Source: a virus
Length of the DNA: 64,000 nt
Virus record (IMG/VR): IMGVR_UViG_3300042731_005759
Coordinates: 96,001 to 160,000 of that record
Direction: 5' to 3' (one strand)
How positions within the stretch are numbered: the stretch's first letter is position 1; each line of letters starts with the position of its first letter. The notes beneath the pieces were generated by a model. That model ran no database searches. It was not told the DNA's origin and was given only the letters and a program-made list of their open reading frames with translations. Positions 1 to 64,000 of the stretch are shown here, piece after piece. The translations under genes and the position numbers were made by a program.

Positions 1-2
1 CG

Positions 3-3000
3 GGGTGGGTCGATTATGAACTAACAGGAAATACACAGACCGAAACAAACTACCAAAATGAACTCACAAGTAATGGTGAGTCGTATAGTTGTGAGGTCGC
101 ACCTATTCTTTCATATAAAATATTCACAGATACTGATGGTATAAAGAAAATAAGTGTCACACCTATTAAATACGACGTACCATTATATACTGACAATACT
201 TGTAGAACTGAGGCGGATATTGATTGTTTAGATGGAGATACTTTTGATTTCTATTTTGATACATTTTACTTAACAGGAACAACCTGTTGTAATCCACAGG
301 TAGATGTGTATGGACCGAATAAATTTTATACCCTACCTGAGGATGAAGATGAATGTATCCTCATGGAGGATGTATACTTCAAGGTTTCAGGAATTACTTT
401 CGGAAACGAAGATATTGTTGATGATGGAGATCCATGTACAACTTGTCCACCATATAATACAACATGGCCAACAAACATTTTTATCAATTGTGTTGGTGGA
501 TATAACGAATCAATTTCAGGTAATACAACATTACAAGAAGACCAAACAGTTGAATGGGTATCGGGTTGTACTTTCGTTATAAGAAATGTAAGAGAAAATG
601 ACGTAATAGACATAACTATCACTGACGCGGCTAACTGCGATCAAAAAGTTAGAATTGATGGATTACAACAAAAATTTGAGTGGGATCCTATTGATGGTGA
701 CGATGTTACCGAATCACGTAGTCATTTTTTCCAATACACAATCGATTCTTATTTAGAAGGTGAGGATTACCCAACTCACGATCCATCAGTAAGTCAAAGT
801 GGTATAACATTCTGTGATAATTTTTCAGGATATACCCTACACCCAACGGTACAATATAGACCTACTTTTGATTATGGTCTAAAACAAAATACTAAGGTCA
901 TTAAAATTAACAATGGTGTTATTATAGATGACGAAAATACTTGGGTAGATGTACAGAATTATTTCCAAGATAATACATTAGAGTTAATCGATGTTGAAGA
1001 TGTTCAAATAGGTGATAGATTACTTTCAGGACAATATCTTAACTGTCCTTTCAGTTCAAGTGATTATACAAACGCAGTACTGAGTGGTTATTCATTTAGT
1101 TACAATTACTTAACCGTTGAAGTGGACAATAAAGATTGTTTAGGATCAACAAAAGTAAATGTGATTAATGAAAGATTTAGAGTTTTACCAAATTCTAAAT
1201 TAAGGGTAATGACACAGGTGGGAGATCATTGGGAGTTTACAGAAAAATATCCTGAAGAATTAATAGTGAGACCACCTGAACCAACAGAACCTTGTTGTAA
1301 TTACGGTGTAGACTATTATAAAAAAGGTGATTTACTAATAAACGAATTAGGTTTTCCAATCGAGGTAACCTCATTAGATTTAGATTATTGTCAAAGAGAT
1401 TTATTTTATCATCTGAATGTTAGTGCTGTTTACAGACAACCATCAAATACATTAAGTATTGTTCCTGATAATCCTTTTGGTGTTTCCACAGAATGTTGTA
1501 CGGAAGTTATATTATTTAATGGTGATGTTGACGATCAAATATTGGTAGAATATGATGAACAAATATTTGAAAATTTAGATCTCAGTTCACAACAATATTA
1601 TCAAGACCAATTAGATTGTGTTGATGAGCCAACAATCGAAGATTTAGAAAGACCCGAATATACGGAAAACTGTAATGATCTAAATGCGTTTATTGGTATA
1701 CATTATACTGATGGTAACCAAATATTAATTGAGTATGATGAATCGTACAATATTGGTAATATAGTTCAAGTATCAGAGATTAACTCACAACTAACAGAAT
1801 ACCTCTCACCAGGTATGGATTGTTATGAACTAACAGGAATAGCATACTCTGAAAATATTACACATCAAATACTTTCTATATGTACTGATTTGATAACACC
1901 AACAGCGTCTCCCGCACCAACAGGAACACCAACTCCAACACCAACAATTACTGCTAGCCCAACACCTTCACCATCACCTTCAGAAACACCTGAACCTACC
2001 CCTTCACCAAGTCCTAGTGAGACTCCATCACCAACATCAACGCAAACTCCTACACCATCACCTTCACCAAGTGAGACCCCTGAACCTACTCCTTCACCAA
2101 GTCCAAGTGAAACTGCAGAACCTACACCAACACCTTCAGAAACACCTGAACCGACTGCAAGTGAGACGCCACAACCAACAAGTAGTAGTACGCCAGAACC
2201 AACACCAAGTACTACACCTGATCCAACACCATCACCTTCACCTAGTCCATCACCATCACCGAGTCCTTCTCCAAGCCCAAGTCCATCACCAAGTGCAACG
2301 GCAAACTGTGACTTCGATGTTGATATAGACATTGCGACTCCAACCCCCACAAATAGTAGTACACCAGAACCAACACCTAGTCCATCCCCTTCACCTAGCC
2401 CATCTCCATCACCAAGTCCTACAGTTACTGCAAACTGTGACTTTGACGTTGATGTAGATATTGCTACTCCTACACCAACACCATCTCCATCACCTAGTCC
2501 TTCTCCGTCGCCAAGTCCTTCTCCGAGTCCAAGTGCAACGGCAAACTGTGATTTTGACATTGATATAGATATTGCAACACCAACACCTACACCAACAAAT
2601 AGTAGTACACCTGAACCTACCCCTAATCCTACATCAAGTCCTACACCATCACCTAGCCCTTCACCTTCACCATCACCAACACCTAACTGTGATTTCGATG
2701 TTGATATAGACATTGCAACTCCGACTCCGACTCCTTCACCATCACCGAGTCCTTCTCCGAGTCCGAGTCCAAGTGCAACTGAAAACCCAACACAAACACC
2801 AACACCATCCCCAAGTCCTACGCCAAACTGTGACTTTGACGTTGATGTAGATATTGCAACTCCTACGCCAACACCTAGCCCTTCCCCTTCACCTAGTCCA
2901 TCACCATCACCATCACCAAGTACTACACCTGAATCAACACCAACGCCTTCACCTAGCCCATCCCCTTCACCAAGTCCAAGTCCAAGTGCAACGGCAAACT

Positions 3001-4631
3001 GTGACTTTGATATTGATATAGACATTGCAACTCCGACCCCAACACCTACAAATAGTAGTACACCTGAACCTACTCCTAATCCTACACCATCACCAACTGT
3101 AAGTGTAACTCCTGACGCAACACCTAATCCAACGTCTACACCACCTGCAACGGAAAATCCAACACCTACTCCTAGTAGTACTGCAATTCCGACTCCAACA
3201 CCATCACCTAGTCCGTCACCGTCACCATCTCCGAGTCCTACACCAAACTGTGATTTTGATATTGATATAGATATTGCAACACCTACACCGACACCAAGCC
3301 CATCACCTTCACCTAGTCCATCACCATCCCCTTCACCTAGCCCAAGTGTAACACCTGATCCTACATCAAGTCCAACACCATCACCTAGTCCATCACCATC
3401 ACCAAGTCCTACACCTAATTGCGACTTTGATGTTGATGTAGATATTGCGACTCCTACGCCAACACCAACAAATAGTAGTACACCTGAACCTACCCCTTCA
3501 CCAACACCAAGCAGTACTCCAAACCCTACAGCGAGTCCTACTCCAAGTAGTACTCCTAACCCTACGGCAAGTCCTACCCCAAGTCCTACCCCTAATCCTA
3601 CAGCGAGTCCTACACCATCACCAAGTGTAACTCCTGATCCAACTCCTACGCCTTCACCTAGTCCATCACCAAGTCCTTCACCAAGTCCAACACCTAATTG
3701 TGACTTTGACGTTGATGTAGATATTGCTACCCCTACACCAACACCATCTCCATCACCTAGTCCATCACCATCACCGAGTCCTACCCCAAGTAGTACTCCA
3801 AACCCTACAGCGAGTCCTACTCCAAGTAGTACTCCTAACCCTACTGCAAGTCCAACACCTTCACCTAGCCCATCACCAAGTCCAAGTGCAACACCAAACC
3901 CTACACCATCACCTAGCCCATCTCCATCGCCAAGTCCAACACCAAACTGTGATTTCGATGTTGATATAGATATTGCAACTCCTACTCCTACACCATCACC
4001 ATCTCCGTCGCCTTCACCTAGCCCATCGCCAAGTCCTAGTCCATCACCATCGCCAAGTAGTACACCAAATCCAACTCCTACACCAACACCATCTCCATCG
4101 CCATCACCGTCTCCGTCACCATCACCTAGTCCAAGTCCGACTCCAAGTCCGACCCCTAGTCCTACTGCAGTAGATTGTCCACCTAGTTGTGGTACACAGA
4201 TCTATAAAAACTCATATGTACCAACAGGTAGTACTTCATCTGTTAGTACAATTAAGGATCTCGGTGGATACTGTACTGAAAATAGAGTGGATGGTGATAT
4301 AGTATCTACAAGTGGTGCAGAATGGGTATATAATACAAATAATTGTGTTGTATATGTTAGATCTTATAGTGGAGGATCAAGTAGTACGTGTGTTGGTGAG
4401 TATGTAACACCTACAGGAACTGAGGTTAGTTCATTTGTACACACTGAAGGTACGTTAACACCAACAGGAAGTAATAAATTATACGATACAGGAATCAGAT
4501 ATATTGACTCTAATAATAACGCAATTGTGATTGTGACTGAATGGAATTCATCACTAATGGATTTAGTTAGAGTTTGGGTATTATGTGATTGTAGTTTTGA
4601 AGGTGAAGTAATAGAAAATTTTGAAGGATGA
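3..4631 (+). CDS. Giant modular Cys-rich structural protein, 5'-truncated: degenerate Hint-like region, long P/T/S linker with 10 NCDFD[VI]D[VI]DIA repeats, Cys-rich C-terminal domain
   Basis: The frame of the 306..4631 ORF is open back to position 3 ([11 protein letters not shown]...), so GTG306 is internal and the true start lies upstream of the window. Repeats are visible in the translation. Confidence 0.85.
2304..3977 (+). repeat. 10 in-frame copies of NCDFD[VI]D[VI]DIA separated by TP/SP linkers
   Basis: Copies start near 2304, 2434, 2544, 2685, 2826, 2997, 3246, 3417, 3696 and 3945. Confidence 0.95.
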
Positions 4632-4671
4632 TAGACTATAAAATTGAAAAATTAAACTATATATTTTAATA

Positions 4672-7600
4672 ATGAGTCAGGTAAGATATTTTGATGTAAC
4701 AATTAGTTCGGGAACCTCACATAGTACATATATTATATACTATGATCAGGTTAACGCGTCTAATATTGCCACAAGAGTATCAACTAATTTACCTGCAACA
4801 GGAGTTACATATTCAGATTTAACTTCACTTAATGGTGTTAGAGTTCAAGTACCTTACACTGCAACAACAATATTATTGTATAATAACTCATGTGTTGTTG
4901 ATGACGAAATTATCTTACCAACACCAATTCCCACATCTACACCTACACCCACTCCTTCCCCAAGCCCATCACCTAGTCCATCACCTTCACCTAGTCCATC
5001 ACCAAGCCCTACACCATCCCCAAGCCCAAGCCCATCCCCAAGTCCAACACCTAATTGTGACTTTGATGTAGACATAGATATTGCAACTCCCACACCAACC
5101 CCATCACCTTCACCTAGCCCATCACCTAGTCCGTCCCCATCACCAACACCAAACCCTACACCAAATCCAACACCATCCCCAAGCCCAAGCCCATCACCTT
5201 CACCTAGTCCATCACCAAGTCCTACACCGACATTTAGTCCAACTCCAAGTGCAACACCAAACCCTACTGCGAGTCCAACACCATCTCCTAGCCCGAGTCC
5301 ATCACCAAGTCCAACACCGTCACCAACACCTAATTGTGACTTCGATGTGGACGTAGAAATGAATTTAGCACCTACAGGGTTTACACCATTTGCTTTTCAA
5401 CAGTTTGAAAATACGGCAACAGGTACAACGATAGCGACACTTTCAGCAAGTGATCCTGATTCGGGTGATACACATACATTTAGTTTAGTGTCAGGTTCAG
5501 GTAGTACAGATAACGCATCATTTACTTTATCAAGTGCAGGTGTTCTTAAAAATGCAGTAGTATTCAACTATGAAACAAAATCAAGTTATTCGATAAGAGT
5601 AAGAGTTACAGATCAAGGTGGACTAAGTTTTGAAGGTACAAGAACAGTATCAGTTCGTAACGTAAATGAAACTCCGTATGGATTGACATTAAGCAATAAT
5701 ACACAGAATGAGAATACCGCAACAGGTACAACCATCGGAACGTTCTCAGGTTTAGATGTTGATAGTGGTGAAACATTTACATATACACTTTCGGGAAGTG
5801 GTAATGATAACGCATCATTTACTTTATCAAGTGCGGGAGTTCTTAAAAACGCGATAGTATTCAATTACGAAGTTAAAAATTCATATAGTATCGAAGTAAC
5901 GGTTACTGATAGTGGTAATAACACCTATACTGATACATTTACAATTTCAGTCCTTGATGTTAACGAAACACCTACTAATATTACTTTATCAAGTTCATCT
6001 ATAGATGAGAATGTACCAACAGGGACTACAATTGGAACATTTAGCTCATCAGACCCTGATAGTGGAAATACCTTTACATATAGTTTAGTAAGTGGAACAG
6101 GATCATCAGGAAATGGTAGTTTTTATATCGATGGTACAAGTCTGAAGAGTAATGTTGTATTTGACTATGAAACACAATCATCTTACTCTATAAGGGTTAG
6201 ATCGACAGATCAAGGAGGTCTTTACGTAGAAAAAATATTAACAATATCGATTACAGACATATCAGTATCAGGTACTGCAACAGTCACAAACTTAAATTGT
6301 TATAATGATTCCTCAGGAACAATTGAAGTCACTTCTCAGTCAGGGGGTGACTCACCATACACATATTCAATTAATGGTATATCGTATCAATCATCAACGT
6401 CATTTACAGGTTTGGGGGCAGGAACTTATACAGTATATATTAAAGATGATAATGGTGAAATAGGTACGTTATCAAAAACAATAACACAACCACCCGTACT
6501 TTCAGTGACTGATTCACACACAGATCCAACATGTTATGGAGGAAGTGATGGTGAAATTGTCTTTAGTGTTGCTGGTGGTACAGGTGAAAAAACATATACA
6601 ATAAATGGGGATGTAACAACAGATACAACTCATACAGGTTTGACTGCGGGTACATATACTTTCATTGCGACAGACGAAAATGGATGTACTGATAGTAGAT
6701 CGGTTACTTTGAGTGTAACGCAAGTGTCAGTTAATTTTGACGGAAGTGATGTTAGTTGTAATGGTGATTCAGATGGTAGTATTAGGGTTTTCTGTCCAAC
6801 AGGTGGTAGTGGATCGGGATACGAAGTCAAAATAGGGTCCAATGCATATCAAAACTTACCAACTGGTTGTGGTTTTGGTGATGGAGTAAATTACACGGCA
6901 TTAACTGCAGGTACATACACTATCACAGTAAAAGATGGGGATGGTTGTGAAAGACAATATACAAGAGTAATAACAGAACCTACTACTTTATCAGCATCTG
7001 CAAGTGGTACTCTACCAACCTGTAGTAATAGTTCAGATGGTACAATAACAGTAACCGCCAGTGGTGGTACATCACCATATGAGTATGATTTAGCGAATAC
7101 AGGTTACCAAACCTCAAACGTATTCAGTAACCTAAGTTCAGGTTCATATACAGGTAGGGTAAGAGATAATAATGGGTGTATTGGGGCGTTTAGTGTTGAT
7201 ATCACAAGAACTCAAGTGTCTGCAACAGTAACACAAACAAATGTTACTTGTAATGGTGATGATGACGGAACAATAACTGTTACAAGTCCATCAGGTGGTA
7301 CAGGTACAGGATACGAAGTAAAATTAAATAGTAATGGTACTTATGTAAATCTTGAGACAGAAACATATAGTAATTTGGCACCAGGAACATACACAGTTTA
7401 TGTTAAGGATAGTAATGATTGTGAAAGAACATATAGTATAACAATAACTGAAAATGCGGTGGTGACCGCAAGTGTTACATCAACAGACCCAACATGTTTC
7501 GGTAATACTGATGGTAGTATAACAGTAACGGGATCAGGTGGAACAGGATCATATACTTACAGTATTGGAAGTGGTTACCAAGCATCAAATACTTTTACCA

Positions 7601-9903
7601 ATTTAGGAAATGGTGCATATAATATATCAGTTCAAGATAGTAATGGTTGTATAGGTACAACCACAAGAATCCTATTGAAACAAGAAGTTTCCGCAACAGT
7701 AACACAATCTAATGTTACTTGTAATGGAGGATCAAATGGATCCATTACGGTATCCTCACCTACAGGTGGAAATGGTGTCCCATATAGTGTAAAATTAAAT
7801 AGTGGTTCTTATACAACAACATTCCCTAAAACTTACTCGAGTTTAAGTGCGGGGACGAACACTATAACCGTTAGAGATACTGACGGATGTACAAAAGAAT
7901 ATAGTATTACTATTACAGAACCAACTGCGGTTAATGTTACATCAAGTTCTGTGACACATCCAACATGTAATTACAGTAGTGATGGTGAAATAACAGTAAG
8001 TGCTACGGGTGGAACAGGCACTAAACAATATTCTATTAACGGTCTTTTATATCAGTCTTCAGGGACATTTACAGGATTAAGTGTTGGATCTCATACATTA
8101 TTTGCAAGAGACGAAAACAATTGTGTTGATACGGTATCGGTGACACTAAGTAAATCTCAGGTTACGGCAACCGTAACTCACACAAATGCAAGTTGTAATC
8201 TTGCAGATGGTGGTGGTTCGGGTACAATCACAGTATCCTCACCTACAGGTGGAAATGGAGGCACATACCAATCTAAATTGAATAGTGGGTCTTATACAAA
8301 TATAGGTACGTCAAAAACATATAGTAATGTGTCCGCAGGGACACACACAATTACCGTAAAAGATGGTAGTGGGTGTACAACATCATATTCTGTGACGATA
8401 ACACAACCAAACGCACTTACAATAGGGAGAACCATGGTAAACCCAACCTGTAGTAATAGTTCAGATGGATCAATAACATGGACAGTTGGGGGAGGAACGT
8501 CACCGTACTCATATACATTAAATGGTGATGTAACTGAAACCCTATCACATACAGGATTAACAACAGGTAGTTACACTTTGGAAGTAACAGATGATAACGG
8601 TTGTACAAAATCACGATTAGTTACGTTGAGTAAATCAGCGGTAACCGCATCATATAGTGTCAATAACCCTCTTTGTAATGGTGAATCAAATGGATCTGTA
8701 GAAATCACATCAATTACAGGAGGTAATGGTGGAACCTACCAATATCAATGGGATGGTGGAACATGGACAAACTTCTCAGGTTCCGCAATAATAGGTTTTC
8801 AATCTGCGGGAACATATACATTAAAAGTGAGAGACAGTCAACAATGTACAACAACATATTCTGTGAACTTAGGTCAACCATCAGCCCTTAATTTAAGTCT
8901 ATCACCAACAGGTCCAACGTGTTGGGATGGTAGTGACGGAGAAATTACTGTTACTGGTACAGGTGGAACTTCACCATACACTTATAAAATCGGTTCAGGT
9001 AATTACCAAATCTCAAATACATTTACTGGTTTAACTGACGGATCATACATAGTTACAATAAGAGATGCGAATAGTTGTACTAATTCGGCAAGTACTACGG
9101 TATCTACATCAGCACCATCGGCAACATTTACAACAACGGATGTTTCTTGTAATGGTGGTTCTAATGGTTTAATAAATGTTGCAAATCCAACAGGTGGTAG
9201 TGGATCGGGATATTACCATAGACTTAATAATGGATTATGGGTATTAACTTTCCCTTACAATTATGGTGCTTTATCCGCGGGAACATACACAATCGATATA
9301 AAGGATGGTGATTCATGTGAAAAGTCTTACAGTGTCACCGTGTCTCAACCTACAGCGGGTACCGCATCTATTTTAAGTTACGTATCTGGTAGTAATGGTT
9401 CTATAACTGTTACATCCTCAGGAGGTACATGGAATAAAACTTATAGATTATATGAAGATACTGCGTCACCTTATACAAATAGTGGGGGTGTACTAACAGC
9501 CACAATCACAGGTGTTACCTCATCAAATCCATCACAAACATTCTCCAACCTCTCCGAAGGTTACTATTACGTTGTTATAACTGACGCTAATGGTTGTACC
9601 GCAACATCGGCAGTACAAAGTACTTTCGCAGGTTCAGTAGGAGATCTTAAAATTAGTAGGTGTGGTGATAGTGTAATATACTATGCAAATAGTCAATTTG
9701 GTTGTAGTGAAGGGAACGATCTATTGATGCCATTTGGATTTAATATTGGAGATATAGTTCAATTTGCGGTAGGGACGGATTGCCCACACGGTACTACTTA
9801 TTGTGGTGAAATAACAGCAACTGATCAAAGTAATGAATCAACAGCAATATTAACAAGTGAATTTACACAGGATGATTGTAACTCACCTGACTGTAATGAA
9901 TAA
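4672..9903 (+). CDS. Modular adhesin-like virion protein: shared N-domain, PS linker with 2 NCDFD motifs, 3 cadherin-like repeats, about 13-14 SprB-like repeats, Cys-rich tip
   Basis: Cadherin motifs (ENxxxGT, DxDxGxT, F[ND]YExxxSYSIxV). Repeats of C-x-G-x-x-[DN]G-x-I-x-V...GG...Y...GxYxxxVxDxxxC. No signal peptide or T9SS C-terminal domain seen. Confidence 0.85.
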
Positions 9904-9932
9904 ACAAATAAAAACTTTTTTGAAAAGTATGA

Positions 9933-9939
9933 TATTTAT
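9933..9939 (+). promoter_or_regulatory. Putative late promoter TATTTAT
   Basis: Recurrent [AG]TATTTAT motif upstream of structural genes. Confidence 0.6.
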
Positions 9940-9966
9940 TAATAAAGATTTTAAAACTAAAAAATT

Positions 9967-10509
9967 ATGGCTTATCAAGTAACATTTACATTAAATGCGT
10001 TGTACACAGGTACAACGGAAGCGGACAACTTTACAATAGTTGGGAAACATTCAAACGGTTCCCCCGCAGATACAACAATAGCAACAGGGGTCGCTAAGGC
10101 GGATTTAATCGCGGGAGTAACCTACCAAGTTGCAGATACAATAACAGGAGGTACAGTAACCTCAACAGGGACATGTACTAATTCTGTGAATTGGGTTGGA
10201 CAAGGAGGTGCGGCACCAACGGCAACACCACAAGCAACACTAGGACCAACGGCAACACCATCGGAAATTTCATATTACCAATTTAGTTACTGTGATACTG
10301 GTGATCAACCACAAGGAGTTACAACTGTTGACGTATCATCAGATGAGTTAACGGCAGCAGGATTTAATGCATTACCATCACCAGGTAACCCAACTCTTGA
10401 ATTCCAAGGGTTAGGTGGTTGTTATGAATACAGACAGGTAGAAGCAAGTAGTAGTGATGGTCGTCTCATTTTGACCGTGAACGAATGTACTTGTGATGAG
10501 TCGGCATAA
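9967..10509 (+). CDS. Small modular virion protein (shared N-domain, PT linker, CYEY-type Cys-rich domain)
   Basis: N-domain (TIATGVAKADLIAGV...STGTCTN) resembles those of 4672, 13231 and 23730. C-terminus FSYC...CYEY...CTC. Confidence 0.8.
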   Translation: MAYQVTFTLNALYTGTTEADNFTIVGKHSNGSPADTTIATGVAKADLIAGVTYQVADTITGGTVTSTGTCTNSVNWVGQGGAAPTATPQATLGPTATPSEISYYQFSYCDTGDQPQGVTTVDVSSDELTAAGFNALPSPGNPTLEFQGLGGCYEYRQVEASSSDGRLILTVNECTCDESA

Positions 10510-10538
10510 TTCAAAAACTAAGTCATAAAGTTTATATT

Positions 10539-10565
10539 AAAAAACCCTCACTCGAGGGTTTTTTT
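10539..10565 (+). terminator. Intrinsic terminator, possibly bidirectional
   Basis: AAAAAACCCTC-ACTC-GAGGGTTTTTTT. Confidence 0.85.
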
Positions 10566-10581
10566 ATTTCTATTATAAAAG

Positions 10582-10589
10582 TATTTATA
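10582..10589 (+). promoter_or_regulatory. Putative late promoter TATTTATA, 12 nt before ATG
   Basis: Directly after a terminator; ATG at 10594. Confidence 0.7.
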
Positions 10590-10593
10590 ACAT

Positions 10594-11889
10594 ATGGGAT
10601 TAGTAGTTAGGTTATATGACATAGTTTCACCCAATAAATTCAAGTTGAGTATTGGGTTATCACCGTATGGTAATTTTGATCAAATAGTGGGATCAGAAGC
10701 CAATGGATATTTTCTACCGTCAACTACGGGAACTACAGACACCACCCATAGAAATTATAGGACAGATCCTATATGTATAACAGATAATAACCCCGAGATT
10801 ACGGGTTCAACATGTTCTGTATATGAATCTTTGACATTTGATACGAGATATTTTCTGAAATTAGAGGATACATCAAATCTTGTAAATCAATGTGATACTA
10901 ATCCATGTATTGATAATACGGAAAAGAGACATATAATTGAAAGTATATATATCAGTGATAGTAAGACGTTTGATTGTTATGACAAGATTAAATTTGATGT
11001 GGATTATGTATGTTTAACTCCCACACCTACTCCAAGTGCAACACCTAATCCAACCCCTAATCCTACTACATTACCGAATCCAACCCCCAACCCAACACCT
11101 GAACCTACCGCAAATCCAACACCTAATCCTACCGCAGATCCAACACCACAACCAACACCTCAGTGTTTACGTTACATAATAACAGTCACTGACCAAAAGG
11201 TTGCATTAGTAGTAACGTATACGGATTGTGCGACTGGTTTAACAGATACGGAAACTATAAATCCATCAACATCTGAAACCCTTTGTTCACTAACTCAACC
11301 AGTGAGATCATCAGGTACCCTACAATACTACATTGGTGAGGGTACAGATAACTGTGCAAATGCACCTACTCCGAATCCAACACCTAATCCTACCGCTAAC
11401 CCAACACCTAATCCAACTGCGGAACCTACACCTGAACCAACACCTGAACCTACAGGTTTATGTATAGAAGTTTCAGATTTTGTGGCGAGAACTGACTTAT
11501 CAACAACTTTTACTTGGGAAGACTGTGATGGGAATAGTTATAGTATGAATATACCTGCAGGAGACGCGGCACCACCTTCATCGGGGCCATGTGTTAGACA
11601 AGGTACTGTATCATGGGTACCATCAGGCGGAAATGCGAGGGTAGACTTAGCGATAAGTCCTTCAGGACTTTGTGATGGTGGTGAACCAGTTACAACACAG
11701 TGTTATAATTACACATTATCAGTACCTAGTATGGGTGAAACTACGAGTACTTTCTCATATACCGCATGTAATGGAGACGAGAGGACATGGACAGGATTGT
11801 CTGGTGATAATACATCAGTATGTGCACAAGATGGTACGGTAAGTGTAACATCGGGACCTGGAACATACTATAAAGGAAGTGCATGTTAA
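10594..11889 (+). CDS. Modular virion protein with PT linkers and three small 4-Cys domains
   Basis: Three repeats of C..Y...[YW]xxC..G...C...C separated by PNPT linkers. Confidence 0.8.
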   Translation: MGLVVRLYDIVSPNKFKLSIGLSPYGNFDQIVGSEANGYFLPSTTGTTDTTHRNYRTDPICITDNNPEITGSTCSVYESLTFDTRYFLKLEDTSNLVNQCDTNPCIDNTEKRHIIESIYISDSKTFDCYDKIKFDVDYVCLTPTPTPSATPNPTPNPTTLPNPTPNPTPEPTANPTPNPTADPTPQPTPQCLRYIITVTDQKVALVVTYTDCATGLTDTETINPSTSETLCSLTQPVRSSGTLQYYIGEGTDNCANAPTPNPTPNPTANPTPNPTAEPTPEPTPEPTGLCIEVSDFVARTDLSTTFTWEDCDGNSYSMNIPAGDAAPPSSGPCVRQGTVSWVPSGGNARVDLAISPSGLCDGGEPVTTQCYNYTLSVPSMGETTSTFSYTACNGDERTWTGLSGDNTSVCAQDGTVSVTSGPGTYYKGSAC

Positions 11890-11900
11890 TACAATAAAAA

Positions 11901-13181
11901 ATGGCAAGAAAGGTTAGGATAGATTTAAGTTTAGACAACACTCACAGTTTGAGTGATTTTCCTGTTGACTTATATAGTGGAACAACTAGTGGGACTACAA
12001 CTGAGTTAGTTTTTGCGAATATTACAGAGGGACCTGTAGTATTAGAAGTGGAAGACAGTGTTTTAAATATTGTCAATGGAGAGCACCCATTTTTCTATGT
12101 TAGGTTTTCTTCTGAAGGATGTCATGATGAAATTGTTAAAGTTCAAGTACCGAGAGTAGATTGTACTTTATGTGTTTCATTTATACCATATGGGTTTACA
12201 CCAACACCAAATCCAACGGAGACCCCATTACCTACTCCTGAACCTACTCCTAATCCTACTAATGAACCAACACCTAATCCTACTAATGAACCTACACCTA
12301 ATCCCACTCCTAATCCTACTAATGAACCAACACCTAATCCTACCGCAGATCCAACACCTGAACCTACACCTAATCCTACCGCAGACCCAACTCCTAATCC
12401 AACTGCAGAACCAACACCTAATCCTACACCGAATCCAACTGCGGAACCTACACCTGAACCAACAGAAAATATTATAGTTGCGGGTGTAAGATTGACTATT
12501 CCTTATACAAATTCGGAAGACGCATGTGCTGGTAGTAATAAAAACCAAAGTAATCACGCATATATCCTTGAAGGATCAAGTATATTCACATTAGTCAACG
12601 GGTATTTACTAATCGACGGAAGTCAACTTACGATGGTAGGATCGGTGGATTATGATTTATATTATGGTGATGAAACAATTTCAACAAACTCATTAGAACA
12701 GAGTATAGGTACAGTAAATGGTGCGTCACCATCGGGATGGTATTTAGTTGATTCGACTTCAACTACAAATATACCTTTAAGTTCGAAAGTATTAGCAACA
12801 GTAAATGACACGTATAATCCAACAACAATAAGTTTTAGTCTTTGTGTAACCCCTGAACCAACACCCGAAGAAACACCAGCTGAAGAAAGTGGTTTAGTTA
12901 AAATTATAGATTGTGATCTGTTGGATGAAAATGGTCAAGCACCACCAGGGGCGAGTTACTATTTGATAGACCCAACTGAAACTTGTATATCAGGGCAATT
13001 ATCACTGACATCAACCTTATTATCTGCAGGGGATATTATATATTATCGTGTAGGTGATCAAACTTGTTCGGGATCCATTATGTGTGCTCAAGTACAGAAT
13101 GGAACCTTTACAGGTACACCAGATGCAACAAGGAGTGGTGAAAACATATTCCCATCTTGTAGTGAATGTTACATACCATAA
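11901..13181 (+). CDS. Modular virion protein (N-domain, DCTLCVSF strand, PT linker, Cys-rich tip ending CSEC)
   Basis: ORF translation; same architecture as its neighbours. Confidence 0.8.
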   Translation: MARKVRIDLSLDNTHSLSDFPVDLYSGTTSGTTTELVFANITEGPVVLEVEDSVLNIVNGEHPFFYVRFSSEGCHDEIVKVQVPRVDCTLCVSFIPYGFTPTPNPTETPLPTPEPTPNPTNEPTPNPTNEPTPNPTPNPTNEPTPNPTADPTPEPTPNPTADPTPNPTAEPTPNPTPNPTAEPTPEPTENIIVAGVRLTIPYTNSEDACAGSNKNQSNHAYILEGSSIFTLVNGYLLIDGSQLTMVGSVDYDLYYGDETISTNSLEQSIGTVNGASPSGWYLVDSTSTTNIPLSSKVLATVNDTYNPTTISFSLCVTPEPTPEETPAEESGLVKIIDCDLLDENGQAPPGASYYLIDPTETCISGQLSLTSTLLSAGDIIYYRVGDQTCSGSIMCAQVQNGTFTGTPDATRSGENIFPSCSECYIP

Positions 13182-13208
13182 AAAATAAAAGTAATTGGAT
13201 ATAAAGAG

Positions 13209-13216
13209 TATTTATA
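13209..13216 (+). promoter_or_regulatory. Putative late promoter TATTTATA
   Basis: AGTATTTATA upstream of 13231. Confidence 0.65.
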
Positions 13217-13230
13217 ATATAAAAGATTAA

Positions 13231-14532
13231 ATGACGTTAAATTATACAGTTACATTAACGGGGGGAACCGACAACGGAACCTACACAATATATTACAATC
13301 AAGTTGATCCGTCTAATATTGCAACCATTTATGGGTCATCAACTCCTGCGACTAATCTAACGTTATCACAAGTACAAAGTGGTGTAATTGTTACAATACC
13401 AGCGAGTTCTTCATTAATTATATTTGTAAACGATAATCCAAATTTTGCGACTGATTGTGGGACAAATCAGGTAGTATATAATATTGTACCTGATGCAACA
13501 CAACCACCAACCGCAACACCACTACCAACTGCAAACCCATCATCAACTCCAACAGCAACACAAGCACCAACACCTGAACCCACACCTAATCCTACACCTG
13601 AACCTACACCTGATCCGACACCTGCTCCAACAGGTGTAGAAGCAACATATAAGTTTTGTCAATGTGGTGGGGAAGGAACGGTTGCGGATTCGGCCCAATT
13701 ACAGTTCAACACAGGAACTTGTATATATTTAACAGCAACACAATTAGGTGGAGTACCATCTGCGGGGGACACTGTGTTTATGAGTGACGCATATTGTTAT
13801 GAGTATGATAGTATGGAACAAGGTAACGCAACCTCTTTAACAGTCAATAACACAACTTGTGTATGTGCGACTCCTGAACCTTCACCTGAACCAACCCCTA
13901 ACCCAACACCAGTAGAATTAAGAAATTTAAAATTTGAACATTGTACAGATATAGAGACTTCACCTCTTAGTGAAGAAGTTACGACTGAAAACGCACAATT
14001 AAATCTACCGATCTATCTTACAGCAACTGAATATGGTAGTACACCATCATTGGGTGATACATTACGAGTTGATGTGGGTGATAATACTCTTAAGTGTTAT
14101 GAATATGTAGGGATAGAAGAGGGACCATGGAGTGATTCCTACAGTATCGTTAATACTAGTTGTACGTGTCCACCTCCTGAACCTACTCCTCCACCAACAG
14201 GAACTCAAAACACATATTACATAACAACACCATCACGATCCCTCCTTCAATTATGTGCCGCTAATTATAACTTAAGTACAGTAATAACTTGTTCTGCTAG
14301 TAGTATACCATTGATGCTCGGTGAAACAGTATACGATGAATTTGGAGATCCATTCCCAAGTGATGATGGAACAGTTGAAAGTCCTAAGTTTCATGCGATC
14401 ACCACTTTAGATAATCAATCAATGGATACACTAATATCACCTTGGAGTTATATTCAAATTGATCAAAATGGTATTGTCGTAGATGTTGGTACCAATGATT
14501 GTGATACAGAGGGTGGGGGGAACCCATACTAA
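13231..14532 (+). CDS. Modular virion protein (shared N-domain, two CYEY-type Cys-rich domains, terminal domain)
   Basis: N-domain clearly paralogous to 4672 (TYTIYYNQVDPSNIAT vs [16 protein letters not shown]). Internal duplication IYLTAT..G..PS.GDT...CYEY...CxC. Confidence 0.85.
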   Translation: MTLNYTVTLTGGTDNGTYTIYYNQVDPSNIATIYGSSTPATNLTLSQVQSGVIVTIPASSSLIIFVNDNPNFATDCGTNQVVYNIVPDATQPPTATPLPTANPSSTPTATQAPTPEPTPNPTPEPTPDPTPAPTGVEATYKFCQCGGEGTVADSAQLQFNTGTCIYLTATQLGGVPSAGDTVFMSDAYCYEYDSMEQGNATSLTVNNTTCVCATPEPSPEPTPNPTPVELRNLKFEHCTDIETSPLSEEVTTENAQLNLPIYLTATEYGSTPSLGDTLRVDVGDNTLKCYEYVGIEEGPWSDSYSIVNTSCTCPPPEPTPPPTGTQNTYYITTPSRSLLQLCAANYNLSTVITCSASSIPLMLGETVYDEFGDPFPSDDGTVESPKFHAITTLDNQSMDTLISPWSYIQIDQNGIVVDVGTNDCDTEGGGNPY

Positions 14533-14576
14533 AACTTAAATTTAATTTTTAACCTCATACAATCTACATTCTAAAG

Positions 14577-14584
14577 TATTTATA
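14577..14584 (+). promoter_or_regulatory. Putative late promoter TATTTATA
   Basis: AAGTATTTATA upstream of 14604. Confidence 0.65.
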
Positions 14585-14603
14585 ACAATATAGGTGATAC
14601 TTT

Positions 14604-16562
14604 ATGGGTGTAAGATTAACGGTCAATAATTTATATAATAATGGTGTGTGTTCTGAGTATGGGATATACACTGCCACAACGTACAATGGGGACCCATATG
14701 TGATCCCTCCAAGTGCAACATTTTTAGGTGAACACTCACTTCCTTACGAATTTACCTTAAGTAGTATTACAAGTGGACCTATTTATGTATTTGTTGAACA
14801 TTGTGACAATCATATTTTACCACCACCAAACGAAGATCCAAAAAGACAAGGTGGATTTCAAGTAAAATTGGTAAACATTGACTGTGAACCTGATTGTCCT
14901 ATTGGACCGACAGGTACACCTAATCCAACTGCTTTCCCAACCGCAACACCTCAACCAACTCCTAACCCAACTAATGAACCAACACCTAATCCTACACCGA
15001 ATCCAACTGCGGAACCTACACCTGAACCAACTAATCAACCAACACCATCCCCAAGTCCAACACCTAACTGTGACTTCGATATAGATATTGATTTTGGTAC
15101 GACACCAACTCCGACCCCTACAACTAACTGTGATTTTGACGTAGATATTGATTTCGGTACTACCCCCACACCAACATCCACACCTAACTGTGACTTCGAT
15201 ATAGATATTGATTTGGGTACCACACCAACTCCAACACCAACTAATAATTGTGATTTTGATGTTGATGTAGATATTCTTACACCAACTCCAACACCAACTA
15301 ATAATTGTGATTTTGATGTTGATGTAGATATCCTTGTACCAACACCATCACCATCACCTTCACCAACTAATAATTGTGATTTTGATGTTGATATAGATAT
15401 TGTTACTCCGACACCAGTACCAAGTCCAACATCTACACCTAATTGTGATTTCGATATTGACATAGATATTGTAACTCCAACATCTACACCTAATCCAACA
15501 TCTACACCGAATTGTGACTTTGATGTAGACATAGATATTGCAACACCAACACCAACACCTAATCCATCATCTACACCTAACCCATCATCAACACCTAATC
15601 CAACACCTAACCCTACTGCAAATTGTGACTTTGATGTAGACATAGATATTGCAACACCAACACCTACACCATTACCAAGTAGTACACCACTACCGTCATC
15701 TACACCTAACGCAACCCCTAATCCAACCCCTAATCCAACCCCTAATCCAACACCTAACCCAACTAATGAACCAACACCTAATCCAACACCTAACCCAACA
15801 TCAACACCTAATTGTAATTTTGCTGTTGATGTAGATATTGCAACACCAACACCGACACCTAATGCGACTAATCAACCCACACCTAACCCAACTAATGAAC
15901 CAACCCCTAACCCTACCGCAAATCCAACATCAACCCCTAATCCAACACCTAACGCAACCCCTAATCCAACCCCTAACCCTACCGCAAATCCAACAAGCAC
16001 ACCTATTCCAACCCCAACTCCAACTGAAGGTGGAGGTGGAGGTGGCACACAGTATTGGGAGTTAGAATTTTGTGGTAGTGAAGCGACAGCACTTATATAT
16101 CTGATAGATAACCTCTCTCAGTACGAACCAGGTGATGTAATATCTTATGGTGGAGATTGTTATACTACAGTTCAAGTCACAACACCACCTAATAAGGCAA
16201 TATTAATAAATCCTGACAATACCTTTACAGACTGTTCTCAATGTACAGGTAGTATGACACCAACATCAACACCTAGTCCTTCTGCAACGGAAGAGGCGAC
16301 TTATTGGGTTCTAAGAACATGTGACGGTGGGCCAACTTTAAATGTTATACATGACCCATTCCTTAACCTAAATCAAGGTGCTGCGGTTTACGCCAATAAT
16401 GAATGTTATGAATTATTTGCTTTAACCTCAGATGATTCAGGTTTAATACTCCACAGTGGAGAATACGAAAATTGTACGGCATGTATAAATGATAATGACC
16501 TACCTCAGGAGGGTATAGAAAATGAGGAAGTAGGACCTACACCAACTCCAACAGAAGAATAA
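14604..16562 (+). CDS. Scaffold-like protein with 10 NCDFD-type repeats and two Cys-rich tip domains
   Basis: Repeats at 15066-15842; two YW.L..C...CY...CxxC domains. Confidence 0.85.
15066..15842 (+). repeat. 10 in-frame NCDFD[VI]D[VI]D repeats (last is NCNFAVDVD)
   Basis: Direct reading of the translation; spacing as short as about 19 codons. Confidence 0.95.
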
Positions 16563-16571
16563 TTATAAGAT

Positions 16572-19547
16572 ATGGCATCAATAAAACTTACATGGTCACA
16601 TCCGAACAACAACATCCCAACTGAGGGATATATTGTTGGTTATAGACCTAATGGTTCTTCTGATCCGTATGTGGAAATTTATGTAACTACAGGAACTGAG
16701 GTTATGTTGGATGACCTATTACCAAACACTTTATATGAGGGTTATATTAAATCTAATAACGGTAATGGGATTATTAGTAATGGTATTACTTGGTTACATA
16801 ATTGTGAAAGAGATTGTACGTTAGGGGTTTCTTTTATTGAAAAAACACCTCCGTTACCACCAACTGCGACACCAACTCCAACACCTAATCCAACATCTAC
16901 ACCATTTGCAACATCACCACCACAACCAACACCAACAGCAACTTTAAATTGTTATATATACACTATTGAACATGATAGTACGATAAACGTAACTTCACCA
17001 AAATTCACTTGTTACAGTTATGTAAAATGTGAAGATGGACTAACGTATAATGTGTGTGTGTCAGAGGTTAATGCCTTTGATTATCCTACACAAATTGACG
17101 TTTGTGCTGTTGAAAATACAGTTCAAAACATAACAGATGGTATTAATGTAATTACACAGGGTGTGGCATGTATTAATGAAAATGATGTACCAACCCCAAC
17201 ACCAACAATTACTTTAACTGCAACACCAAGTGCAACTTCAACACCACAACCAACAAGTACACCTTTACCTACAGAAACAAATATACCGACACAGACTCCA
17301 CAACCAACTTTACAACCAACACCTACACCGTCTATAGACCCTAATTTGCCGACACCTAATCCTACTGCAACATCGGGTAACGAACCGACACCTAATCCTA
17401 CTGCAACAGTAGACCCTAATTTACCGACACCCTCACCAACGTCAGGGGATGGACTTGATCCTACTCCAACAAATACTGGTGATGGTAATGAACCTACACC
17501 AGAGCCTACTTCAACACCAAATAATTTAGGTCCGACTCCAACACCAACATCAGGAGATGGTAATGAACCAACACCTTTCCCAACACAGACACCAGTATCA
17601 ACAAGTACACCTATTCCAACTCAAACACCATTACCAACAAATACACCATATGCAACACCTGAACCAACACATACACAACAACCAACAAGTACACCTGTAC
17701 CTACAGAAAATTTAGAACCTACACCTACACCAACAGATTGTGAGGTTGATTTAGATTGTTACTCAGAAATATTAGATCCTAATTTACCGACTGCGACACC
17801 TAATCCAACACTTGTACCAAATCCAACTCCTAATCCTACAAGTACGAATTACCCAACACCTGAACCAACACATACACCACAACCAACAAGTACACCTTAT
17901 CCAACTGGTGTGTCAAACCCAACACCTGTACCAACAAGTACTCCTAATGCGACTTCGACTCCACAACCAAGTCCAACACCATTTGCAACTCCAAACCCGA
18001 CTCCGATACCTTCGTCTACACCTGACGCAACACCACTACCGTCATCTACACCTGATGCAACACCAATTCCTACAACAACACCTGATCCTACACCAATTCC
18101 AACCTCGACACCTGAGTCAACACCTAATGCAACACCAATTCCTACAACAACACCTGATCCTACACCGATACCTTCCTCTACTCCTGATCCGACGCCACTA
18201 CCATCATCAACACCTGACCCAACTCAGGATCCAACCCCTAACCCAACGTCAACACCTAATCCCACACCAAATCCAACTGCATCGGAAACACCACAACCAA
18301 CGTTAACAAGTTCACCGAATCCAACCGCAACACCATTACCAACACAATCATCAAGTGAGGTGTGTATAATGTACGATTGGTTAGGTAGTCAAGTGATACC
18401 ACAATCTCATGGTAAAGCATATGCGGACACAACAACTGTTAGTTCTATAACTGAGTTCTATTTATATGATCTTGGTTGTGGTCAACAAGACTTTGAGTAC
18501 TTAGTAAATAACTTCTTAACAACAGGATATACATTCACAGTTAGTAGATCTGCGGACAGTAGTTCAGCAACATTTACCTTAGATAGTTTAAGTGATAATG
18601 CGTCTAATGATTATTGGACATTAGGTGTGACGTATGTTTCAGGAAATGTTACACAAGCACCTTCAGGATTACCATGTCACCAACCAAATACTTTCTGTTT
18701 CAATTATCCTCCACAATCGGGTCAACCTACTCCTGAACCTACAAGTACACCTTATCCGACACCCGCACCTACAAGTACACCCGAAGCAACAACGGACGTA
18801 TTGGCACCAACATCAACATTAGGTTATGTCGATGATAATCCACAACCAACACCATTTGCAACACCTAATCCAACACCTGAGTATGGACCAACAGCAACGG
18901 AAGTTTTACCACCAACAGCCACAGCAATAAGTGAATTAGGTGTATTACCAACTTCAACACCACAATCAACACCTTTCCCAACAGATTATCCAACCCCGAC
19001 TCCAACTGAGAATGGTGGATCAACCTCATTAGCATGTAGATTAACAGTTATAGGTTCTGCGGAGGAAGATGAATCGTTATGTGAATTAGTAATAAAGTCG
19101 TCTTATTCTTTACCTGAACCTACACCAACTCCAACAGTAAATAATTGCGAACTTGTATTGATTGGATCTTCAGAAGATTTAGATTGTGAATTAGTGTTAT
19201 TATCAAGTTACAGTGCATTACCAACCATATATACATATTATGTGGTAAATGATTCGACAAACCATTATATATTCTATAATGACGAAAATGGTAATGATCT
19301 TGTGGGGAACGACCCACAACTCACAATTAAAGTGGGGGACACATTAAACATAACGAACTTATCGGGTGGACATCCATTATACTTTAAAACATCTCCTACA
19401 ACAGGTACGGGTGATCAAGTAAATGGTGCGACAGGACAAGGAGCAACCAATGGAACAGTATCATGGACACCAACAGTTGCGGGAACATATTATTATCAGT
19501 GTAGTGCACACATAAACATGTCAGGTATTATTACAGTGACCAACTAA
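16572..19547 (+). CDS. Modular virion protein: N-terminal FN3-like domain, long PT linkers, CELV-type strands, C-terminal cupredoxin-like domain
   Basis: IKLTWSHP...GYIVGYRP...LLPNTLYE resembles FN3. GGHP...GTYYYQCSAHINMSG supplies type-1 Cu ligands. Confidence 0.8.
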   Translation: MASIKLTWSHPNNNIPTEGYIVGYRPNGSSDPYVEIYVTTGTEVMLDDLLPNTLYEGYIKSNNGNGIISNGITWLHNCERDCTLGVSFIEKTPPLPPTATPTPTPNPTSTPFATSPPQPTPTATLNCYIYTIEHDSTINVTSPKFTCYSYVKCEDGLTYNVCVSEVNAFDYPTQIDVCAVENTVQNITDGINVITQGVACINENDVPTPTPTITLTATPSATSTPQPTSTPLPTETNIPTQTPQPTLQPTPTPSIDPNLPTPNPTATSGNEPTPNPTATVDPNLPTPSPTSGDGLDPTPTNTGDGNEPTPEPTSTPNNLGPTPTPTSGDGNEPTPFPTQTPVSTSTPIPTQTPLPTNTPYATPEPTHTQQPTSTPVPTENLEPTPTPTDCEVDLDCYSEILDPNLPTATPNPTLVPNPTPNPTSTNYPTPEPTHTPQPTSTPYPTGVSNPTPVPTSTPNATSTPQPSPTPFATPNPTPIPSSTPDATPLPSSTPDATPIPTTTPDPTPIPTSTPESTPNATPIPTTTPDPTPIPSSTPDPTPLPSSTPDPTQDPTPNPTSTPNPTPNPTASETPQPTLTSSPNPTATPLPTQSSSEVCIMYDWLGSQVIPQSHGKAYADTTTVSSITEFYLYDLGCGQQDFEYLVNNFLTTGYTFTVSRSADSSSATFTLDSLSDNASNDYWTLGVTYVSGNVTQAPSGLPCHQPNTFCFNYPPQSGQPTPEPTSTPYPTPAPTSTPEATTDVLAPTSTLGYVDDNPQPTPFATPNPTPEYGPTATEVLPPTATAISELGVLPTSTPQSTPFPTDYPTPTPTENGGSTSLACRLTVIGSAEEDESLCELVIKSSYSLPEPTPTPTVNNCELVLIGSSEDLDCELVLLSSYSALPTIYTYYVVNDSTNHYIFYNDENGNDLVGNDPQLTIKVGDTLNITNLSGGHPLYFKTSPTTGTGDQVNGATGQGATNGTVSWTPTVAGTYYYQCSAHINMSGIITVTN

Positions 19548-19548
19548 A

Positions 19549-19555
19549 TATTTAT
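19549..19555 (+). promoter_or_regulatory. Putative late promoter TATTTAT, 12 nt before ATG
   Basis: ATG at 19561. Confidence 0.65.
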
Positions 19556-19560
19556 GAACA

Positions 19561-22500
19561 ATGGCGTTTTTAGTTGAAATAGGTTTAAATAATCCATCAT
19601 CGGGGGCATCTACTTATGATGTTTATATCACTGACTTTGATGTAAACACGGGTTGGATTCAAGTTGTGTCGGGTATCACCTATAACCAATTTCCTGTTAT
19701 TGTAAATACTGATGATTATCCCGACGTAAATCACAGTATAAAATATAAAATAGTTAGTGATAATGGTTGTGAATGTGAGGGTTGTCCTGGTGAACAAATA
19801 ACAGTTACATACGCTCACGAAGATCAAAACGGGGTATTAACGAATTTTAATGCATCGAATACCACATACTCTGAAATGGAGACGATCTTATGTAACTATG
19901 GTTCTGGCCAAGGACTTTTAGGTAATGGTAATTATAAGATTCAAAAACATGGTTCTAATGTCGCGATAGGAGATGCAATCTTTTACTCATGGAATGATGC
20001 ATGTAACCCATACAGTAATAGAATATTTTACCTAAAAGAAACTCTTAATATAATACCAGGTTACTACGTCGTTACAGATGGTAACGGTATAATAACACAA
20101 TTAGATTATATAGATTGTACATCACCAACCGCAACACCAACACCAAGTCCTTCAGAAACACCTGTTGCCACCCCTAATCCTACTGCATCACCAACACCAA
20201 GTAGTACACCTAATGCCACTCCAAACCCTACTGCATCAGAAACTCCTGATGCAACACCTAATCCTACATCATCACCAACTCCAACACCTACTGAAACAGA
20301 AGATACAAGTCCTACGCCGACACCAAGTAGTACACCTGATGCAACACCTGTACCCCTACAACCGACTAGTGTGATAATATCAGAAGATAATATTTCATAT
20401 GTGACCGCAGCTAATGTGAGTCCTTCCAACTATCCACAAAAAGACGCCGAATATGAAGGTTGGTCGTGGTTAAATATGGAGTCAGGGTACGAGGTAAGTA
20501 ATACTAAGAATTGGGAAATTTACGATTCTAATCTTAATCTTTTATCAGGAACGAATCTTGAAGTTGGTTACAGAATTAGACAGGTTCCATTAAATCAGAA
20601 TTACTACCAAACTCCTGGTGGTATTTATTATTCATTTGTGTGGACCGACGGGAATAATGTCACTTATCTTATAGGTGTTAATGGGGTTTCAGAGACATTT
20701 ACGTATTATGGTAATCCATATACGGTTACATCATTAGATGTAACCTCTAAAACACTAATGAGTGATCTAACATTACCCTCAGGTTATACATTCTACCCTA
20801 ACCAATTTGGACCAGTTGGAGATGGTCAACCATGGCCACCAGCTAATGAAAGGTTAGGAAGGGTACAACCTTATGATTATCCTGAAATTGTAAATTCGGA
20901 TACGTCGTTTGGGTATACCACAGTTGCCGATGGAGATCAGGGAACAACTGATATATTTATTTTTGCGACTCACCCCAAACCACAACTCAATACGGTTATA
21001 CCATCATTATCACCATCTAATACAATTTCATTCATAACTAATTTTACAAATGGGTCAGACTCATCGCTTTTGGTTGATCAGTATTATAGGGTACATATTT
21101 ATCATACTGAATATGAAGGTGTTAATAGTGCTGACGCAATTTCACACGCAAGTACCACACTAATAGGTACAACTAACGATGACCAAATTTCATCTGGGAG
21201 CCTAATGAATAACTCTGGGGTGGGAAGAACGGTAACCTTTACACCATCAACAACAATTGATTTAACAAATAAACGATTAGTATTTAGATATGAATTATAT
21301 CAATTAGATAATGGTAATAGTTATGAAAATTACAATGATTATACATCGAATATTCATATAAGAGCAGGTAAGAGAGTCTCCGCAACAAATAACACACTTA
21401 CAAGAATTACGATTAGTGGAGATATTATTACCCCAACACCTAACCCTACTGCAACACCACAAGCAACACCTGACCCAACTGCAACTAATGTACCGACCGC
21501 AACACCACAATCGACACCTAACCCTACTGCAACACCAACAGGTACACCGAACGCAACACCTGAACCAACACCAACTAATACACCTAACCCTACTACGATA
21601 CCTAACGCATATTTTGTATCAAACAGTGGTACTGATTCCTTAAGTTCAAATGGTGATATCAATAATCCGTTTAGAACCTTAGATTATGCAATCTCAAGAA
21701 TAAATAATGAAGACACGATATATTTTAGAGAAGGTTCCTATGAGTTTGACGAAAAAGAAATAACAACCACTGGTTTATCATTAAAATCATATAATAATGA
21801 AAATGTTGTCTTTGACGGAACTAAATCAATCGACGAGTTAAAAGATATTTCTGTTAATGGTGGTAATTGGGTGACATACACAACTGATGTTGTGACAGAT
21901 AACAATCAAACTATAAATGATAAAACACTTTATAGAATTAAATTAAGAAACGATGTTGAAATTTGGCAACTTTTCCATGACAGAAAAGAAGTGATAAACG
22001 CAAGATTCCCAAGTGCTCAATGGGATGATGAAAGTGTATATAGTCATGATAATTGGGGTCATGGGTATTATGATTATAAAGATAATGGAGATATTGAGGA
22101 TGGTTCAGGTAATATTATAGGAAATGGAACTGGTAGTCATTACTATTATGAGAATGGTGAAATAGTTGATGTGGCACATAACAATATTAATCTATATGAT
22201 TTTGTTACCGCTCAACAGGGAATAGATAACACATTTGATCTTTCAGGTTCTCTCATCAACTTGAATGTTGGTTCATTTAGAAGTTATACAAAAGTGGTAA
22301 ACTCACAAACATTAGATACCTCTAATCAGGTTATTAGATTATCATATGATAACGTTGCCACATGGAAAGAAAAACACCATTATTATTATTTAGAAAATAA
22401 ATTAGAATTTTTAAATAGTGAGAACGAATGGTTCTTTGATAACAGTACCAAATATCTATATGTTTGGTTAGAAAACGATGAGGTTCCTAGTTTAACAAGT

Positions 22501-23682
22501 ATAAGAGCAAAAGTACAGAGTTATTCATTAAATGTAACTGCGGATAATGTAACTGTTGAAGACATTAATTTCTTTGGAACCACATTAAGAGGTAATGGTG
22601 CTGCTAATTTAACAGTTCGTGATTGTGATTTCTTATATGCAAGTTGTTACCCACATATGTTAAATCAAATAAATTATGGAACACCTATCAGTCCTACCAC
22701 TGATGAAGTTTTCGAAAATCAAACAAGAGTCACAAGTAGTTCAAATGTAACTTTTGAAGGTTGCGCGTTTAGGTATACTGACGGTGATGTAATTCATACA
22801 TCAGGAGGAAATACCACAATCGAAGATTGTTACTTCAATTACATAGATAAAACAGTTACCAACCTATCATCTGTGATGACAACTCTTAGACTTATGGGTA
22901 GTGGTAATATTGTTAAAAACAATACTTTCCGTAAAACAGCAGCGTCTTCAACATTGAATTCAGGTAATGCACCAATCATTGAGTATAACGATATGGCCGA
23001 GAGTGGTTACTTACAAAGTGACGGTGCCATGATACACCTTATGACAGCACAACAAGAAAACGCCAAAATCAGATTCAATTGGGTACACGATACAATTAAA
23101 TATGGTATAAGATTCGATGGAAATGGTGAAGGATTTAATGGTTATGTTCACCACAATATTGGGTGGAATTGTGAAGGTGCAATAATGATAAAAGGTGGTG
23201 AGTTAGACGCTAATGGTAATAGTGTTGGTGGACATTTTGTATATAATAACACCGCTTTCAATAGTACGGTGAAGAATGACATCATGGTATTAAATGTTCA
23301 AGCGGGTCAGGACATCAACTTTGGTTCAGTGGTAATGAATAACTTATCTGAGACGTTAAGTGGTCATAGAAGTGATCCTGAGGCATTTGAATCAAGAATA
23401 ATAAATTCTAATAACTTCACACCAACTAATGTGGAAGATTATTTAGTAAATGTAAATAGTAATGATTATAGACCAATAAATGATGGGTCAATAGTAAATG
23501 CGGGTAATACCACATATACTAATAGTGAATTTAGTCCAACTGGTGTTGATTCATTGACGGACGATATTGGTGCTATGGATTATAATGGTAATTCATGGCA
23601 AGCGGGTATAACATGGAATAATGAGAGATTTAATTTTTATAGTGAACTAACCCCACAACCAACACCAACTAATACTCCTTAA
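19561..23682 (+). CDS. Modular virion protein with C-terminal right-handed beta-helix (polysaccharide lyase/depolymerase-like)
   Basis: YFVSNSGTD...[12 protein letters not shown]...IYFREGSY cap motif, followed by Asn-ladder repeats ([31 protein letters not shown]). Confidence 0.8.
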
Positions 23683-23717
23683 ACGGATTTAATTAAATAA
23701 TAAATTAAAAGAATAGA

Positions 23718-23725
23718 TATTTATA
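23718..23725 (+). promoter_or_regulatory. Putative late promoter TATTTATA, 12 nt before ATG
   Basis: ATG at 23730. Confidence 0.7.
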
Positions 23726-23729
23726 ACAT

Positions 23730-25136
23730 ATGGCACTTAGAAACGTAACATTAACAGGAACTACAATCGGGAGCGGAATCTCGAACGTAAGTATTTACCA
23801 CAGTTTTGTGGATCCGAGCAATTTAATACAGGCGGGAGTAACCAGTACACAATTGGCTAATGGTTACACCTTCCAAGATCAAGATTATAGATACACATAT
23901 TATGTTGTATCAGATTCTGCGTGTGGAACAAACACGAGAGTTGTTCTACCAAACGCACCAATAAGTACATTTACTGAAGGTCAAATCGTGGATATCAGTG
24001 ACAATGTTATAACACACGACATCACGGCAATAGGTAATACGATAACAGGTACTCAAAACGATTGGATGATTTTTACAGAATTTGGATCAACAAGCAACGG
24101 ACATATAGTTAGATCAGATGATAATGGACAGACTTGGATTAAAGAATCAAGTTCTTCTGCACCTGATAGAGCGATGGCATTTGTTAACAACAGTACCAAA
24201 TCAATCCAAGGTGGTGTATCTTATCCTGTATCCGTTGGTAGTTGGGCTTATAATGCTTATGGGTATTTTACATCAAATGGTGGTTCTAATTGGTCCCAAC
24301 AAAATTTAATGACTCGAGGTACTGTTAATAGTAGTGCATACAACTCAGGTTATGTTGGGTATTCTTTTCAAGATGTTCAGACAAGAACCACTGCTGAAGG
24401 GACTCAAAGAGATGGTCACAACAAATTTGTTTCCTATTTAGGGGCACAGTGGATGTCCACGACGGGACAGTATTTTTCAACAGACTATTCATACAGTCAG
24501 AAAAGTCATATTGATGAGTGGTTAAATAGTTCTAGCCCTGTAGCTACTTGGCAGAATCGTGATTCCAATGTTAGTGCATCAGGAGTTAGTCAATCTTTGA
24601 GAGGGTATGGGTGTAGACTAACTGATGAAACTGGTCTAGTGAAGATATTTGCAGGTGCATCAAGTGGTTATATGTTAAAAATAACGGTGGTTAATACCTT
24701 CACTGCGGTATCATCTGGTGAGTCAGGTACAAACCAATTAATAACTGCGGTTGGTCATAATCAAGAGGAACTCAACGAACATGGTCAGGATGGTTCTGAA
24801 ACTACATGGTTGGCAGCAATAGAAGACCCAAATCAAGCAGCTAACACACAGGAGTTTATTATGAGTACTGATGATGGTGATAATTGGGTTTCTTATACAG
24901 GAACTAATATGGACACGGATTATATATACGATATCAAATACATAAAAGGTAGATGGTATGCCGTTGGTAAGAAAGGAACCGAAGGTAGGATTTGTTCCAC
25001 TGCGGACTTAAACGATCCTTGGGAACAAATGGGTACAACAAAACCTTGTAAAACAATAGGTGTTGGTAGAGATATTGAAAACACAAAAATAATAATTGGT
25101 TGTGAAGAAGGATATATAGTACAGAATCAAGTTTAA
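23730..25136 (+). CDS. Shared N-domain fused to BNR/Asp-box beta-propeller
   Basis: Asp-box motifs RSDDNGQTW, TSNGGSNW and STDDGDNW. N-domain IYHSFVDPSNLI...CGTN matches 13231. Confidence 0.75.
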   Translation: MALRNVTLTGTTIGSGISNVSIYHSFVDPSNLIQAGVTSTQLANGYTFQDQDYRYTYYVVSDSACGTNTRVVLPNAPISTFTEGQIVDISDNVITHDITAIGNTITGTQNDWMIFTEFGSTSNGHIVRSDDNGQTWIKESSSSAPDRAMAFVNNSTKSIQGGVSYPVSVGSWAYNAYGYFTSNGGSNWSQQNLMTRGTVNSSAYNSGYVGYSFQDVQTRTTAEGTQRDGHNKFVSYLGAQWMSTTGQYFSTDYSYSQKSHIDEWLNSSSPVATWQNRDSNVSASGVSQSLRGYGCRLTDETGLVKIFAGASSGYMLKITVVNTFTAVSSGESGTNQLITAVGHNQEELNEHGQDGSETTWLAAIEDPNQAANTQEFIMSTDDGDNWVSYTGTNMDTDYIYDIKYIKGRWYAVGKKGTEGRICSTADLNDPWEQMGTTKPCKTIGVGRDIENTKIIIGCEEGYIVQNQV

Positions 25137-25154
25137 ATTGTCTATAATTAAGAT

Positions 25155-27434
25155 ATGAGTTTTTTAAGTCAAAATAATGCAGAGTTTCTCTCAGCGAGGA
25201 TAACCCAAAAAGGAAGGAAATCTATTGCGGAAGGTAATTTCCAAATAAAGTTCTTTCAGATTGGTGATTCTGAATTTGACTACACAGCACCCTTTAATCG
25301 TTTAGATGGTATTCAAAATAATCCACAACAGAGTGTATTATCACCATTTGATAAAGACAGCCAAGTTAAATACCCGTATTTAATTGATACTGAGGGTACA
25401 ACAACATATGGTGTACCTATAATGGATTCAATCACTTCTACTATAAGAAATGGTATGGGTCCTGCGGGATTTATAACCGAATATAAACCATATGATGAAA
25501 CAGAATGTACAGGTACTACTGTGGAGTGTGCATCTATGAGATTACCATTAAATGGTTTTACAGGTACAAATGTTATCAGTTTCACAGAAACACAAGCTTA
25601 TTTGGATTGTAATAGTGGTTCACAAACTTCGATAGATACTAATAATTTATCTAGGTTTAATGGATGTGAATTCATTACAATTGTTTTTAATAATGAGTTT
25701 GTTAGTGAAGAACAAGTGGTCACAGGAAACTCCACAAGTAAGATATATAAAATAGTATCAATCAATACTGTAACAGGTACAACAACCACACCTCAATGTG
25801 ATAACGTAGTTACTGGTCAAACTACAATAACAATCGATAGACCAACACCTGATTTTTCAAATCACACAGGTTATGCAGAAGTTATCTGTAATAAATGTAA
25901 AATTGAACACCCATTAGAACCACAAACATCAACTGAATGTGTTTCGAGTCAAGTAGATCCGAGTGAACAACATGACCCATGGAAATTAAACGTTGTATGG
26001 AAAGAAAAACCAATCGGTGCTGATACTAATGGTATTGATGAAAGTTTAAGTGGATTCACAAGTAGTAAACATATATCCACAACAGAGTACTTAGGATATG
26101 GCTTATCTAATGGTCAGGTAACTAATACAGGTACTACATATTTTAATTCATATAGTGAAGAAATAACAGTAAAACCTGAAGAACAAAAATGTGTGGCAAT
26201 AGTACATTATAGTGAGTTAGGTCATATCTATGACGATCCCGATAGATTCTTTAAGTATGATGATTATATTGGTAGTTCAAATACTGAGGGTGTCTTAGTT
26301 GACGATGAAATTGTTACAGATGTTGAATTTTTTAATGTATATATTCCATTCATTTACTATGAAAATAGTACAGGAACAACAGTAGGTTCTGAATTTAAGA
26401 TGGACACTACTGATTATTATTTAGATTCAACTGTTGCGGGTACACCTGGTGATATTAGAACACAATATATAAAGTATAGGTATCTATTAGATGAGATAGG
26501 TAAAAAGGTAGGTAAAGTCTTCGTTGATAAAAAGATAATCGTATTCGATGACCAAGAATTGGTTTCATTATTAGAGTATCGTTCTAATAGGAGACACACC
26601 TTACCATCACCAAAAGTATATTCAATACCAAGTGAAAATTCTGCAGAAAACGCTTGTTTTGCGGGAACTACAGGACAAACGTATTGGGTAACTTACATGT
26701 TAACATATTCAGGTGACAAACAATTGAATGGTTTACCGTGTAATTACTTTACAAAAGTTGAGATAAATACAGAGGTTGATGGATGTGATATAACATATCC
26801 TTCTGATATTGCTTTCAAATTCGGAGGATCTTCAGACCATCCTAATGGGATAGGTTCTTTCCAACATCTAAAAACTGATTTATTAGATTCTACCGACGGA
26901 TATATTGCAGATACCTTTAAAGTTTTAATTCAAGAGACTACAAGTAATTCAGATTTACTACCAGATCCTAATCAATGGATTGAAATGGATTTTACATCTA
27001 AGATACCTAACCATACTGTTGGTAATTTAATTGATCCAACAAACTTAAGAGACCATAGTTTTACTATTTTACTTAGTGATATAGATGCGGGTTCTTTATT
27101 TGACCTTGAAGACTATTTGATTACAGGTACTAATAGTACAAATTATATTCCTGATGAACCATCAACAGATCCACAGTTTGGTGATGAACAACCATTCCCT
27201 GGTAGTGTAAAACTAGTAAGATCTTCAGACATAGAGGAATTAAGGTTCTTAGTCAATTTACCAAATACTCAATTTACAAATACACAGAATCCAACACACC
27301 ACAACGCGGCGACAAAAGTGGTTACTGAAGTGGCATTATTAGATCAAAATAAAAATGTTTTGATTAATGCTAAGACTTCCTCTCCGATTAAAAGAGTCGG
27401 TACCCAAGTATTTTCTGTAAAATTAGATTTTTAA
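25155..27434 (+). CDS. Baseplate/tail-collar-like structural protein
   Basis: N-terminal ITQKGRKSIA..F..GDSEFDY and C-terminal VTEVALLDQNKNVL..AK...I.R......VKLDF resemble the two halves of the phage tail-collar (DUF3751-like) domain around a large insertion. Confidence 0.6.
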   Translation: MSFLSQNNAEFLSARITQKGRKSIAEGNFQIKFFQIGDSEFDYTAPFNRLDGIQNNPQQSVLSPFDKDSQVKYPYLIDTEGTTTYGVPIMDSITSTIRNGMGPAGFITEYKPYDETECTGTTVECASMRLPLNGFTGTNVISFTETQAYLDCNSGSQTSIDTNNLSRFNGCEFITIVFNNEFVSEEQVVTGNSTSKIYKIVSINTVTGTTTTPQCDNVVTGQTTITIDRPTPDFSNHTGYAEVICNKCKIEHPLEPQTSTECVSSQVDPSEQHDPWKLNVVWKEKPIGADTNGIDESLSGFTSSKHISTTEYLGYGLSNGQVTNTGTTYFNSYSEEITVKPEEQKCVAIVHYSELGHIYDDPDRFFKYDDYIGSSNTEGVLVDDEIVTDVEFFNVYIPFIYYENSTGTTVGSEFKMDTTDYYLDSTVAGTPGDIRTQYIKYRYLLDEIGKKVGKVFVDKKIIVFDDQELVSLLEYRSNRRHTLPSPKVYSIPSENSAENACFAGTTGQTYWVTYMLTYSGDKQLNGLPCNYFTKVEINTEVDGCDITYPSDIAFKFGGSSDHPNGIGSFQHLKTDLLDSTDGYIADTFKVLIQETTSNSDLLPDPNQWIEMDFTSKIPNHTVGNLIDPTNLRDHSFTILLSDIDAGSLFDLEDYLITGTNSTNYIPDEPSTDPQFGDEQPFPGSVKLVRSSDIEELRFLVNLPNTQFTNTQNPTHHNAATKVVTEVALLDQNKNVLINAKTSSPIKRVGTQVFSVKLDF

Positions 27435-27484
27435 GATTTACAATTAACTTTTTTTTGTCTATATATTAATTCATAAGTCATATT

Positions 27485-28090
27485 ATGGACAAAAAATTTA
27501 AAAACAAACCAAAAATTTTAGGTTTAGATATTTCAACCAAAACAATTGGGTGGGCTTTATTTGATATAACCGCATCACATCTTTTGGAACTGACACATTT
27601 CTCACCTAAAATTAAACCAAAACCTGAAGATAAGATTGAGGAATTACTTAAAAAGTCTGAGGCGTTTAGAAAACATTTAGAGAACTATAAAAATATCGGT
27701 ATAACAAAAATCATAATTGAGGAACCACTTCTAAATTCTAATAATGTCTACACAGTAGGAACATTACTTAGGTATAATAGTATGGTTTTAAAATCATGTT
27801 ATGATGTATTAGGGTTAGTACCAACATTTATATCCACATATAATGCAAGAAAGTTTGCGTTTCCTGACCTAGTCGGTGAAAATGCAAAGGGAAGAAATGT
27901 GTTATTTGGGGGTTATCCTAAAACAATCGATAAAAAACACGTTGTTTGGGAACACGTTAATGATCTCTTTCCTGAAGTTACATGGTTATACGCAAGAACA
28001 GGTAACCTTAAAAAAGAAAATTATGATATGAGTGATGCGGCAACTGCGGTTATTGGTTACGTAAATAAAATTAAAAGTGAAGATAACTAA
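27485..28090 (+). CDS. RuvC-like Holliday junction resolvase
   Basis: ILGLDISTKTIGWA, IIIEEP and DMSDA acidic catalytic motifs. Confidence 0.8.
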   Translation: MDKKFKNKPKILGLDISTKTIGWALFDITASHLLELTHFSPKIKPKPEDKIEELLKKSEAFRKHLENYKNIGITKIIIEEPLLNSNNVYTVGTLLRYNSMVLKSCYDVLGLVPTFISTYNARKFAFPDLVGENAKGRNVLFGGYPKTIDKKHVVWEHVNDLFPEVTWLYARTGNLKKENYDMSDAATAVIGYVNKIKSEDN

Positions 28091-28099
28091 ACAAGGGAC

Positions 28100-28128
28100 T
28101 TTACTTTTTTAATTTAAATTCATATATT
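28100..28128 (+). promoter_or_regulatory. Host-type (early) promoter
   Basis: TTTACT-N17-TATATT. Confidence 0.55.
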
Positions 28129-28134
28129 TAATAA

Positions 28135-28207
28135 TAGGACGGGACGTGTAGAAATACACGTAAGGTTGGTAGTCCCTGGGATGTGGTGTTCTCAGGGACT
28201 TTTTTTT
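28135..28207 (+). ncRNA. Putative structured small RNA or attenuator of about 70 nt
   Basis: GC-rich island: hairpin ACGTGTA-GAAA-TACACGT, then terminator stem AGTCCCTGGGAT...GTTCTCAGGGACT plus T-run, downstream of a promoter-like site. Confidence 0.5.
28171..28207 (+). terminator. Intrinsic terminator
   Basis: 12-13 bp stem with G-U pairs followed by T7. Confidence 0.8.
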
Positions 28208-28234
28208 GTCAAAAATTTTTCGTATACTTTTACT

Positions 28235-29173
28235 ATGACCACCAATGAAACAGACTTTTCTCCAATTATAGACGTTTTAGAAGACGTTTTTGGTGATTAT
28301 AAAAATCACAATGACTATAGAGGTCAAATATCTTTTGACTGCCCTGTATGTTCCTATGAAATAAAGGGGTTAGATGCGGGTGATGGAAAGGGAAATCTCG
28401 AAATAAACTATAAAATGTTTGTTTATAAGTGTTGGTCGTGTGCGGAAACTCACGACACACATGGACACTTATCTAAGTTGGTTAGAAAATATGGATCACC
28501 ACGACAGATTAAACAATTTTTCTTGTTTCTACCTGATGAATTCATACAGGAGAAACAACAATATAAAAAAGTAAAGTTACCTTACAGTTTTACTCCATTT
28601 TCAGAAGTAACTGAAGGACAAAAACTTACACATTATTATAAACAAGCGATTAGATACATAAACTCAAGGAATATAACACCTGAAATGTTAGAAAAATATA
28701 AAATTGGGTACTGTACCGAGGGTTTGTACGAGAATCGAATTGTCGTACCATCTTATGATGGAAACGACAATCTAAATTATTTTGTTGCGAGATCATATTT
28801 GAGTTATTCTAAATTAAAATATAGAAATCCACAAGCGGATAAAGAGAAATTGATTTGGAATGAACATTTAATAGATTGGGAAAAACCAATTTATTTAGTA
28901 GAGGGGGTATTTGATAGTCTATTTGTTGAAAATTCAATACCTCTATTGGGTAAATTCCTAAATAATAACTTGTTTGAAAAGTTATATGATAATGCGAAGA
29001 AAATCATCATCGTGTTAGATGGTGATGCGTGGGATGATGCCGAAAGATTATACCATAGAATAAACGGAGGTAAGTTAATGGGTAAAATATGGATCATTAA
29101 ACTACCAATCGATAATGATATTGCGGATTTGAGAGGAGATCTCTCCAAATATCAAGAAATACAATTAGATTAA
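28235..29173 (+). CDS. DNA primase (Zn finger + TOPRIM)
   Basis: CPVC...CWSC zinc finger; YLVEGVFD and VLDGDA TOPRIM motifs. ATG28235 is preferred because TTG28166 lies within the RNA structure. Confidence 0.85.
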   Translation: MTTNETDFSPIIDVLEDVFGDYKNHNDYRGQISFDCPVCSYEIKGLDAGDGKGNLEINYKMFVYKCWSCAETHDTHGHLSKLVRKYGSPRQIKQFFLFLPDEFIQEKQQYKKVKLPYSFTPFSEVTEGQKLTHYYKQAIRYINSRNITPEMLEKYKIGYCTEGLYENRIVVPSYDGNDNLNYFVARSYLSYSKLKYRNPQADKEKLIWNEHLIDWEKPIYLVEGVFDSLFVENSIPLLGKFLNNNLFEKLYDNAKKIIIVLDGDAWDDAERLYHRINGGKLMGKIWIIKLPIDNDIADLRGDLSKYQEIQLD

Positions 29174-30027
29174 TGAATTTAAAGGAAGAATCAGAGAAAA
29201 TTAGAAAGGTTTTAGATAGGAGACGAAAAGAACTCGACCTATCATTTATAGAGGAAGATCATTTATACTATATGAGAGGTAAAGAAGGTATAATTAGGTC
29301 TAATTACCCATCTGTTTCTAAAATTATCAAGAAATTTTACGAAGAGTTTGACGCTGAAGGTATCTCCTTAAGAATGGCGAAAGGTAACATACAAAGACAA
29401 AAGGAATTATTACAAGAATGGAAAGATAAAGGTACTTATGCGACTAATCAGGGTAGTAGAGTACACTATATACTTGAAAAGGTACTCATTGAACAGTATG
29501 GTGACTATAAAAACGTTAGGGAACCGATTTATCAATGTGATGATGAACAAATACAAAGAAGTGACAACATGATAAATGCGGGTAAAGACTTCTTGAAACT
29601 GATGCACGAAAGAAATGCAGTATTATTAGACACCGAGATCGTATTAGGTGATCCCGAGTTAGGTTATGTGGGTCAACCCGATAAAGTATGGTTAGTAGAA
29701 AATAAACAAGGTACTGATTACGGTATTTTGATAACAGATTGGAAAACAAATAAACCCGAAAACTTCAAAAAACAGAGATACACTAAAAAGATGTATTCTC
29801 CATTTGATAATATAGATAGTACTGCACTTGGACACTACTATTTACAACTACCATTTTATGGTAAACTACTTCTAAAAATGTTAGAAGGTACTGAATATGG
29901 TGATAAAAAATTATTAGGGAACATTGTAGTTCTTGTAAAAGAAGATGGTTCCTTTGAAGAGTATAAAGTCCCTGTTGAGGTAACTCAAAAGATACTTCTC
30001 ATGGACATGGATAAAATTTTAAAATAA
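29173..30027 (+). CDS. PD-(D/E)xK exonuclease (RecB/Cas4-like phage exonuclease)
   Basis: PSVS, GSRVH, E...GQPD...DWKT and YYLQL..Y motifs. Confidence 0.8.
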   Translation: MNLKEESEKIRKVLDRRRKELDLSFIEEDHLYYMRGKEGIIRSNYPSVSKIIKKFYEEFDAEGISLRMAKGNIQRQKELLQEWKDKGTYATNQGSRVHYILEKVLIEQYGDYKNVREPIYQCDDEQIQRSDNMINAGKDFLKLMHERNAVLLDTEIVLGDPELGYVGQPDKVWLVENKQGTDYGILITDWKTNKPENFKKQRYTKKMYSPFDNIDSTALGHYYLQLPFYGKLLLKMLEGTEYGDKKLLGNIVVLVKEDGSFEEYKVPVEVTQKILLMDMDKILK

Positions 30028-30470
30028 TGATTAGATACGAAGGTAAAAAAATAGGTTTCACGGCAGGAAATTTTGATCTGTTGCATCCTGGTTATATATA
30101 CACCTTTGAAACTGCGAAAGAACACTGTGATTGGTTTATTGTTTTTTTACAGAGAGACCCATCACTACATAGAAAAAGTAAATATAAACCAGTGATACCA
30201 GTCTATGAAAGATATAAAACTTTAATGTCGATAAAATATATTGATGAGGTTTTCATGTATCAAACTGAAGAAGAATTATTAGATCTAATTAAATTCTTTA
30301 AACCAGATGTTAGAATTTTAGGTGAAGACTACATAGGTAAAGATTTCACAGGTAAAGACTTACCGATTGAAGTGATTTATACAACTAGATCACACGATTG
30401 GTCAACAACGAAAATAAAAGATTTAATCACAAGACAAACGATTGAACAAAACCCAAATATTTTAAAATGA
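30027..30470 (+). CDS. Cytidylyltransferase family (TagD/RfaE-like) nucleotidyltransferase, copy 1
   Basis: AGNFDLLHPGY, ER...L.SIKYIDEV, GEDY, RSHDWSTT. Confidence 0.85.
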   Translation: MIRYEGKKIGFTAGNFDLLHPGYIYTFETAKEHCDWFIVFLQRDPSLHRKSKYKPVIPVYERYKTLMSIKYIDEVFMYQTEEELLDLIKFFKPDVRILGEDYIGKDFTGKDLPIEVIYTTRSHDWSTTKIKDLITRQTIEQNPNILK

Positions 30471-30895
30471 GTAAACCAAAAATAGGTGTTGTTGCGGGTA
30501 ATTTTGACATAATTCATCCAGGTTATATTGAGATGTTTAGGGAGTGTAGTCAACAATGCGAGGAATTTCATGTCTTATTACACACAGATCCTTCTATTGA
30601 AAGACCACATAAATTAAAACCAATATTGAGTGTTGAGGAAAGATTTAAAGTACTAATGTCTATTAGATACATAACTAATATACATATATATACATTTGAA
30701 AAGGAATTAGTAAAATTATTAGAGACAGTCAAACCTGATGTTAGATTTTTAGGTGATGATTATAGGGAGAAGAAGTTTACTGGTGATCATCTCGATATAC
30801 CTATCTATTATTTGAATAGAGATCATGGATGGAGTACAACTAAATTTAAAAAACTTATACACGATGAGTATAGAAGACAAGTGGAATCTGATTGA
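30467..30895 (+). CDS. Cytidylyltransferase family nucleotidyltransferase, copy 2
   Basis: AGNFDIIHPGY, GDDY, RDHGWSTT; ATGA overlap with copy 1. Confidence 0.85.
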   Translation: MSKPKIGVVAGNFDIIHPGYIEMFRECSQQCEEFHVLLHTDPSIERPHKLKPILSVEERFKVLMSIRYITNIHIYTFEKELVKLLETVKPDVRFLGDDYREKKFTGDHLDIPIYYLNRDHGWSTTKFKKLIHDEYRRQVESD

Positions 30896-31022
30896 CGAAA
30901 AACTTGGTGTTGTTTATAGTAATTTAGGTATTTGTTGTCAAGATTATTGTGATGCGGCAAGTGCAATACATAACTTAGAAGAAGTTATGGATTTATTAGT
31001 TGATATAAGAAAAGAAAAATGA
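30864..31022 (+). CDS. Small hypothetical protein (MSIEDKWN...)
   Basis: Fills the gap and has an ATGA overlap with 31019; start uncertain. Confidence 0.55.
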   Translation: MSIEDKWNLIDEKLGVVYSNLGICCQDYCDAASAIHNLEEVMDLLVDIRKEK

Positions 31023-31822
31023 TAAAGAAGATTATACATACGGCAGATATACACATTCGTAGGAATCAACACCACGAAAATTATCAAAAACAATTTGAGA
31101 AGTTTATCGAAGACGCGAAAGAAAAATTAAAAGATTATGATTACGATGAGGTTAGAGTCGTTATTGCGGGAGACCTTGTTCATGAGAAAATCAACATCTC
31201 AAATGAACAGTTAGTCGTTACCTCAAAATTCTTAAACGACATAACTAACGAGTTAGGTAAGGTCGTTATTATACCTGGTAATCATGATTTCTTGGAAAAC
31301 AATCATGAAAGAGTTGATAGTATCACACCTGTTGTAGATATGTTACAAAATGATAATATTATCTATTACAAAGATAGTGGTGTATATGAAGACGAAAACA
31401 TAAACTGGGTTGTATACTCATTATACCAACACAACCAAAGACCTAAGTTTGAGAAGGACGGTAAATTCTATGTTGGTTTATTTCATAGTCCAATTCAAGG
31501 GTTGGCGACAGACACTGGTTATGAGTTCGATGATGCATACTCACCTCTTAATTTTAGAGGATTAGACATACTTTTATGTGGTGATATACATAAAAGACAA
31601 GTATTTGAATTACCTGATGGTGGACAAGCTATTATGGTGGGATCGATGATACAACAAAATTTCGGTGAAACAGTAAATTATCATGGGTATGGTATTTATG
31701 ATGTAGAGACTAATGATTATGAGTTCGTTGATTTAGATAACGAACAACCATTTTTACATTTCTCCATAAACGACATCAAAGATATCGAAAATGAAACCGA
31801 AACACTCCTTAACCTTAAGTAA
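31019..31822 (+). CDS. SbcD/Mre11-like (T4 gp47-like) metallophosphoesterase nuclease
   Basis: ADIH, AGDL, PGNHD, FH and GDIH motifs. Confidence 0.85.
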   Translation: MIKKIIHTADIHIRRNQHHENYQKQFEKFIEDAKEKLKDYDYDEVRVVIAGDLVHEKINISNEQLVVTSKFLNDITNELGKVVIIPGNHDFLENNHERVDSITPVVDMLQNDNIIYYKDSGVYEDENINWVVYSLYQHNQRPKFEKDGKFYVGLFHSPIQGLATDTGYEFDDAYSPLNFRGLDILLCGDIHKRQVFELPDGGQAIMVGSMIQQNFGETVNYHGYGIYDVETNDYEFVDLDNEQPFLHFSINDIKDIENETETLLNLK

Positions 31823-32291
31823 GGAATTCTTAGATTTTTGTGAAATTAACGAGATCGATAAGATCGACGAGTTAGCACGAGACACCTTTGAAAGGGGATT
31901 CACTATTATAAAATTTGGTGAGACACCGTCTATAGTAAAAGGTAAAGAGACAATCAAAGAAATAGAAAAGGAAGTAGTAAAAGAGGTAGAAATAATAAAA
32001 GAGGTTGAGGTACCAGTAGAAGTAATTAAAGAAGTAAAGGTTGAGGTACCAGTAGAAGTGGTAAAAGAGGTACCAATAAAAGGTGACACGAAAGTAGTAA
32101 CCAAAGAGGTAATTAAAGAAGTTGAGGTCGAGAAACCTATATACATTACTGACGACAAAGAGATAGAGAAATTAAAAAAGGAAAACAAAAAACTTCAGGA
32201 AGATCTCAACAAAATCACAGAATCACTTACTAATTTCAATAGAGCCAAATACATGAAGAATTCTGATTTGAATTCATTATATGGTGAGTAA
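31791..32291 (+). CDS. Hypothetical protein with EV(I/V)KEV(P) repeats and coiled coil
   Basis: Repeats KEVEVPVEVIKEV. Confidence 0.75.
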   Translation: MKPKHSLTLSKEFLDFCEINEIDKIDELARDTFERGFTIIKFGETPSIVKGKETIKEIEKEVVKEVEIIKEVEVPVEVIKEVKVEVPVEVVKEVPIKGDTKVVTKEVIKEVEVEKPIYITDDKEIEKLKKENKKLQEDLNKITESLTNFNRAKYMKNSDLNSLYGE

Positions 32292-32297
32292 AGGGGG

Positions 32298-32326
32298 TTG
32301 ACTTTCCCAATATAATTGTGTATCAT
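32298..32326 (+). promoter_or_regulatory. Host-type promoter
   Basis: GGGGG-TTGACT-N17-TATCAT; predicted +1 at about ATG32333. Confidence 0.7.
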
Positions 32327-32332
32327 TTTTAT

Positions 32333-32644
32333 ATGGTAGATATATTATTGTTTTGGGCTTTGTCCGCTTACGGAATGACAACCATTTTAGTATACGGTTC
32401 AATATTCGAGGGTTTAAGAGAATTTATATCCAAACACTCCAAATTTTTCGGTGAACTTATAAACTGCCCCCTATGTACATCTACATGGGTTGGTTTTTTC
32501 TTTTCAATATGTTTCGGTGGACTTACCGTCAAGTATTTTGACGTAGGTTATTTCGGGATATTCTTTGATGGGATGTATACCGCGGGTATTGTATGGGTAA
32601 TAAACGCAATAACTGAATTCTTTGAAGAAAGCAGGATTAAATAG
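32333..32644 (+). CDS. Small membrane protein with CPxC (DUF1360-like)
   Basis: Hydrophobic segments and LINCPLCTSTWVG. Confidence 0.65.
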   Translation: MVDILLFWALSAYGMTTILVYGSIFEGLREFISKHSKFFGELINCPLCTSTWVGFFFSICFGGLTVKYFDVGYFGIFFDGMYTAGIVWVINAITEFFEESRIK

Positions 32645-32654
32645 TCATGAGTGA

Positions 32655-33173
32655 ATGTTTATACCAGGTAAGTTTAATGATACACTCATAAGAAATGCGG
32701 TTATTGATTTCTTTAAAAAGAAATTTAAGATCGAATTAAAACACAATGATCTACATAATAAGATAGATTTAGTTGGAGTAAAAGATCCATACTTAGGGGT
32801 TGAGGTCGAACATGGTAAATGGAGTGGAGATTTTTGGAAAAATGATAACTACTCTTTGATTTCTGAACAAAAGTTTAGAACAGCGAACATCCCCTCAAGA
32901 AAAGAAAAATATTGGTTAGACGAATTTATTTCACATAGAAAGAAACGTCAGAATCCAAGTAGTACTAAAAATATATTTGTCAGGTCCAATATAGATTTTA
33001 GTCAGTTTTTAGTGATTAGACCTGAGACGATAAGAGACACTAAAAAATTGATTAGAACAAACTTTAAACCTAATAATAGTAATGATGTGGAGACATGGTT
33101 ATCTTTTAAAAAAGAACATGTTGAGACATATAATCTAAAGAATGGTAGGTTTATAAAACAAAGAACTAAATGA
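32655..33173 (+). CDS. Hypothetical protein, possible PD-(D/E)xK-fold nuclease
   Basis: IDLV...GVEVE motif; weak. Confidence 0.55.
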   Translation: MFIPGKFNDTLIRNAVIDFFKKKFKIELKHNDLHNKIDLVGVKDPYLGVEVEHGKWSGDFWKNDNYSLISEQKFRTANIPSRKEKYWLDEFISHRKKRQNPSSTKNIFVRSNIDFSQFLVIRPETIRDTKKLIRTNFKPNNSNDVETWLSFKKEHVETYNLKNGRFIKQRTK

Positions 33174-35512
33174 GTTATGTCAATCCCCACATTAAGGTAA
33201 CTTGGGCTGACACTTCAGAGTCATTTACACCAGAAAAAATCAAGTCAGTAAAAGAGTATTTTAAACAAAAATACAATACTCGATTTGTAAAGGTAATTAC
33301 TAAAATCGTTGATGAGAGTAGTGACGCGGTATTGAAGTCACTTGAAGTATCTGATAGTATCTTAGAACCCGAATATCAAAAAAAGTTGATGAAAGACTTT
33401 TTAAAAGAAAATGATATTAAGGTTAACATAGACTATATAGATAGATTAGATAATAAGGTCAATGAAGAACTATTCCAAAAAGAAGAAAATAGAGTAAAAT
33501 ATAATAGATGGTATGTAAAGACCATTGAATTTGATAATTTCCTTTCTTTTGGTAAAGGAAATAAAATTGATTTTACTGAATTGGATGGAATCACAGTTGT
33601 TGAATCCACACCAAGAAACTTTGGAGGTAAGACCACCGCAACTGTAGATCTATTACTTTTCTTGTTTTTCAATACAACAACCAAAGCAACTAAAAACTCT
33701 GAAATTTTTAATAGATTCCTTAAAGATTCAAGTTATGTTAGGGCAAAAGGGGTGATTAGTATAGATGGTGATGACTATATTATTGAGAGAACTATTTCAA
33801 GAAAACTTAATAGATCAAACGAGTTTAATGTTAGTGGTGAATTGTCATTCAGTAAGATTCTTCCTGACGGTACAACACAAAATTTATCAGGAGAACAAAG
33901 AAGAGAAACTGAAAAGTTTATCACTACAGCTATAGGTACACAAGAAGATTTTCTTTCAACGATATTAACCACTGGTTCAAACTTAGAGAGTCTAATAGAA
34001 TCAAAACCAACTGCAAGAGGACAGATACTATCTAAATTCTTAGGATTAGACAATCTTAGAGAGAAAGAAAGAATTTGTAGTTCACTTAAAAATGATTATT
34101 CTAAAAAATTAATATCTAATACTAATAATAGATTCACTTTAGAACAGGATATTGAAAAGTATCATAAAGATATTATAGAGAAAGATGAATTGATCCAACA
34201 AAAGAATAAATCATTAGACGATTTTACTAATAACCTTAAACAATTAGAAGATAGAAAAGAGAAGATCCTCAGCGAGAAACATACGGATGTAGATGAAGAC
34301 TTAGTAAAGACCAACCCAACAACAATAAAAAGAGAAATCAGCGATGTAAATGATAAGATTAAGTCGATATCGAAAACATTAAAAGAAACGAAAGTAAAGG
34401 AACCTAAAGAATATTATTTAGAAGATAAACATGATTCAATTAAAGACAAAATTAGGGACCTAAACTTCCAAGTGAAAGAGGATGAACTGACAATAGAAAG
34501 ACACCAAGATAAAATCAAACAATTAACAGAAGGTAGTGTGTGTCCGACGTGTAAAAGACCTTTGGAGGGTGTAGACCACACAAAAGAAATTGATTCAATA
34601 AAAAAAGAAATAAAGACTGTAGAGACAAACATTAAGAAAACGAATAAAAATGTCGACAAATCTACTGAAGAGGAAAAGAAATTCTCTACACTTAAAAAGG
34701 AATATGATCTTTATGAGAGAAACAAATTGGTCAATGCGAGATATGAGTTAGAGATAGATCAAAAGAAACTTGATTTAGAGAAATTACAACAAAAGTTAGA
34801 TTATTTTGAAACTAACAAAAAGAAACATGAAAGAAATATCGAGATTAACAAAGAACTTATTATCTTAAGGACTAAGATCGATACTGCATCATCAGAAATC
34901 AAACAATGTAATATACAAATTGAGAGATCCAAAAACGAAATTAGTAATCTGAAAGAGAGAATAGAGACCAATAAACAATTGATTGTAAAAATTAAACAAG
35001 AGGAAGAAATCATTAAGACTTATGACATTTATATGTCTGTGTTTGGGAAAAATGGTATATCCAAAACAATACTAAAAAGAATGATACCACTTTTGAATAT
35101 GGAACTGAGTCATCTACTTGATGATAGTTGTTTCTTTAAATTGGAAGTGAGTATGAATAAAAAGAACGAACTTGAATTTATGATGATTGATAGTGACACG
35201 AGAGTAGTGAAACCATTATTCGCAGGTTCAGGTTACGAAAAGACAATTGCGTCTTTAGCACTAAGAAGTGTTTTAACAAAAGTTTCATCTTTACCTAAAC
35301 CAAATATTGTGGTTATGGACGAAGTTTTTGGTAAAATTGCGGATGAGAATCTTGAGATGGTTGGTGAGTTCTTTAAGAAGATAAAAAATTATTTTGAACA
35401 TATTTTTGTGATATCACACAACCCTCTTGTAAGGAACTGGTCAGACAATTTATTGATGATTGAGAAAGAAGAAAATATATCAACAATCAAGTCTGTATCG
35501 GTAAAAATTTAA
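33170..35512 (+). CDS. SbcC/Rad50-like (T4 gp46-like) ATPase with N-terminal extension of about 110 aa
   Basis: F.NFLSFG, Walker A NFGGKTT, coiled coil with CPTC hook, signature GSGYE, Walker B VVMDEVFG, ISH. Confidence 0.9.
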   Translation: MSYVNPHIKVTWADTSESFTPEKIKSVKEYFKQKYNTRFVKVITKIVDESSDAVLKSLEVSDSILEPEYQKKLMKDFLKENDIKVNIDYIDRLDNKVNEELFQKEENRVKYNRWYVKTIEFDNFLSFGKGNKIDFTELDGITVVESTPRNFGGKTTATVDLLLFLFFNTTTKATKNSEIFNRFLKDSSYVRAKGVISIDGDDYIIERTISRKLNRSNEFNVSGELSFSKILPDGTTQNLSGEQRRETEKFITTAIGTQEDFLSTILTTGSNLESLIESKPTARGQILSKFLGLDNLREKERICSSLKNDYSKKLISNTNNRFTLEQDIEKYHKDIIEKDELIQQKNKSLDDFTNNLKQLEDRKEKILSEKHTDVDEDLVKTNPTTIKREISDVNDKIKSISKTLKETKVKEPKEYYLEDKHDSIKDKIRDLNFQVKEDELTIERHQDKIKQLTEGSVCPTCKRPLEGVDHTKEIDSIKKEIKTVETNIKKTNKNVDKSTEEEKKFSTLKKEYDLYERNKLVNARYELEIDQKKLDLEKLQQKLDYFETNKKKHERNIEINKELIILRTKIDTASSEIKQCNIQIERSKNEISNLKERIETNKQLIVKIKQEEEIIKTYDIYMSVFGKNGISKTILKRMIPLLNMELSHLLDDSCFFKLEVSMNKKNELEFMMIDSDTRVVKPLFAGSGYEKTIASLALRSVLTKVSSLPKPNIVVMDEVFGKIADENLEMVGEFFKKIKNYFEHIFVISHNPLVRNWSDNLLMIEKEENISTIKSVSVKI

Positions 35513-35530
35513 TAAAATTTTAACAAACCC

Positions 35531-35561
35531 GTTGTATAATAAAATATTTTGTTTAACTTTG
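35531..35561 (+). promoter_or_regulatory. Bacteroidota-type promoter
   Basis: gTTG-N19-TAACTTTG matches the TTTG/TAnnTTTG (-33/-7) consensus. Confidence 0.55.
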
Positions 35562-35578
35562 AAAAAACGATTAACCTT

Positions 35579-36253
35579 ATGATACCAAAAGAATATACTA
35601 GTTTTAATTTGTATGCTAAAGACCACAAAATTAGTGGTTCAGATTTACATTATTACAATAAACAAATTGAAAATAGTTTAACCCCGTACATCTTAGAAGA
35701 GAGACAACTTAACGTTACTGTTATGGATGTTTTTTCTCGTTTGATGATGGAAAGAATTATATGGGTTGCAGGACCTGTAAATGACAACATGTCGACTATC
35801 GTTCAGGCACAGTTAATGTTCTTGGACAGTTTAGATCATAATGACATTACAATGCATATCGACACACCAGGAGGTTCAGTTAAGTCAGGATTGTCTATGG
35901 TGGATGTTATGGATTACATCAACTCTGATATCAGAACCATCAATACAGGAATGGCGGCATCAATGGGTTCTATTTTACTTGGTGCAGGAACAAAAGGTAA
36001 AAGAGGTTCTTTGTCTTTTTCAAGAACGATGTTACATCAATCTAGTGGTGGTTTCCGTGGGAATATACAAGATGCAGAAATCGATATGACTGAATGGAAA
36101 AAATTAAACAAACAACTATTTGAACTTTTGGGATCGTACTGTGGTAAGAAACCAGAAGTGGTTATGAATGATGCCACAAGAGACATGTGGTTATCCGCTG
36201 AAGAGGCTGTAGAGTACGGTATCATAGATAATGTTGTCAAGAAAAAAAAATGA
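35579..36253 (+). CDS. clpP: ATP-dependent Clp protease proteolytic subunit
   Basis: MDVFSRLMMERII, TPGGSV, AASMG (Ser), MLHQ (His), TRD (Asp). The N-terminus LTPYILEERQLNV is Bacteroidota-like. Confidence 0.92.
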   Translation: MIPKEYTSFNLYAKDHKISGSDLHYYNKQIENSLTPYILEERQLNVTVMDVFSRLMMERIIWVAGPVNDNMSTIVQAQLMFLDSLDHNDITMHIDTPGGSVKSGLSMVDVMDYINSDIRTINTGMAASMGSILLGAGTKGKRGSLSFSRTMLHQSSGGFRGNIQDAEIDMTEWKKLNKQLFELLGSYCGKKPEVVMNDATRDMWLSAEEAVEYGIIDNVVKKKK

Positions 36254-36255
36254 AG

Positions 36256-36263
36256 TATTTATA
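36256..36263 (+). promoter_or_regulatory. Putative late promoter TATTTATA, 12 nt before ATG
   Basis: ATG at 36268. Confidence 0.7.
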
Positions 36264-36267
36264 AGTG

Positions 36268-36978
36268 ATGGGCAAAAAAGGATTCGTAGGTAAGTTTCTA
36301 AATTTAGATATTAAGACTGTAATAATCATCGGTCTTGGTGTTGTACTACTACTTAGAAACTGTACAGGGTCCGATTCAAACAAAGACATTGAAATTGTTA
36401 AGGTAGACGGTAAAGACTACGAACTACTTGAAAGAAAGATTGATACTGTAGTTGTTGAAAAGGAAGTAATCGTTGAGAAGTACGTTCCTAAGTATATAAC
36501 AAAAGTAGAGACAGTCGAAGTTCAAATACCTGTTGATGTTGATAGTTTGGCCATCGTAAGAAAATACTTCGAGACGTATGTTGTTAAAGACACTCTCAAT
36601 CTCACTTATGATTTTCCAAAAGAAGTTACTGATGGTGAAGGAAACAAACCTGACAGTACATTAGGTTTTGGTATCTTAACTGATAAGATAACTCAGAATC
36701 AAATAGTAGAAAGAGACGTTAAATGGAATTTCAGAATTCCAACAGTATATAATACAACAATAGTAAAGGATCCACCTAAAAACCAATTGTATTATGGGTT
36801 TAATCTCGGTGTAAATAAGACTGATGTTTTTTCTTCCGCTTCGGGAGGTCTTATCCTTAAGACAAAACAAGACAAGTTATATCAATTAAATCTTGGTGTC
36901 CAAAACGCAGAGGGCACGGGACTCACACCGTATGTATCAGGGGGACTTTTTTGGAAAATTAATCTAAAGAAAGACTAA
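36268..36978 (+). CDS. Membrane-anchored protein with C-terminal amphipathic beta-strands (possible spanin-like lysis protein)
   Basis: N-terminal hydrophobic segment ending LLRNC; C-terminal YYGFNLGV...YQLNLGV...YVSGGLFWKI. Confidence 0.55.
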   Translation: MGKKGFVGKFLNLDIKTVIIIGLGVVLLLRNCTGSDSNKDIEIVKVDGKDYELLERKIDTVVVEKEVIVEKYVPKYITKVETVEVQIPVDVDSLAIVRKYFETYVVKDTLNLTYDFPKEVTDGEGNKPDSTLGFGILTDKITQNQIVERDVKWNFRIPTVYNTTIVKDPPKNQLYYGFNLGVNKTDVFSSASGGLILKTKQDKLYQLNLGVQNAEGTGLTPYVSGGLFWKINLKKD

Positions 36979-36979
36979 A

Positions 36980-37423
36980 ATGGAAACATACATTCTATTT
37001 TTATACGGCATGTTCGATGACATGGAGGATATAGAATTCTATTGTAATGAGGTTCTACTCCAAAATAGTGCCGTACATAGATTAAAATTTATTGTAGAAA
37101 ATAATAGGAACCTTGTAATAATTTTACAAACTAAACAAGGTCATGATGAATTTTCTAAGTCACTCCATAAGGATTTGACAATGGATAACGTAAAATTTTA
37201 TTTCATGTTTAGAAGAGACGAAATGATTTCGGCTCACCTACCACAAGAAGTAAAAGATTTTATATTCGGAAATGTAGAAGACAGATACTTATCAGTTCAA
37301 TACAGTAGACCGAAAAAAGTAGTTTCCCTTGATGTTGATGAAATATTAGAGAAGATCAAAAAAGAGGGAATTGATAGTTTAACTGTTGAGGAAAAAAAGT
37401 TCCTTGACGATTTTGAAAATTAA
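36980..37423 (+). CDS. Hypothetical protein with DUF6576-like C-terminus
   Basis: VDEILEKIKKEGIDSLTVEEKKFL. Confidence 0.65.
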   Translation: METYILFLYGMFDDMEDIEFYCNEVLLQNSAVHRLKFIVENNRNLVIILQTKQGHDEFSKSLHKDLTMDNVKFYFMFRRDEMISAHLPQEVKDFIFGNVEDRYLSVQYSRPKKVVSLDVDEILEKIKKEGIDSLTVEEKKFLDDFEN

Positions 37424-37477
37424 AAAAATAATTGTATATTAGTACTTATCGTTTCACATTAAAATAAATTAGACCGC

Positions 37478-38278
37478 ATGCACAATACAACCTTCCTAAA
37501 CACCGATGAAATCTTTCACTATTTAAAGGACATAAAGAAAATACCAGTCCTTTCAAACGACAGACTCAAACAAATAATCGTCGAACTTAAAGACGAAAAT
37601 ATCACACCACTACATCACCAAAAAATTCTTAAAGAACTAGTCATTGGTAATTTAAGATTCGTGATTAGTGTTTCAAAACAATATCAAAATCAAGGTATGG
37701 ATCTCCCCGATTTAATTTCGGAGGGTAACATTGGTCTAATTAGGGCAGCCAAAGAATTCGATCCAACTAAAAAAGTGAGATTCATTTCCTATGCGGTCTG
37801 GTGGATCAAACAAAGTATTATGGCTTCTTTGAATGATAATGCAAGGACGATAAGACTTCCATCAAACATTATTCAAGACATTCAAAAACTTAAAAAAGAA
37901 CCTCTAACCGAAGAAGGAGAACATACACACACAAAAAAGGGTTCACTTTCTCTACCATATTGTGTAAGTTTAAGTGACAATATAAATGAGGAAGGAGACC
38001 AACTGATTGATATTGTTATTAATAAAGACGCTGACGACCCTCAACAATTTGTTCAGGATGAAGAAGGAACAAAGGCGAGTGTTAGAAAGGCATTAGAAGT
38101 ATTAAATGATAAAGAGAAAGTTATCATAACTAAGTACTTTGGTTTGGACGGTGTCGAATGTAATTTGGAAGACCTTGGAGAGGAATTTGGATGTACCAAA
38201 GAAAGAATTCGACAACTCAAGGAAAAGGCAATGAAGAAGTTGCGTAATGAGAGTTTTGTTCTGCTCAAGTATTTATAA
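37478..38278 (+). CDS. Sigma-70 family RNA polymerase sigma factor (Bacteroidota primary-sigma-like, no region 1.1)
   Basis: NLRFVISVSKQYQNQG..L.DLISEGNIGL, FISYAVWWIKQ, RTIRLP, region 4 TKERIRQ. Confidence 0.92.
   Translation: MHNTTFLNTDEIFHYLKDIKKIPVLSNDRLKQIIVELKDENITPLHHQKILKELVIGNLRFVISVSKQYQNQGMDLPDLISEGNIGLIRAAKEFDPTKKVRFISYAVWWIKQSIMASLNDNARTIRLPSNIIQDIQKLKKEPLTEEGEHTHTKKGSLSLPYCVSLSDNINEEGDQLIDIVINKDADDPQQFVQDEEGTKASVRKALEVLNDKEKVIITKYFGLDGVECNLEDLGEEFGCTKERIRQLKEKAMKKLRNESFVLLKYL
38270..38277 (+). promoter_or_regulatory. Putative late promoter embedded in the sigma gene 3' end
   Basis: AAG TAT TTA TAA (K-Y-L-stop) contains TATTTATA. Confidence 0.55.
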
Positions 38279-38295
38279 GTGTAAAATAGATTAAT

Positions 38296-38586
38296 ATGAG
38301 AAATTTTATTGACAAGTATTTCATTACCATACTATTCGTAATCCTTATTTTAACTTTTTTTAGGGGTTGTGGTGATAGTAGAGAACTATCGGATATCAAA
38401 AAGGAAATCGAGACCATAAAAGAAAATACCTTTACAAAAGATGAGTTGGACCTTAGACTAAAAATCGAGGGACTTAAGAGTGAACACAGAATGATACAAG
38501 CAACAGATAGAAAAATGTTCGACTTAAATAGACAATCTGAAATCGAAAAAGAGTTAGAGGTACTTCAGAAGGAGTTAAATAAGTAA
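38296..38586 (+). CDS. Small membrane- or lipid-anchored coiled-coil protein (possible spanin component)
   Basis: Hydrophobic N-terminus ending FFRGCG, then coiled coil. Confidence 0.6.
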   Translation: MRNFIDKYFITILFVILILTFFRGCGDSRELSDIKKEIETIKENTFTKDELDLRLKIEGLKSEHRMIQATDRKMFDLNRQSEIEKELEVLQKELNK

Positions 38587-39915
38587 ATGGGAAAGTGGTT
38601 CAACAAGAACTTTAGAACGATCATATATGTTGCGTTCTTAGTTCCTATTATTACCGTCGCAATCGTATCCATCTCACACGTTACTGTGTGGTATGGTATC
38701 TCAAATCCAATGTCGTGGGCACTATACCTTTCAATAGGTATTGAAATTGCCGCACTTTCTGCGTTAGCTGCGATATCAGCACAAATGGGATCAAAGGTTT
38801 ATGTTCCATTTGGTATTGTTACGTTGATTCAATTCGTGGGTAACATATTTTTTGCATTTGAATTTATCAAAATAGATGCGGTACAATTCTTATCGTGGGT
38901 TGAATTAACAGGACCCATATTAGAATACGTCGGTATTGAACAAACTGATTTACAAGCACACAGAAGATTTTTGGCAATATTTGCGGGTGGTATGTTACCA
39001 CTAATTTCATTATCATTCCTACATATGTTAGTCAAGTTTAATGAAGAAAAACAGTTGGAGACAAAAGAGGAAGAGAGTGATGATACTAAAACGGTTATTG
39101 AAGAAGAAACTAAAATCAAACCTTCAGAGGAAGATTTAAATAGGTTAGAGGAACTACTTAGTAAGTTCAAACCTGAAGAAAGACCAAAAGAAGGTAAGAC
39201 CATATTTGACGCACGAACAAAAGAATGGGATGAGGATGAAGTCGTTGGGAGCGAGTCACGAGAAGAGACTGTGGAAGATGACTCCTCTGATCATTTTGAG
39301 GGTATGTCTGCCGAGACAGCGTATGGTAACGCATATGCAGATGATCCGTCTTATGATGAATTACCACCTGAAGCGAGAGGTTTTAAACCACCTGTAAATG
39401 AAGAAGAAACTTTGGATGAAGAACCACCTGAATGGTTTACAGAACAACCACCACTAACTGATGAAGAGTTAGAACAATGGGCAAAAGAATCCGAAGAGGT
39501 GGATAATCTTTATTGGAACGAACAATACCCTGAACCATCTGAAGATATCGTTGAGAAACCAAAACCAATCACTCCCAACAAATACGAAGATTTAGAAAAG
39601 TACTTGAGGGAGTCGAGATCTTGGAACACACAAAGTGATGAGGACTCGACACTACCCGATAAAGTAGAGGAGAAACAATTAGATCTTGATACAGGTGAAA
39701 TTAAAGACAAAGAACCTGAGGTGACTGAAGAACTAAGAAACATTGATGTTGTTTTAGAGGAGTTACCAACTCCCGAGGGACCTAATTTCAGTGTAGATGT
39801 TCAGATTGATGAAATTCCTGAGGAAACACCTATACCCCAACCCGATTTAAATGTTGGTCAACCACTCCCTTTAGAAAATCAGGACGAAAACGAACCTGAA
39901 AAAAAAAATCAATAG
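38587..39915 (+). CDS. 4-TM membrane protein with long acidic tail (possible holin/lysis module); probable frameshifted extension to 40256
   Basis: Four hydrophobic helices in the first 150 aa; ends GAA AAA AAA AAT CAA TAG. Confidence 0.75.
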   Translation: MGKWFNKNFRTIIYVAFLVPIITVAIVSISHVTVWYGISNPMSWALYLSIGIEIAALSALAAISAQMGSKVYVPFGIVTLIQFVGNIFFAFEFIKIDAVQFLSWVELTGPILEYVGIEQTDLQAHRRFLAIFAGGMLPLISLSFLHMLVKFNEEKQLETKEEESDDTKTVIEEETKIKPSEEDLNRLEELLSKFKPEERPKEGKTIFDARTKEWDEDEVVGSESREETVEDDSSDHFEGMSAETAYGNAYADDPSYDELPPEARGFKPPVNEEETLDEEPPEWFTEQPPLTDEELEQWAKESEEVDNLYWNEQYPEPSEDIVEKPKPITPNKYEDLEKYLRESRSWNTQSDEDSTLPDKVEEKQLDLDTGEIKDKEPEVTEELRNIDVVLEELPTPEGPNFSVDVQIDEIPEETPIPQPDLNVGQPLPLENQDENEPEKKNQ

Positions 39916-40256
39916 AACCTACAGATCACCCAACACCAATATTAACTTCGACACCTTTTAGTACACCGATACCAACATCTACTCCTTTTCCCACACAACT
40001 TCCTACACAAACACCATTACCAACAAATACACCAGGTCCAACACCTTACCCCACTTCAACTCTTCGACCTACTGAAACACCTTTACCTACAGTTACGGTA
40101 GAACCAACACCCACACCTCCACCTACAGAATACATAGATCAATTATATTCTGAGAGTATAAATATTGGTACCCCACCACCCATGGAACCATTAATTAAGA
40201 TGGGTGGAAAAGTAATTAGAAGAAATGTTGGAAATTCGAGACGTAGAAATAATTAA
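39900..40256 (+). CDS. -1 frame Pro/Thr-rich extension of the 38587 gene (no start codon of its own near the 5' end)
   Basis: KKKSIEPTDHPTPILTSTPF...GNSRRRNN*; 118 codons opening at the A10 run and filling an otherwise empty 310-nt gap. Confidence 0.7.
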   Translation, partial: KKKSIEPTDHPTPILTSTPFSTPIPTSTPFPTQLPTQTPLPTNTPGPTPYPTSTLRPTETPLPTVTVEPTPTPPPTEYIDQLYSESINIGTPPPMEPLIKMGGKVIRRNVGNSRRRNN

Positions 40257-40830
40257 TAAAGATGAACTGAATCATCCAAAAAAGTCATATAAGAAGAAAC
40301 AAATTCTTTTATATGACACAAAAAGACGTATTGACGATTTTATCAATAAAATAAAATATCGACAAAATGGTCAATATGAGGATATACCTCATTTTATTGT
40401 CACAAAAATGGGTGACATATACCAAATATTAGACACTAAGTATCATTCAAAAACATTCGGGGAACATAAAATAGATTGTAGACAAATTAAGGTCGCAGTA
40501 GAAAATTTAGGTTGGTTAAATAAGAATACCATTACAGGTTATTATAGTAATTGGATTGGCGACCCACATAGATCAGATCCATTCGTTAGAAGTTGGAGAG
40601 ATAAATTCTATTGGGACAGGTACACTGATGTCCAAATAGAAAGTATTATAGAACTATGTGTAAATCTTTGTAAAGAACACAATATTAAAGATAGGATAGT
40701 ACCTTCTAATGGATTTATAGAAAATATAGAGAAATTCGAGGGAATTGTATGCAAATCCAACTTTTCAAATATTTATACAGATATAAACCCTTCGTTTAAT
40801 TTTAAAAAATTTACTGAGGTCGAAATTTAA
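40225..40830 (+). CDS. N-acetylmuramoyl-L-alanine amidase (Amidase_2)-like protein, Zn ligands apparently degenerate
   Basis: HFIVTKMGDIYQ, VENLGWL, YTDVQIESI..LC, DINP. Confidence 0.65.
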   Translation: MLEIRDVEIINKDELNHPKKSYKKKQILLYDTKRRIDDFINKIKYRQNGQYEDIPHFIVTKMGDIYQILDTKYHSKTFGEHKIDCRQIKVAVENLGWLNKNTITGYYSNWIGDPHRSDPFVRSWRDKFYWDRYTDVQIESIIELCVNLCKEHNIKDRIVPSNGFIENIEKFEGIVCKSNFSNIYTDINPSFNFKKFTEVEI

Positions 40831-40836
40831 GATATT

Positions 40837-41325
40837 ATGAACTACGATAACACAAAAAAGATGTTGAACACACTTAGGAGACTAAATGAGTCAACAGATC
40901 CTATTTTAGATAAAAATCTAATTAATGAACAAGAGGCGGAAAAAGAATTAAAAGACACTGTAACAGTTGTTGATGGTGTGGAAGTTAGATTAATTGCGTC
41001 CACAGATGAAGATTTAGAATTACAGAATGAATCAAAATCCGCAATAAGTCAAGTTATTGAGAATTTCAAGACACAAGTATCTGATTTAGGTGATTTAAGA
41101 CCTGGTTTTACCGTACAAAGTGACCAAATTAGATTAGACGGGTCTTTACCTGATGTAGAATTAAACTTTGTTATCGTTGCGGGTAAGGAAAAGGGTGTGT
41201 ATTTGAATACAAGTATGTTAAAAGTAACATATGACTTAATTGGATCAATAGACAAGTTGATAAAGTTTGAAGACGTATTTGCAGATTCAATGAATGACCT
41301 AATTTCACAAAGAAGAATAGACTAA
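40837..41325 (+). CDS. Hypothetical late protein (possible head-internal protein)
   Basis: N-terminus KKMLNTLRRLNE; TATTTATA at 40770. Confidence 0.7.
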   Translation: MNYDNTKKMLNTLRRLNESTDPILDKNLINEQEAEKELKDTVTVVDGVEVRLIASTDEDLELQNESKSAISQVIENFKTQVSDLGDLRPGFTVQSDQIRLDGSLPDVELNFVIVAGKEKGVYLNTSMLKVTYDLIGSIDKLIKFEDVFADSMNDLISQRRID

Positions 41326-41326
41326 G

Positions 41327-41566
41327 ATGGCACTTTCAAACACAGATAAAAATCAAATTGAAAGAATTGCAAGAAGTGAGATAAAGAAATTTCTTGACGG
41401 TACACAAGCACATAAGATCGTGGTTGATATGATCAAGAAGGAGATGAACACTCGTGATATAAATGGAAAAGTAGTGGAACTCTCAACTAAAGTTGTTGTA
41501 GAATTATTTAAACAACTATGGCAACGTAAATCCTTCTGGGAAGGACCATTAAAAAACGTTAAATAA
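41327..41566 (+). CDS. Hypothetical protein
   Basis: Tightly packed ORF. Confidence 0.75.
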   Translation: MALSNTDKNQIERIARSEIKKFLDGTQAHKIVVDMIKKEMNTRDINGKVVELSTKVVVELFKQLWQRKSFWEGPLKNVK

Positions 41567-42072
41567 TGGCAAAAGAAACAAAAGAGGCAACAATGGCGGG
41601 ATCAGCGGGTTCATTTGAGGCACCGTTTGGTAGTTTTATTACTAAAAGAGAGATCTATAAGATCCACAATAAAAAGAAATACAACGAAGACGGTGATGTC
41701 AAGGAACAAGAAGGTGAATTCACCGAGGCTATGACCACAGCGACTTCAGCTGGGGGTCAATATGATGCACCTTTTGGAACAGGAAAGAAAAATCCATTAA
41801 AAATAGATGGTCCCGACTCCATAGTCAAAAGAATGAAGACTATGAGAAAAAAGAATTTCCCAATGTGGGGAGGACCTGAAGGAGTTTACGTAAAAGTTAA
41901 AGAAAAATGTAAAAAATTCCCTTATTGTGATGAGGGAGATATAAACGCACTTGAATTCTACGAAAATGAGAAGATTAATGAGGCAGTCAGAGTAATTTCA
42001 AAAAAATACGGATTGCCATTACACGAAGTAGAAAAATTAGTGATAAATGACATAAAACGTATATTTATATAA
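41566..42072 (+). CDS. Hypothetical late protein with two EA..xSAGxxxAPFG repeats
   Basis: EATMAGSAGSFEAPFG and EAMTTATSAGGQYDAPFG. Confidence 0.75.
   Translation: MAKETKEATMAGSAGSFEAPFGSFITKREIYKIHNKKKYNEDGDVKEQEGEFTEAMTTATSAGGQYDAPFGTGKKNPLKIDGPDSIVKRMKTMRKKNFPMWGGPEGVYVKVKEKCKKFPYCDEGDINALEFYENEKINEAVRVISKKYGLPLHEVEKLVINDIKRIFI
42062..42069 (+). promoter_or_regulatory. Putative late promoter TATTTATA, 12 nt before ATG
   Basis: Overlaps the last codons (IFI) of the upstream gene; ATG at 42074. Confidence 0.7.
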
Positions 42073-42073
42073 T

Positions 42074-43315
42074 ATGAAAGTTTCAGATTTAAATAGAATT
42101 ATTGAAGAAACAATCTCAGAAGAGATTAAGAAATCAATCTTGGAAGAGAGTGATAAAAAGAAAACCGCATATTGTATTAAATGTGAGGGTGAATATATAG
42201 AAATATGTCACACTAAGGAAGAAGCGGAGAAAAAGTGTGAAGAGTATAACAATAATAATCCTGATAAGAAATACATTATCGAGGTAGAAACTTATGAGTC
42301 TAAAGAAGAGTTAATTGACAAGTTAGACGAAATGAGTGAAAAATTAGATTCAGAAAACATGGAAGAAAATCAGACAATCTCAGAATTAAACCACGACGAC
42401 CAAAACGAAAACGCATTTGTACTTGCTGCCGATGCTGCGAGAGACAAGGGTGAAAAAGAATTTGAATTCCCTAAGGGGAGTGGTAAGATGCACCCTGTAA
42501 CAATAAAATCAGATATCGATGAGGAAGAAGTTGAAGTTCACGAAGAATTGGAAGAAGTGGAATGTGAAAAATGTGGTAAAGGTATTTGTGAGTGTGGATC
42601 AATGGAAGAAGGTTCTTGTAAGAAATGTGGAAAAGAACTTTGTGAATGTGGTGACATGTACGAGGAAGAATCTATAAATGAATCTAATAAAAAAGTCCTT
42701 AGATTAAAAGAATCTGAATTGGTTGAGATGATCACAAAAATAGTGAACGAATCAGTACCTGGTCTACAGGCGGTTGAAAATGCACATAAAGTGGCAGATA
42801 AAGAAACAAAAGAACATATGGCTAACGTCGACAAAAAATTAAAAGATAACCTTTCAGTAGAAGGTAACGATAATCCCGAATTTCCAAAGGCAATTGGTAA
42901 GGGTGGACCTGATACATTAGATCCTAAACAAGCGGTTCATAATACTGAAGACCAACACGAAGAAATGGAGTCAGAAAGAGGAGAACACGCATTGGATTTA
43001 GACTATGATCATGAACCAACAGATAAGTTTAAAGATAGACTTAAAAAAGCATTAGAAGGAGATTCAACTATGGGTAATGCAGATGGTGGTAATACTATAC
43101 CAACTGACACAGGTAAGAAGTTAGCAGCAACCGCTGAGAAAAGAAAGGATAGATATGAAAATCAACCAATGTATAAAAAAGATATCCAACCTGTAGCCGT
43201 AGTTAGTGAAGAAAAGGAAGAAATAACTGAAACAACAAAAGAAGAAAACAACGTTTTAGAGGAAGAAATAAAAAGAATGAAAAGTATCTCCTCATATAAC
43301 GAAAAGACTCAGTAA
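42074..43315 (+). CDS. Acidic prohead-core/internal-protein-like protein with two CxxCG..CECG motifs
   Basis: E/K-rich; LRLKESELVEMITKIVNE, LEEEIKRMK. Confidence 0.7.
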   Translation: MKVSDLNRIIEETISEEIKKSILEESDKKKTAYCIKCEGEYIEICHTKEEAEKKCEEYNNNNPDKKYIIEVETYESKEELIDKLDEMSEKLDSENMEENQTISELNHDDQNENAFVLAADAARDKGEKEFEFPKGSGKMHPVTIKSDIDEEEVEVHEELEEVECEKCGKGICECGSMEEGSCKKCGKELCECGDMYEEESINESNKKVLRLKESELVEMITKIVNESVPGLQAVENAHKVADKETKEHMANVDKKLKDNLSVEGNDNPEFPKAIGKGGPDTLDPKQAVHNTEDQHEEMESERGEHALDLDYDHEPTDKFKDRLKKALEGDSTMGNADGGNTIPTDTGKKLAATAEKRKDRYENQPMYKKDIQPVAVVSEEKEEITETTKEENNVLEEEIKRMKSISSYNEKTQ

Positions 43316-43321
43316 TTCCTG

Positions 43322-43350
43322 TTGTCTTTATTTTCTTTTTTTTGTATATT
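43322..43350 (+). promoter_or_regulatory. Host-type promoter
   Basis: TTGTCT-N17-TATATT. Confidence 0.6.
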
Positions 43351-43358
43351 TTAATTGA

Positions 43359-43826
43359 ATGATGGAAAATAAAGACACATACTTGAAATCTATTTTAAAT
43401 AGTGACAATCTCACAGCACAATCCGAAGTATGGTATAAAGCGTACGGTATTGTATTTGAACGTGTAGAACTTTACTACGATTTCCTTAATTCATTACATA
43501 TCTTAATAGATGATACTTATTTAGGTTCTGATGTCCTAATTAATGAGGAAGATCAGAAAAACCATTTTACATGGTGTTGGGAAAAAACAATAGACAACCT
43601 TTCTAAAGAAAGAATATATCTCAAAAAAAGAGGTTACCATTACGAATACTTTTGGGAATTCTTCTTAGAGTCCTATTACTACCCCCAAATGGACGAGAGT
43701 GAGGTAAAAATCGGAGAATATATATACAAATTGTTTGATTACAATCATTCAAAAACAAGATCTGAATTAGGGGTACTTACTGAAATTTATAAATTATTAG
43801 ACAAAAACCTGACTTTAAAAACTTGA
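43359..43826 (+). CDS. Hypothetical protein (aromatic-rich helical)
   Basis: ORF with an upstream promoter. Confidence 0.75.
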   Translation: MMENKDTYLKSILNSDNLTAQSEVWYKAYGIVFERVELYYDFLNSLHILIDDTYLGSDVLINEEDQKNHFTWCWEKTIDNLSKERIYLKKRGYHYEYFWEFFLESYYYPQMDESEVKIGEYIYKLFDYNHSKTRSELGVLTEIYKLLDKNLTLKT

Positions 43827-43851
43827 CTTAGCGAAAAAAATTCCATATATT
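43823..43851 (+). promoter_or_regulatory. Host-type promoter
   Basis: TTGACT-N17-TATATT. Confidence 0.7.
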
Positions 43852-43873
43852 AGTATCAAAACCGTAAAAAAAT

Positions 43874-44056
43874 ATGGAAACGTTAGTTAAGATTAAAGAC
43901 TTGGTTGAGAAAATGTCAGTCGACACTCACAAGGTTTTCGAAAAGGGTAATAGATCTGCATCCATCAGAGCTAGAAAGTATGCCCAAGAAATTAAAAATC
44001 TTATTTCTGTTTATAGAAAAGAAGTCTTAGACGAAATAAAGAGACATGATAAATGA
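43874..44056 (+). CDS. Histone H1-like (Hc1 family, Bacteroidota type) small DNA-binding protein
   Basis: EKGNRSASIRARK...EIK.L....RK matches the KGNKAAGTRARK family motif. Confidence 0.75.
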   Translation: METLVKIKDLVEKMSVDTHKVFEKGNRSASIRARKYAQEIKNLISVYRKEVLDEIKRHDK

Positions 44057-44225
44057 AATTAAAATTTTTTTGTTTGTCCTTAGTTGTCTTTTCGTAACTA
44101 AGTTGTTATTGGAATTTGTCATTAAAATATTCCAACCAGTAACAGAACCTATGAAATTGGGGGACGTAGAAAAAGTCTCTTTGTATCTCTCAGTATCATA
44201 CATAATAACATTTATAATAACATAA
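44046..44225 (+). CDS. 59-aa two-TM membrane protein (not in ORF track)
   Basis: MINEIKIFLFVLSCLFVTKLLLEFVIKIF...SLYLSVSYIITFIIT*; fills the gap exactly. Confidence 0.7.
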   Translation: MINEIKIFLFVLSCLFVTKLLLEFVIKIFQPVTEPMKLGDVEKVSLYLSVSYIITFIIT

Positions 44226-44228
44226 ATA

Positions 44229-44708
44229 ATGTTTGAGATAATACAACCATTACGACCTTATTTTCATTCTCTCAGGGAGATAAAACAAAACGTATCATTA
44301 GATATTAAACTACCTGTAAATTGGAAATACGAAAAAATAGTTCAAGTATATAAAACAATTCAAATTAAAGTTCAGGATAAAAACGATAAGACCGTTTTAA
44401 TTTCTGTCATCTCTACCGCAACAGAAGAAGGATATGATACCGTTTTTAATTGTGTTACAGAAATAGTGAATAAGAATATTGAAGAGGAAAAGAAGAGAAA
44501 GTTATTCGATGATAAGGTAAGGGAAATGAGAGCAATGTTTGAACAGATGGATCTCGAACAACTTCAAAATTTAAAAATTAAAGGACAAAATGTCAAAGAC
44601 ACCTACGAAGAAGGACTTAGTTTGGCTGGAGACGGAGATGAAGAAGGATCAGATGGAGATAGAGAATCACAAGAAGATGATGATCAATCAACTGAGGTCG
44701 ATGAATAA
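44229..44708 (+). CDS. Hypothetical protein
   Basis: ORF; its acidic tail overlaps the next gene. Confidence 0.75.
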   Translation: MFEIIQPLRPYFHSLREIKQNVSLDIKLPVNWKYEKIVQVYKTIQIKVQDKNDKTVLISVISTATEEGYDTVFNCVTEIVNKNIEEEKKRKLFDDKVREMRAMFEQMDLEQLQNLKIKGQNVKDTYEEGLSLAGDGDEEGSDGDRESQEDDDQSTEVDE

Positions 44709-44790
44709 AGAAGATCTCTTTGTAATACCGAAAAAAGAATCTAAGTTTAAGAAATTTATAAAAAGGATATCCAAAGTATTGGGATTATGA
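44590..44790 (+). CDS. Small basic hypothetical protein
   Basis: ATGA overlap with 44787; amphipathic C-terminal helix. Confidence 0.6.
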   Translation: MSKTPTKKDLVWLETEMKKDQMEIENHKKMMINQLRSMNKEDLFVIPKKESKFKKFIKRISKVLGL

Positions 44791-45032
44791 GTGAAACTGA
44801 AAAAAAGGGAGACCTACTTAATCAATTAGCAATAATATCTGATCTAATAGAAAAGGTTAATGTCGATACGAACAATAGTACTGTCTTATTTGAGGTAAAA
44901 GAAGAGATTTACGAGGAGATTAAAGAGTACTTGGATACAAAGTATGATCAGGATATAGAAGATGAGGATAACGGTACCTTTTCGATCGCATTGGGTGATG
45001 TGGTCTTCTTATTTAGTAAGAATAGTGTCTAA
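44787..45032 (+). CDS. Small acidic hypothetical protein
   Basis: ORF. Confidence 0.7.
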   Translation: MSETEKKGDLLNQLAIISDLIEKVNVDTNNSTVLFEVKEEIYEEIKEYLDTKYDQDIEDEDNGTFSIALGDVVFLFSKNSV

Positions 45033-45657
45033 ATAAAGTTTGACTATCGTAACCTTTTTTCTTTAAGATAACATAAAGGTTTTTTCTTTGATTAGTGGTA
45101 ACGTCTTTCACAAAGATAAAGTTACCCTTTTTTATTTTCAGGAGATCCTCACGCAATAAATCAAAGAGTCTTTCACTATCACTTAAGTTCTTGTTACCAA
45201 ACATCCTAACATCCTCCTCAATCTGTAAAAATAGTTTATTGTTAAGAGTAAAAATTTGCGCAATATCATCTACGTCCTCAAAAACCTTAATTAGTTCGTG
45301 ATATCTGATGTGTTTGCGGGTTTTATAATCAAAAATCTTCTCCTCTCTCCAATATGGAATTATCTCTTTTAATCTAAAACCTTTTTGATCGACTCCTGCC
45401 TCATATAGTCTTCCATAATCATCTCTTTTGGTGACAGTCTTTTTCTTTGCCCATCTATTATCGGGGTATATGAGTGCGAGTTCAAAATCTAACTTTTGAT
45501 TTCTTTTACCACCGTATTCTTTGACAAATCTTGGTTTCTTTTCTGTTTTTAGTTCGTACCACAAATCCCTGACAGCGGGTAGACTAACAGTTTGATATAT
45601 TAAACGTTTTCTCTTCTTATTACAAAAGAGTATGATTTTATATTTTCTTTTTTTCAT
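45013..45657 (-). CDS. Basic hypothetical protein
   Basis: 214-aa ORF with a switch in strand composition. Confidence 0.8.
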   Translation of the reverse strand: MKKRKYKIILFCNKKRKRLIYQTVSLPAVRDLWYELKTEKKPRFVKEYGGKRNQKLDFELALIYPDNRWAKKKTVTKRDDYGRLYEAGVDQKGFRLKEIIPYWREEKIFDYKTRKHIRYHELIKVFEDVDDIAQIFTLNNKLFLQIEEDVRMFGNKNLSDSERLFDLLREDLLKIKKGNFIFVKDVTTNQRKNLYVILKKKGYDSQTLFRHYSY

Positions 45658-45806
45658 TTTAGTAGAAAGGAGAATATTGAGTATATACCATACAGAGCCA
45701 AACCAAGTATCACTAAGAAAAATATTTTCACATATTTTTCAGTGGTCTCTATCTCTTTGAGTATCTCTTCTCTTTCTCTCTTTTTCTTACATTTCGAACA
45801 CGCCAT
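45654..45806 (-). CDS. 50-aa protein with N-terminal CxxC and C-terminal TM helix (not in ORF track)
   Basis: MACSKCKKKREREEIL...FFLVILGLALYGIYSIFSFLLK*; ATGA overlap with the 45657 start. Confidence 0.75.
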   Translation of the reverse strand: MACSKCKKKREREEILKEIETTEKYVKIFFLVILGLALYGIYSIFSFLLK

Positions 45807-45830
45807 AACATAATATAAGTAATTTATAAG

Positions 45831-45837
45831 TATTTAT
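45831..45837 (+). promoter_or_regulatory. Putative late promoter TATTTAT, 11 nt before ATG
   Basis: In the 35-nt divergent intergenic region. Confidence 0.65.
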
Positions 45838-45841
45838 CAAT

Positions 45842-46582
45842 ATGAAATTGATGTCACTTATAGAAGAAGGGTGGTCTGAGAAATATAAAAAGTCAATTGA
45901 CTGTAACAACCCAAAGGGATTTAGTCAGAAAGCACACTGTGCAGGTAGAAAAAAGAGAAACCTATCTGAAGAAGATCTTAACGACCTCAAGTACGGTAAA
46001 AAAATCACAGATGAGTATAAGAAAGACATTGAGTATTCTAAAAAAGGTCTATTCAAAGACTTTGATATAACGAAGTTTAAAAAATTACATCCACCAAAAA
46101 ATGATTCTAAGAAGGTCAAAGAAGAATTAGAATTGTTATCATCCTTACCTGAAGCTAATGATTTTGCAGAAAAACATGATAAAATATTGGAATGTTTTGA
46201 AGAGTATGTGGATGAAAAGGGATATAAAGTATCAAAGAAAATGATGAAAGAACTTCTTGAAAGTTGTGGGGGTGTAATTATGGAACTAAAATACCATTTC
46301 GATAGACCAAGACCACAACAAGTCGCGGAGAAGTTAGGTATGGAAATTGGAGGGTTAGATTTTGATAGTGCAAAATCACCATCGTACCCATCAGGTCACT
46401 CAACACAATCCAAACTTATAGGTGAGTATCTCTACGGTGAAACCAAAGACAAACATTTTAGAAAAATTGCAGAGAAAATTTCATTGAGTAGAAATGTTGC
46501 ACGTGTACATTATGTCAGTGATTCTAAGATGGGTGAACTATTAGGTGAAAAACTCTACGAACATTATAAAAACAAAGGTTAG
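45842..46582 (+). CDS. PAP2-superfamily phosphatase with N-terminal WSEKYKKSIDC..PKGFSQKAHC module
   Basis: KxxxxRPRP, SYPSGH and SRxxxxxHYxSD motifs. Confidence 0.85.
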   Translation: MKLMSLIEEGWSEKYKKSIDCNNPKGFSQKAHCAGRKKRNLSEEDLNDLKYGKKITDEYKKDIEYSKKGLFKDFDITKFKKLHPPKNDSKKVKEELELLSSLPEANDFAEKHDKILECFEEYVDEKGYKVSKKMMKELLESCGGVIMELKYHFDRPRPQQVAEKLGMEIGGLDFDSAKSPSYPSGHSTQSKLIGEYLYGETKDKHFRKIAEKISLSRNVARVHYVSDSKMGELLGEKLYEHYKNKG

Positions 46583-46587
46583 GGGGG

Positions 46588-46616
46588 TTGACTATCAGAG
46601 TTTTTTTGTGTACTAT
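46588..46616 (+). promoter_or_regulatory. Host-type promoter
   Basis: GGGGGG-TTGACT-N17-TACTAT. Confidence 0.7.
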
Positions 46617-46645
46617 TTTACTATATATCTTAACAAAAGAATTTC

Positions 46646-47551
46646 ATGATAAGTTACATAGGTGGAAAAGCAAGGATAGGTAAATGGATTGTGCCGTATA
46701 TTCCTAATGACATTGAAACATATGTGGAACCCTTTTCAGGTATGTTTTGGGTCTTTTTCAATATGGACCTCTCAAAATTCCCAAACCTTAAAACGGTAGT
46801 TTACAACGATTTTAATAAACTCAATTCCAATCTAATGAAGTGTTCATTAGAATATGATAAATTATGGGAAGAGTTAGAAAAATATCCATGTCAACAATTA
46901 GGTGTTGAAAATACACCTCCCGAATACTCTGAGATGTTTAAAAGATTTCAAGAAGAGGTTTTTCATCCCGATTTTGTTATTGAAGAGGGTAAGGAGTTCG
47001 AAGCCGCCGCCAAATACGTGTATGTATTGACACAAGTATTCTCAGGGTCTAAACCCGAAACATCAACGTACACTGATTACAAAGGAAAGTACAGATGTAA
47101 GGTTTTGATATTTATGGATAAACTAAAGAATAAAAATTATAGAAAACACTTTGATAAAATTTCTTTTGTTGAGAATTTGGATTTTGAAAAAGTGATTAAA
47201 AAGTATGACTCAGAGAAGTCATATTTCTATGTTGATCCACCGTATTGGAAGACAGAAAATTATTATTCCAACCACGATTTCGATCGTGCGGATCACGAAA
47301 GACTAGCGGACACACTGAAAAATATTGATGGACAATTTAGTTTATCATATTATAACTTCTCTCTTTTAGAGAAGTGGTTCCCATCTCAAGAGTATAGATG
47401 GGCAAGGAAGAATTTTAAAAAATCCGCTAATGCGAAAAAGGATGGTAAGCAAAACGACGCTACTGAACTTTTGATAATGAACTACGGTCAGATAAAATAT
47501 CAAGAAGGTCACCAATTTACAATATTTGATATGTCTGATAGTGTTCAATAG
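46646..47551 (+). CDS. Dam-like (D12 class) N6-adenine DNA methyltransferase
   Basis: YIGGK, YVEPFSG, VYND, FYVDPPY, LSYY, TELLIMNY. Confidence 0.9.
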   Translation: MISYIGGKARIGKWIVPYIPNDIETYVEPFSGMFWVFFNMDLSKFPNLKTVVYNDFNKLNSNLMKCSLEYDKLWEELEKYPCQQLGVENTPPEYSEMFKRFQEEVFHPDFVIEEGKEFEAAAKYVYVLTQVFSGSKPETSTYTDYKGKYRCKVLIFMDKLKNKNYRKHFDKISFVENLDFEKVIKKYDSEKSYFYVDPPYWKTENYYSNHDFDRADHERLADTLKNIDGQFSLSYYNFSLLEKWFPSQEYRWARKNFKKSANAKKDGKQNDATELLIMNYGQIKYQEGHQFTIFDMSDSVQ

Positions 47552-47566
47552 TTAACACATATAAAA

Positions 47567-48076
47567 GTGCATTGGTATTTAGTAAGAGTATCACCAGGTA
47601 AAGAAAGACAATTATCAGATCAATTCAATACTGATATAGAACTTGGTAATATTATTGGAGTAAAGAGATTTATTTGTCCTACTGAGAAACAGGTAAAACT
47701 TATAAAGAACAAAAAAGTCCTAAGGGATAAAGTAATCTACACAGGTTACATATATTTTGAGGCGGAACATGATCTAACTAGTGACGAATTAAAAAACTTA
47801 CCGTTTTTAACGAGTATTTTTGGTATCCTTGGAGATAGGACTCCACTTAAATTAAATAAGAGGGATGTCTCAAGAATCATAAAAGAGGATCAACAACCTG
47901 TTGGTCTTAATATAGATTATGCTATTGGTGAAACCGTAAAAGTAATAGAAGGACCATTTAGAACATTCGATGGTAAGGTACATAAGATAGAAGGTGAAAA
48001 GGTTGATGTCGAGGTTAAGATATTTGGAAGACCAACCAAAGTAACACTATCAAAAGGTCAAATCGATAAAGTTTAA
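47567..48076 (+). CDS. nusG: NusG family transcription elongation/antitermination factor
   Basis: WY.VRV..GKE, YTGYIYFE (NGN domain); IGETVKVIEGPF..F.G.V...VEVKIFGRPTKV (KOW domain). Confidence 0.9.
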   Translation: MHWYLVRVSPGKERQLSDQFNTDIELGNIIGVKRFICPTEKQVKLIKNKKVLRDKVIYTGYIYFEAEHDLTSDELKNLPFLTSIFGILGDRTPLKLNKRDVSRIIKEDQQPVGLNIDYAIGETVKVIEGPFRTFDGKVHKIEGEKVDVEVKIFGRPTKVTLSKGQIDKV

Positions 48077-48369
48077 TGGATCCTGAAATTATTGTCTATT
48101 TAACTAAATTGAAAAAATATCTCTCCACTAATATGGAAGCGAGAGAGTATTTCATAAACGATCTTGATGAGGAAGAATTCTTTATTCATGTTGAAGATAT
48201 TGCGGTAAAAAACTTTTATGAAAAAGGAGACCCAACACTAAACATGGAACAATTTGAATTAGTAAAGAACACTTTGAAGTCTAAGAAGATAATTAATAGA
48301 GAGAAAGAGTATTACGAACCTAATATTTTTATCGATAAAAGAGGTTACTGTAAAATTTTAAAAACTTAA
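48076..48369 (+). CDS. Hypothetical protein
   Basis: Translationally coupled ORF. Confidence 0.75.
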   Translation: MDPEIIVYLTKLKKYLSTNMEAREYFINDLDEEEFFIHVEDIAVKNFYEKGDPTLNMEQFELVKNTLKSKKIINREKEYYEPNIFIDKRGYCKILKT

Positions 48370-49439
48370 TGAAATTACCCAAGTATTATTCACTTTTTGA
48401 ACCAGCGTATAGTGAGGAAGTTGCGGGTGAGCAACTCTTTCTAGTCAAGTTTGATAAAATACCATCAACAAGCGTTGATAGAACCGTATATACTGAAAAA
48501 ATAATTCAGAAGTTTGAAGACTTGGGATTTAAAGTGTTTACTAAATTAAGTAGTGTAGGAGGTAGGTCGGGACTCTCAAGAAACTCTGACGAAACATTAT
48601 GGTCTTTAGATGAGAAAGAACTTCTTTTGAAAACCAAGAAAGATAGAAATTCTAAAGAAATGAAAGTTTCATTTTACTATTCATTAGAGAATGGGGAACT
48701 AAGAGATCAAATAGATCTTTCTTTTTTAGAGAAACACAAAGTTCGAAGAAAGAAATCTACAATTTCATTAATAAGGTCACAAGGAGGCGGTTACTTAGAT
48801 TTAGAGGAGTATGAAATCAAGGTACCGAAAACTAATTTAGAATTAAATTATGGGAAGGATTTTGTTAAAGTACATAAAACAATCATTGAAAAACTAAACT
48901 CAAAGGGCGAGAAAGGAATCGTGTTATTACACGGGGAACCTGGTACTGGTAAAACTACCTATATAAAACATATATCAACTCACGTAAAGGATAAGAACGT
49001 GATATTTGTTCCACCGTCTATGGCTGAGATGTTGACGGACCCGTCAATTATCCCATTTCTCATGGATTACAGAAACAGTATTTTAGTTATAGAGGATGCG
49101 GAGAAAGTACTAGGTTCTCGAGAGAGTAACTCTTTAACTTCACAAAGTACCTCAAACCTTCTAAACTTAACAGATGGTATTTTAGGTGATTGTCTTAATA
49201 TTCAAATAATCGCGACATTCAATACTAAAAGAGATAATATTGATGAGGCGTTCATGAGAAAAGGTAGACTAATTGCCGAACACAAATTCGATAAATTAAG
49301 TATTGAGGATACCAATATTCTTCTTAAACATATAGGTAAAGACATTGAGGTAAATGAAGAAATGGTATTATCTGACATTTATAATATTGATGTTGAGGTT
49401 TATAAAACAATAAAAGAAAAAGGAAAAATAGGATTTTAA
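48369..49439 (+). CDS. AAA+ ATPase
   Basis: LLHGEPGTGKT, LVIEDAE, LLNLTDG, IDEAFMRKGR. Confidence 0.9.
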   Translation: MKLPKYYSLFEPAYSEEVAGEQLFLVKFDKIPSTSVDRTVYTEKIIQKFEDLGFKVFTKLSSVGGRSGLSRNSDETLWSLDEKELLLKTKKDRNSKEMKVSFYYSLENGELRDQIDLSFLEKHKVRRKKSTISLIRSQGGGYLDLEEYEIKVPKTNLELNYGKDFVKVHKTIIEKLNSKGEKGIVLLHGEPGTGKTTYIKHISTHVKDKNVIFVPPSMAEMLTDPSIIPFLMDYRNSILVIEDAEKVLGSRESNSLTSQSTSNLLNLTDGILGDCLNIQIIATFNTKRDNIDEAFMRKGRLIAEHKFDKLSIEDTNILLKHIGKDIEVNEEMVLSDIYNIDVEVYKTIKEKGKIGF

Positions 49440-49440
49440 T

Positions 49441-49746
49441 ATGAGAGAATTAAGTGCTGAGGAATTAACCTCATTAAAAAATGAAGGAAAAAAATTATTA
49501 GTAGATTTTTGGGCACCATGGTGTGGACCATGTAGAATGTTAATACCAAGGTTAGAATCATTGTCAGAGAAACATCCTGATGTGGAGTTTGTAAAAGTCA
49601 ATGTTGATGAGAATAGGGATGTTGCATTAGATTTAGGTATCAGAGGTGTACCAACAGTAATAACATTCAACGGTAATGAATTAGTTGATAGACATGTTGG
49701 GGTACAACCCGACGAAAAATACGAGGAGTCTATAAGTAAACTATAA
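49441..49746 (+). CDS. trxA: Thioredoxin
   Basis: VDFWAPWCGPC, IRGVPT. Confidence 0.92.
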   Translation: MRELSAEELTSLKNEGKKLLVDFWAPWCGPCRMLIPRLESLSEKHPDVEFVKVNVDENRDVALDLGIRGVPTVITFNGNELVDRHVGVQPDEKYEESISKL

Positions 49747-50012
49747 TGTCTGTTTGTGTCTTTACTTTATCGGGGTGTTCTCACTGTACGAAACTAAAAA
49801 AACGACTAAAAAGTGAAAATATTAAATTCGAAGAATTTAACTCTGATAAACATGAGTTACTAATAGAACAAATAGAGAATCAAATGGGTGAAATAAATTA
49901 CCCAACGGTCTTTATCAGGAGACACGATAGTACTGAAGGAATTATATTAATACCAGGTATAAATGTGGATGATGAAGATGAAATGATACAAAAAATTAGA
50001 AAAAATATCTAA
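49746..50012 (+). CDS. Glutaredoxin-like protein
   Basis: VFTLSGCSHC...YPTVFI. Confidence 0.8.
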   Translation: MSVCVFTLSGCSHCTKLKKRLKSENIKFEEFNSDKHELLIEQIENQMGEINYPTVFIRRHDSTEGIILIPGINVDDEDEMIQKIRKNI

Positions 50013-50016
50013 ATCT

Positions 50017-50048
50017 AAAGGGGATACAAAATTTGTATCCTCTTTTTT
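50017..50048 (+). terminator. Intrinsic terminator
   Basis: GGATACAA-loop-TTGTATCC followed by TCTTTTTT. Confidence 0.8.
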
Positions 50049-50070
50049 GTTCCAAGAAACAAACTAAAAG

Positions 50071-50077
50071 TATTTAT
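50071..50077 (+). promoter_or_regulatory. Putative late promoter TATTTAT
   Basis: After a terminator and before the fibre cluster. Confidence 0.7.
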
Positions 50078-50096
50078 GTTAAAGGACTTTTAGTAG

Positions 50097-53000
50097 ATGG
50101 CATTACAACAAATATATTGGGAACAGATTGCAACAGAAAATGTTGCTTCAGGATCGGTAATTAATTTAGGTACACCCTCATCCTCAATTAATAATATCTA
50201 CGCAAAAAATTTCTATGTAAACGGTACACAGAGTTTACTTGATTTAGTTGGTGGAGGTGTTGAAGCGGGGATAGGTCCATTAAATATCTTCTCTTCTTCA
50301 GTTTTAGAGTCCTTAGAGTTTACTGGTTCTAATTTGACAGTCAAAGGTGACTTGAATGTGTTAGGTACTTTTACCTCTTTAAGATCCGAAACAGTAGTTT
50401 TAGATGATAACATAATAGAATTAAATGGTTCTGATGAGTCATTTGGTGGTTTACTTGTAAAGGATCCAACAGCACCAAACTTAGTATCAGGTTCATTATT
50501 ATGGGACACAACTAATGATAGATGGATTGGTGGTCCATTGGGGGGTGAGGAAAATTTAGTTATAACAAGTGAATTAACGACATTATCATCTTCATTATCA
50601 TCATCGATTAATGAGTTATCCCAATCAGTATCTACATCTTTCGACCAAGTTAATAATGATTTAACTGATTTATCATCCTCATTATCTGCTTCGATAAATG
50701 AATTATCACAATCAGTATCATCTTCGTTTGATCAAGTTAATAATGATTTGACAGATTTGTCATCTTCATTATCATCATCGATTAATGAGTTATCGCAATC
50801 AGTTGATTCCTCATTTACTCTAACAGATGGTCGTTTAATTGAGTTAGAATCGACAGGTTCGGATCATGAAGGTAGAATAGTTGGATTAGAAACTTTTAGT
50901 TCCTCATTAGATGCAACTTTTGCGACAGATGAACAATTAACACAATTATCACAATCTATTACGTCCTCAATCGGTGAACTATCATCATCTGTTGATGGAA
51001 GACTAACCAATTTAGAGTCCTTCAGTTCCTCATTAGATGCAACTTTTGCGACAGATGAACAATTAACACAATTATCACAGTCATTAACCTCTTCTATTGG
51101 AGAATTGTCATCCTCACTTAGCGATGCGATCAATGATGTACAAACGGATGTTGAGGCAAGTAACATATTTCAACAAACAGGGTCATATTATGGTACATCT
51201 GAAAATTTACAGATATCAGGTAGTGGTTTAGATTCACCTGATGGTTCTATCACAGGAAAATATGGTGTGATAGTATCACATTCACTACATGCAGAGAATA
51301 TTAATGTGGGTAGACCAACCTCAAACGATTGGGGTACAATGAATGGGTCATACTTTAACAACTTTAACGAAAATACAGACGTTTCGGAAATTATTAGATT
51401 CATGGCGGGATTATTATCGTCATCGGCACCTGATGCGTCACCAAATACAAAATATTATAATGGATATGACAAAAATACCTACAATACATCTACTGATAGT
51501 GGTATAGGTGGTTATATTCCACAAGGAACAACTAACCAAACACTATTAGATCTTATATCTGCGGGTCACGCATCTATTGGTGGTACAATATTAGGTTCTT
51601 TTGGTACTTTTTATACAAATCCAAACTATAGACACTCATTTAGTAGTAATTCGGGTGGATCAACAAGTGTAAGATCGTCTTCAGATAACGAATTATTCGG
51701 TTTAGGTAGATTAAGTAGTGGTACGCCTACAACATTTAAGGTATCGGGGTCATTCACATTCAAAAAATTCGATCATAATAGGGTTCTTATTGAAGAATCG
51801 AGTTCAAATCACGTGATAATTCAATCAGGTGATGGTACCACAGACGGTGTGACCCTTAAAAAGATAGAATCATCGAATCCTGAACTAATACCTGCGGGGT
51901 ATCAAGACGGAAAATATGTGAATGTATTTTCACCAAGTATAATTAGTGCAGGTACTAATATATCGGATATAGGTTATTATCATATATCAAGTTCCATATC
52001 AATTGCAAGTGGATCAAGTGATTACACAACACCAATATCAAACAATACTGAGATATTATACGGTCCAATACCAACAATAGAGTCAGGTATTGGTTCAACA
52101 AATTTAGGTGTAGGTGCAACTATAGATTCATATGACCAATTAACGGCCACATCAAGATCATTAAGTGGGGCACCTTACCTACAGACAGCGACATTCGAAG
52201 CGTCAGGTTCAATTACAGGTACATTCAATAAATTATACCAAAATGGAACACATGGTTCTATGACGGGTAATAGTGGACAAAGATCCGCCTCTGTTTCAAA
52301 TGGTAGAATATCAACATCGGGTGTATTCTTCGACAGTACATTTACAACACCTAGAAATAGTGGTGATATCCCAACAATTGACGATACAATAAAATTAAAT
52401 AGTGGGTTAAGTTGGAGTGCGGGTACTGGTTATGGTACCTCAGCGAACCAATCAGTATCCATTTCAGGTACAGGTTATGGTGGATCTAGATCAGCGTCAC
52501 AAAGTAAATCAGTTCACACCGCAGGTACCTTTGGACAACCTTCCGCAAGTGGTAGTTTACATTATTATGGTAGATCACAGACATATGATGGATCAAGTGA
52601 CACATCAGAAAATTTTACAGGAGAAGGTAGACGTTTACAATTGAATGATAATTTACTTTCTTTTGGGGGTGACTCTTGGAATAACGGATTTGAATTATAC
52701 TCATTACTTGGTAACGAAGATTTACAAGTTAGACCTAACAGATTGGTTAAACCTGGTGGTAATAACGGATATTGGTTAACAAATCCAAGTTCATCAAGTG
52801 ATTACAAGTATTATGTGAGAAAGTTCTCCACATCAGGCACAAAAACAAGTATGAGTATCTCTGTTAGTGGACCATCACTAGTTTCATGGGATTCAACAAA
52901 TAATAATTCAGCTTCGGTTGCTATTATGTTCGAATCCACCTCAACAAATGTTTACACCAATGCAAGATTTTACGATCCAACAAAAACATTGGAAAACTTT

Positions 53001-53222
53001 GTGGGGACGATTAATGCAAACACAGATGGGACAAATCCATTTGGTTCGGATATTGATTTATATGGTAACACGGGTGGTTCAGGATCAGGAGGATCGTACA
53101 CACTACCAATAAGAAACTCAGACGGTATGTTCTTAAATGCAACATACAATGAAATAATAGTATTAGTTAGATACAAAGGTGATCCGTCACCTATAACATC
53201 TATGACAGTAAGTTTTAGTTAA
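50097..53222 (+). CDS. Tail-fibre/tail structural protein with Ser-rich coiled coil
   Basis: DNIIELNG...SGSLLWD module, heptad repeats LSSSINELSQS, S/G/T-rich beta C-terminal part. Confidence 0.7.
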   Translation: MALQQIYWEQIATENVASGSVINLGTPSSSINNIYAKNFYVNGTQSLLDLVGGGVEAGIGPLNIFSSSVLESLEFTGSNLTVKGDLNVLGTFTSLRSETVVLDDNIIELNGSDESFGGLLVKDPTAPNLVSGSLLWDTTNDRWIGGPLGGEENLVITSELTTLSSSLSSSINELSQSVSTSFDQVNNDLTDLSSSLSASINELSQSVSSSFDQVNNDLTDLSSSLSSSINELSQSVDSSFTLTDGRLIELESTGSDHEGRIVGLETFSSSLDATFATDEQLTQLSQSITSSIGELSSSVDGRLTNLESFSSSLDATFATDEQLTQLSQSLTSSIGELSSSLSDAINDVQTDVEASNIFQQTGSYYGTSENLQISGSGLDSPDGSITGKYGVIVSHSLHAENINVGRPTSNDWGTMNGSYFNNFNENTDVSEIIRFMAGLLSSSAPDASPNTKYYNGYDKNTYNTSTDSGIGGYIPQGTTNQTLLDLISAGHASIGGTILGSFGTFYTNPNYRHSFSSNSGGSTSVRSSSDNELFGLGRLSSGTPTTFKVSGSFTFKKFDHNRVLIEESSSNHVIIQSGDGTTDGVTLKKIESSNPELIPAGYQDGKYVNVFSPSIISAGTNISDIGYYHISSSISIASGSSDYTTPISNNTEILYGPIPTIESGIGSTNLGVGATIDSYDQLTATSRSLSGAPYLQTATFEASGSITGTFNKLYQNGTHGSMTGNSGQRSASVSNGRISTSGVFFDSTFTTPRNSGDIPTIDDTIKLNSGLSWSAGTGYGTSANQSVSISGTGYGGSRSASQSKSVHTAGTFGQPSASGSLHYYGRSQTYDGSSDTSENFTGEGRRLQLNDNLLSFGGDSWNNGFELYSLLGNEDLQVRPNRLVKPGGNNGYWLTNPSSSSDYKYYVRKFSTSGTKTSMSISVSGPSLVSWDSTNNNSASVAIMFESTSTNVYTNARFYDPTKTLENFVGTINANTDGTNPFGSDIDLYGNTGGSGSGGSYTLPIRNSDGMFLNATYNEIIVLVRYKGDPSPITSMTVSFS
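50898..51079 (+). repeat. Exact 56-bp direct repeat with 126-bp period
   Basis: 50898-50953 is identical to 51024-51079. Confidence 0.85.
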
Positions 53223-53224
53223 AA

Positions 53225-54433
53225 ATGGCATACGATAAGAACACAAAATCAAGTAGGTTTTTACAAAGTAGGAGATATACACATAATACTCTCACCGATT
53301 CACAAGAATCTTTTACCTCGGTATTAGATTTAAATTCAGGTGAGATTTATGTTGATCAACAATTAATACCTTCTTCGGGATTACCATTTAACAGTTCCTC
53401 TGATCATTTATCAGTCTATACTGATTCTAATACTTCACAAGACGTATTAAAATATTGGTATAGACATAAACTTACTAAATCAGATTTAAATAATGAAGTT
53501 TGGTTTTTCTTAGACCCTGTCGGACCAAGTAGTGGGATAGGTGCACAGTTAATTAGTGATGATCAAGAAGTTAATTTCATCTCACCTAAGTATGGTGTAC
53601 CTTCATTGGCAAACTCAACAGTTGAAGATTCCACACCAGGATATCTCATTAAACTTTTTGTTTCAAGTAACTCGACTTCTCCATCCAACGGCGATTTAAG
53701 ACAACCATCAACATACTCATTTGATTACAAAACAGGGGTAGTACAATTTATAAGTGGTACACCATCAAGTAGTCAGTATGTTTACATGAGTGTTTATCAG
53801 TATGTTGGTAGAACACTTAGCGACCAATTAGGTGGTGGAGGTGCAGGTTCGATCCAAGACATCTTTAAACCAACAGGTTCATTTTACGCAACAACAAACG
53901 ATGTACAAATAACTGGTTCTTTAGATATAACTGGTGATTTTACTGTACATGGTACGTTCACATCATCGTTATCGGAAACAGTTATAATCGATGATAATAT
54001 TATTGAACTAAATGGTAACGAGTCTTCATATGGTGGTTTAAGTATTAAAGACACACAAAACCCGAATACTGTATCAGGTTCATTATTATGGGACACAACA
54101 AATGATCAATGGATTGCGGGTCAACAAGGATCCGAAGTTCCAATTGCAAGAAAAGATCATTTGATTTGGGGTCAGACAGGATCCATGTGGTCGGCTAATA
54201 GTGATTTAGAAGTCACAGGTTCTGTTACTATTAAAGGTGATTTAAAAGTTGAAGGACAAACAACATTACAATCTCAAGATGTAAACCAAGACTCTTTAAT
54301 TGTCTCTGGTGCGATGAGTATTTTAAAAAATGAGATAAATAGTCAAATAAGATCCGCCTCTCTCAACATAGAGAATTTAGGTAACTTAGGTGATAGGTCA
54401 GATAATTCTGTATTAGACTTAGGTGGTTTCTAA
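53225..54433 (+). CDS. Tail-fibre-associated structural protein
   Basis: DNIIELNG...SGSLLWD module, TGS repeats, C-terminal LDLGGF. Confidence 0.7.
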   Translation: MAYDKNTKSSRFLQSRRYTHNTLTDSQESFTSVLDLNSGEIYVDQQLIPSSGLPFNSSSDHLSVYTDSNTSQDVLKYWYRHKLTKSDLNNEVWFFLDPVGPSSGIGAQLISDDQEVNFISPKYGVPSLANSTVEDSTPGYLIKLFVSSNSTSPSNGDLRQPSTYSFDYKTGVVQFISGTPSSSQYVYMSVYQYVGRTLSDQLGGGGAGSIQDIFKPTGSFYATTNDVQITGSLDITGDFTVHGTFTSSLSETVIIDDNIIELNGNESSYGGLSIKDTQNPNTVSGSLLWDTTNDQWIAGQQGSEVPIARKDHLIWGQTGSMWSANSDLEVTGSVTIKGDLKVEGQTTLQSQDVNQDSLIVSGAMSILKNEINSQIRSASLNIENLGNLGDRSDNSVLDLGGF

Positions 54434-54442
54434 AATGTACGA

Positions 54443-54449
54443 TATTTAT
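54443..54449 (+). promoter_or_regulatory. Putative late promoter TATTTAT
   Basis: GATATTTATT upstream of 54488. Confidence 0.6.
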
Positions 54450-54487
54450 TAGATAATAAACAAATAATTAAATTCTAAAAAAAGAAG

Positions 54488-56563
54488 ATGGCTCAAATTA
54501 TTAAACACAGAAGAGGTTCGATTGGTGATGTTAAGACCACAACAACAAGAAATGGTGAGGTCTTAGTTGCATCGGGATCAATTTCTGATTTATCAGGACC
54601 CTTTGTTTTCATCGGTTCTCCTGTTTCTTCGGATGAGGGTGTCGCGGGAGCGTTTAAACCTACATCGAAAATTTATTCGGGTACGAATGCACCTACAATC
54701 GGTGCGGGTACCTACGGTTCCATCCTTGACGGTACTCCTTTCTATGCTTCTTCTAACGAGTCATTATACATATTGAACAATGACGGTGTTGGTAATGATA
54801 GATTAGACTTAACGGGTAACATCGAAGGTAATACCATAAACGCAACGACTATTACGACACTAACATCGACTGATGTCAATACTACAAATGTTACTGCAAC
54901 AGGTAATATTAGTGCTGTTGATGTCTCGGCATCGGGTGATGGTACTGTTGGTGGAGATTTAACTGTTACAGGTGATATTTCAGGTGCTAACCTATCTTTA
55001 TCGGGTAATGCAACAATTGACGGTAATATTGTATTAGGTGGTAACATTAACATAGGTGACGCAGATACTGACACAGTATCTTTTGGTGGTGAAATTACCT
55101 CAAACATTGTCCCTGATGTACATAATACTTATGACCTTGGATCGTCAAGTAAGAATTGGAGAAACTTACACGTAAGTGGAACGGCTTACATCTCAACATT
55201 AGCGACAGACGATATCCAACTTACTAGTCTAAGTCTACCAGGTAACCTAACTGTTTCAGGTTCAACAACATTCAATGGTGATACAATAATTGGTGATGAA
55301 GGTGGTGATACACTAACTATCAATGCAGGAACTATCGATATACCAAACATTTCTGCAGGAACAGACAATACAGTACTTGTTTATAACGGTTCTTCTATTG
55401 TTCATGATGAAATTGACGCAAGAGTTTGGGGATCAACTTTAATTGATGGTTCAGGTACTGCAACACAAATTTCATTTTTCAGTGACACAGATAGTATTAC
55501 AGGTGACAGTGATTTAACATATAACTCAACTACAAATGTCCTTTCAGTAGGAAGTTCGACAGTAGGTAATGATATATCTGCGGCGGGTACTTTAACAGTA
55601 ACCACTACTTCTGAATTAAAAGGTGCGGTTGGGATTAACTCAACACTAAACGTTACAGGTTCTGCACAATTAAAATCTTCTTTAGATGTTGACGGTGAGG
55701 CTACATTGGCAAGTGCCACTGTAGAAGACCTAACTTCAGGTAGAGTAGTATTAGCAGGAACAGGTGGTGCTATTGAAGACAGTGGTAACTTAACATTCAA
55801 CGGTTCAACTTTAGGGGTAACTGGTGATGTTGATGCGTCAGGTGACTTAGGTGGTGCAACTGCAACGATTACAGGAAACGCTGATATCGGTGGTAATGTA
55901 GGTATCTCAGGTAACACTACAATGACAGGTACATTAACAGTTAATGATAACGTATCTATCTCAGGTAACTTAGAGGTATTGGGTAGTGCGACTAACGTAA
56001 CATTACAATCACAAACAGTAGAGATTGATGATAACATTCTTAGATTAAACGCGTATTCTCCATTCGAGAGATATGCAGGTTTTGAAGTTATCGACTCAGG
56101 TTCTTCAAGTACTTCGGCATCTTTATTATGGGATTCACAAAATGATTATTGGTCTTTTATAGATGCGGGAGCTAACTCAAGTAAAGTGATCGGTACTGTA
56201 GCGGCAACACAAGGAAGTGAAACAAGTCTTACTAATAACGCAATACCTGTCGCGGCAGGAGCGAACCAAATTGAAGACTCACTTTTAACTGAGAATGGTA
56301 CTACACTAGCATATAACACTAACAAATTTACTGTAGCGTCTTCTGATGGAGCCACTTTAATTGCAGGTAACGTAACGGTATCTTCATCAGGTGGATCAGA
56401 TGCGGGTAGTAACACTTCATCTATTGTATTTAGAAATTCTTCTAATGTACTTGGTTATGTATCAACATCAGAAACAACTGATGTGTTAGATGGAATCTTA
56501 GGTTATAAAAATAGTGATGGATCATTGGCCTTCTCGACAGTAATTGATGGAGGTTCATTCTAA
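54488..56563 (+). CDS. Tail fibre protein
   Basis: N-terminal IIKHRRG...GE, beta-repeat shaft (GNLTVSG), DNIL.LN module, C-terminal IDGGSF. Confidence 0.75.
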   Translation: MAQIIKHRRGSIGDVKTTTTRNGEVLVASGSISDLSGPFVFIGSPVSSDEGVAGAFKPTSKIYSGTNAPTIGAGTYGSILDGTPFYASSNESLYILNNDGVGNDRLDLTGNIEGNTINATTITTLTSTDVNTTNVTATGNISAVDVSASGDGTVGGDLTVTGDISGANLSLSGNATIDGNIVLGGNINIGDADTDTVSFGGEITSNIVPDVHNTYDLGSSSKNWRNLHVSGTAYISTLATDDIQLTSLSLPGNLTVSGSTTFNGDTIIGDEGGDTLTINAGTIDIPNISAGTDNTVLVYNGSSIVHDEIDARVWGSTLIDGSGTATQISFFSDTDSITGDSDLTYNSTTNVLSVGSSTVGNDISAAGTLTVTTTSELKGAVGINSTLNVTGSAQLKSSLDVDGEATLASATVEDLTSGRVVLAGTGGAIEDSGNLTFNGSTLGVTGDVDASGDLGGATATITGNADIGGNVGISGNTTMTGTLTVNDNVSISGNLEVLGSATNVTLQSQTVEIDDNILRLNAYSPFERYAGFEVIDSGSSSTSASLLWDSQNDYWSFIDAGANSSKVIGTVAATQGSETSLTNNAIPVAAGANQIEDSLLTENGTTLAYNTNKFTVASSDGATLIAGNVTVSSSGGSDAGSNTSSIVFRNSSNVLGYVSTSETTDVLDGILGYKNSDGSLAFSTVIDGGSF

Positions 56564-56585
56564 GAACTATTTTACAATTAAATTG

Positions 56586-56621
56586 AAAAAAAATCCCTTT
56601 AGAAATAGAGGGATTTTTTTT
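56586..56621 (+). terminator. Intrinsic terminator, possibly bidirectional
   Basis: A-run-TCCCTTTA-GAAA-TAGAGGGA-T8. Confidence 0.85.
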
Positions 56622-56638
56622 ATTATCTAATATCGAAG

Positions 56639-56724
56639 TATTTATAAAGTAACACCTATATAGGTGTTTAAATAAGCGGTATATACCGTGTTGAAATATT
56701 CGAATTAAAAAACCATATATATGG
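56639..56724 (+). promoter_or_regulatory. Late promoter followed by three TATATA-centred palindromes in the leader
   Basis: TATTTATA at 56639; AACACCTATATAGGTGTT 56651-56668; CGGTATATACCG 56677-56688; CCATATATATGG 56713-56724. Confidence 0.7.
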
Positions 56725-59700
56725 GACAAACAGTAAAACTGCGTAGGAGTGCTGTAGCTGGAAAAAAACCCATTAATTCACAGTTAGAATTAGGTGAATT
56801 ATCGGTAAACACTACAGACGGAAAACTATTTTTCGCTAAATCAGGATCAGTTGGACCCTCAGTCCAAGAAATTATAACAACGGACACTGTAAACACAGGA
56901 TCTATAGAAGTATCGGGTTCACTAAGTGTTACAGGAAGTATAACAGGAACACAATTTACAGGTAGTGGACTTGGTTTAACCGAAGTACCCTTAGCACTTT
57001 CAGGATCTGACGCAGCAGATGTCTCAATTGACGGTACGTTTACAAGAATAAAATTCGATGAATCAACGGGTATAAAAATTAGTGGTACAACAGGTGGAGA
57101 TGCAACAGTATTCTTATCAGGAGTTGCATCCGATTCAAATACAACAGAAGGTAGAACCGCGAAACTTACAGTTACAGGTGCAACAAGTACTTGGACATTA
57201 ACACACAATTTAAATGAAAGACACCCCGTTGTTGAAGTATTCGATTCAAACGACGAAATTATAATTCCACAAAAAATTGAAGCCACAAGTGATAATCAAA
57301 TTGTGGTTACCTTCTCGACACCTCAAACAGGTACGGTTACTGCAACTGTTGGTGGTGGATTACCAACAATAGAAAGTGGTTACGGGGGTAGAATTTTATC
57401 TGTTGGAACCGATGGTGTTGCAACATGGAAAACGGGGGTATTAAGTGGTTCTGTAGACCTCACAACACTTACAACAACAAGTTCTTTTAATACTTATACA
57501 TCATCTACCGATGATAGATTAGACAGTATCGAAACGACCTCAGGTTCTCATAGTGATAGACTTGATAGTTTAGAAACCACTTCAGGTTCACAAAATAATA
57601 GAATAGGTTCACTAGAAACAATAAGTTCTTCACATGATGGTAGACTTGATTCACTTGAAACAAAAACAGGTAGTTTAGATAGTGACATCAGTACATTAGA
57701 TGGAAGAGTTGATAGTTTAGAGACTAAAACAGGAAGTTTAGATGGTGACATCAGTACATTAGATGGGAGAGTAGATTCTCTTGAAACAGAAAGTGGTTCT
57801 ATTAGATCTGACTTTAACTCCTATACATCTTCTAATGATAGTACAAATACAACACAAAACAGTAGAATATCTTCTTTAGAAACCACTAGTGGTTCTAATA
57901 TTAGTAGATTAGGTTCTCTTGAAACCGAAAGTGGGTCAATAAGAGGAGATTTCAATACTTACACATCTTCTAATGATAGTACAAACACATCGCAAAATAA
58001 CAGACTTAACTCACTTGAAACTAACAGTGGATCTCAAGCTACCGACATTGGTACTTTACAAAGTTTCCAAGATGACGTGGAGGCGGGATTACAATTCACA
58101 GGTTCTAATGTCACAGTAAAAGGAAACTTATTAGTTAAAGGAACAGAAACTAAAGTAAATTCCACAACGGTTGATATCGGTGATAATATAGTCTCATTAA
58201 ATGGAACAGGAGCAACCAACGCGGGTATAGAGGTCAGAGACACTGAATCACCAGGTGTATTGTCAGGTTCTTTAATATATGATACAGGTGATAACACTTG
58301 GAAGGCAGGTATCAAAGGAAGTGAAGAAAGAATATTAATTAATAGTGACCTTACAACATTAGATGGTAGGTTAGATAGTTTAGAAACTACTAGTGGGTCA
58401 CATGGAGATAGGATTGATAGTATTGAAACATCAACATCATCTTTAAACTCATTTACAAGCAGTATAAACACAACAATTAAAAATAAATTAAACACTGATG
58501 GTGTAATAAGTGGTTCTGAACAAGTAGATCATGATGCAACTACAAATTACAGTGCGAACGAACATATTGACCACTCAACAATCACAATAGGTAGTGGAAA
58601 AGGTTTAAGTGGTGGGGGAACTATTGTTACTAATAGGAGTTTAGAATTAAATACGGGATCAAACCATTTCTTGGACGGTGTAAAATCTAAACTAAATAGT
58701 GAGACAGTTGTAAGTGGATCTGAACAAATAGACATAACATCAACAACAAACTATAATTTAGTTGATGGTAGGTTGGACAGTATTGAAACATTTACAGGAA
58801 GTATTGATAATACATATGCAACTGATACTGACGTAACTAATTTAAGAAACACTTTAAATACATATACTTCCTCTAATGACAGTACTAACACAACACAAAA
58901 TAGTAGAATAAGTTCATTAGAGACTACTTCAGGTTCACATGATGGTAGACTTGACTCACTTGAAACTAAGACGGGTTCACTAGAAACCACTAATACCACA
59001 CAAAATAGTCGTTTATCTTCACTTGAGACTAAAACAGGAAGTTTAGACTCTAAAAATAACACACAAGATAATAGACTTGATTCACTTGAAACAAAAACAG
59101 GTAGTTTAGATAGTGACATCAGCACATTAACAAATACTGATGAAGGTATGAGGGAAGACTTCAACACATATACTTCATCAAACAATAGTGTTAATACCAC
59201 ACAAGATAATCGACTAAATTCTTTAGAAACAAAAACAGGTAGTTTAGATTCTGATATATCCACATTAGATAGTAGGGTCGATAGTTTAGAAATTAAGACG
59301 GGTAGTTTAGATTCAGACATAACCACATTAGATGGAAGGTTAGATTCACTTGAAACGGAAAGTGGTAGTATTAGAACAGATTTTAATTCTCACACATCGT
59401 CAATAAACGGTAGGGTTGATAGTGTGGAGAATAAAATAGACTCTCTCCAAACGGAAAGTGGTAGTATTAGAAGTGATTTTAATTCATATACTTCGTCAAA
59501 TGATAGTACGAATACCACACAGAACAATAAAATATCCTCTTTAGAAACAACAAGTGGTTCACACAACTCACGTTTAACTAATTTAGAAACCTTCGAGACT
59601 AAAGTAGATAACGGATTAGAATTTACAGGTTCTAATGTGACCATTAAAGGTAATTTATTAGTAAAAGGTACCGAAACAAGAGTTAATTCAACCACTGTAG

Positions 59701-62700
59701 ACATAAATGATAATATAATATCACTTAATGGTAGTGGTGCGGCAAGTGCAGGTATAGAAGTACAGGATGTTACTTCTCCAGGTACATTATCAGGTTCATT
59801 GATATGGGATGGAAGTAACAATTATTGGAAAGCGGGTACAAAAACAAACGAAGAAAAGATTTTAGTACAATCAGACTATACCACATTAGACGGAAGATTA
59901 GACTCCTTAGAAACTACGAGTGGATCTCACGAAGGTAGATTAGATTCGATTGAATCTCAAACAGGTAGTTACCTTACTTCATATAATAATGAGTATACTA
60001 CAGGTGCGACATTTAACACAAGTAATGGTCTTATTACATTTACAAGAAATGATGGTGATACCTTTACTGTAGATATTGATGGGAAATACGCGGAGTCAGG
60101 ACATAACCATGACGATAGATATTATACGGAGACTGAAACAGGTAACTTCTTTGATGGTACTACAAGTATTAGTGGTTATAATAAAACAAATTGGGATAAC
60201 GCATATGGATGGGGAGATCACTCTACTGTAGGTTATATAACAGGATTTACTGATACAAATATCCACACTACGGGAGCGACATTTGGTACCTCTGATGGTA
60301 TCATAACATTCACAAATAATCAAGGTGACACATATACTGTTGATATTGATGGTAGATTCTCATTATCAAATCATAACCACGATGATAGATACTACTTAGA
60401 AACAGAAATAGATAATTTCTTTGATGGTACTACAAGTATTAGTGGTTATAATAAAACAAATTGGGATAACGCATATGGATGGGGTGACCACAGTACAGCA
60501 GGTTACTTAACTTCATATAATAATGAATACACGACGGGAGCAACTTTTAATACAGGTAACGGTATAATTACTTTCACTCGTAATGATGGTGATACCTTTA
60601 GTGTGGATCTTGATGGTAAATATTTCGAGATTAGTGGAGGTACATTGTCGGGTAATATTACTATACAACAATCAAATCCAACAATTACACTTGATGAAAC
60701 TGATGTCACCGCAAGATGGAGATTAAGGACTTCAGGTGGTAGTACAAGATTCCAATACGCATCTGATGCGAGTACATATAGTGACTTTTTAACTTTAGGT
60801 GCGACATCTAATACTATAGAAAATAACACAACCTTTAATGGTACTGTTACTGCATCTTCTTTAATTAAAAGTGGTGGGACATCATCACAATTCCTAAAAG
60901 CAGATGGTAGTGTGGATTCGAATACGTATCTTACGTCTCACCCTAACATATCCGCAGCATCCTCATCTAATAATTCAGGTAGAACATATATCCAAGATCT
61001 TTTATTGGATGGTAATGGACATGTCACGGGAATTACAACCGCAACTGAAACAGTCACAAATACGGATACCAACTATTTTACTACAGGTGCAACATTTAAT
61101 ACAAGTAATGGTATTATAACTTTTACAGATAACCAAGGAGACACATATACTGTAGATATAGATGGTAGATTCTTAACGAGTTATACTGAAACCGATCCTG
61201 TTTTCACCGCACACGCGGCATATGGTATAACCTCAACTAAAATATCAAATTGGGATACCGCATATGGATGGGGTGATCATAGTACGGCAGGTTATTTAAC
61301 TTCTCACCCATCAATATCTGCAGCATCCTCATCTAATAATGGTGGTAGAACATATATCCAAGATATACTTCTTGATGGAAATGGTCACGTTACGGGTATA
61401 ACTACAGCAACGGAAACGGTAACTAACACAGACACAAACTACTACGTTGATGGATTAAGTTTTGATACGGCTACAGGAGTATTAACCGCTAGTGTCAACG
61501 GTGCAACAAACCAAACCGTAGATCTTGATGGTAGATATTCACTAAGTTCTCATAATCATGATAGTGATTATGTGAATGTGTCGGGAGATACTATGACAGG
61601 AAAACTTACTGTTAATTCAGGTGGTGCATTAATACAAAATTCGGGGAGTTCTCAAAGTACAGTATTAACTATTGAACAAACTGCGGATGTTGGATCGACA
61701 AGTGATTTATTAATTAAAACAGCATATGATAGAGATGTTGGTATTAGGTTAGAAACATTAGGTGGATCACACAACATATGGCAAGATTCTAATGGTGATG
61801 ATGCATTAATAATAAGTGCGGGTGGATATAATAGAACTAATGATGCAACTGCGGTCTTTAAACAAGATCATAGTGTCCAATTACCAAATGGTAGTTTGAC
61901 TGCAACATCAATTATTAAAAGTGGTGGAACATCATCACAATTCCTAAAGGCGGATGGTAGTGTAGATTCAAACACATACTTAACATCTCACCCATCAATA
62001 TCTGCAGCATCCTCATCTAATAATAGTGGTAGGACGTATATTCAAGATATATTAGTTGATGGGAATGGTCACGTTACAGGTATAACTACAGCGACTGAGA
62101 CAGTTACCAACACAGATGAATACACGACAGGTGTTACATGGAATGGTACGACTGCGGTATTGACCTTTACAAGAAATGACGGTGACACGTATAGTGTTAC
62201 CATGTTAGAGACACTAAGTGACGTTACGGTTACGGGTGGTACATATACTAGTGGAACACAAACATTAACATTAACCAAATCTGATGGAAATACTGTTTCG
62301 GTAACTGGTTTTGCGGTAGATACCGATGTGAATTGGTATACTACAGGTGCAACATTTAACACTGGTAATGGTGTTATCACAGGTACTCACCAAGGAGGTA
62401 CGTGGACCGTCGACATCGATGGTAGATATTCTCTAACTAGTCACAACCACGACAGTGATTATTTAGCGTTATCAGGTGGAACACTGACAGGAGGATTAAA
62501 TGGTACCACAGGTACATTCTCAGGTAAAGGTACATTTGACAATTTAGAACTTACAAGTGGTGCAAGACACCTCACAATTACACAAAGTTCTGACGATTGG
62601 TTCATATATAATGACCAACAAGATAACGGTATTGTAATCTACAATGGTACAGGTGGTGTTGAAATTCATTACAGTGGATCATCAATTGCAGATTTTGATA

Positions 62701-64000
62701 GTACAGGTATAACACTTAGAGATAATGTAACGATGGCAGGTTCATCGACTATCGACATGGGAACTAATACCATTACCGATACCAAAGTTGGTCAATGGGA
62801 TACTGCATATGGTTGGGGGGACCATTCACAAGAAGGGTATTTAACAACTTATAATGATGAATATACCACAGGTGCGACATTTAGTACATCAACGGGAGTC
62901 ATAACCTTTACAAGAAACGATGGTGATACGTTCACAGTTGATATTGACGGTAGATTCTTAACAAGTTACACAGAAACTGATACATTAGCGAATGTTACAT
63001 CGAGAGGTGCAACTACCACTGATAATATTACAACAGGTCATCACACTATTAAATCAGGAAATACCAACAAACAAAGTAGGCATCTCTTGTATATTGGTGG
63101 TGACGGATTAGCATCAGCAGACGCATCTATATATCTTGGTAATGACGGTAATGGTGGTGGATATGGTTGGGAATTATTCTATGAGGGTTCTGGTAGTGGT
63201 AATGCAAATGCATTTATACTGAGAGCCGAAAATTTAGGTACATCTGTCGATACAATGAAGGTACTACAAGATGGTACTGTCACTTTTGTAAATAATATAA
63301 CCACATCAGGTACAATAACCGCTTCGGGAGGTAATTCAGGTAATTGGAACACTGCTTATGGATGGGGAGATCACTCAACAGCGGGTTATCTAACTTCCTT
63401 TAGTGAATCAGATACTTTAGATAGTGTTGTAAGTAGAGGATCATCAACATCAAGTACAGTTTCTGTTGGTAGACTGAATATTGGCTCTACTGCTGATTCG
63501 GATTTCTTAACAGGTAATTCAGAATTATCGGCTAACGGTTATATCATGACTAAGGCGATCGTCAATACAAGTGAGACAGGTACAGGTCCAGCAGCGATCG
63601 TATTTGGTAATGGTTCTACATACGGATCTGATCAAATATCTTTTGTTACTGTGGGTAACACTCGAATGTATATTGATAATAATGGTGTTGATGTCTCAGT
63701 ACAATTAAATATGTCCGCTGATATCGACATGGGAACTAATACCATCACTGATACAAAAGTTGGTCAATGGGACACTGCATATGGATGGGGTGACCATAGT
63801 ACGGCAGGTTATATAAGTTCTTATGTTAATGATATTGATTACATAGATTCGGCAACATTTAACACAGGTACAGGTGTAATAACAGGTACTGGTGTAGGTA
63901 ACGCAGGATTCACGGTCGATATTGATGGTAGATACCTATTAGATTCAACAGATACATTTACTGGGGCACTTACCATTAATGGGGACATCAGAGGTAACGG
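56721..64000 (+). CDS. Giant tail fibre (>2400 aa), 3'-truncated and absent from the ORF track
   Basis: MGQTVKLRRSAVAGKKP...LELGELSVNTTDGKLF is a typical fibre N-terminus. RLDSLETxSGS coiled-coil repeats, HNHD motifs and WxxAYGWGDH repeats follow. The frame was spot-checked at 60000, 62520 and 63960. Confidence 0.85.
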   Translation, partial: MGQTVKLRRSAVAGKKPINSQLELGELSVNTTDGKLFFAKSGSVGPSVQEIITTDTVNTGSIEVSGSLSVTGSITGTQFTGSGLGLTEVPLALSGSDAADVSIDGTFTRIKFDESTGIKISGTTGGDATVFLSGVASDSNTTEGRTAKLTVTGATSTWTLTHNLNERHPVVEVFDSNDEIIIPQKIEATSDNQIVVTFSTPQTGTVTATVGGGLPTIESGYGGRILSVGTDGVATWKTGVLSGSVDLTTLTTTSSFNTYTSSTDDRLDSIETTSGSHSDRLDSLETTSGSQNNRIGSLETISSSHDGRLDSLETKTGSLDSDISTLDGRVDSLETKTGSLDGDISTLDGRVDSLETESGSIRSDFNSYTSSNDSTNTTQNSRISSLETTSGSNISRLGSLETESGSIRGDFNTYTSSNDSTNTSQNNRLNSLETNSGSQATDIGTLQSFQDDVEAGLQFTGSNVTVKGNLLVKGTETKVNSTTVDIGDNIVSLNGTGATNAGIEVRDTESPGVLSGSLIYDTGDNTWKAGIKGSEERILINSDLTTLDGRLDSLETTSGSHGDRIDSIETSTSSLNSFTSSINTTIKNKLNTDGVISGSEQVDHDATTNYSANEHIDHSTITIGSGKGLSGGGTIVTNRSLELNTGSNHFLDGVKSKLNSETVVSGSEQIDITSTTNYNLVDGRLDSIETFTGSIDNTYATDTDVTNLRNTLNTYTSSNDSTNTTQNSRISSLETTSGSHDGRLDSLETKTGSLETTNTTQNSRLSSLETKTGSLDSKNNTQDNRLDSLETKTGSLDSDISTLTNTDEGMREDFNTYTSSNNSVNTTQDNRLNSLETKTGSLDSDISTLDSRVDSLEIKTGSLDSDITTLDGRLDSLETESGSIRTDFNSHTSSINGRVDSVENKIDSLQTESGSIRSDFNSYTSSNDSTNTTQNNKISSLETTSGSHNSRLTNLETFETKVDNGLEFTGSNVTIKGNLLVKGTETRVNSTTVDINDNIISLNGSGAASAGIEVQDVTSPGTLSGSLIWDGSNNYWKAGTKTNEEKILVQSDYTTLDGRLDSLETTSGSHEGRLDSIESQTGSYLTSYNNEYTTGATFNTSNGLITFTRNDGDTFTVDIDGKYAESGHNHDDRYYTETETGNFFDGTTSISGYNKTNWDNAYGWGDHSTVGYITGFTDTNIHTTGATFGTSDGIITFTNNQGDTYTVDIDGRFSLSNHNHDDRYYLETEIDNFFDGTTSISGYNKTNWDNAYGWGDHSTAGYLTSYNNEYTTGATFNTGNGIITFTRNDGDTFSVDLDGKYFEISGGTLSGNITIQQSNPTITLDETDVTARWRLRTSGGSTRFQYASDASTYSDFLTLGATSNTIENNTTFNGTVTASSLIKSGGTSSQFLKADGSVDSNTYLTSHPNISAASSSNNSGRTYIQDLLLDGNGHVTGITTATETVTNTDTNYFTTGATFNTSNGIITFTDNQGDTYTVDIDGRFLTSYTETDPVFTAHAAYGITSTKISNWDTAYGWGDHSTAGYLTSHPSISAASSSNNGGRTYIQDILLDGNGHVTGITTATETVTNTDTNYYVDGLSFDTATGVLTASVNGATNQTVDLDGRYSLSSHNHDSDYVNVSGDTMTGKLTVNSGGALIQNSGSSQSTVLTIEQTADVGSTSDLLIKTAYDRDVGIRLETLGGSHNIWQDSNGDDALIISAGGYNRTNDATAVFKQDHSVQLPNGSLTATSIIKSGGTSSQFLKADGSVDSNTYLTSHPSISAASSSNNSGRTYIQDILVDGNGHVTGITTATETVTNTDEYTTGVTWNGTTAVLTFTRNDGDTYSVTMLETLSDVTVTGGTYTSGTQTLTLTKSDGNTVSVTGFAVDTDVNWYTTGATFNTGNGVITGTHQGGTWTVDIDGRYSLTSHNHDSDYLALSGGTLTGGLNGTTGTFSGKGTFDNLELTSGARHLTITQSSDDWFIYNDQQDNGIVIYNGTGGVEIHYSGSSIADFDSTGITLRDNVTMAGSSTIDMGTNTITDTKVGQWDTAYGWGDHSQEGYLTTYNDEYTTGATFSTSTGVITFTRNDGDTFTVDIDGRFLTSYTETDTLANVTSRGATTTDNITTGHHTIKSGNTNKQSRHLLYIGGDGLASADASIYLGNDGNGGGYGWELFYEGSGSGNANAFILRAENLGTSVDTMKVLQDGTVTFVNNITTSGTITASGGNSGNWNTAYGWGDHSTAGYLTSFSESDTLDSVVSRGSSTSSTVSVGRLNIGSTADSDFLTGNSELSANGYIMTKAIVNTSETGTGPAAIVFGNGSTYGSDQISFVTVGNTRMYIDNNGVDVSVQLNMSADIDMGTNTITDTKVGQWDTAYGWGDHSTAGYISSYVNDIDYIDSATFNTGTGVITGTGVGNAGFTVDIDGRYLLDSTDTFTGALTINGDIRGN
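59990..63930 (+). repeat. Shuffled fibre repeat modules
   Basis: Six AYGWGDH units (about 60201, 60471, 61260, 62806, 63355, 63777), several TTGATF..G.ITFT..DG.T.TVD.DG units, and three SHP.ISAASSSNN.GRTYIQD units. Confidence 0.85.

Follow-up and report, generated by a model that had tools for sequence, protein, structure and literature searches.

A marine phage genome carries ten adjacent genes whose products are assembled from small N-terminal domains, Pro/Thr linkers, a repeated Cys-led peptide, and varied distal modules, raising the question of where these proteins act and how they are held together. The array occupies positions 3-25136 on the + strand of the window, the 64,000-nt stretch of DNA analyzed here (Table 1). 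The source record is a 176 kb viral contig, estimated to be 51% complete, that carries terminase, tail sheath, and gp6-like wedge genes. The genome is that of an uncultured contractile-tailed marine phage of ~350 kb, belonging to a large aquatic clade that is distantly T4-like. On balance, with slightly better than even confidence, we read the stretch as the hypervariable far end of a tail/baseplate module, in which a stalked-adhesin array of nine genes follows gene 1 (g1). It most likely encodes an exchangeable set of tail appendages.

An earlier reading of the sequence alone had described ten consecutive co-oriented genes, and ten + strand ORFs were indeed found. Gene 1 is truncated by the window; its ATG is at genome position 93174, 2,826 nt upstream of the window, and the full protein contains 2,485 aa. 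Two minus-strand ORFs, at 1865-3025 and 15035-15643, are antisense readings of Pro/Thr-coding DNA. Outside the window, ~9 kb upstream of gene 1 and 11.6-13.4 kb before the window start, lies a T4 gp6-like baseplate wedge gene. Many contigs share the order wedge, u1-u5 (five conserved proteins), g1, variable array, g11, RuvC, and primase, and the syntenic module that includes the array is found in hundreds of uncultured phage contigs. This synteny with the wedge gene places the array inside a tail/baseplate module. In Flavobacterium phage immuto, a distant cultured relative, tail fiber and tail spike genes come after the wedge gene. Across at least 223 viral contigs, the N-terminal 900 aa of g1 show 48-87% identity, and g1 orthologues range from ~1,410 aa, free of linkers, to 2,700 aa with linker and peptides.

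The gene adjoining the array, g11, had been taken for a tail-collar or baseplate-like gene; we recognized neither family in it. Relatives at 39-76% identity occur in at least 146 viral contigs, and all 1,360 sequence clusters of g11 are unnamed, as are the viral clusters that it matched in the ESM Atlas. The N-terminal 140 aa resemble immuto26A_164, a tail-region protein of phage immuto (tblastn, 7e-5). A tblastn search of g11 against cultured phages gave no match, and PDB sequences gave a chance-level match only. PDB sequence searches with u1, u2, g10, and the g1 core profile were also without match. We found g1, g11, and the family-A domain described below in no cultured phage, and the array members have no detectable relative with a demonstrated virion location. 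Elsewhere in the window, from 56721 onward, a giant coiled-coil protein is encoded; it could be the true long fiber, in which case the array would be accessory.

The motif TATTTAT lies within 50 nt upstream of six of the ten array genes (3, 4, 6, 7, 9, and 10), in agreement with the earlier statement that most have their own copy, and also upstream of u1 and u5. Genome-wide it precedes 37 of 131 genes, compared with ~1.4 expected, and these include terminase and tail sheath but not replication genes. The array proteins would thus be produced late, alongside virion proteins. The reported absence of signal peptides was confirmed, as no N-terminus has a hydrophobic core (the top Kyte-Doolittle 10-residue mean is 1.54), and the proteins are therefore expected to exit the cell at lysis only.

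Table 1. Positions of the array genes and their parts in the window.
Feature	Position	Strand	Description
Gene 1 (g1), 3' part	3..4631	+	Conserved core ~1,400 aa in full protein, then stalk and C-terminal domain
g1 Pro/Thr/Ser stalk	about 1893-4175	+	
Ten peptides N-C-D-F-D-[VI]-D-[VI]-D-I	2304..3977	+	In g1 stalk
g1 Cys-rich C-terminal domain	4176-4628	+	
Gene 2	4672..9903	+	Family-A FN3-like N-domain (4672-4920), linkers, adhesin repeats, 4-Cys module
Two gene 2 peptides	5053-5085, 5332-5364	+	In linkers
Gene 2 C-terminal 4-Cys module	9634-9900	+	
Gene 3	9967..10509	+	Family-A N-domain, short A/T/P linker, 4-Cys module
Terminator-like hairpin	about 10539-10565		Before gene 4; TATTTAT at 10582
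Gene 4	10594..11889	+	Family-B N-domain (~140 aa, 6 Cys), two linkers, Cys-rich modules
Gene 5	11901..13181	+	Family-E N-domain, 90-aa linker, middle domain, C-terminal 4-Cys module
Gene 6	13231..14532	+	Family-A N-domain, 4-Cys modules (13636-13866, 13915-14154), C-terminal domain
Gene 7	14604..16562	+	Family-D N-domain, peptide-bearing linker, two 4-Cys modules
Ten gene 7 peptides	15066-15842	+	In linker
Gene 8	16572..19547	+	Canonical fn3 N-domain (16572-16856), linkers, cupredoxin-type C-terminal domain (19143-19544)
Gene 9	19561..23682	+	N-domain, middle domain (aa 266-622), beta-helix-like tip (21604-23640)
Gene 10	23730..25136	+	Family-A N-domain joined linker-free to BNR/Ycf48-like beta-propeller (aa 85-468)
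g11 (gene 11)	25155..27434	+	759 aa, conserved, closes array, no linker

Exchangeable parts and recombination in the linkers

The distal modules are diverse. Gene 2 contains 12 SprB and 3 cadherin repeats (Pfam SprB, 4e-79; Cadherin, 1e-25) that also match phrog_26672, 'virion structural protein', at 8e-34. Compared with SprB and other T9SS cargo, the repeats are present, while the protein has no signal-peptide-like N-terminus and no Por_Secre_tail match in Pfam; by its sequence, gene 2 appears to take over the SprB repeat without the T9SS secretion route. The predicted tip of gene 8 satisfies the Pfam threshold for a cupredoxin-type domain (Copper-bind, plastocyanin/azurin-type, aa 906-989, 22.5 bits vs a cut-off of 21.2, E of 1.5e-4), and the linkers of this protein, ~430 aa, contain Cys-bracketed strand hairpins. 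The beta-helix tip of gene 9 has a weak match to the parallel beta-helix of PDB 9rx2 (E of 0.0065), and the propeller of gene 10 is matched by ESM Atlas models at TM 0.64-0.76; a pattern scan of viral contigs returned no relative of gene 10. A small 4-Cys module recurs in genes 2, 3, 5, 6 (twice), and 7 (twice). No fold could be assigned to it, as the C-terminal domain of gene 3, a small protein of about 180-200 aa that is kept in many relatives, was poorly folded by AF2 (pLDDT 45-60). The exchangeable tips of the sequence-only reading were thus recovered, the beta-helix by a weak match. Its statement that linkers are lacking only in the gene at 23730 holds for that gene, gene 10, but gene 3 has a short A/T/P linker only. 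Overall, the analysis supports a kit of beta-sandwich N-modules, Pro/Thr linkers, a Cys-led peptide, and exchangeable distal modules. The Pro/Thr stalks do not resemble the trimeric fiber architecture of known receptor-binding proteins, an observation that counts against a tail-adhesin assignment.

Comparison with a close relative demonstrates how this kit changes. The flanking proteins are highly similar (RuvC 100%, primase 98.7%, and g11 93% identical), whereas the array genes are only 47-83% identical, with gene 10 at 74%. One gene of the relative is chimeric, combining parts of g8 and g9, and the middle domain of g9 is located in a different gene. Within the phage studied here, the linkers of different array genes have exact tracts of 30-56 nt in common. 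The array diversifies through recombination in linker-coding DNA, which moves modules between genes.

These observations bear on whether the proteins belong to the tail at all. They might instead decorate the capsid, as Hoc-like Ig-domain fibers do, or be freed at lysis as glycan-acting proteins or decoys. Stalked Ig/FN3 domains are a usual feature of capsid decoration proteins, Hoc among them (PMC10385173), and exit at lysis without signal peptides would suit either role. However, in hundreds of contigs the array keeps its place, with baseplate-linked genes on one side and g11 on the other, its turnover is the pattern of host-recognition loci, and family searches of the array proteins found no capsid-binding module. 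In addition, the C-terminal domain of gene 8 is shared with phrog_677, named 'baseplate wedge tail fiber protein connector' (5.8e-12). We therefore regard a location away from the tail as very unlikely.

N-terminal domains of the stalked proteins

The N-terminal domains had been proposed to form one homologous family. Sequence comparison instead separated them into at least five: family A, the largest (genes 2, 3, 6, and 10), B (gene 4), E (gene 5), and D (gene 7), with a canonical fn3 domain in gene 8 (Pfam fn3, 1.1e-8, 35.6 bits vs a cut-off of 25) and a singleton in gene 9. A single origin was not recovered by hhalign, which tied A weakly to E (37%) and to gene 9 (probability 56%) and gave no link to B, D, or gene 8.

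Family A is a strictly N-terminal module. It starts within the first 10 residues in all 106 members from related loci, and 146 of the top 150 matches in the library begin at residue 1-3. The family-A profile collected 1,791 representatives at E <= 1e-3, and the few internal matches are multi-fn3 proteins. When records of 58-199 kb were examined in full, family A was confined to the array. AF2 predicted residues 1-80 of gene 3 with a pLDDT of ~90 as an FN3-like sandwich, and the family-A model superimposed on FN3 domains with VIA Z of 6.0-7.1 and rmsd of 2.2-3.2 A over 65-78 residues. A Foldseek search of the PDB with the gene 3 model gave nothing at E <= 0.001, and among viral models it matched uncharacterized proteins only. 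Judged by its predicted structure, family A is an undescribed FN3-type domain, and an FN3-type N-domain is present in at least five of the nine stalked proteins (genes 2, 3, 6, 8, and 10). Each family-A N-domain of this phage contains a single Cys, directly before the last strand, and in the AF2 models of genes 2 and 3 a confident last strand follows this conserved residue. Because the predicted domain is whole and supplies its last strand itself, it would not offer a pilin-like missing-strand groove.

The Cys-led peptide and its possible contacts

The peptide N-C-D-F-D-[VI]-D-[VI]-D occurs in 22 copies, one of them a variant: genes 1 and 7 have 10 each, and gene 2 has the other 2. Its amino acids are near-invariant and its synonymous codons vary (AAC/AAT 11:11, GAC/GAT 12:9, TTC/TTT 7:15); the peptide is under purifying selection. 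An unbiased listing of the short islands between linkers showed variants of the form C-[DEN]-F-x-[VI]... to be the chief islands clade-wide; in distant relatives, the linkers of gene-1 orthologues are full of them. The sequence-only reading had correctly counted two proteins with 10 copies each. The pair of scaffolds that it drew from this count is particular to this phage, as relatives carry the peptide mainly in gene-1 orthologues. The equal number is likewise without meaning, since g1 of relatives carries 7-22 copies and their g7-like proteins carry none or 8.

This distribution raises the possibility that the peptides contact each other. They could pair within a chain or between chains of an oligomeric g1, forming beta-sheet nodes by which the stalk is stiffened, kept in register, or cross-linked after release into oxidizing, cation-rich water, while the small proteins attach by their N-domains to baseplate proteins (u1-u5, the g1 core, or g11). 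The concentration of the peptide in g1 orthologues, whose core is conserved, is consistent with this arrangement, as is the rapid change in copy number (10 here vs 15 in the g1 of an 87% relative; 10 here vs 8 in the g7 orthologue of the close relative), which fits a length or stiffness element. As read from the sequence, hydrophobic residues alternate with acidic ones along the strand, the Cys falling on the hydrophobic side. N-domains of families B, D, and E are found in records that have no peptide at all. However, the acidic alternation is not clade-wide, with variants such as C-N-F-T-I-E-Y-T-A, and the invariant C-[DEN]-F start resembles a specific recognition site more than a generic strand. 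Self-pairing is a possible but doubtful explanation.

Alternatively, the peptides of g1 and g7 could be multivalent docking sites to which FN3-like N-domains add a beta-strand, a Cys-Cys disulfide then building a branched appendage. For a family-A N-domain paired with a peptide segment, complex prediction gave a score of 0.51, and the best of three controls reached 0.03. The result was classed as 'weak support' and lies in the range that the tool rates as more often wrong than right. Of 80 solved complexes, 58 reached the mark used, as did 2 of 110 mismatched pairs; passes at 0.60 or under comprised 7 of the 80 solved complexes and both mismatched pairs. The docking runs agreed in at least 91% of contacts, with a partner pLDDT of at least 57, and the peptide, like the family-A domain, brings a single Cys. 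There is also a precedent in Klebsiella phage KP32, in which a peptide docks to a domain between receptor-binding proteins (PMC13352976). Nevertheless, when AF2 was given residues 1-335 of gene 2, with the N-domain and two peptides in cis, the N-domain kept its own last strand, the peptides were disordered (pLDDT <50), and neither was placed on the N-domain or the first cadherin domain. Docking as proposed earlier therefore passed weakly between separate chains and was not reproduced in cis.

Gene content is similarly divided. All 20 peptide-bearing records with complete arrays carry at least two family-A proteins, and eight of nine peptide-free records have none; this co-occurrence carries no independent weight, as the peptide label needs a single change on the g11 tree. 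One record (G004) has family A without peptides, family-A proteins also carry peptides in cis, and Pfam scans of all ten proteins and their separate domains found no cohesin or dockerin. We consider docking on the g1 and g7 peptides unlikely. Its fullest form, in which disulfides formed after lysis would lock varied adhesins and enzymes on g1 and g7 stalks as a cellulosome-like, glycosylated baseplate 'bottle-brush' with a lineage-specific code of peptides and domains, is quite unlikely.

Returning to the tail-appendage kit that we favor, g1 is a giant protein in which the conserved ~1,400-aa core is followed by a variable, mucin-like C-terminal stalk. The nine stalked proteins each comprise a small N-terminal beta-sandwich, Pro/Thr linkers, and distal modules. 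The N-terminal modules may hold the proteins on the tail or baseplate, leaving the distal modules on flexible stalks to bind or cut glycans or proteins of the host surface. The Cys-led amphipathic strand peptide may be a selected joint that makes beta-sheet contacts, possibly disulfide-locked after lysis.

Comparison with known systems

The closest parallels are branched complexes of multiple receptor-binding proteins, TSP1-4 of Ackermannviridae (CBA120 type) and those of Klebsiella phages KP32 and K11, in which RBP1 provides an anchor and a T4gp10-like branching domain and RBP2 a conserved N-terminal docking peptide (PMC11414711, PMC6872550, PMC13352976). Similar to CBA120 and KP32, the array has consecutive genes beside baseplate genes, conserved N-terminal attachment modules, and exchangeable distal specificity modules that are swapped between phages; a further likeness is the short conserved peptide that docks one KP32 protein on another. 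In contrast, the array proteins have Pro/Thr stalks rather than compact trimeric spikes, the conserved N-module is FN3-type, and the peptide is internal, Cys-bearing, and repeated up to ~20 times. If docking occurs, the polarity is reversed relative to KP32, the scaffold bearing the peptide and the client the domain. Sequence profiles from Pfam and PHROG detected no T4gp10-like branching domain or tail-spike-shared N-terminal anchor in g1-g11 or u1-u5. The likeness to the cellulosome is in logic only: a long scaffoldin-like protein with repeated sites and Pro/Thr linkers, and clients that share a single kind of terminal module but differ in their glycan-active or binding domains. Unlike the cellulosome, the array lacks Cohesin (PF00963), dockerin (PF00404), and secretion signals.

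Hoc-type Ig-like/FN3 domains on structural proteins of tailed phages are thought to give weak adhesion (PMC10385173). The array shares with them a variable number of FN3/Ig-type sandwiches on phage surface proteins. However, an FN3-type domain that starts at residue 1, ahead of a stalk, in many different proteins of one locus suggests attachment rather than adhesion. A short strand peptide could also join the edge of an Ig/FN-type sandwich. In the donor-strand complementation of chaperone-usher systems, an Ig-like fold without its last strand receives one from a neighboring subunit, and the tandem beta-zipper is the mode of fibronectin-binding peptides. As modeled by AF2, the N-domains of genes 2 and 3 have their own last strand, and we rejected a donor-strand type for them.

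Sugar genes are located 45 kb downstream (GT7-LamG fusions, a GT2-like gene, and an epimerase/dehydratase), and from this gene content alone the stalks are probably O-glycosylated. In mycobacteriophages, phage glycosyltransferases reportedly O-glycosylate virions (Freeman et al. 2023), with capsid and tail-tube proteins as targets, on short tails at their C-termini. Both systems combine their own sugar-transferase and sugar-nucleotide genes with Ser/Thr-rich segments on likely virion proteins, whereas the putative acceptors here would be hundreds of Pro/Thr residues in fiber-like proteins.

The putative residue-1 FN3-type module, with about 1,800 representatives, and the C-[DEN]-F peptide are both without match in Pfam or PHROGs. 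They are possible markers for annotating host-recognition loci in metagenomic phages and are small enough for direct binding tests. The clade is widespread, with g11 falling into more than 1,300 sequence clusters. If our reading is true, many large aquatic phages would recognize their hosts by flexible mucin-like tethers, not rigid trimeric fibers, and these tethers would bear borrowed bacterial adhesin and glycan-active domains that are rapidly rebuilt by recombination of linker DNA.

Setting of the linker-protein array

The array lies in an IMG/VR viral record of 176,087 bp, of which the window covers bases 96001-160000; CheckV places the record at 51% completeness, so the full genome should be about 350 kb. 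Genes for a large terminase, a contractile-tail sheath and a T4 gp6-like baseplate wedge protein are present in the record. Among cultured phages, the closest relatives are Flavobacterium phage immuto and Microcystis phage Mel-JY01, with terminase and wedge identities of just 25-28%. The ten co-oriented genes (g1-g10) described in the sequence-only reading were recovered, and every N-terminus lacks a signal-peptide-like hydrophobic core, in agreement with that reading. The first gene, g1, is truncated by the window; the complete gene, with its start 2,826 nt upstream, specifies a protein of 2,485 aa. Two Gly/Val/Ser-rich minus-strand frames lie antisense to Pro/Thr-coding DNA and were rejected as genes, being artefacts of repeat composition in that DNA.

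All members of the clade keep one gene order: the wedge gene, u1 (about 1,250-1,440 aa), the conserved genes u2-u5, g1, a variable complement of linker-protein genes, g11 (a conserved 759-aa protein that closes the array), a RuvC-like resolvase and primase. Across at least 223 contigs the N-terminal 900 aa of g1 show 48-87% identity, and g1 orthologues range from ~1,410 aa without a linker to ~2,700 aa with a stalk and peptides. In some phages g1 is short (~1,414 aa) and the stalk is encoded by the next gene, whose product exceeds 2,700 aa and consists of a 61-aa head, a Thr/Pro/Ser/Val spacer of ~2,000 residues and a far end with small Cys-rich domains. The g11 family spans over 1,300 clusters, all of them unnamed. 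The g11 N-terminus resembles a protein from the tail region of phage immuto, in which genes annotated as tail fibre and tail spike come after the wedge gene.

The TATTTAT motif was reported before most array genes; six of the ten have it in the 50 nt ahead of their start, and in the genome as a whole it stands before 37 of 131 genes, against ~1.4 expected. The genes that it precedes include the terminase, sheath and baseplate-linked genes and exclude polymerase, helicase, primase and RNR, so it acts like a promoter element of late or structural genes. A hairpin between genes 3 and 4, shortly before one copy of the motif, looks like an internal terminator plus restart within the array.

Features of the array, its record and related loci (window positions unless marked genome or with a locus prefix)
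Feature	Position	Content
Ten array genes, g1-g10	3-25136 (+)	same-strand ORFs
Frames rejected as genes	1865-3025 (-); 15035-15643 (-)	386 aa; 202 aa
Hairpin	10539-10565	GC-rich, then T run
TATTTAT after hairpin	10582	
Long ORF	56721-63998 (past window end)	>2,426 aa, coiled-coil-rich
Three Pro/Thr-linker proteins distant from array	genome 37227-45325 (L088:17227-19950, L089:1051-5325)	907 aa (408 linker residues); 684 aa (386); 735-aa protease-like (phrog_20754); TATTTAT before two
Two LamG proteins	genome 161132-163095	directly upstream of sugar cluster
Sugar-modification cluster	genome 165503-173323 (L090:5503-13323)	5.5-13.3 kb past window end, 45 kb downstream in the array's record; two GT7-type transferases fused to LamG domains, GT2-like gene, NAD-dependent epimerase/dehydratase, methyltransferase, radical SAM enzyme
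Separate stalk gene, related loci	L144:14333-22546; L134:14336 onward	
Family-A protein with motif-like last strand	L060:115-3000	

Modules, peptide and recombination

Each array protein was divided into linker and non-linker segments, and most of the tips assigned in the sequence-only reading were borne out. Gene 2 carries 12 SprB and 3 cadherin repeats, and residues 85-468 of gene 10 resemble BNR/Ycf48-type propellers (TM 0.64-0.76 to ESM Atlas models). When its segments were scanned separately, gene 8 exceeded the Pfam threshold both for a canonical fn3 domain at its N-terminus and for a C-terminal plastocyanin/azurin-type domain, the proposed cupredoxin; the same tip has a match in phrog_677, whose annotation is baseplate wedge tail fibre connector. 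A small four-Cys module of ~75-90 aa (strand-C, G-D-x-[VI], C-Y-E, C-x-x-C) is present in genes 2, 3, 5, 6 (twice) and 7 (twice). The proposed beta-helix stands less firmly, as the tip of gene 9 links only weakly to a parallel beta-helix.

The two members said to carry ten peptide copies each are genes 1 and 7, with ten copies of N-C-D-F-D-[VI]-D-[VI]-D apiece, and gene 2 carries two more. Judged from codon variation, the peptide is under selection, because amino acids are nearly invariant among the 22 copies while synonymous sites vary freely. Cataloguing all short islands between linkers with no motif presupposed gave one type that accounts for most of them, a Cys followed by D/E/N, Phe and alternating beta-branched residues. 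Peptide variants are also present in g1 orthologues of diverged relatives, whose g11 is 39-46% identical. Lineages differ in the variant that they carry, for example C-D-F-S-I-Q-Y-V and C-N-F-T-I-E-Y-T-A.

Segments ahead of the first linker were clustered from ~160 related loci around g11 and g1 homologues. The single homologous N-domain family that had been proposed was not obtained: genes 2, 3, 6 and 10 form family A, gene 4 belongs to family B, gene 7 to D and gene 5 to E, and genes 8 and 9 remain singletons. The conserved 305-aa protein immediately upstream of g1 represents a fifth family, C. Profile-profile comparison links family A weakly to family E (37%) and gene 9 (56%). The AF2 model of the family-A domain (pLDDT ~90) finds FN3 domains as its best structural matches (Z 6-7 over ~75 residues), and each copy in this array contains exactly one Cys, directly ahead of the last strand. 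All 106 members from related loci have the domain starting at residue 10 or earlier. Its profile matched 1,791 representatives (50% clusters, E ≤ 1e-3) among 1.84 billion; the domain begins at residue 1-3 in 146 of the best 150 matches, and of the four exceptions, the two for which a Pfam scan gave clear matches are multi-fn3 proteins. Family A is confined to the array in whole records of 58-199 kb, including the window's own record. In one family-A protein from a related locus, the last strand of the N-domain is C-S-F-D-V-T-Y-S-V, itself the peptide motif, which hints that free peptides may have arisen by duplication of a unit of last strand plus linker.

A close relative, an ENA contig, has RuvC, primase and the next gene 99-100% identical to those here and g11 93% identical; its array genes are 47-83% identical. 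Its g7 carries 8 peptides against 10 here, and one 1,288-aa gene of the contig is a chimera that joins an N-terminal part from g8 (51%) to the middle domain of g9 (83%) and the cupredoxin tip of g8 (69%), with the g9 beta-helix missing. Within the window, linkers of different genes have exact 30-56-nt tracts in common, and the repeat families detected in the array extend over several genes. By these sequence comparisons, the array is a recombination hot spot.

Possible docking of N-domains or joining of stalks

Docking of N-domains on the peptides, after the scaffoldin/dockerin logic of the sequence-only reading, was put to complex prediction with both partners entered as alignments. The pairing of the family-A N-domain and a peptide segment reached a score of 0.51, the best control 0.03; this is graded "weak support" by the tool, in whose calibration passes at or below 0.60 came from just 7 of 80 solved complexes plus both mismatched pairs that passed. 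Contact agreement among runs was at least 91%, with partner pLDDT at least 57. Residues 1-335 of gene 2, a segment with the N-domain and two peptides in cis, were also modelled with AF2: the N-domain was complete with its own last strand present and both peptides were disordered.

Co-occurrence was scored over 32 records with a complete array, which represent 29 distinct g11 sequences. Of these 29, all 20 with peptides come with two or more family-A proteins, and 8 of the 9 without peptides lack family A. This association is unreplicated evidence, because the peptide label is explained by one change on the g11 tree. We consider scaffoldin-like docking of N-domains on peptides unlikely; that the peptides instead join stalks to one another is at least as likely.

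Possible stalk glycosylation and relation to known systems

Virion glycosylation has precedent in mycobacteriophages. Given that precedent, the sugar genes in the same record and further Pro/Thr-rich proteins elsewhere in the genome, we infer that the stalks may be O-glycosylated. The long ORF that runs past the window end has DUF7310 and tropomyosin-like matches. The genes ahead of it encode proteins of 1,041, 402 and 691 aa that weakly match PHROGs whose type is virion structural or unknown; together with the long ORF these may be a second fibre set.

The array lacks the features that define a cellulosome; identity as a T9SS adhesin or a donor-strand pilus was likewise rejected on their defining features. 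Among described systems, the array comes closest to the branched multi-RBP complexes found in Ackermannviridae and in Klebsiella phages, one of which, KP32, pairs a branching domain with a docking peptide (PMC11414711, PMC6872550, PMC13352976). The array resembles these complexes in position, modularity and exchange of specificity modules, but differs in its FN3-type module at residue 1, mucin-like stalks, internal repeated Cys-led peptide and borrowed bacterial adhesin domains. What is new here is that the N-domain families are defined, that selection on the peptide is evidenced and that module shuffling is directly evidenced.
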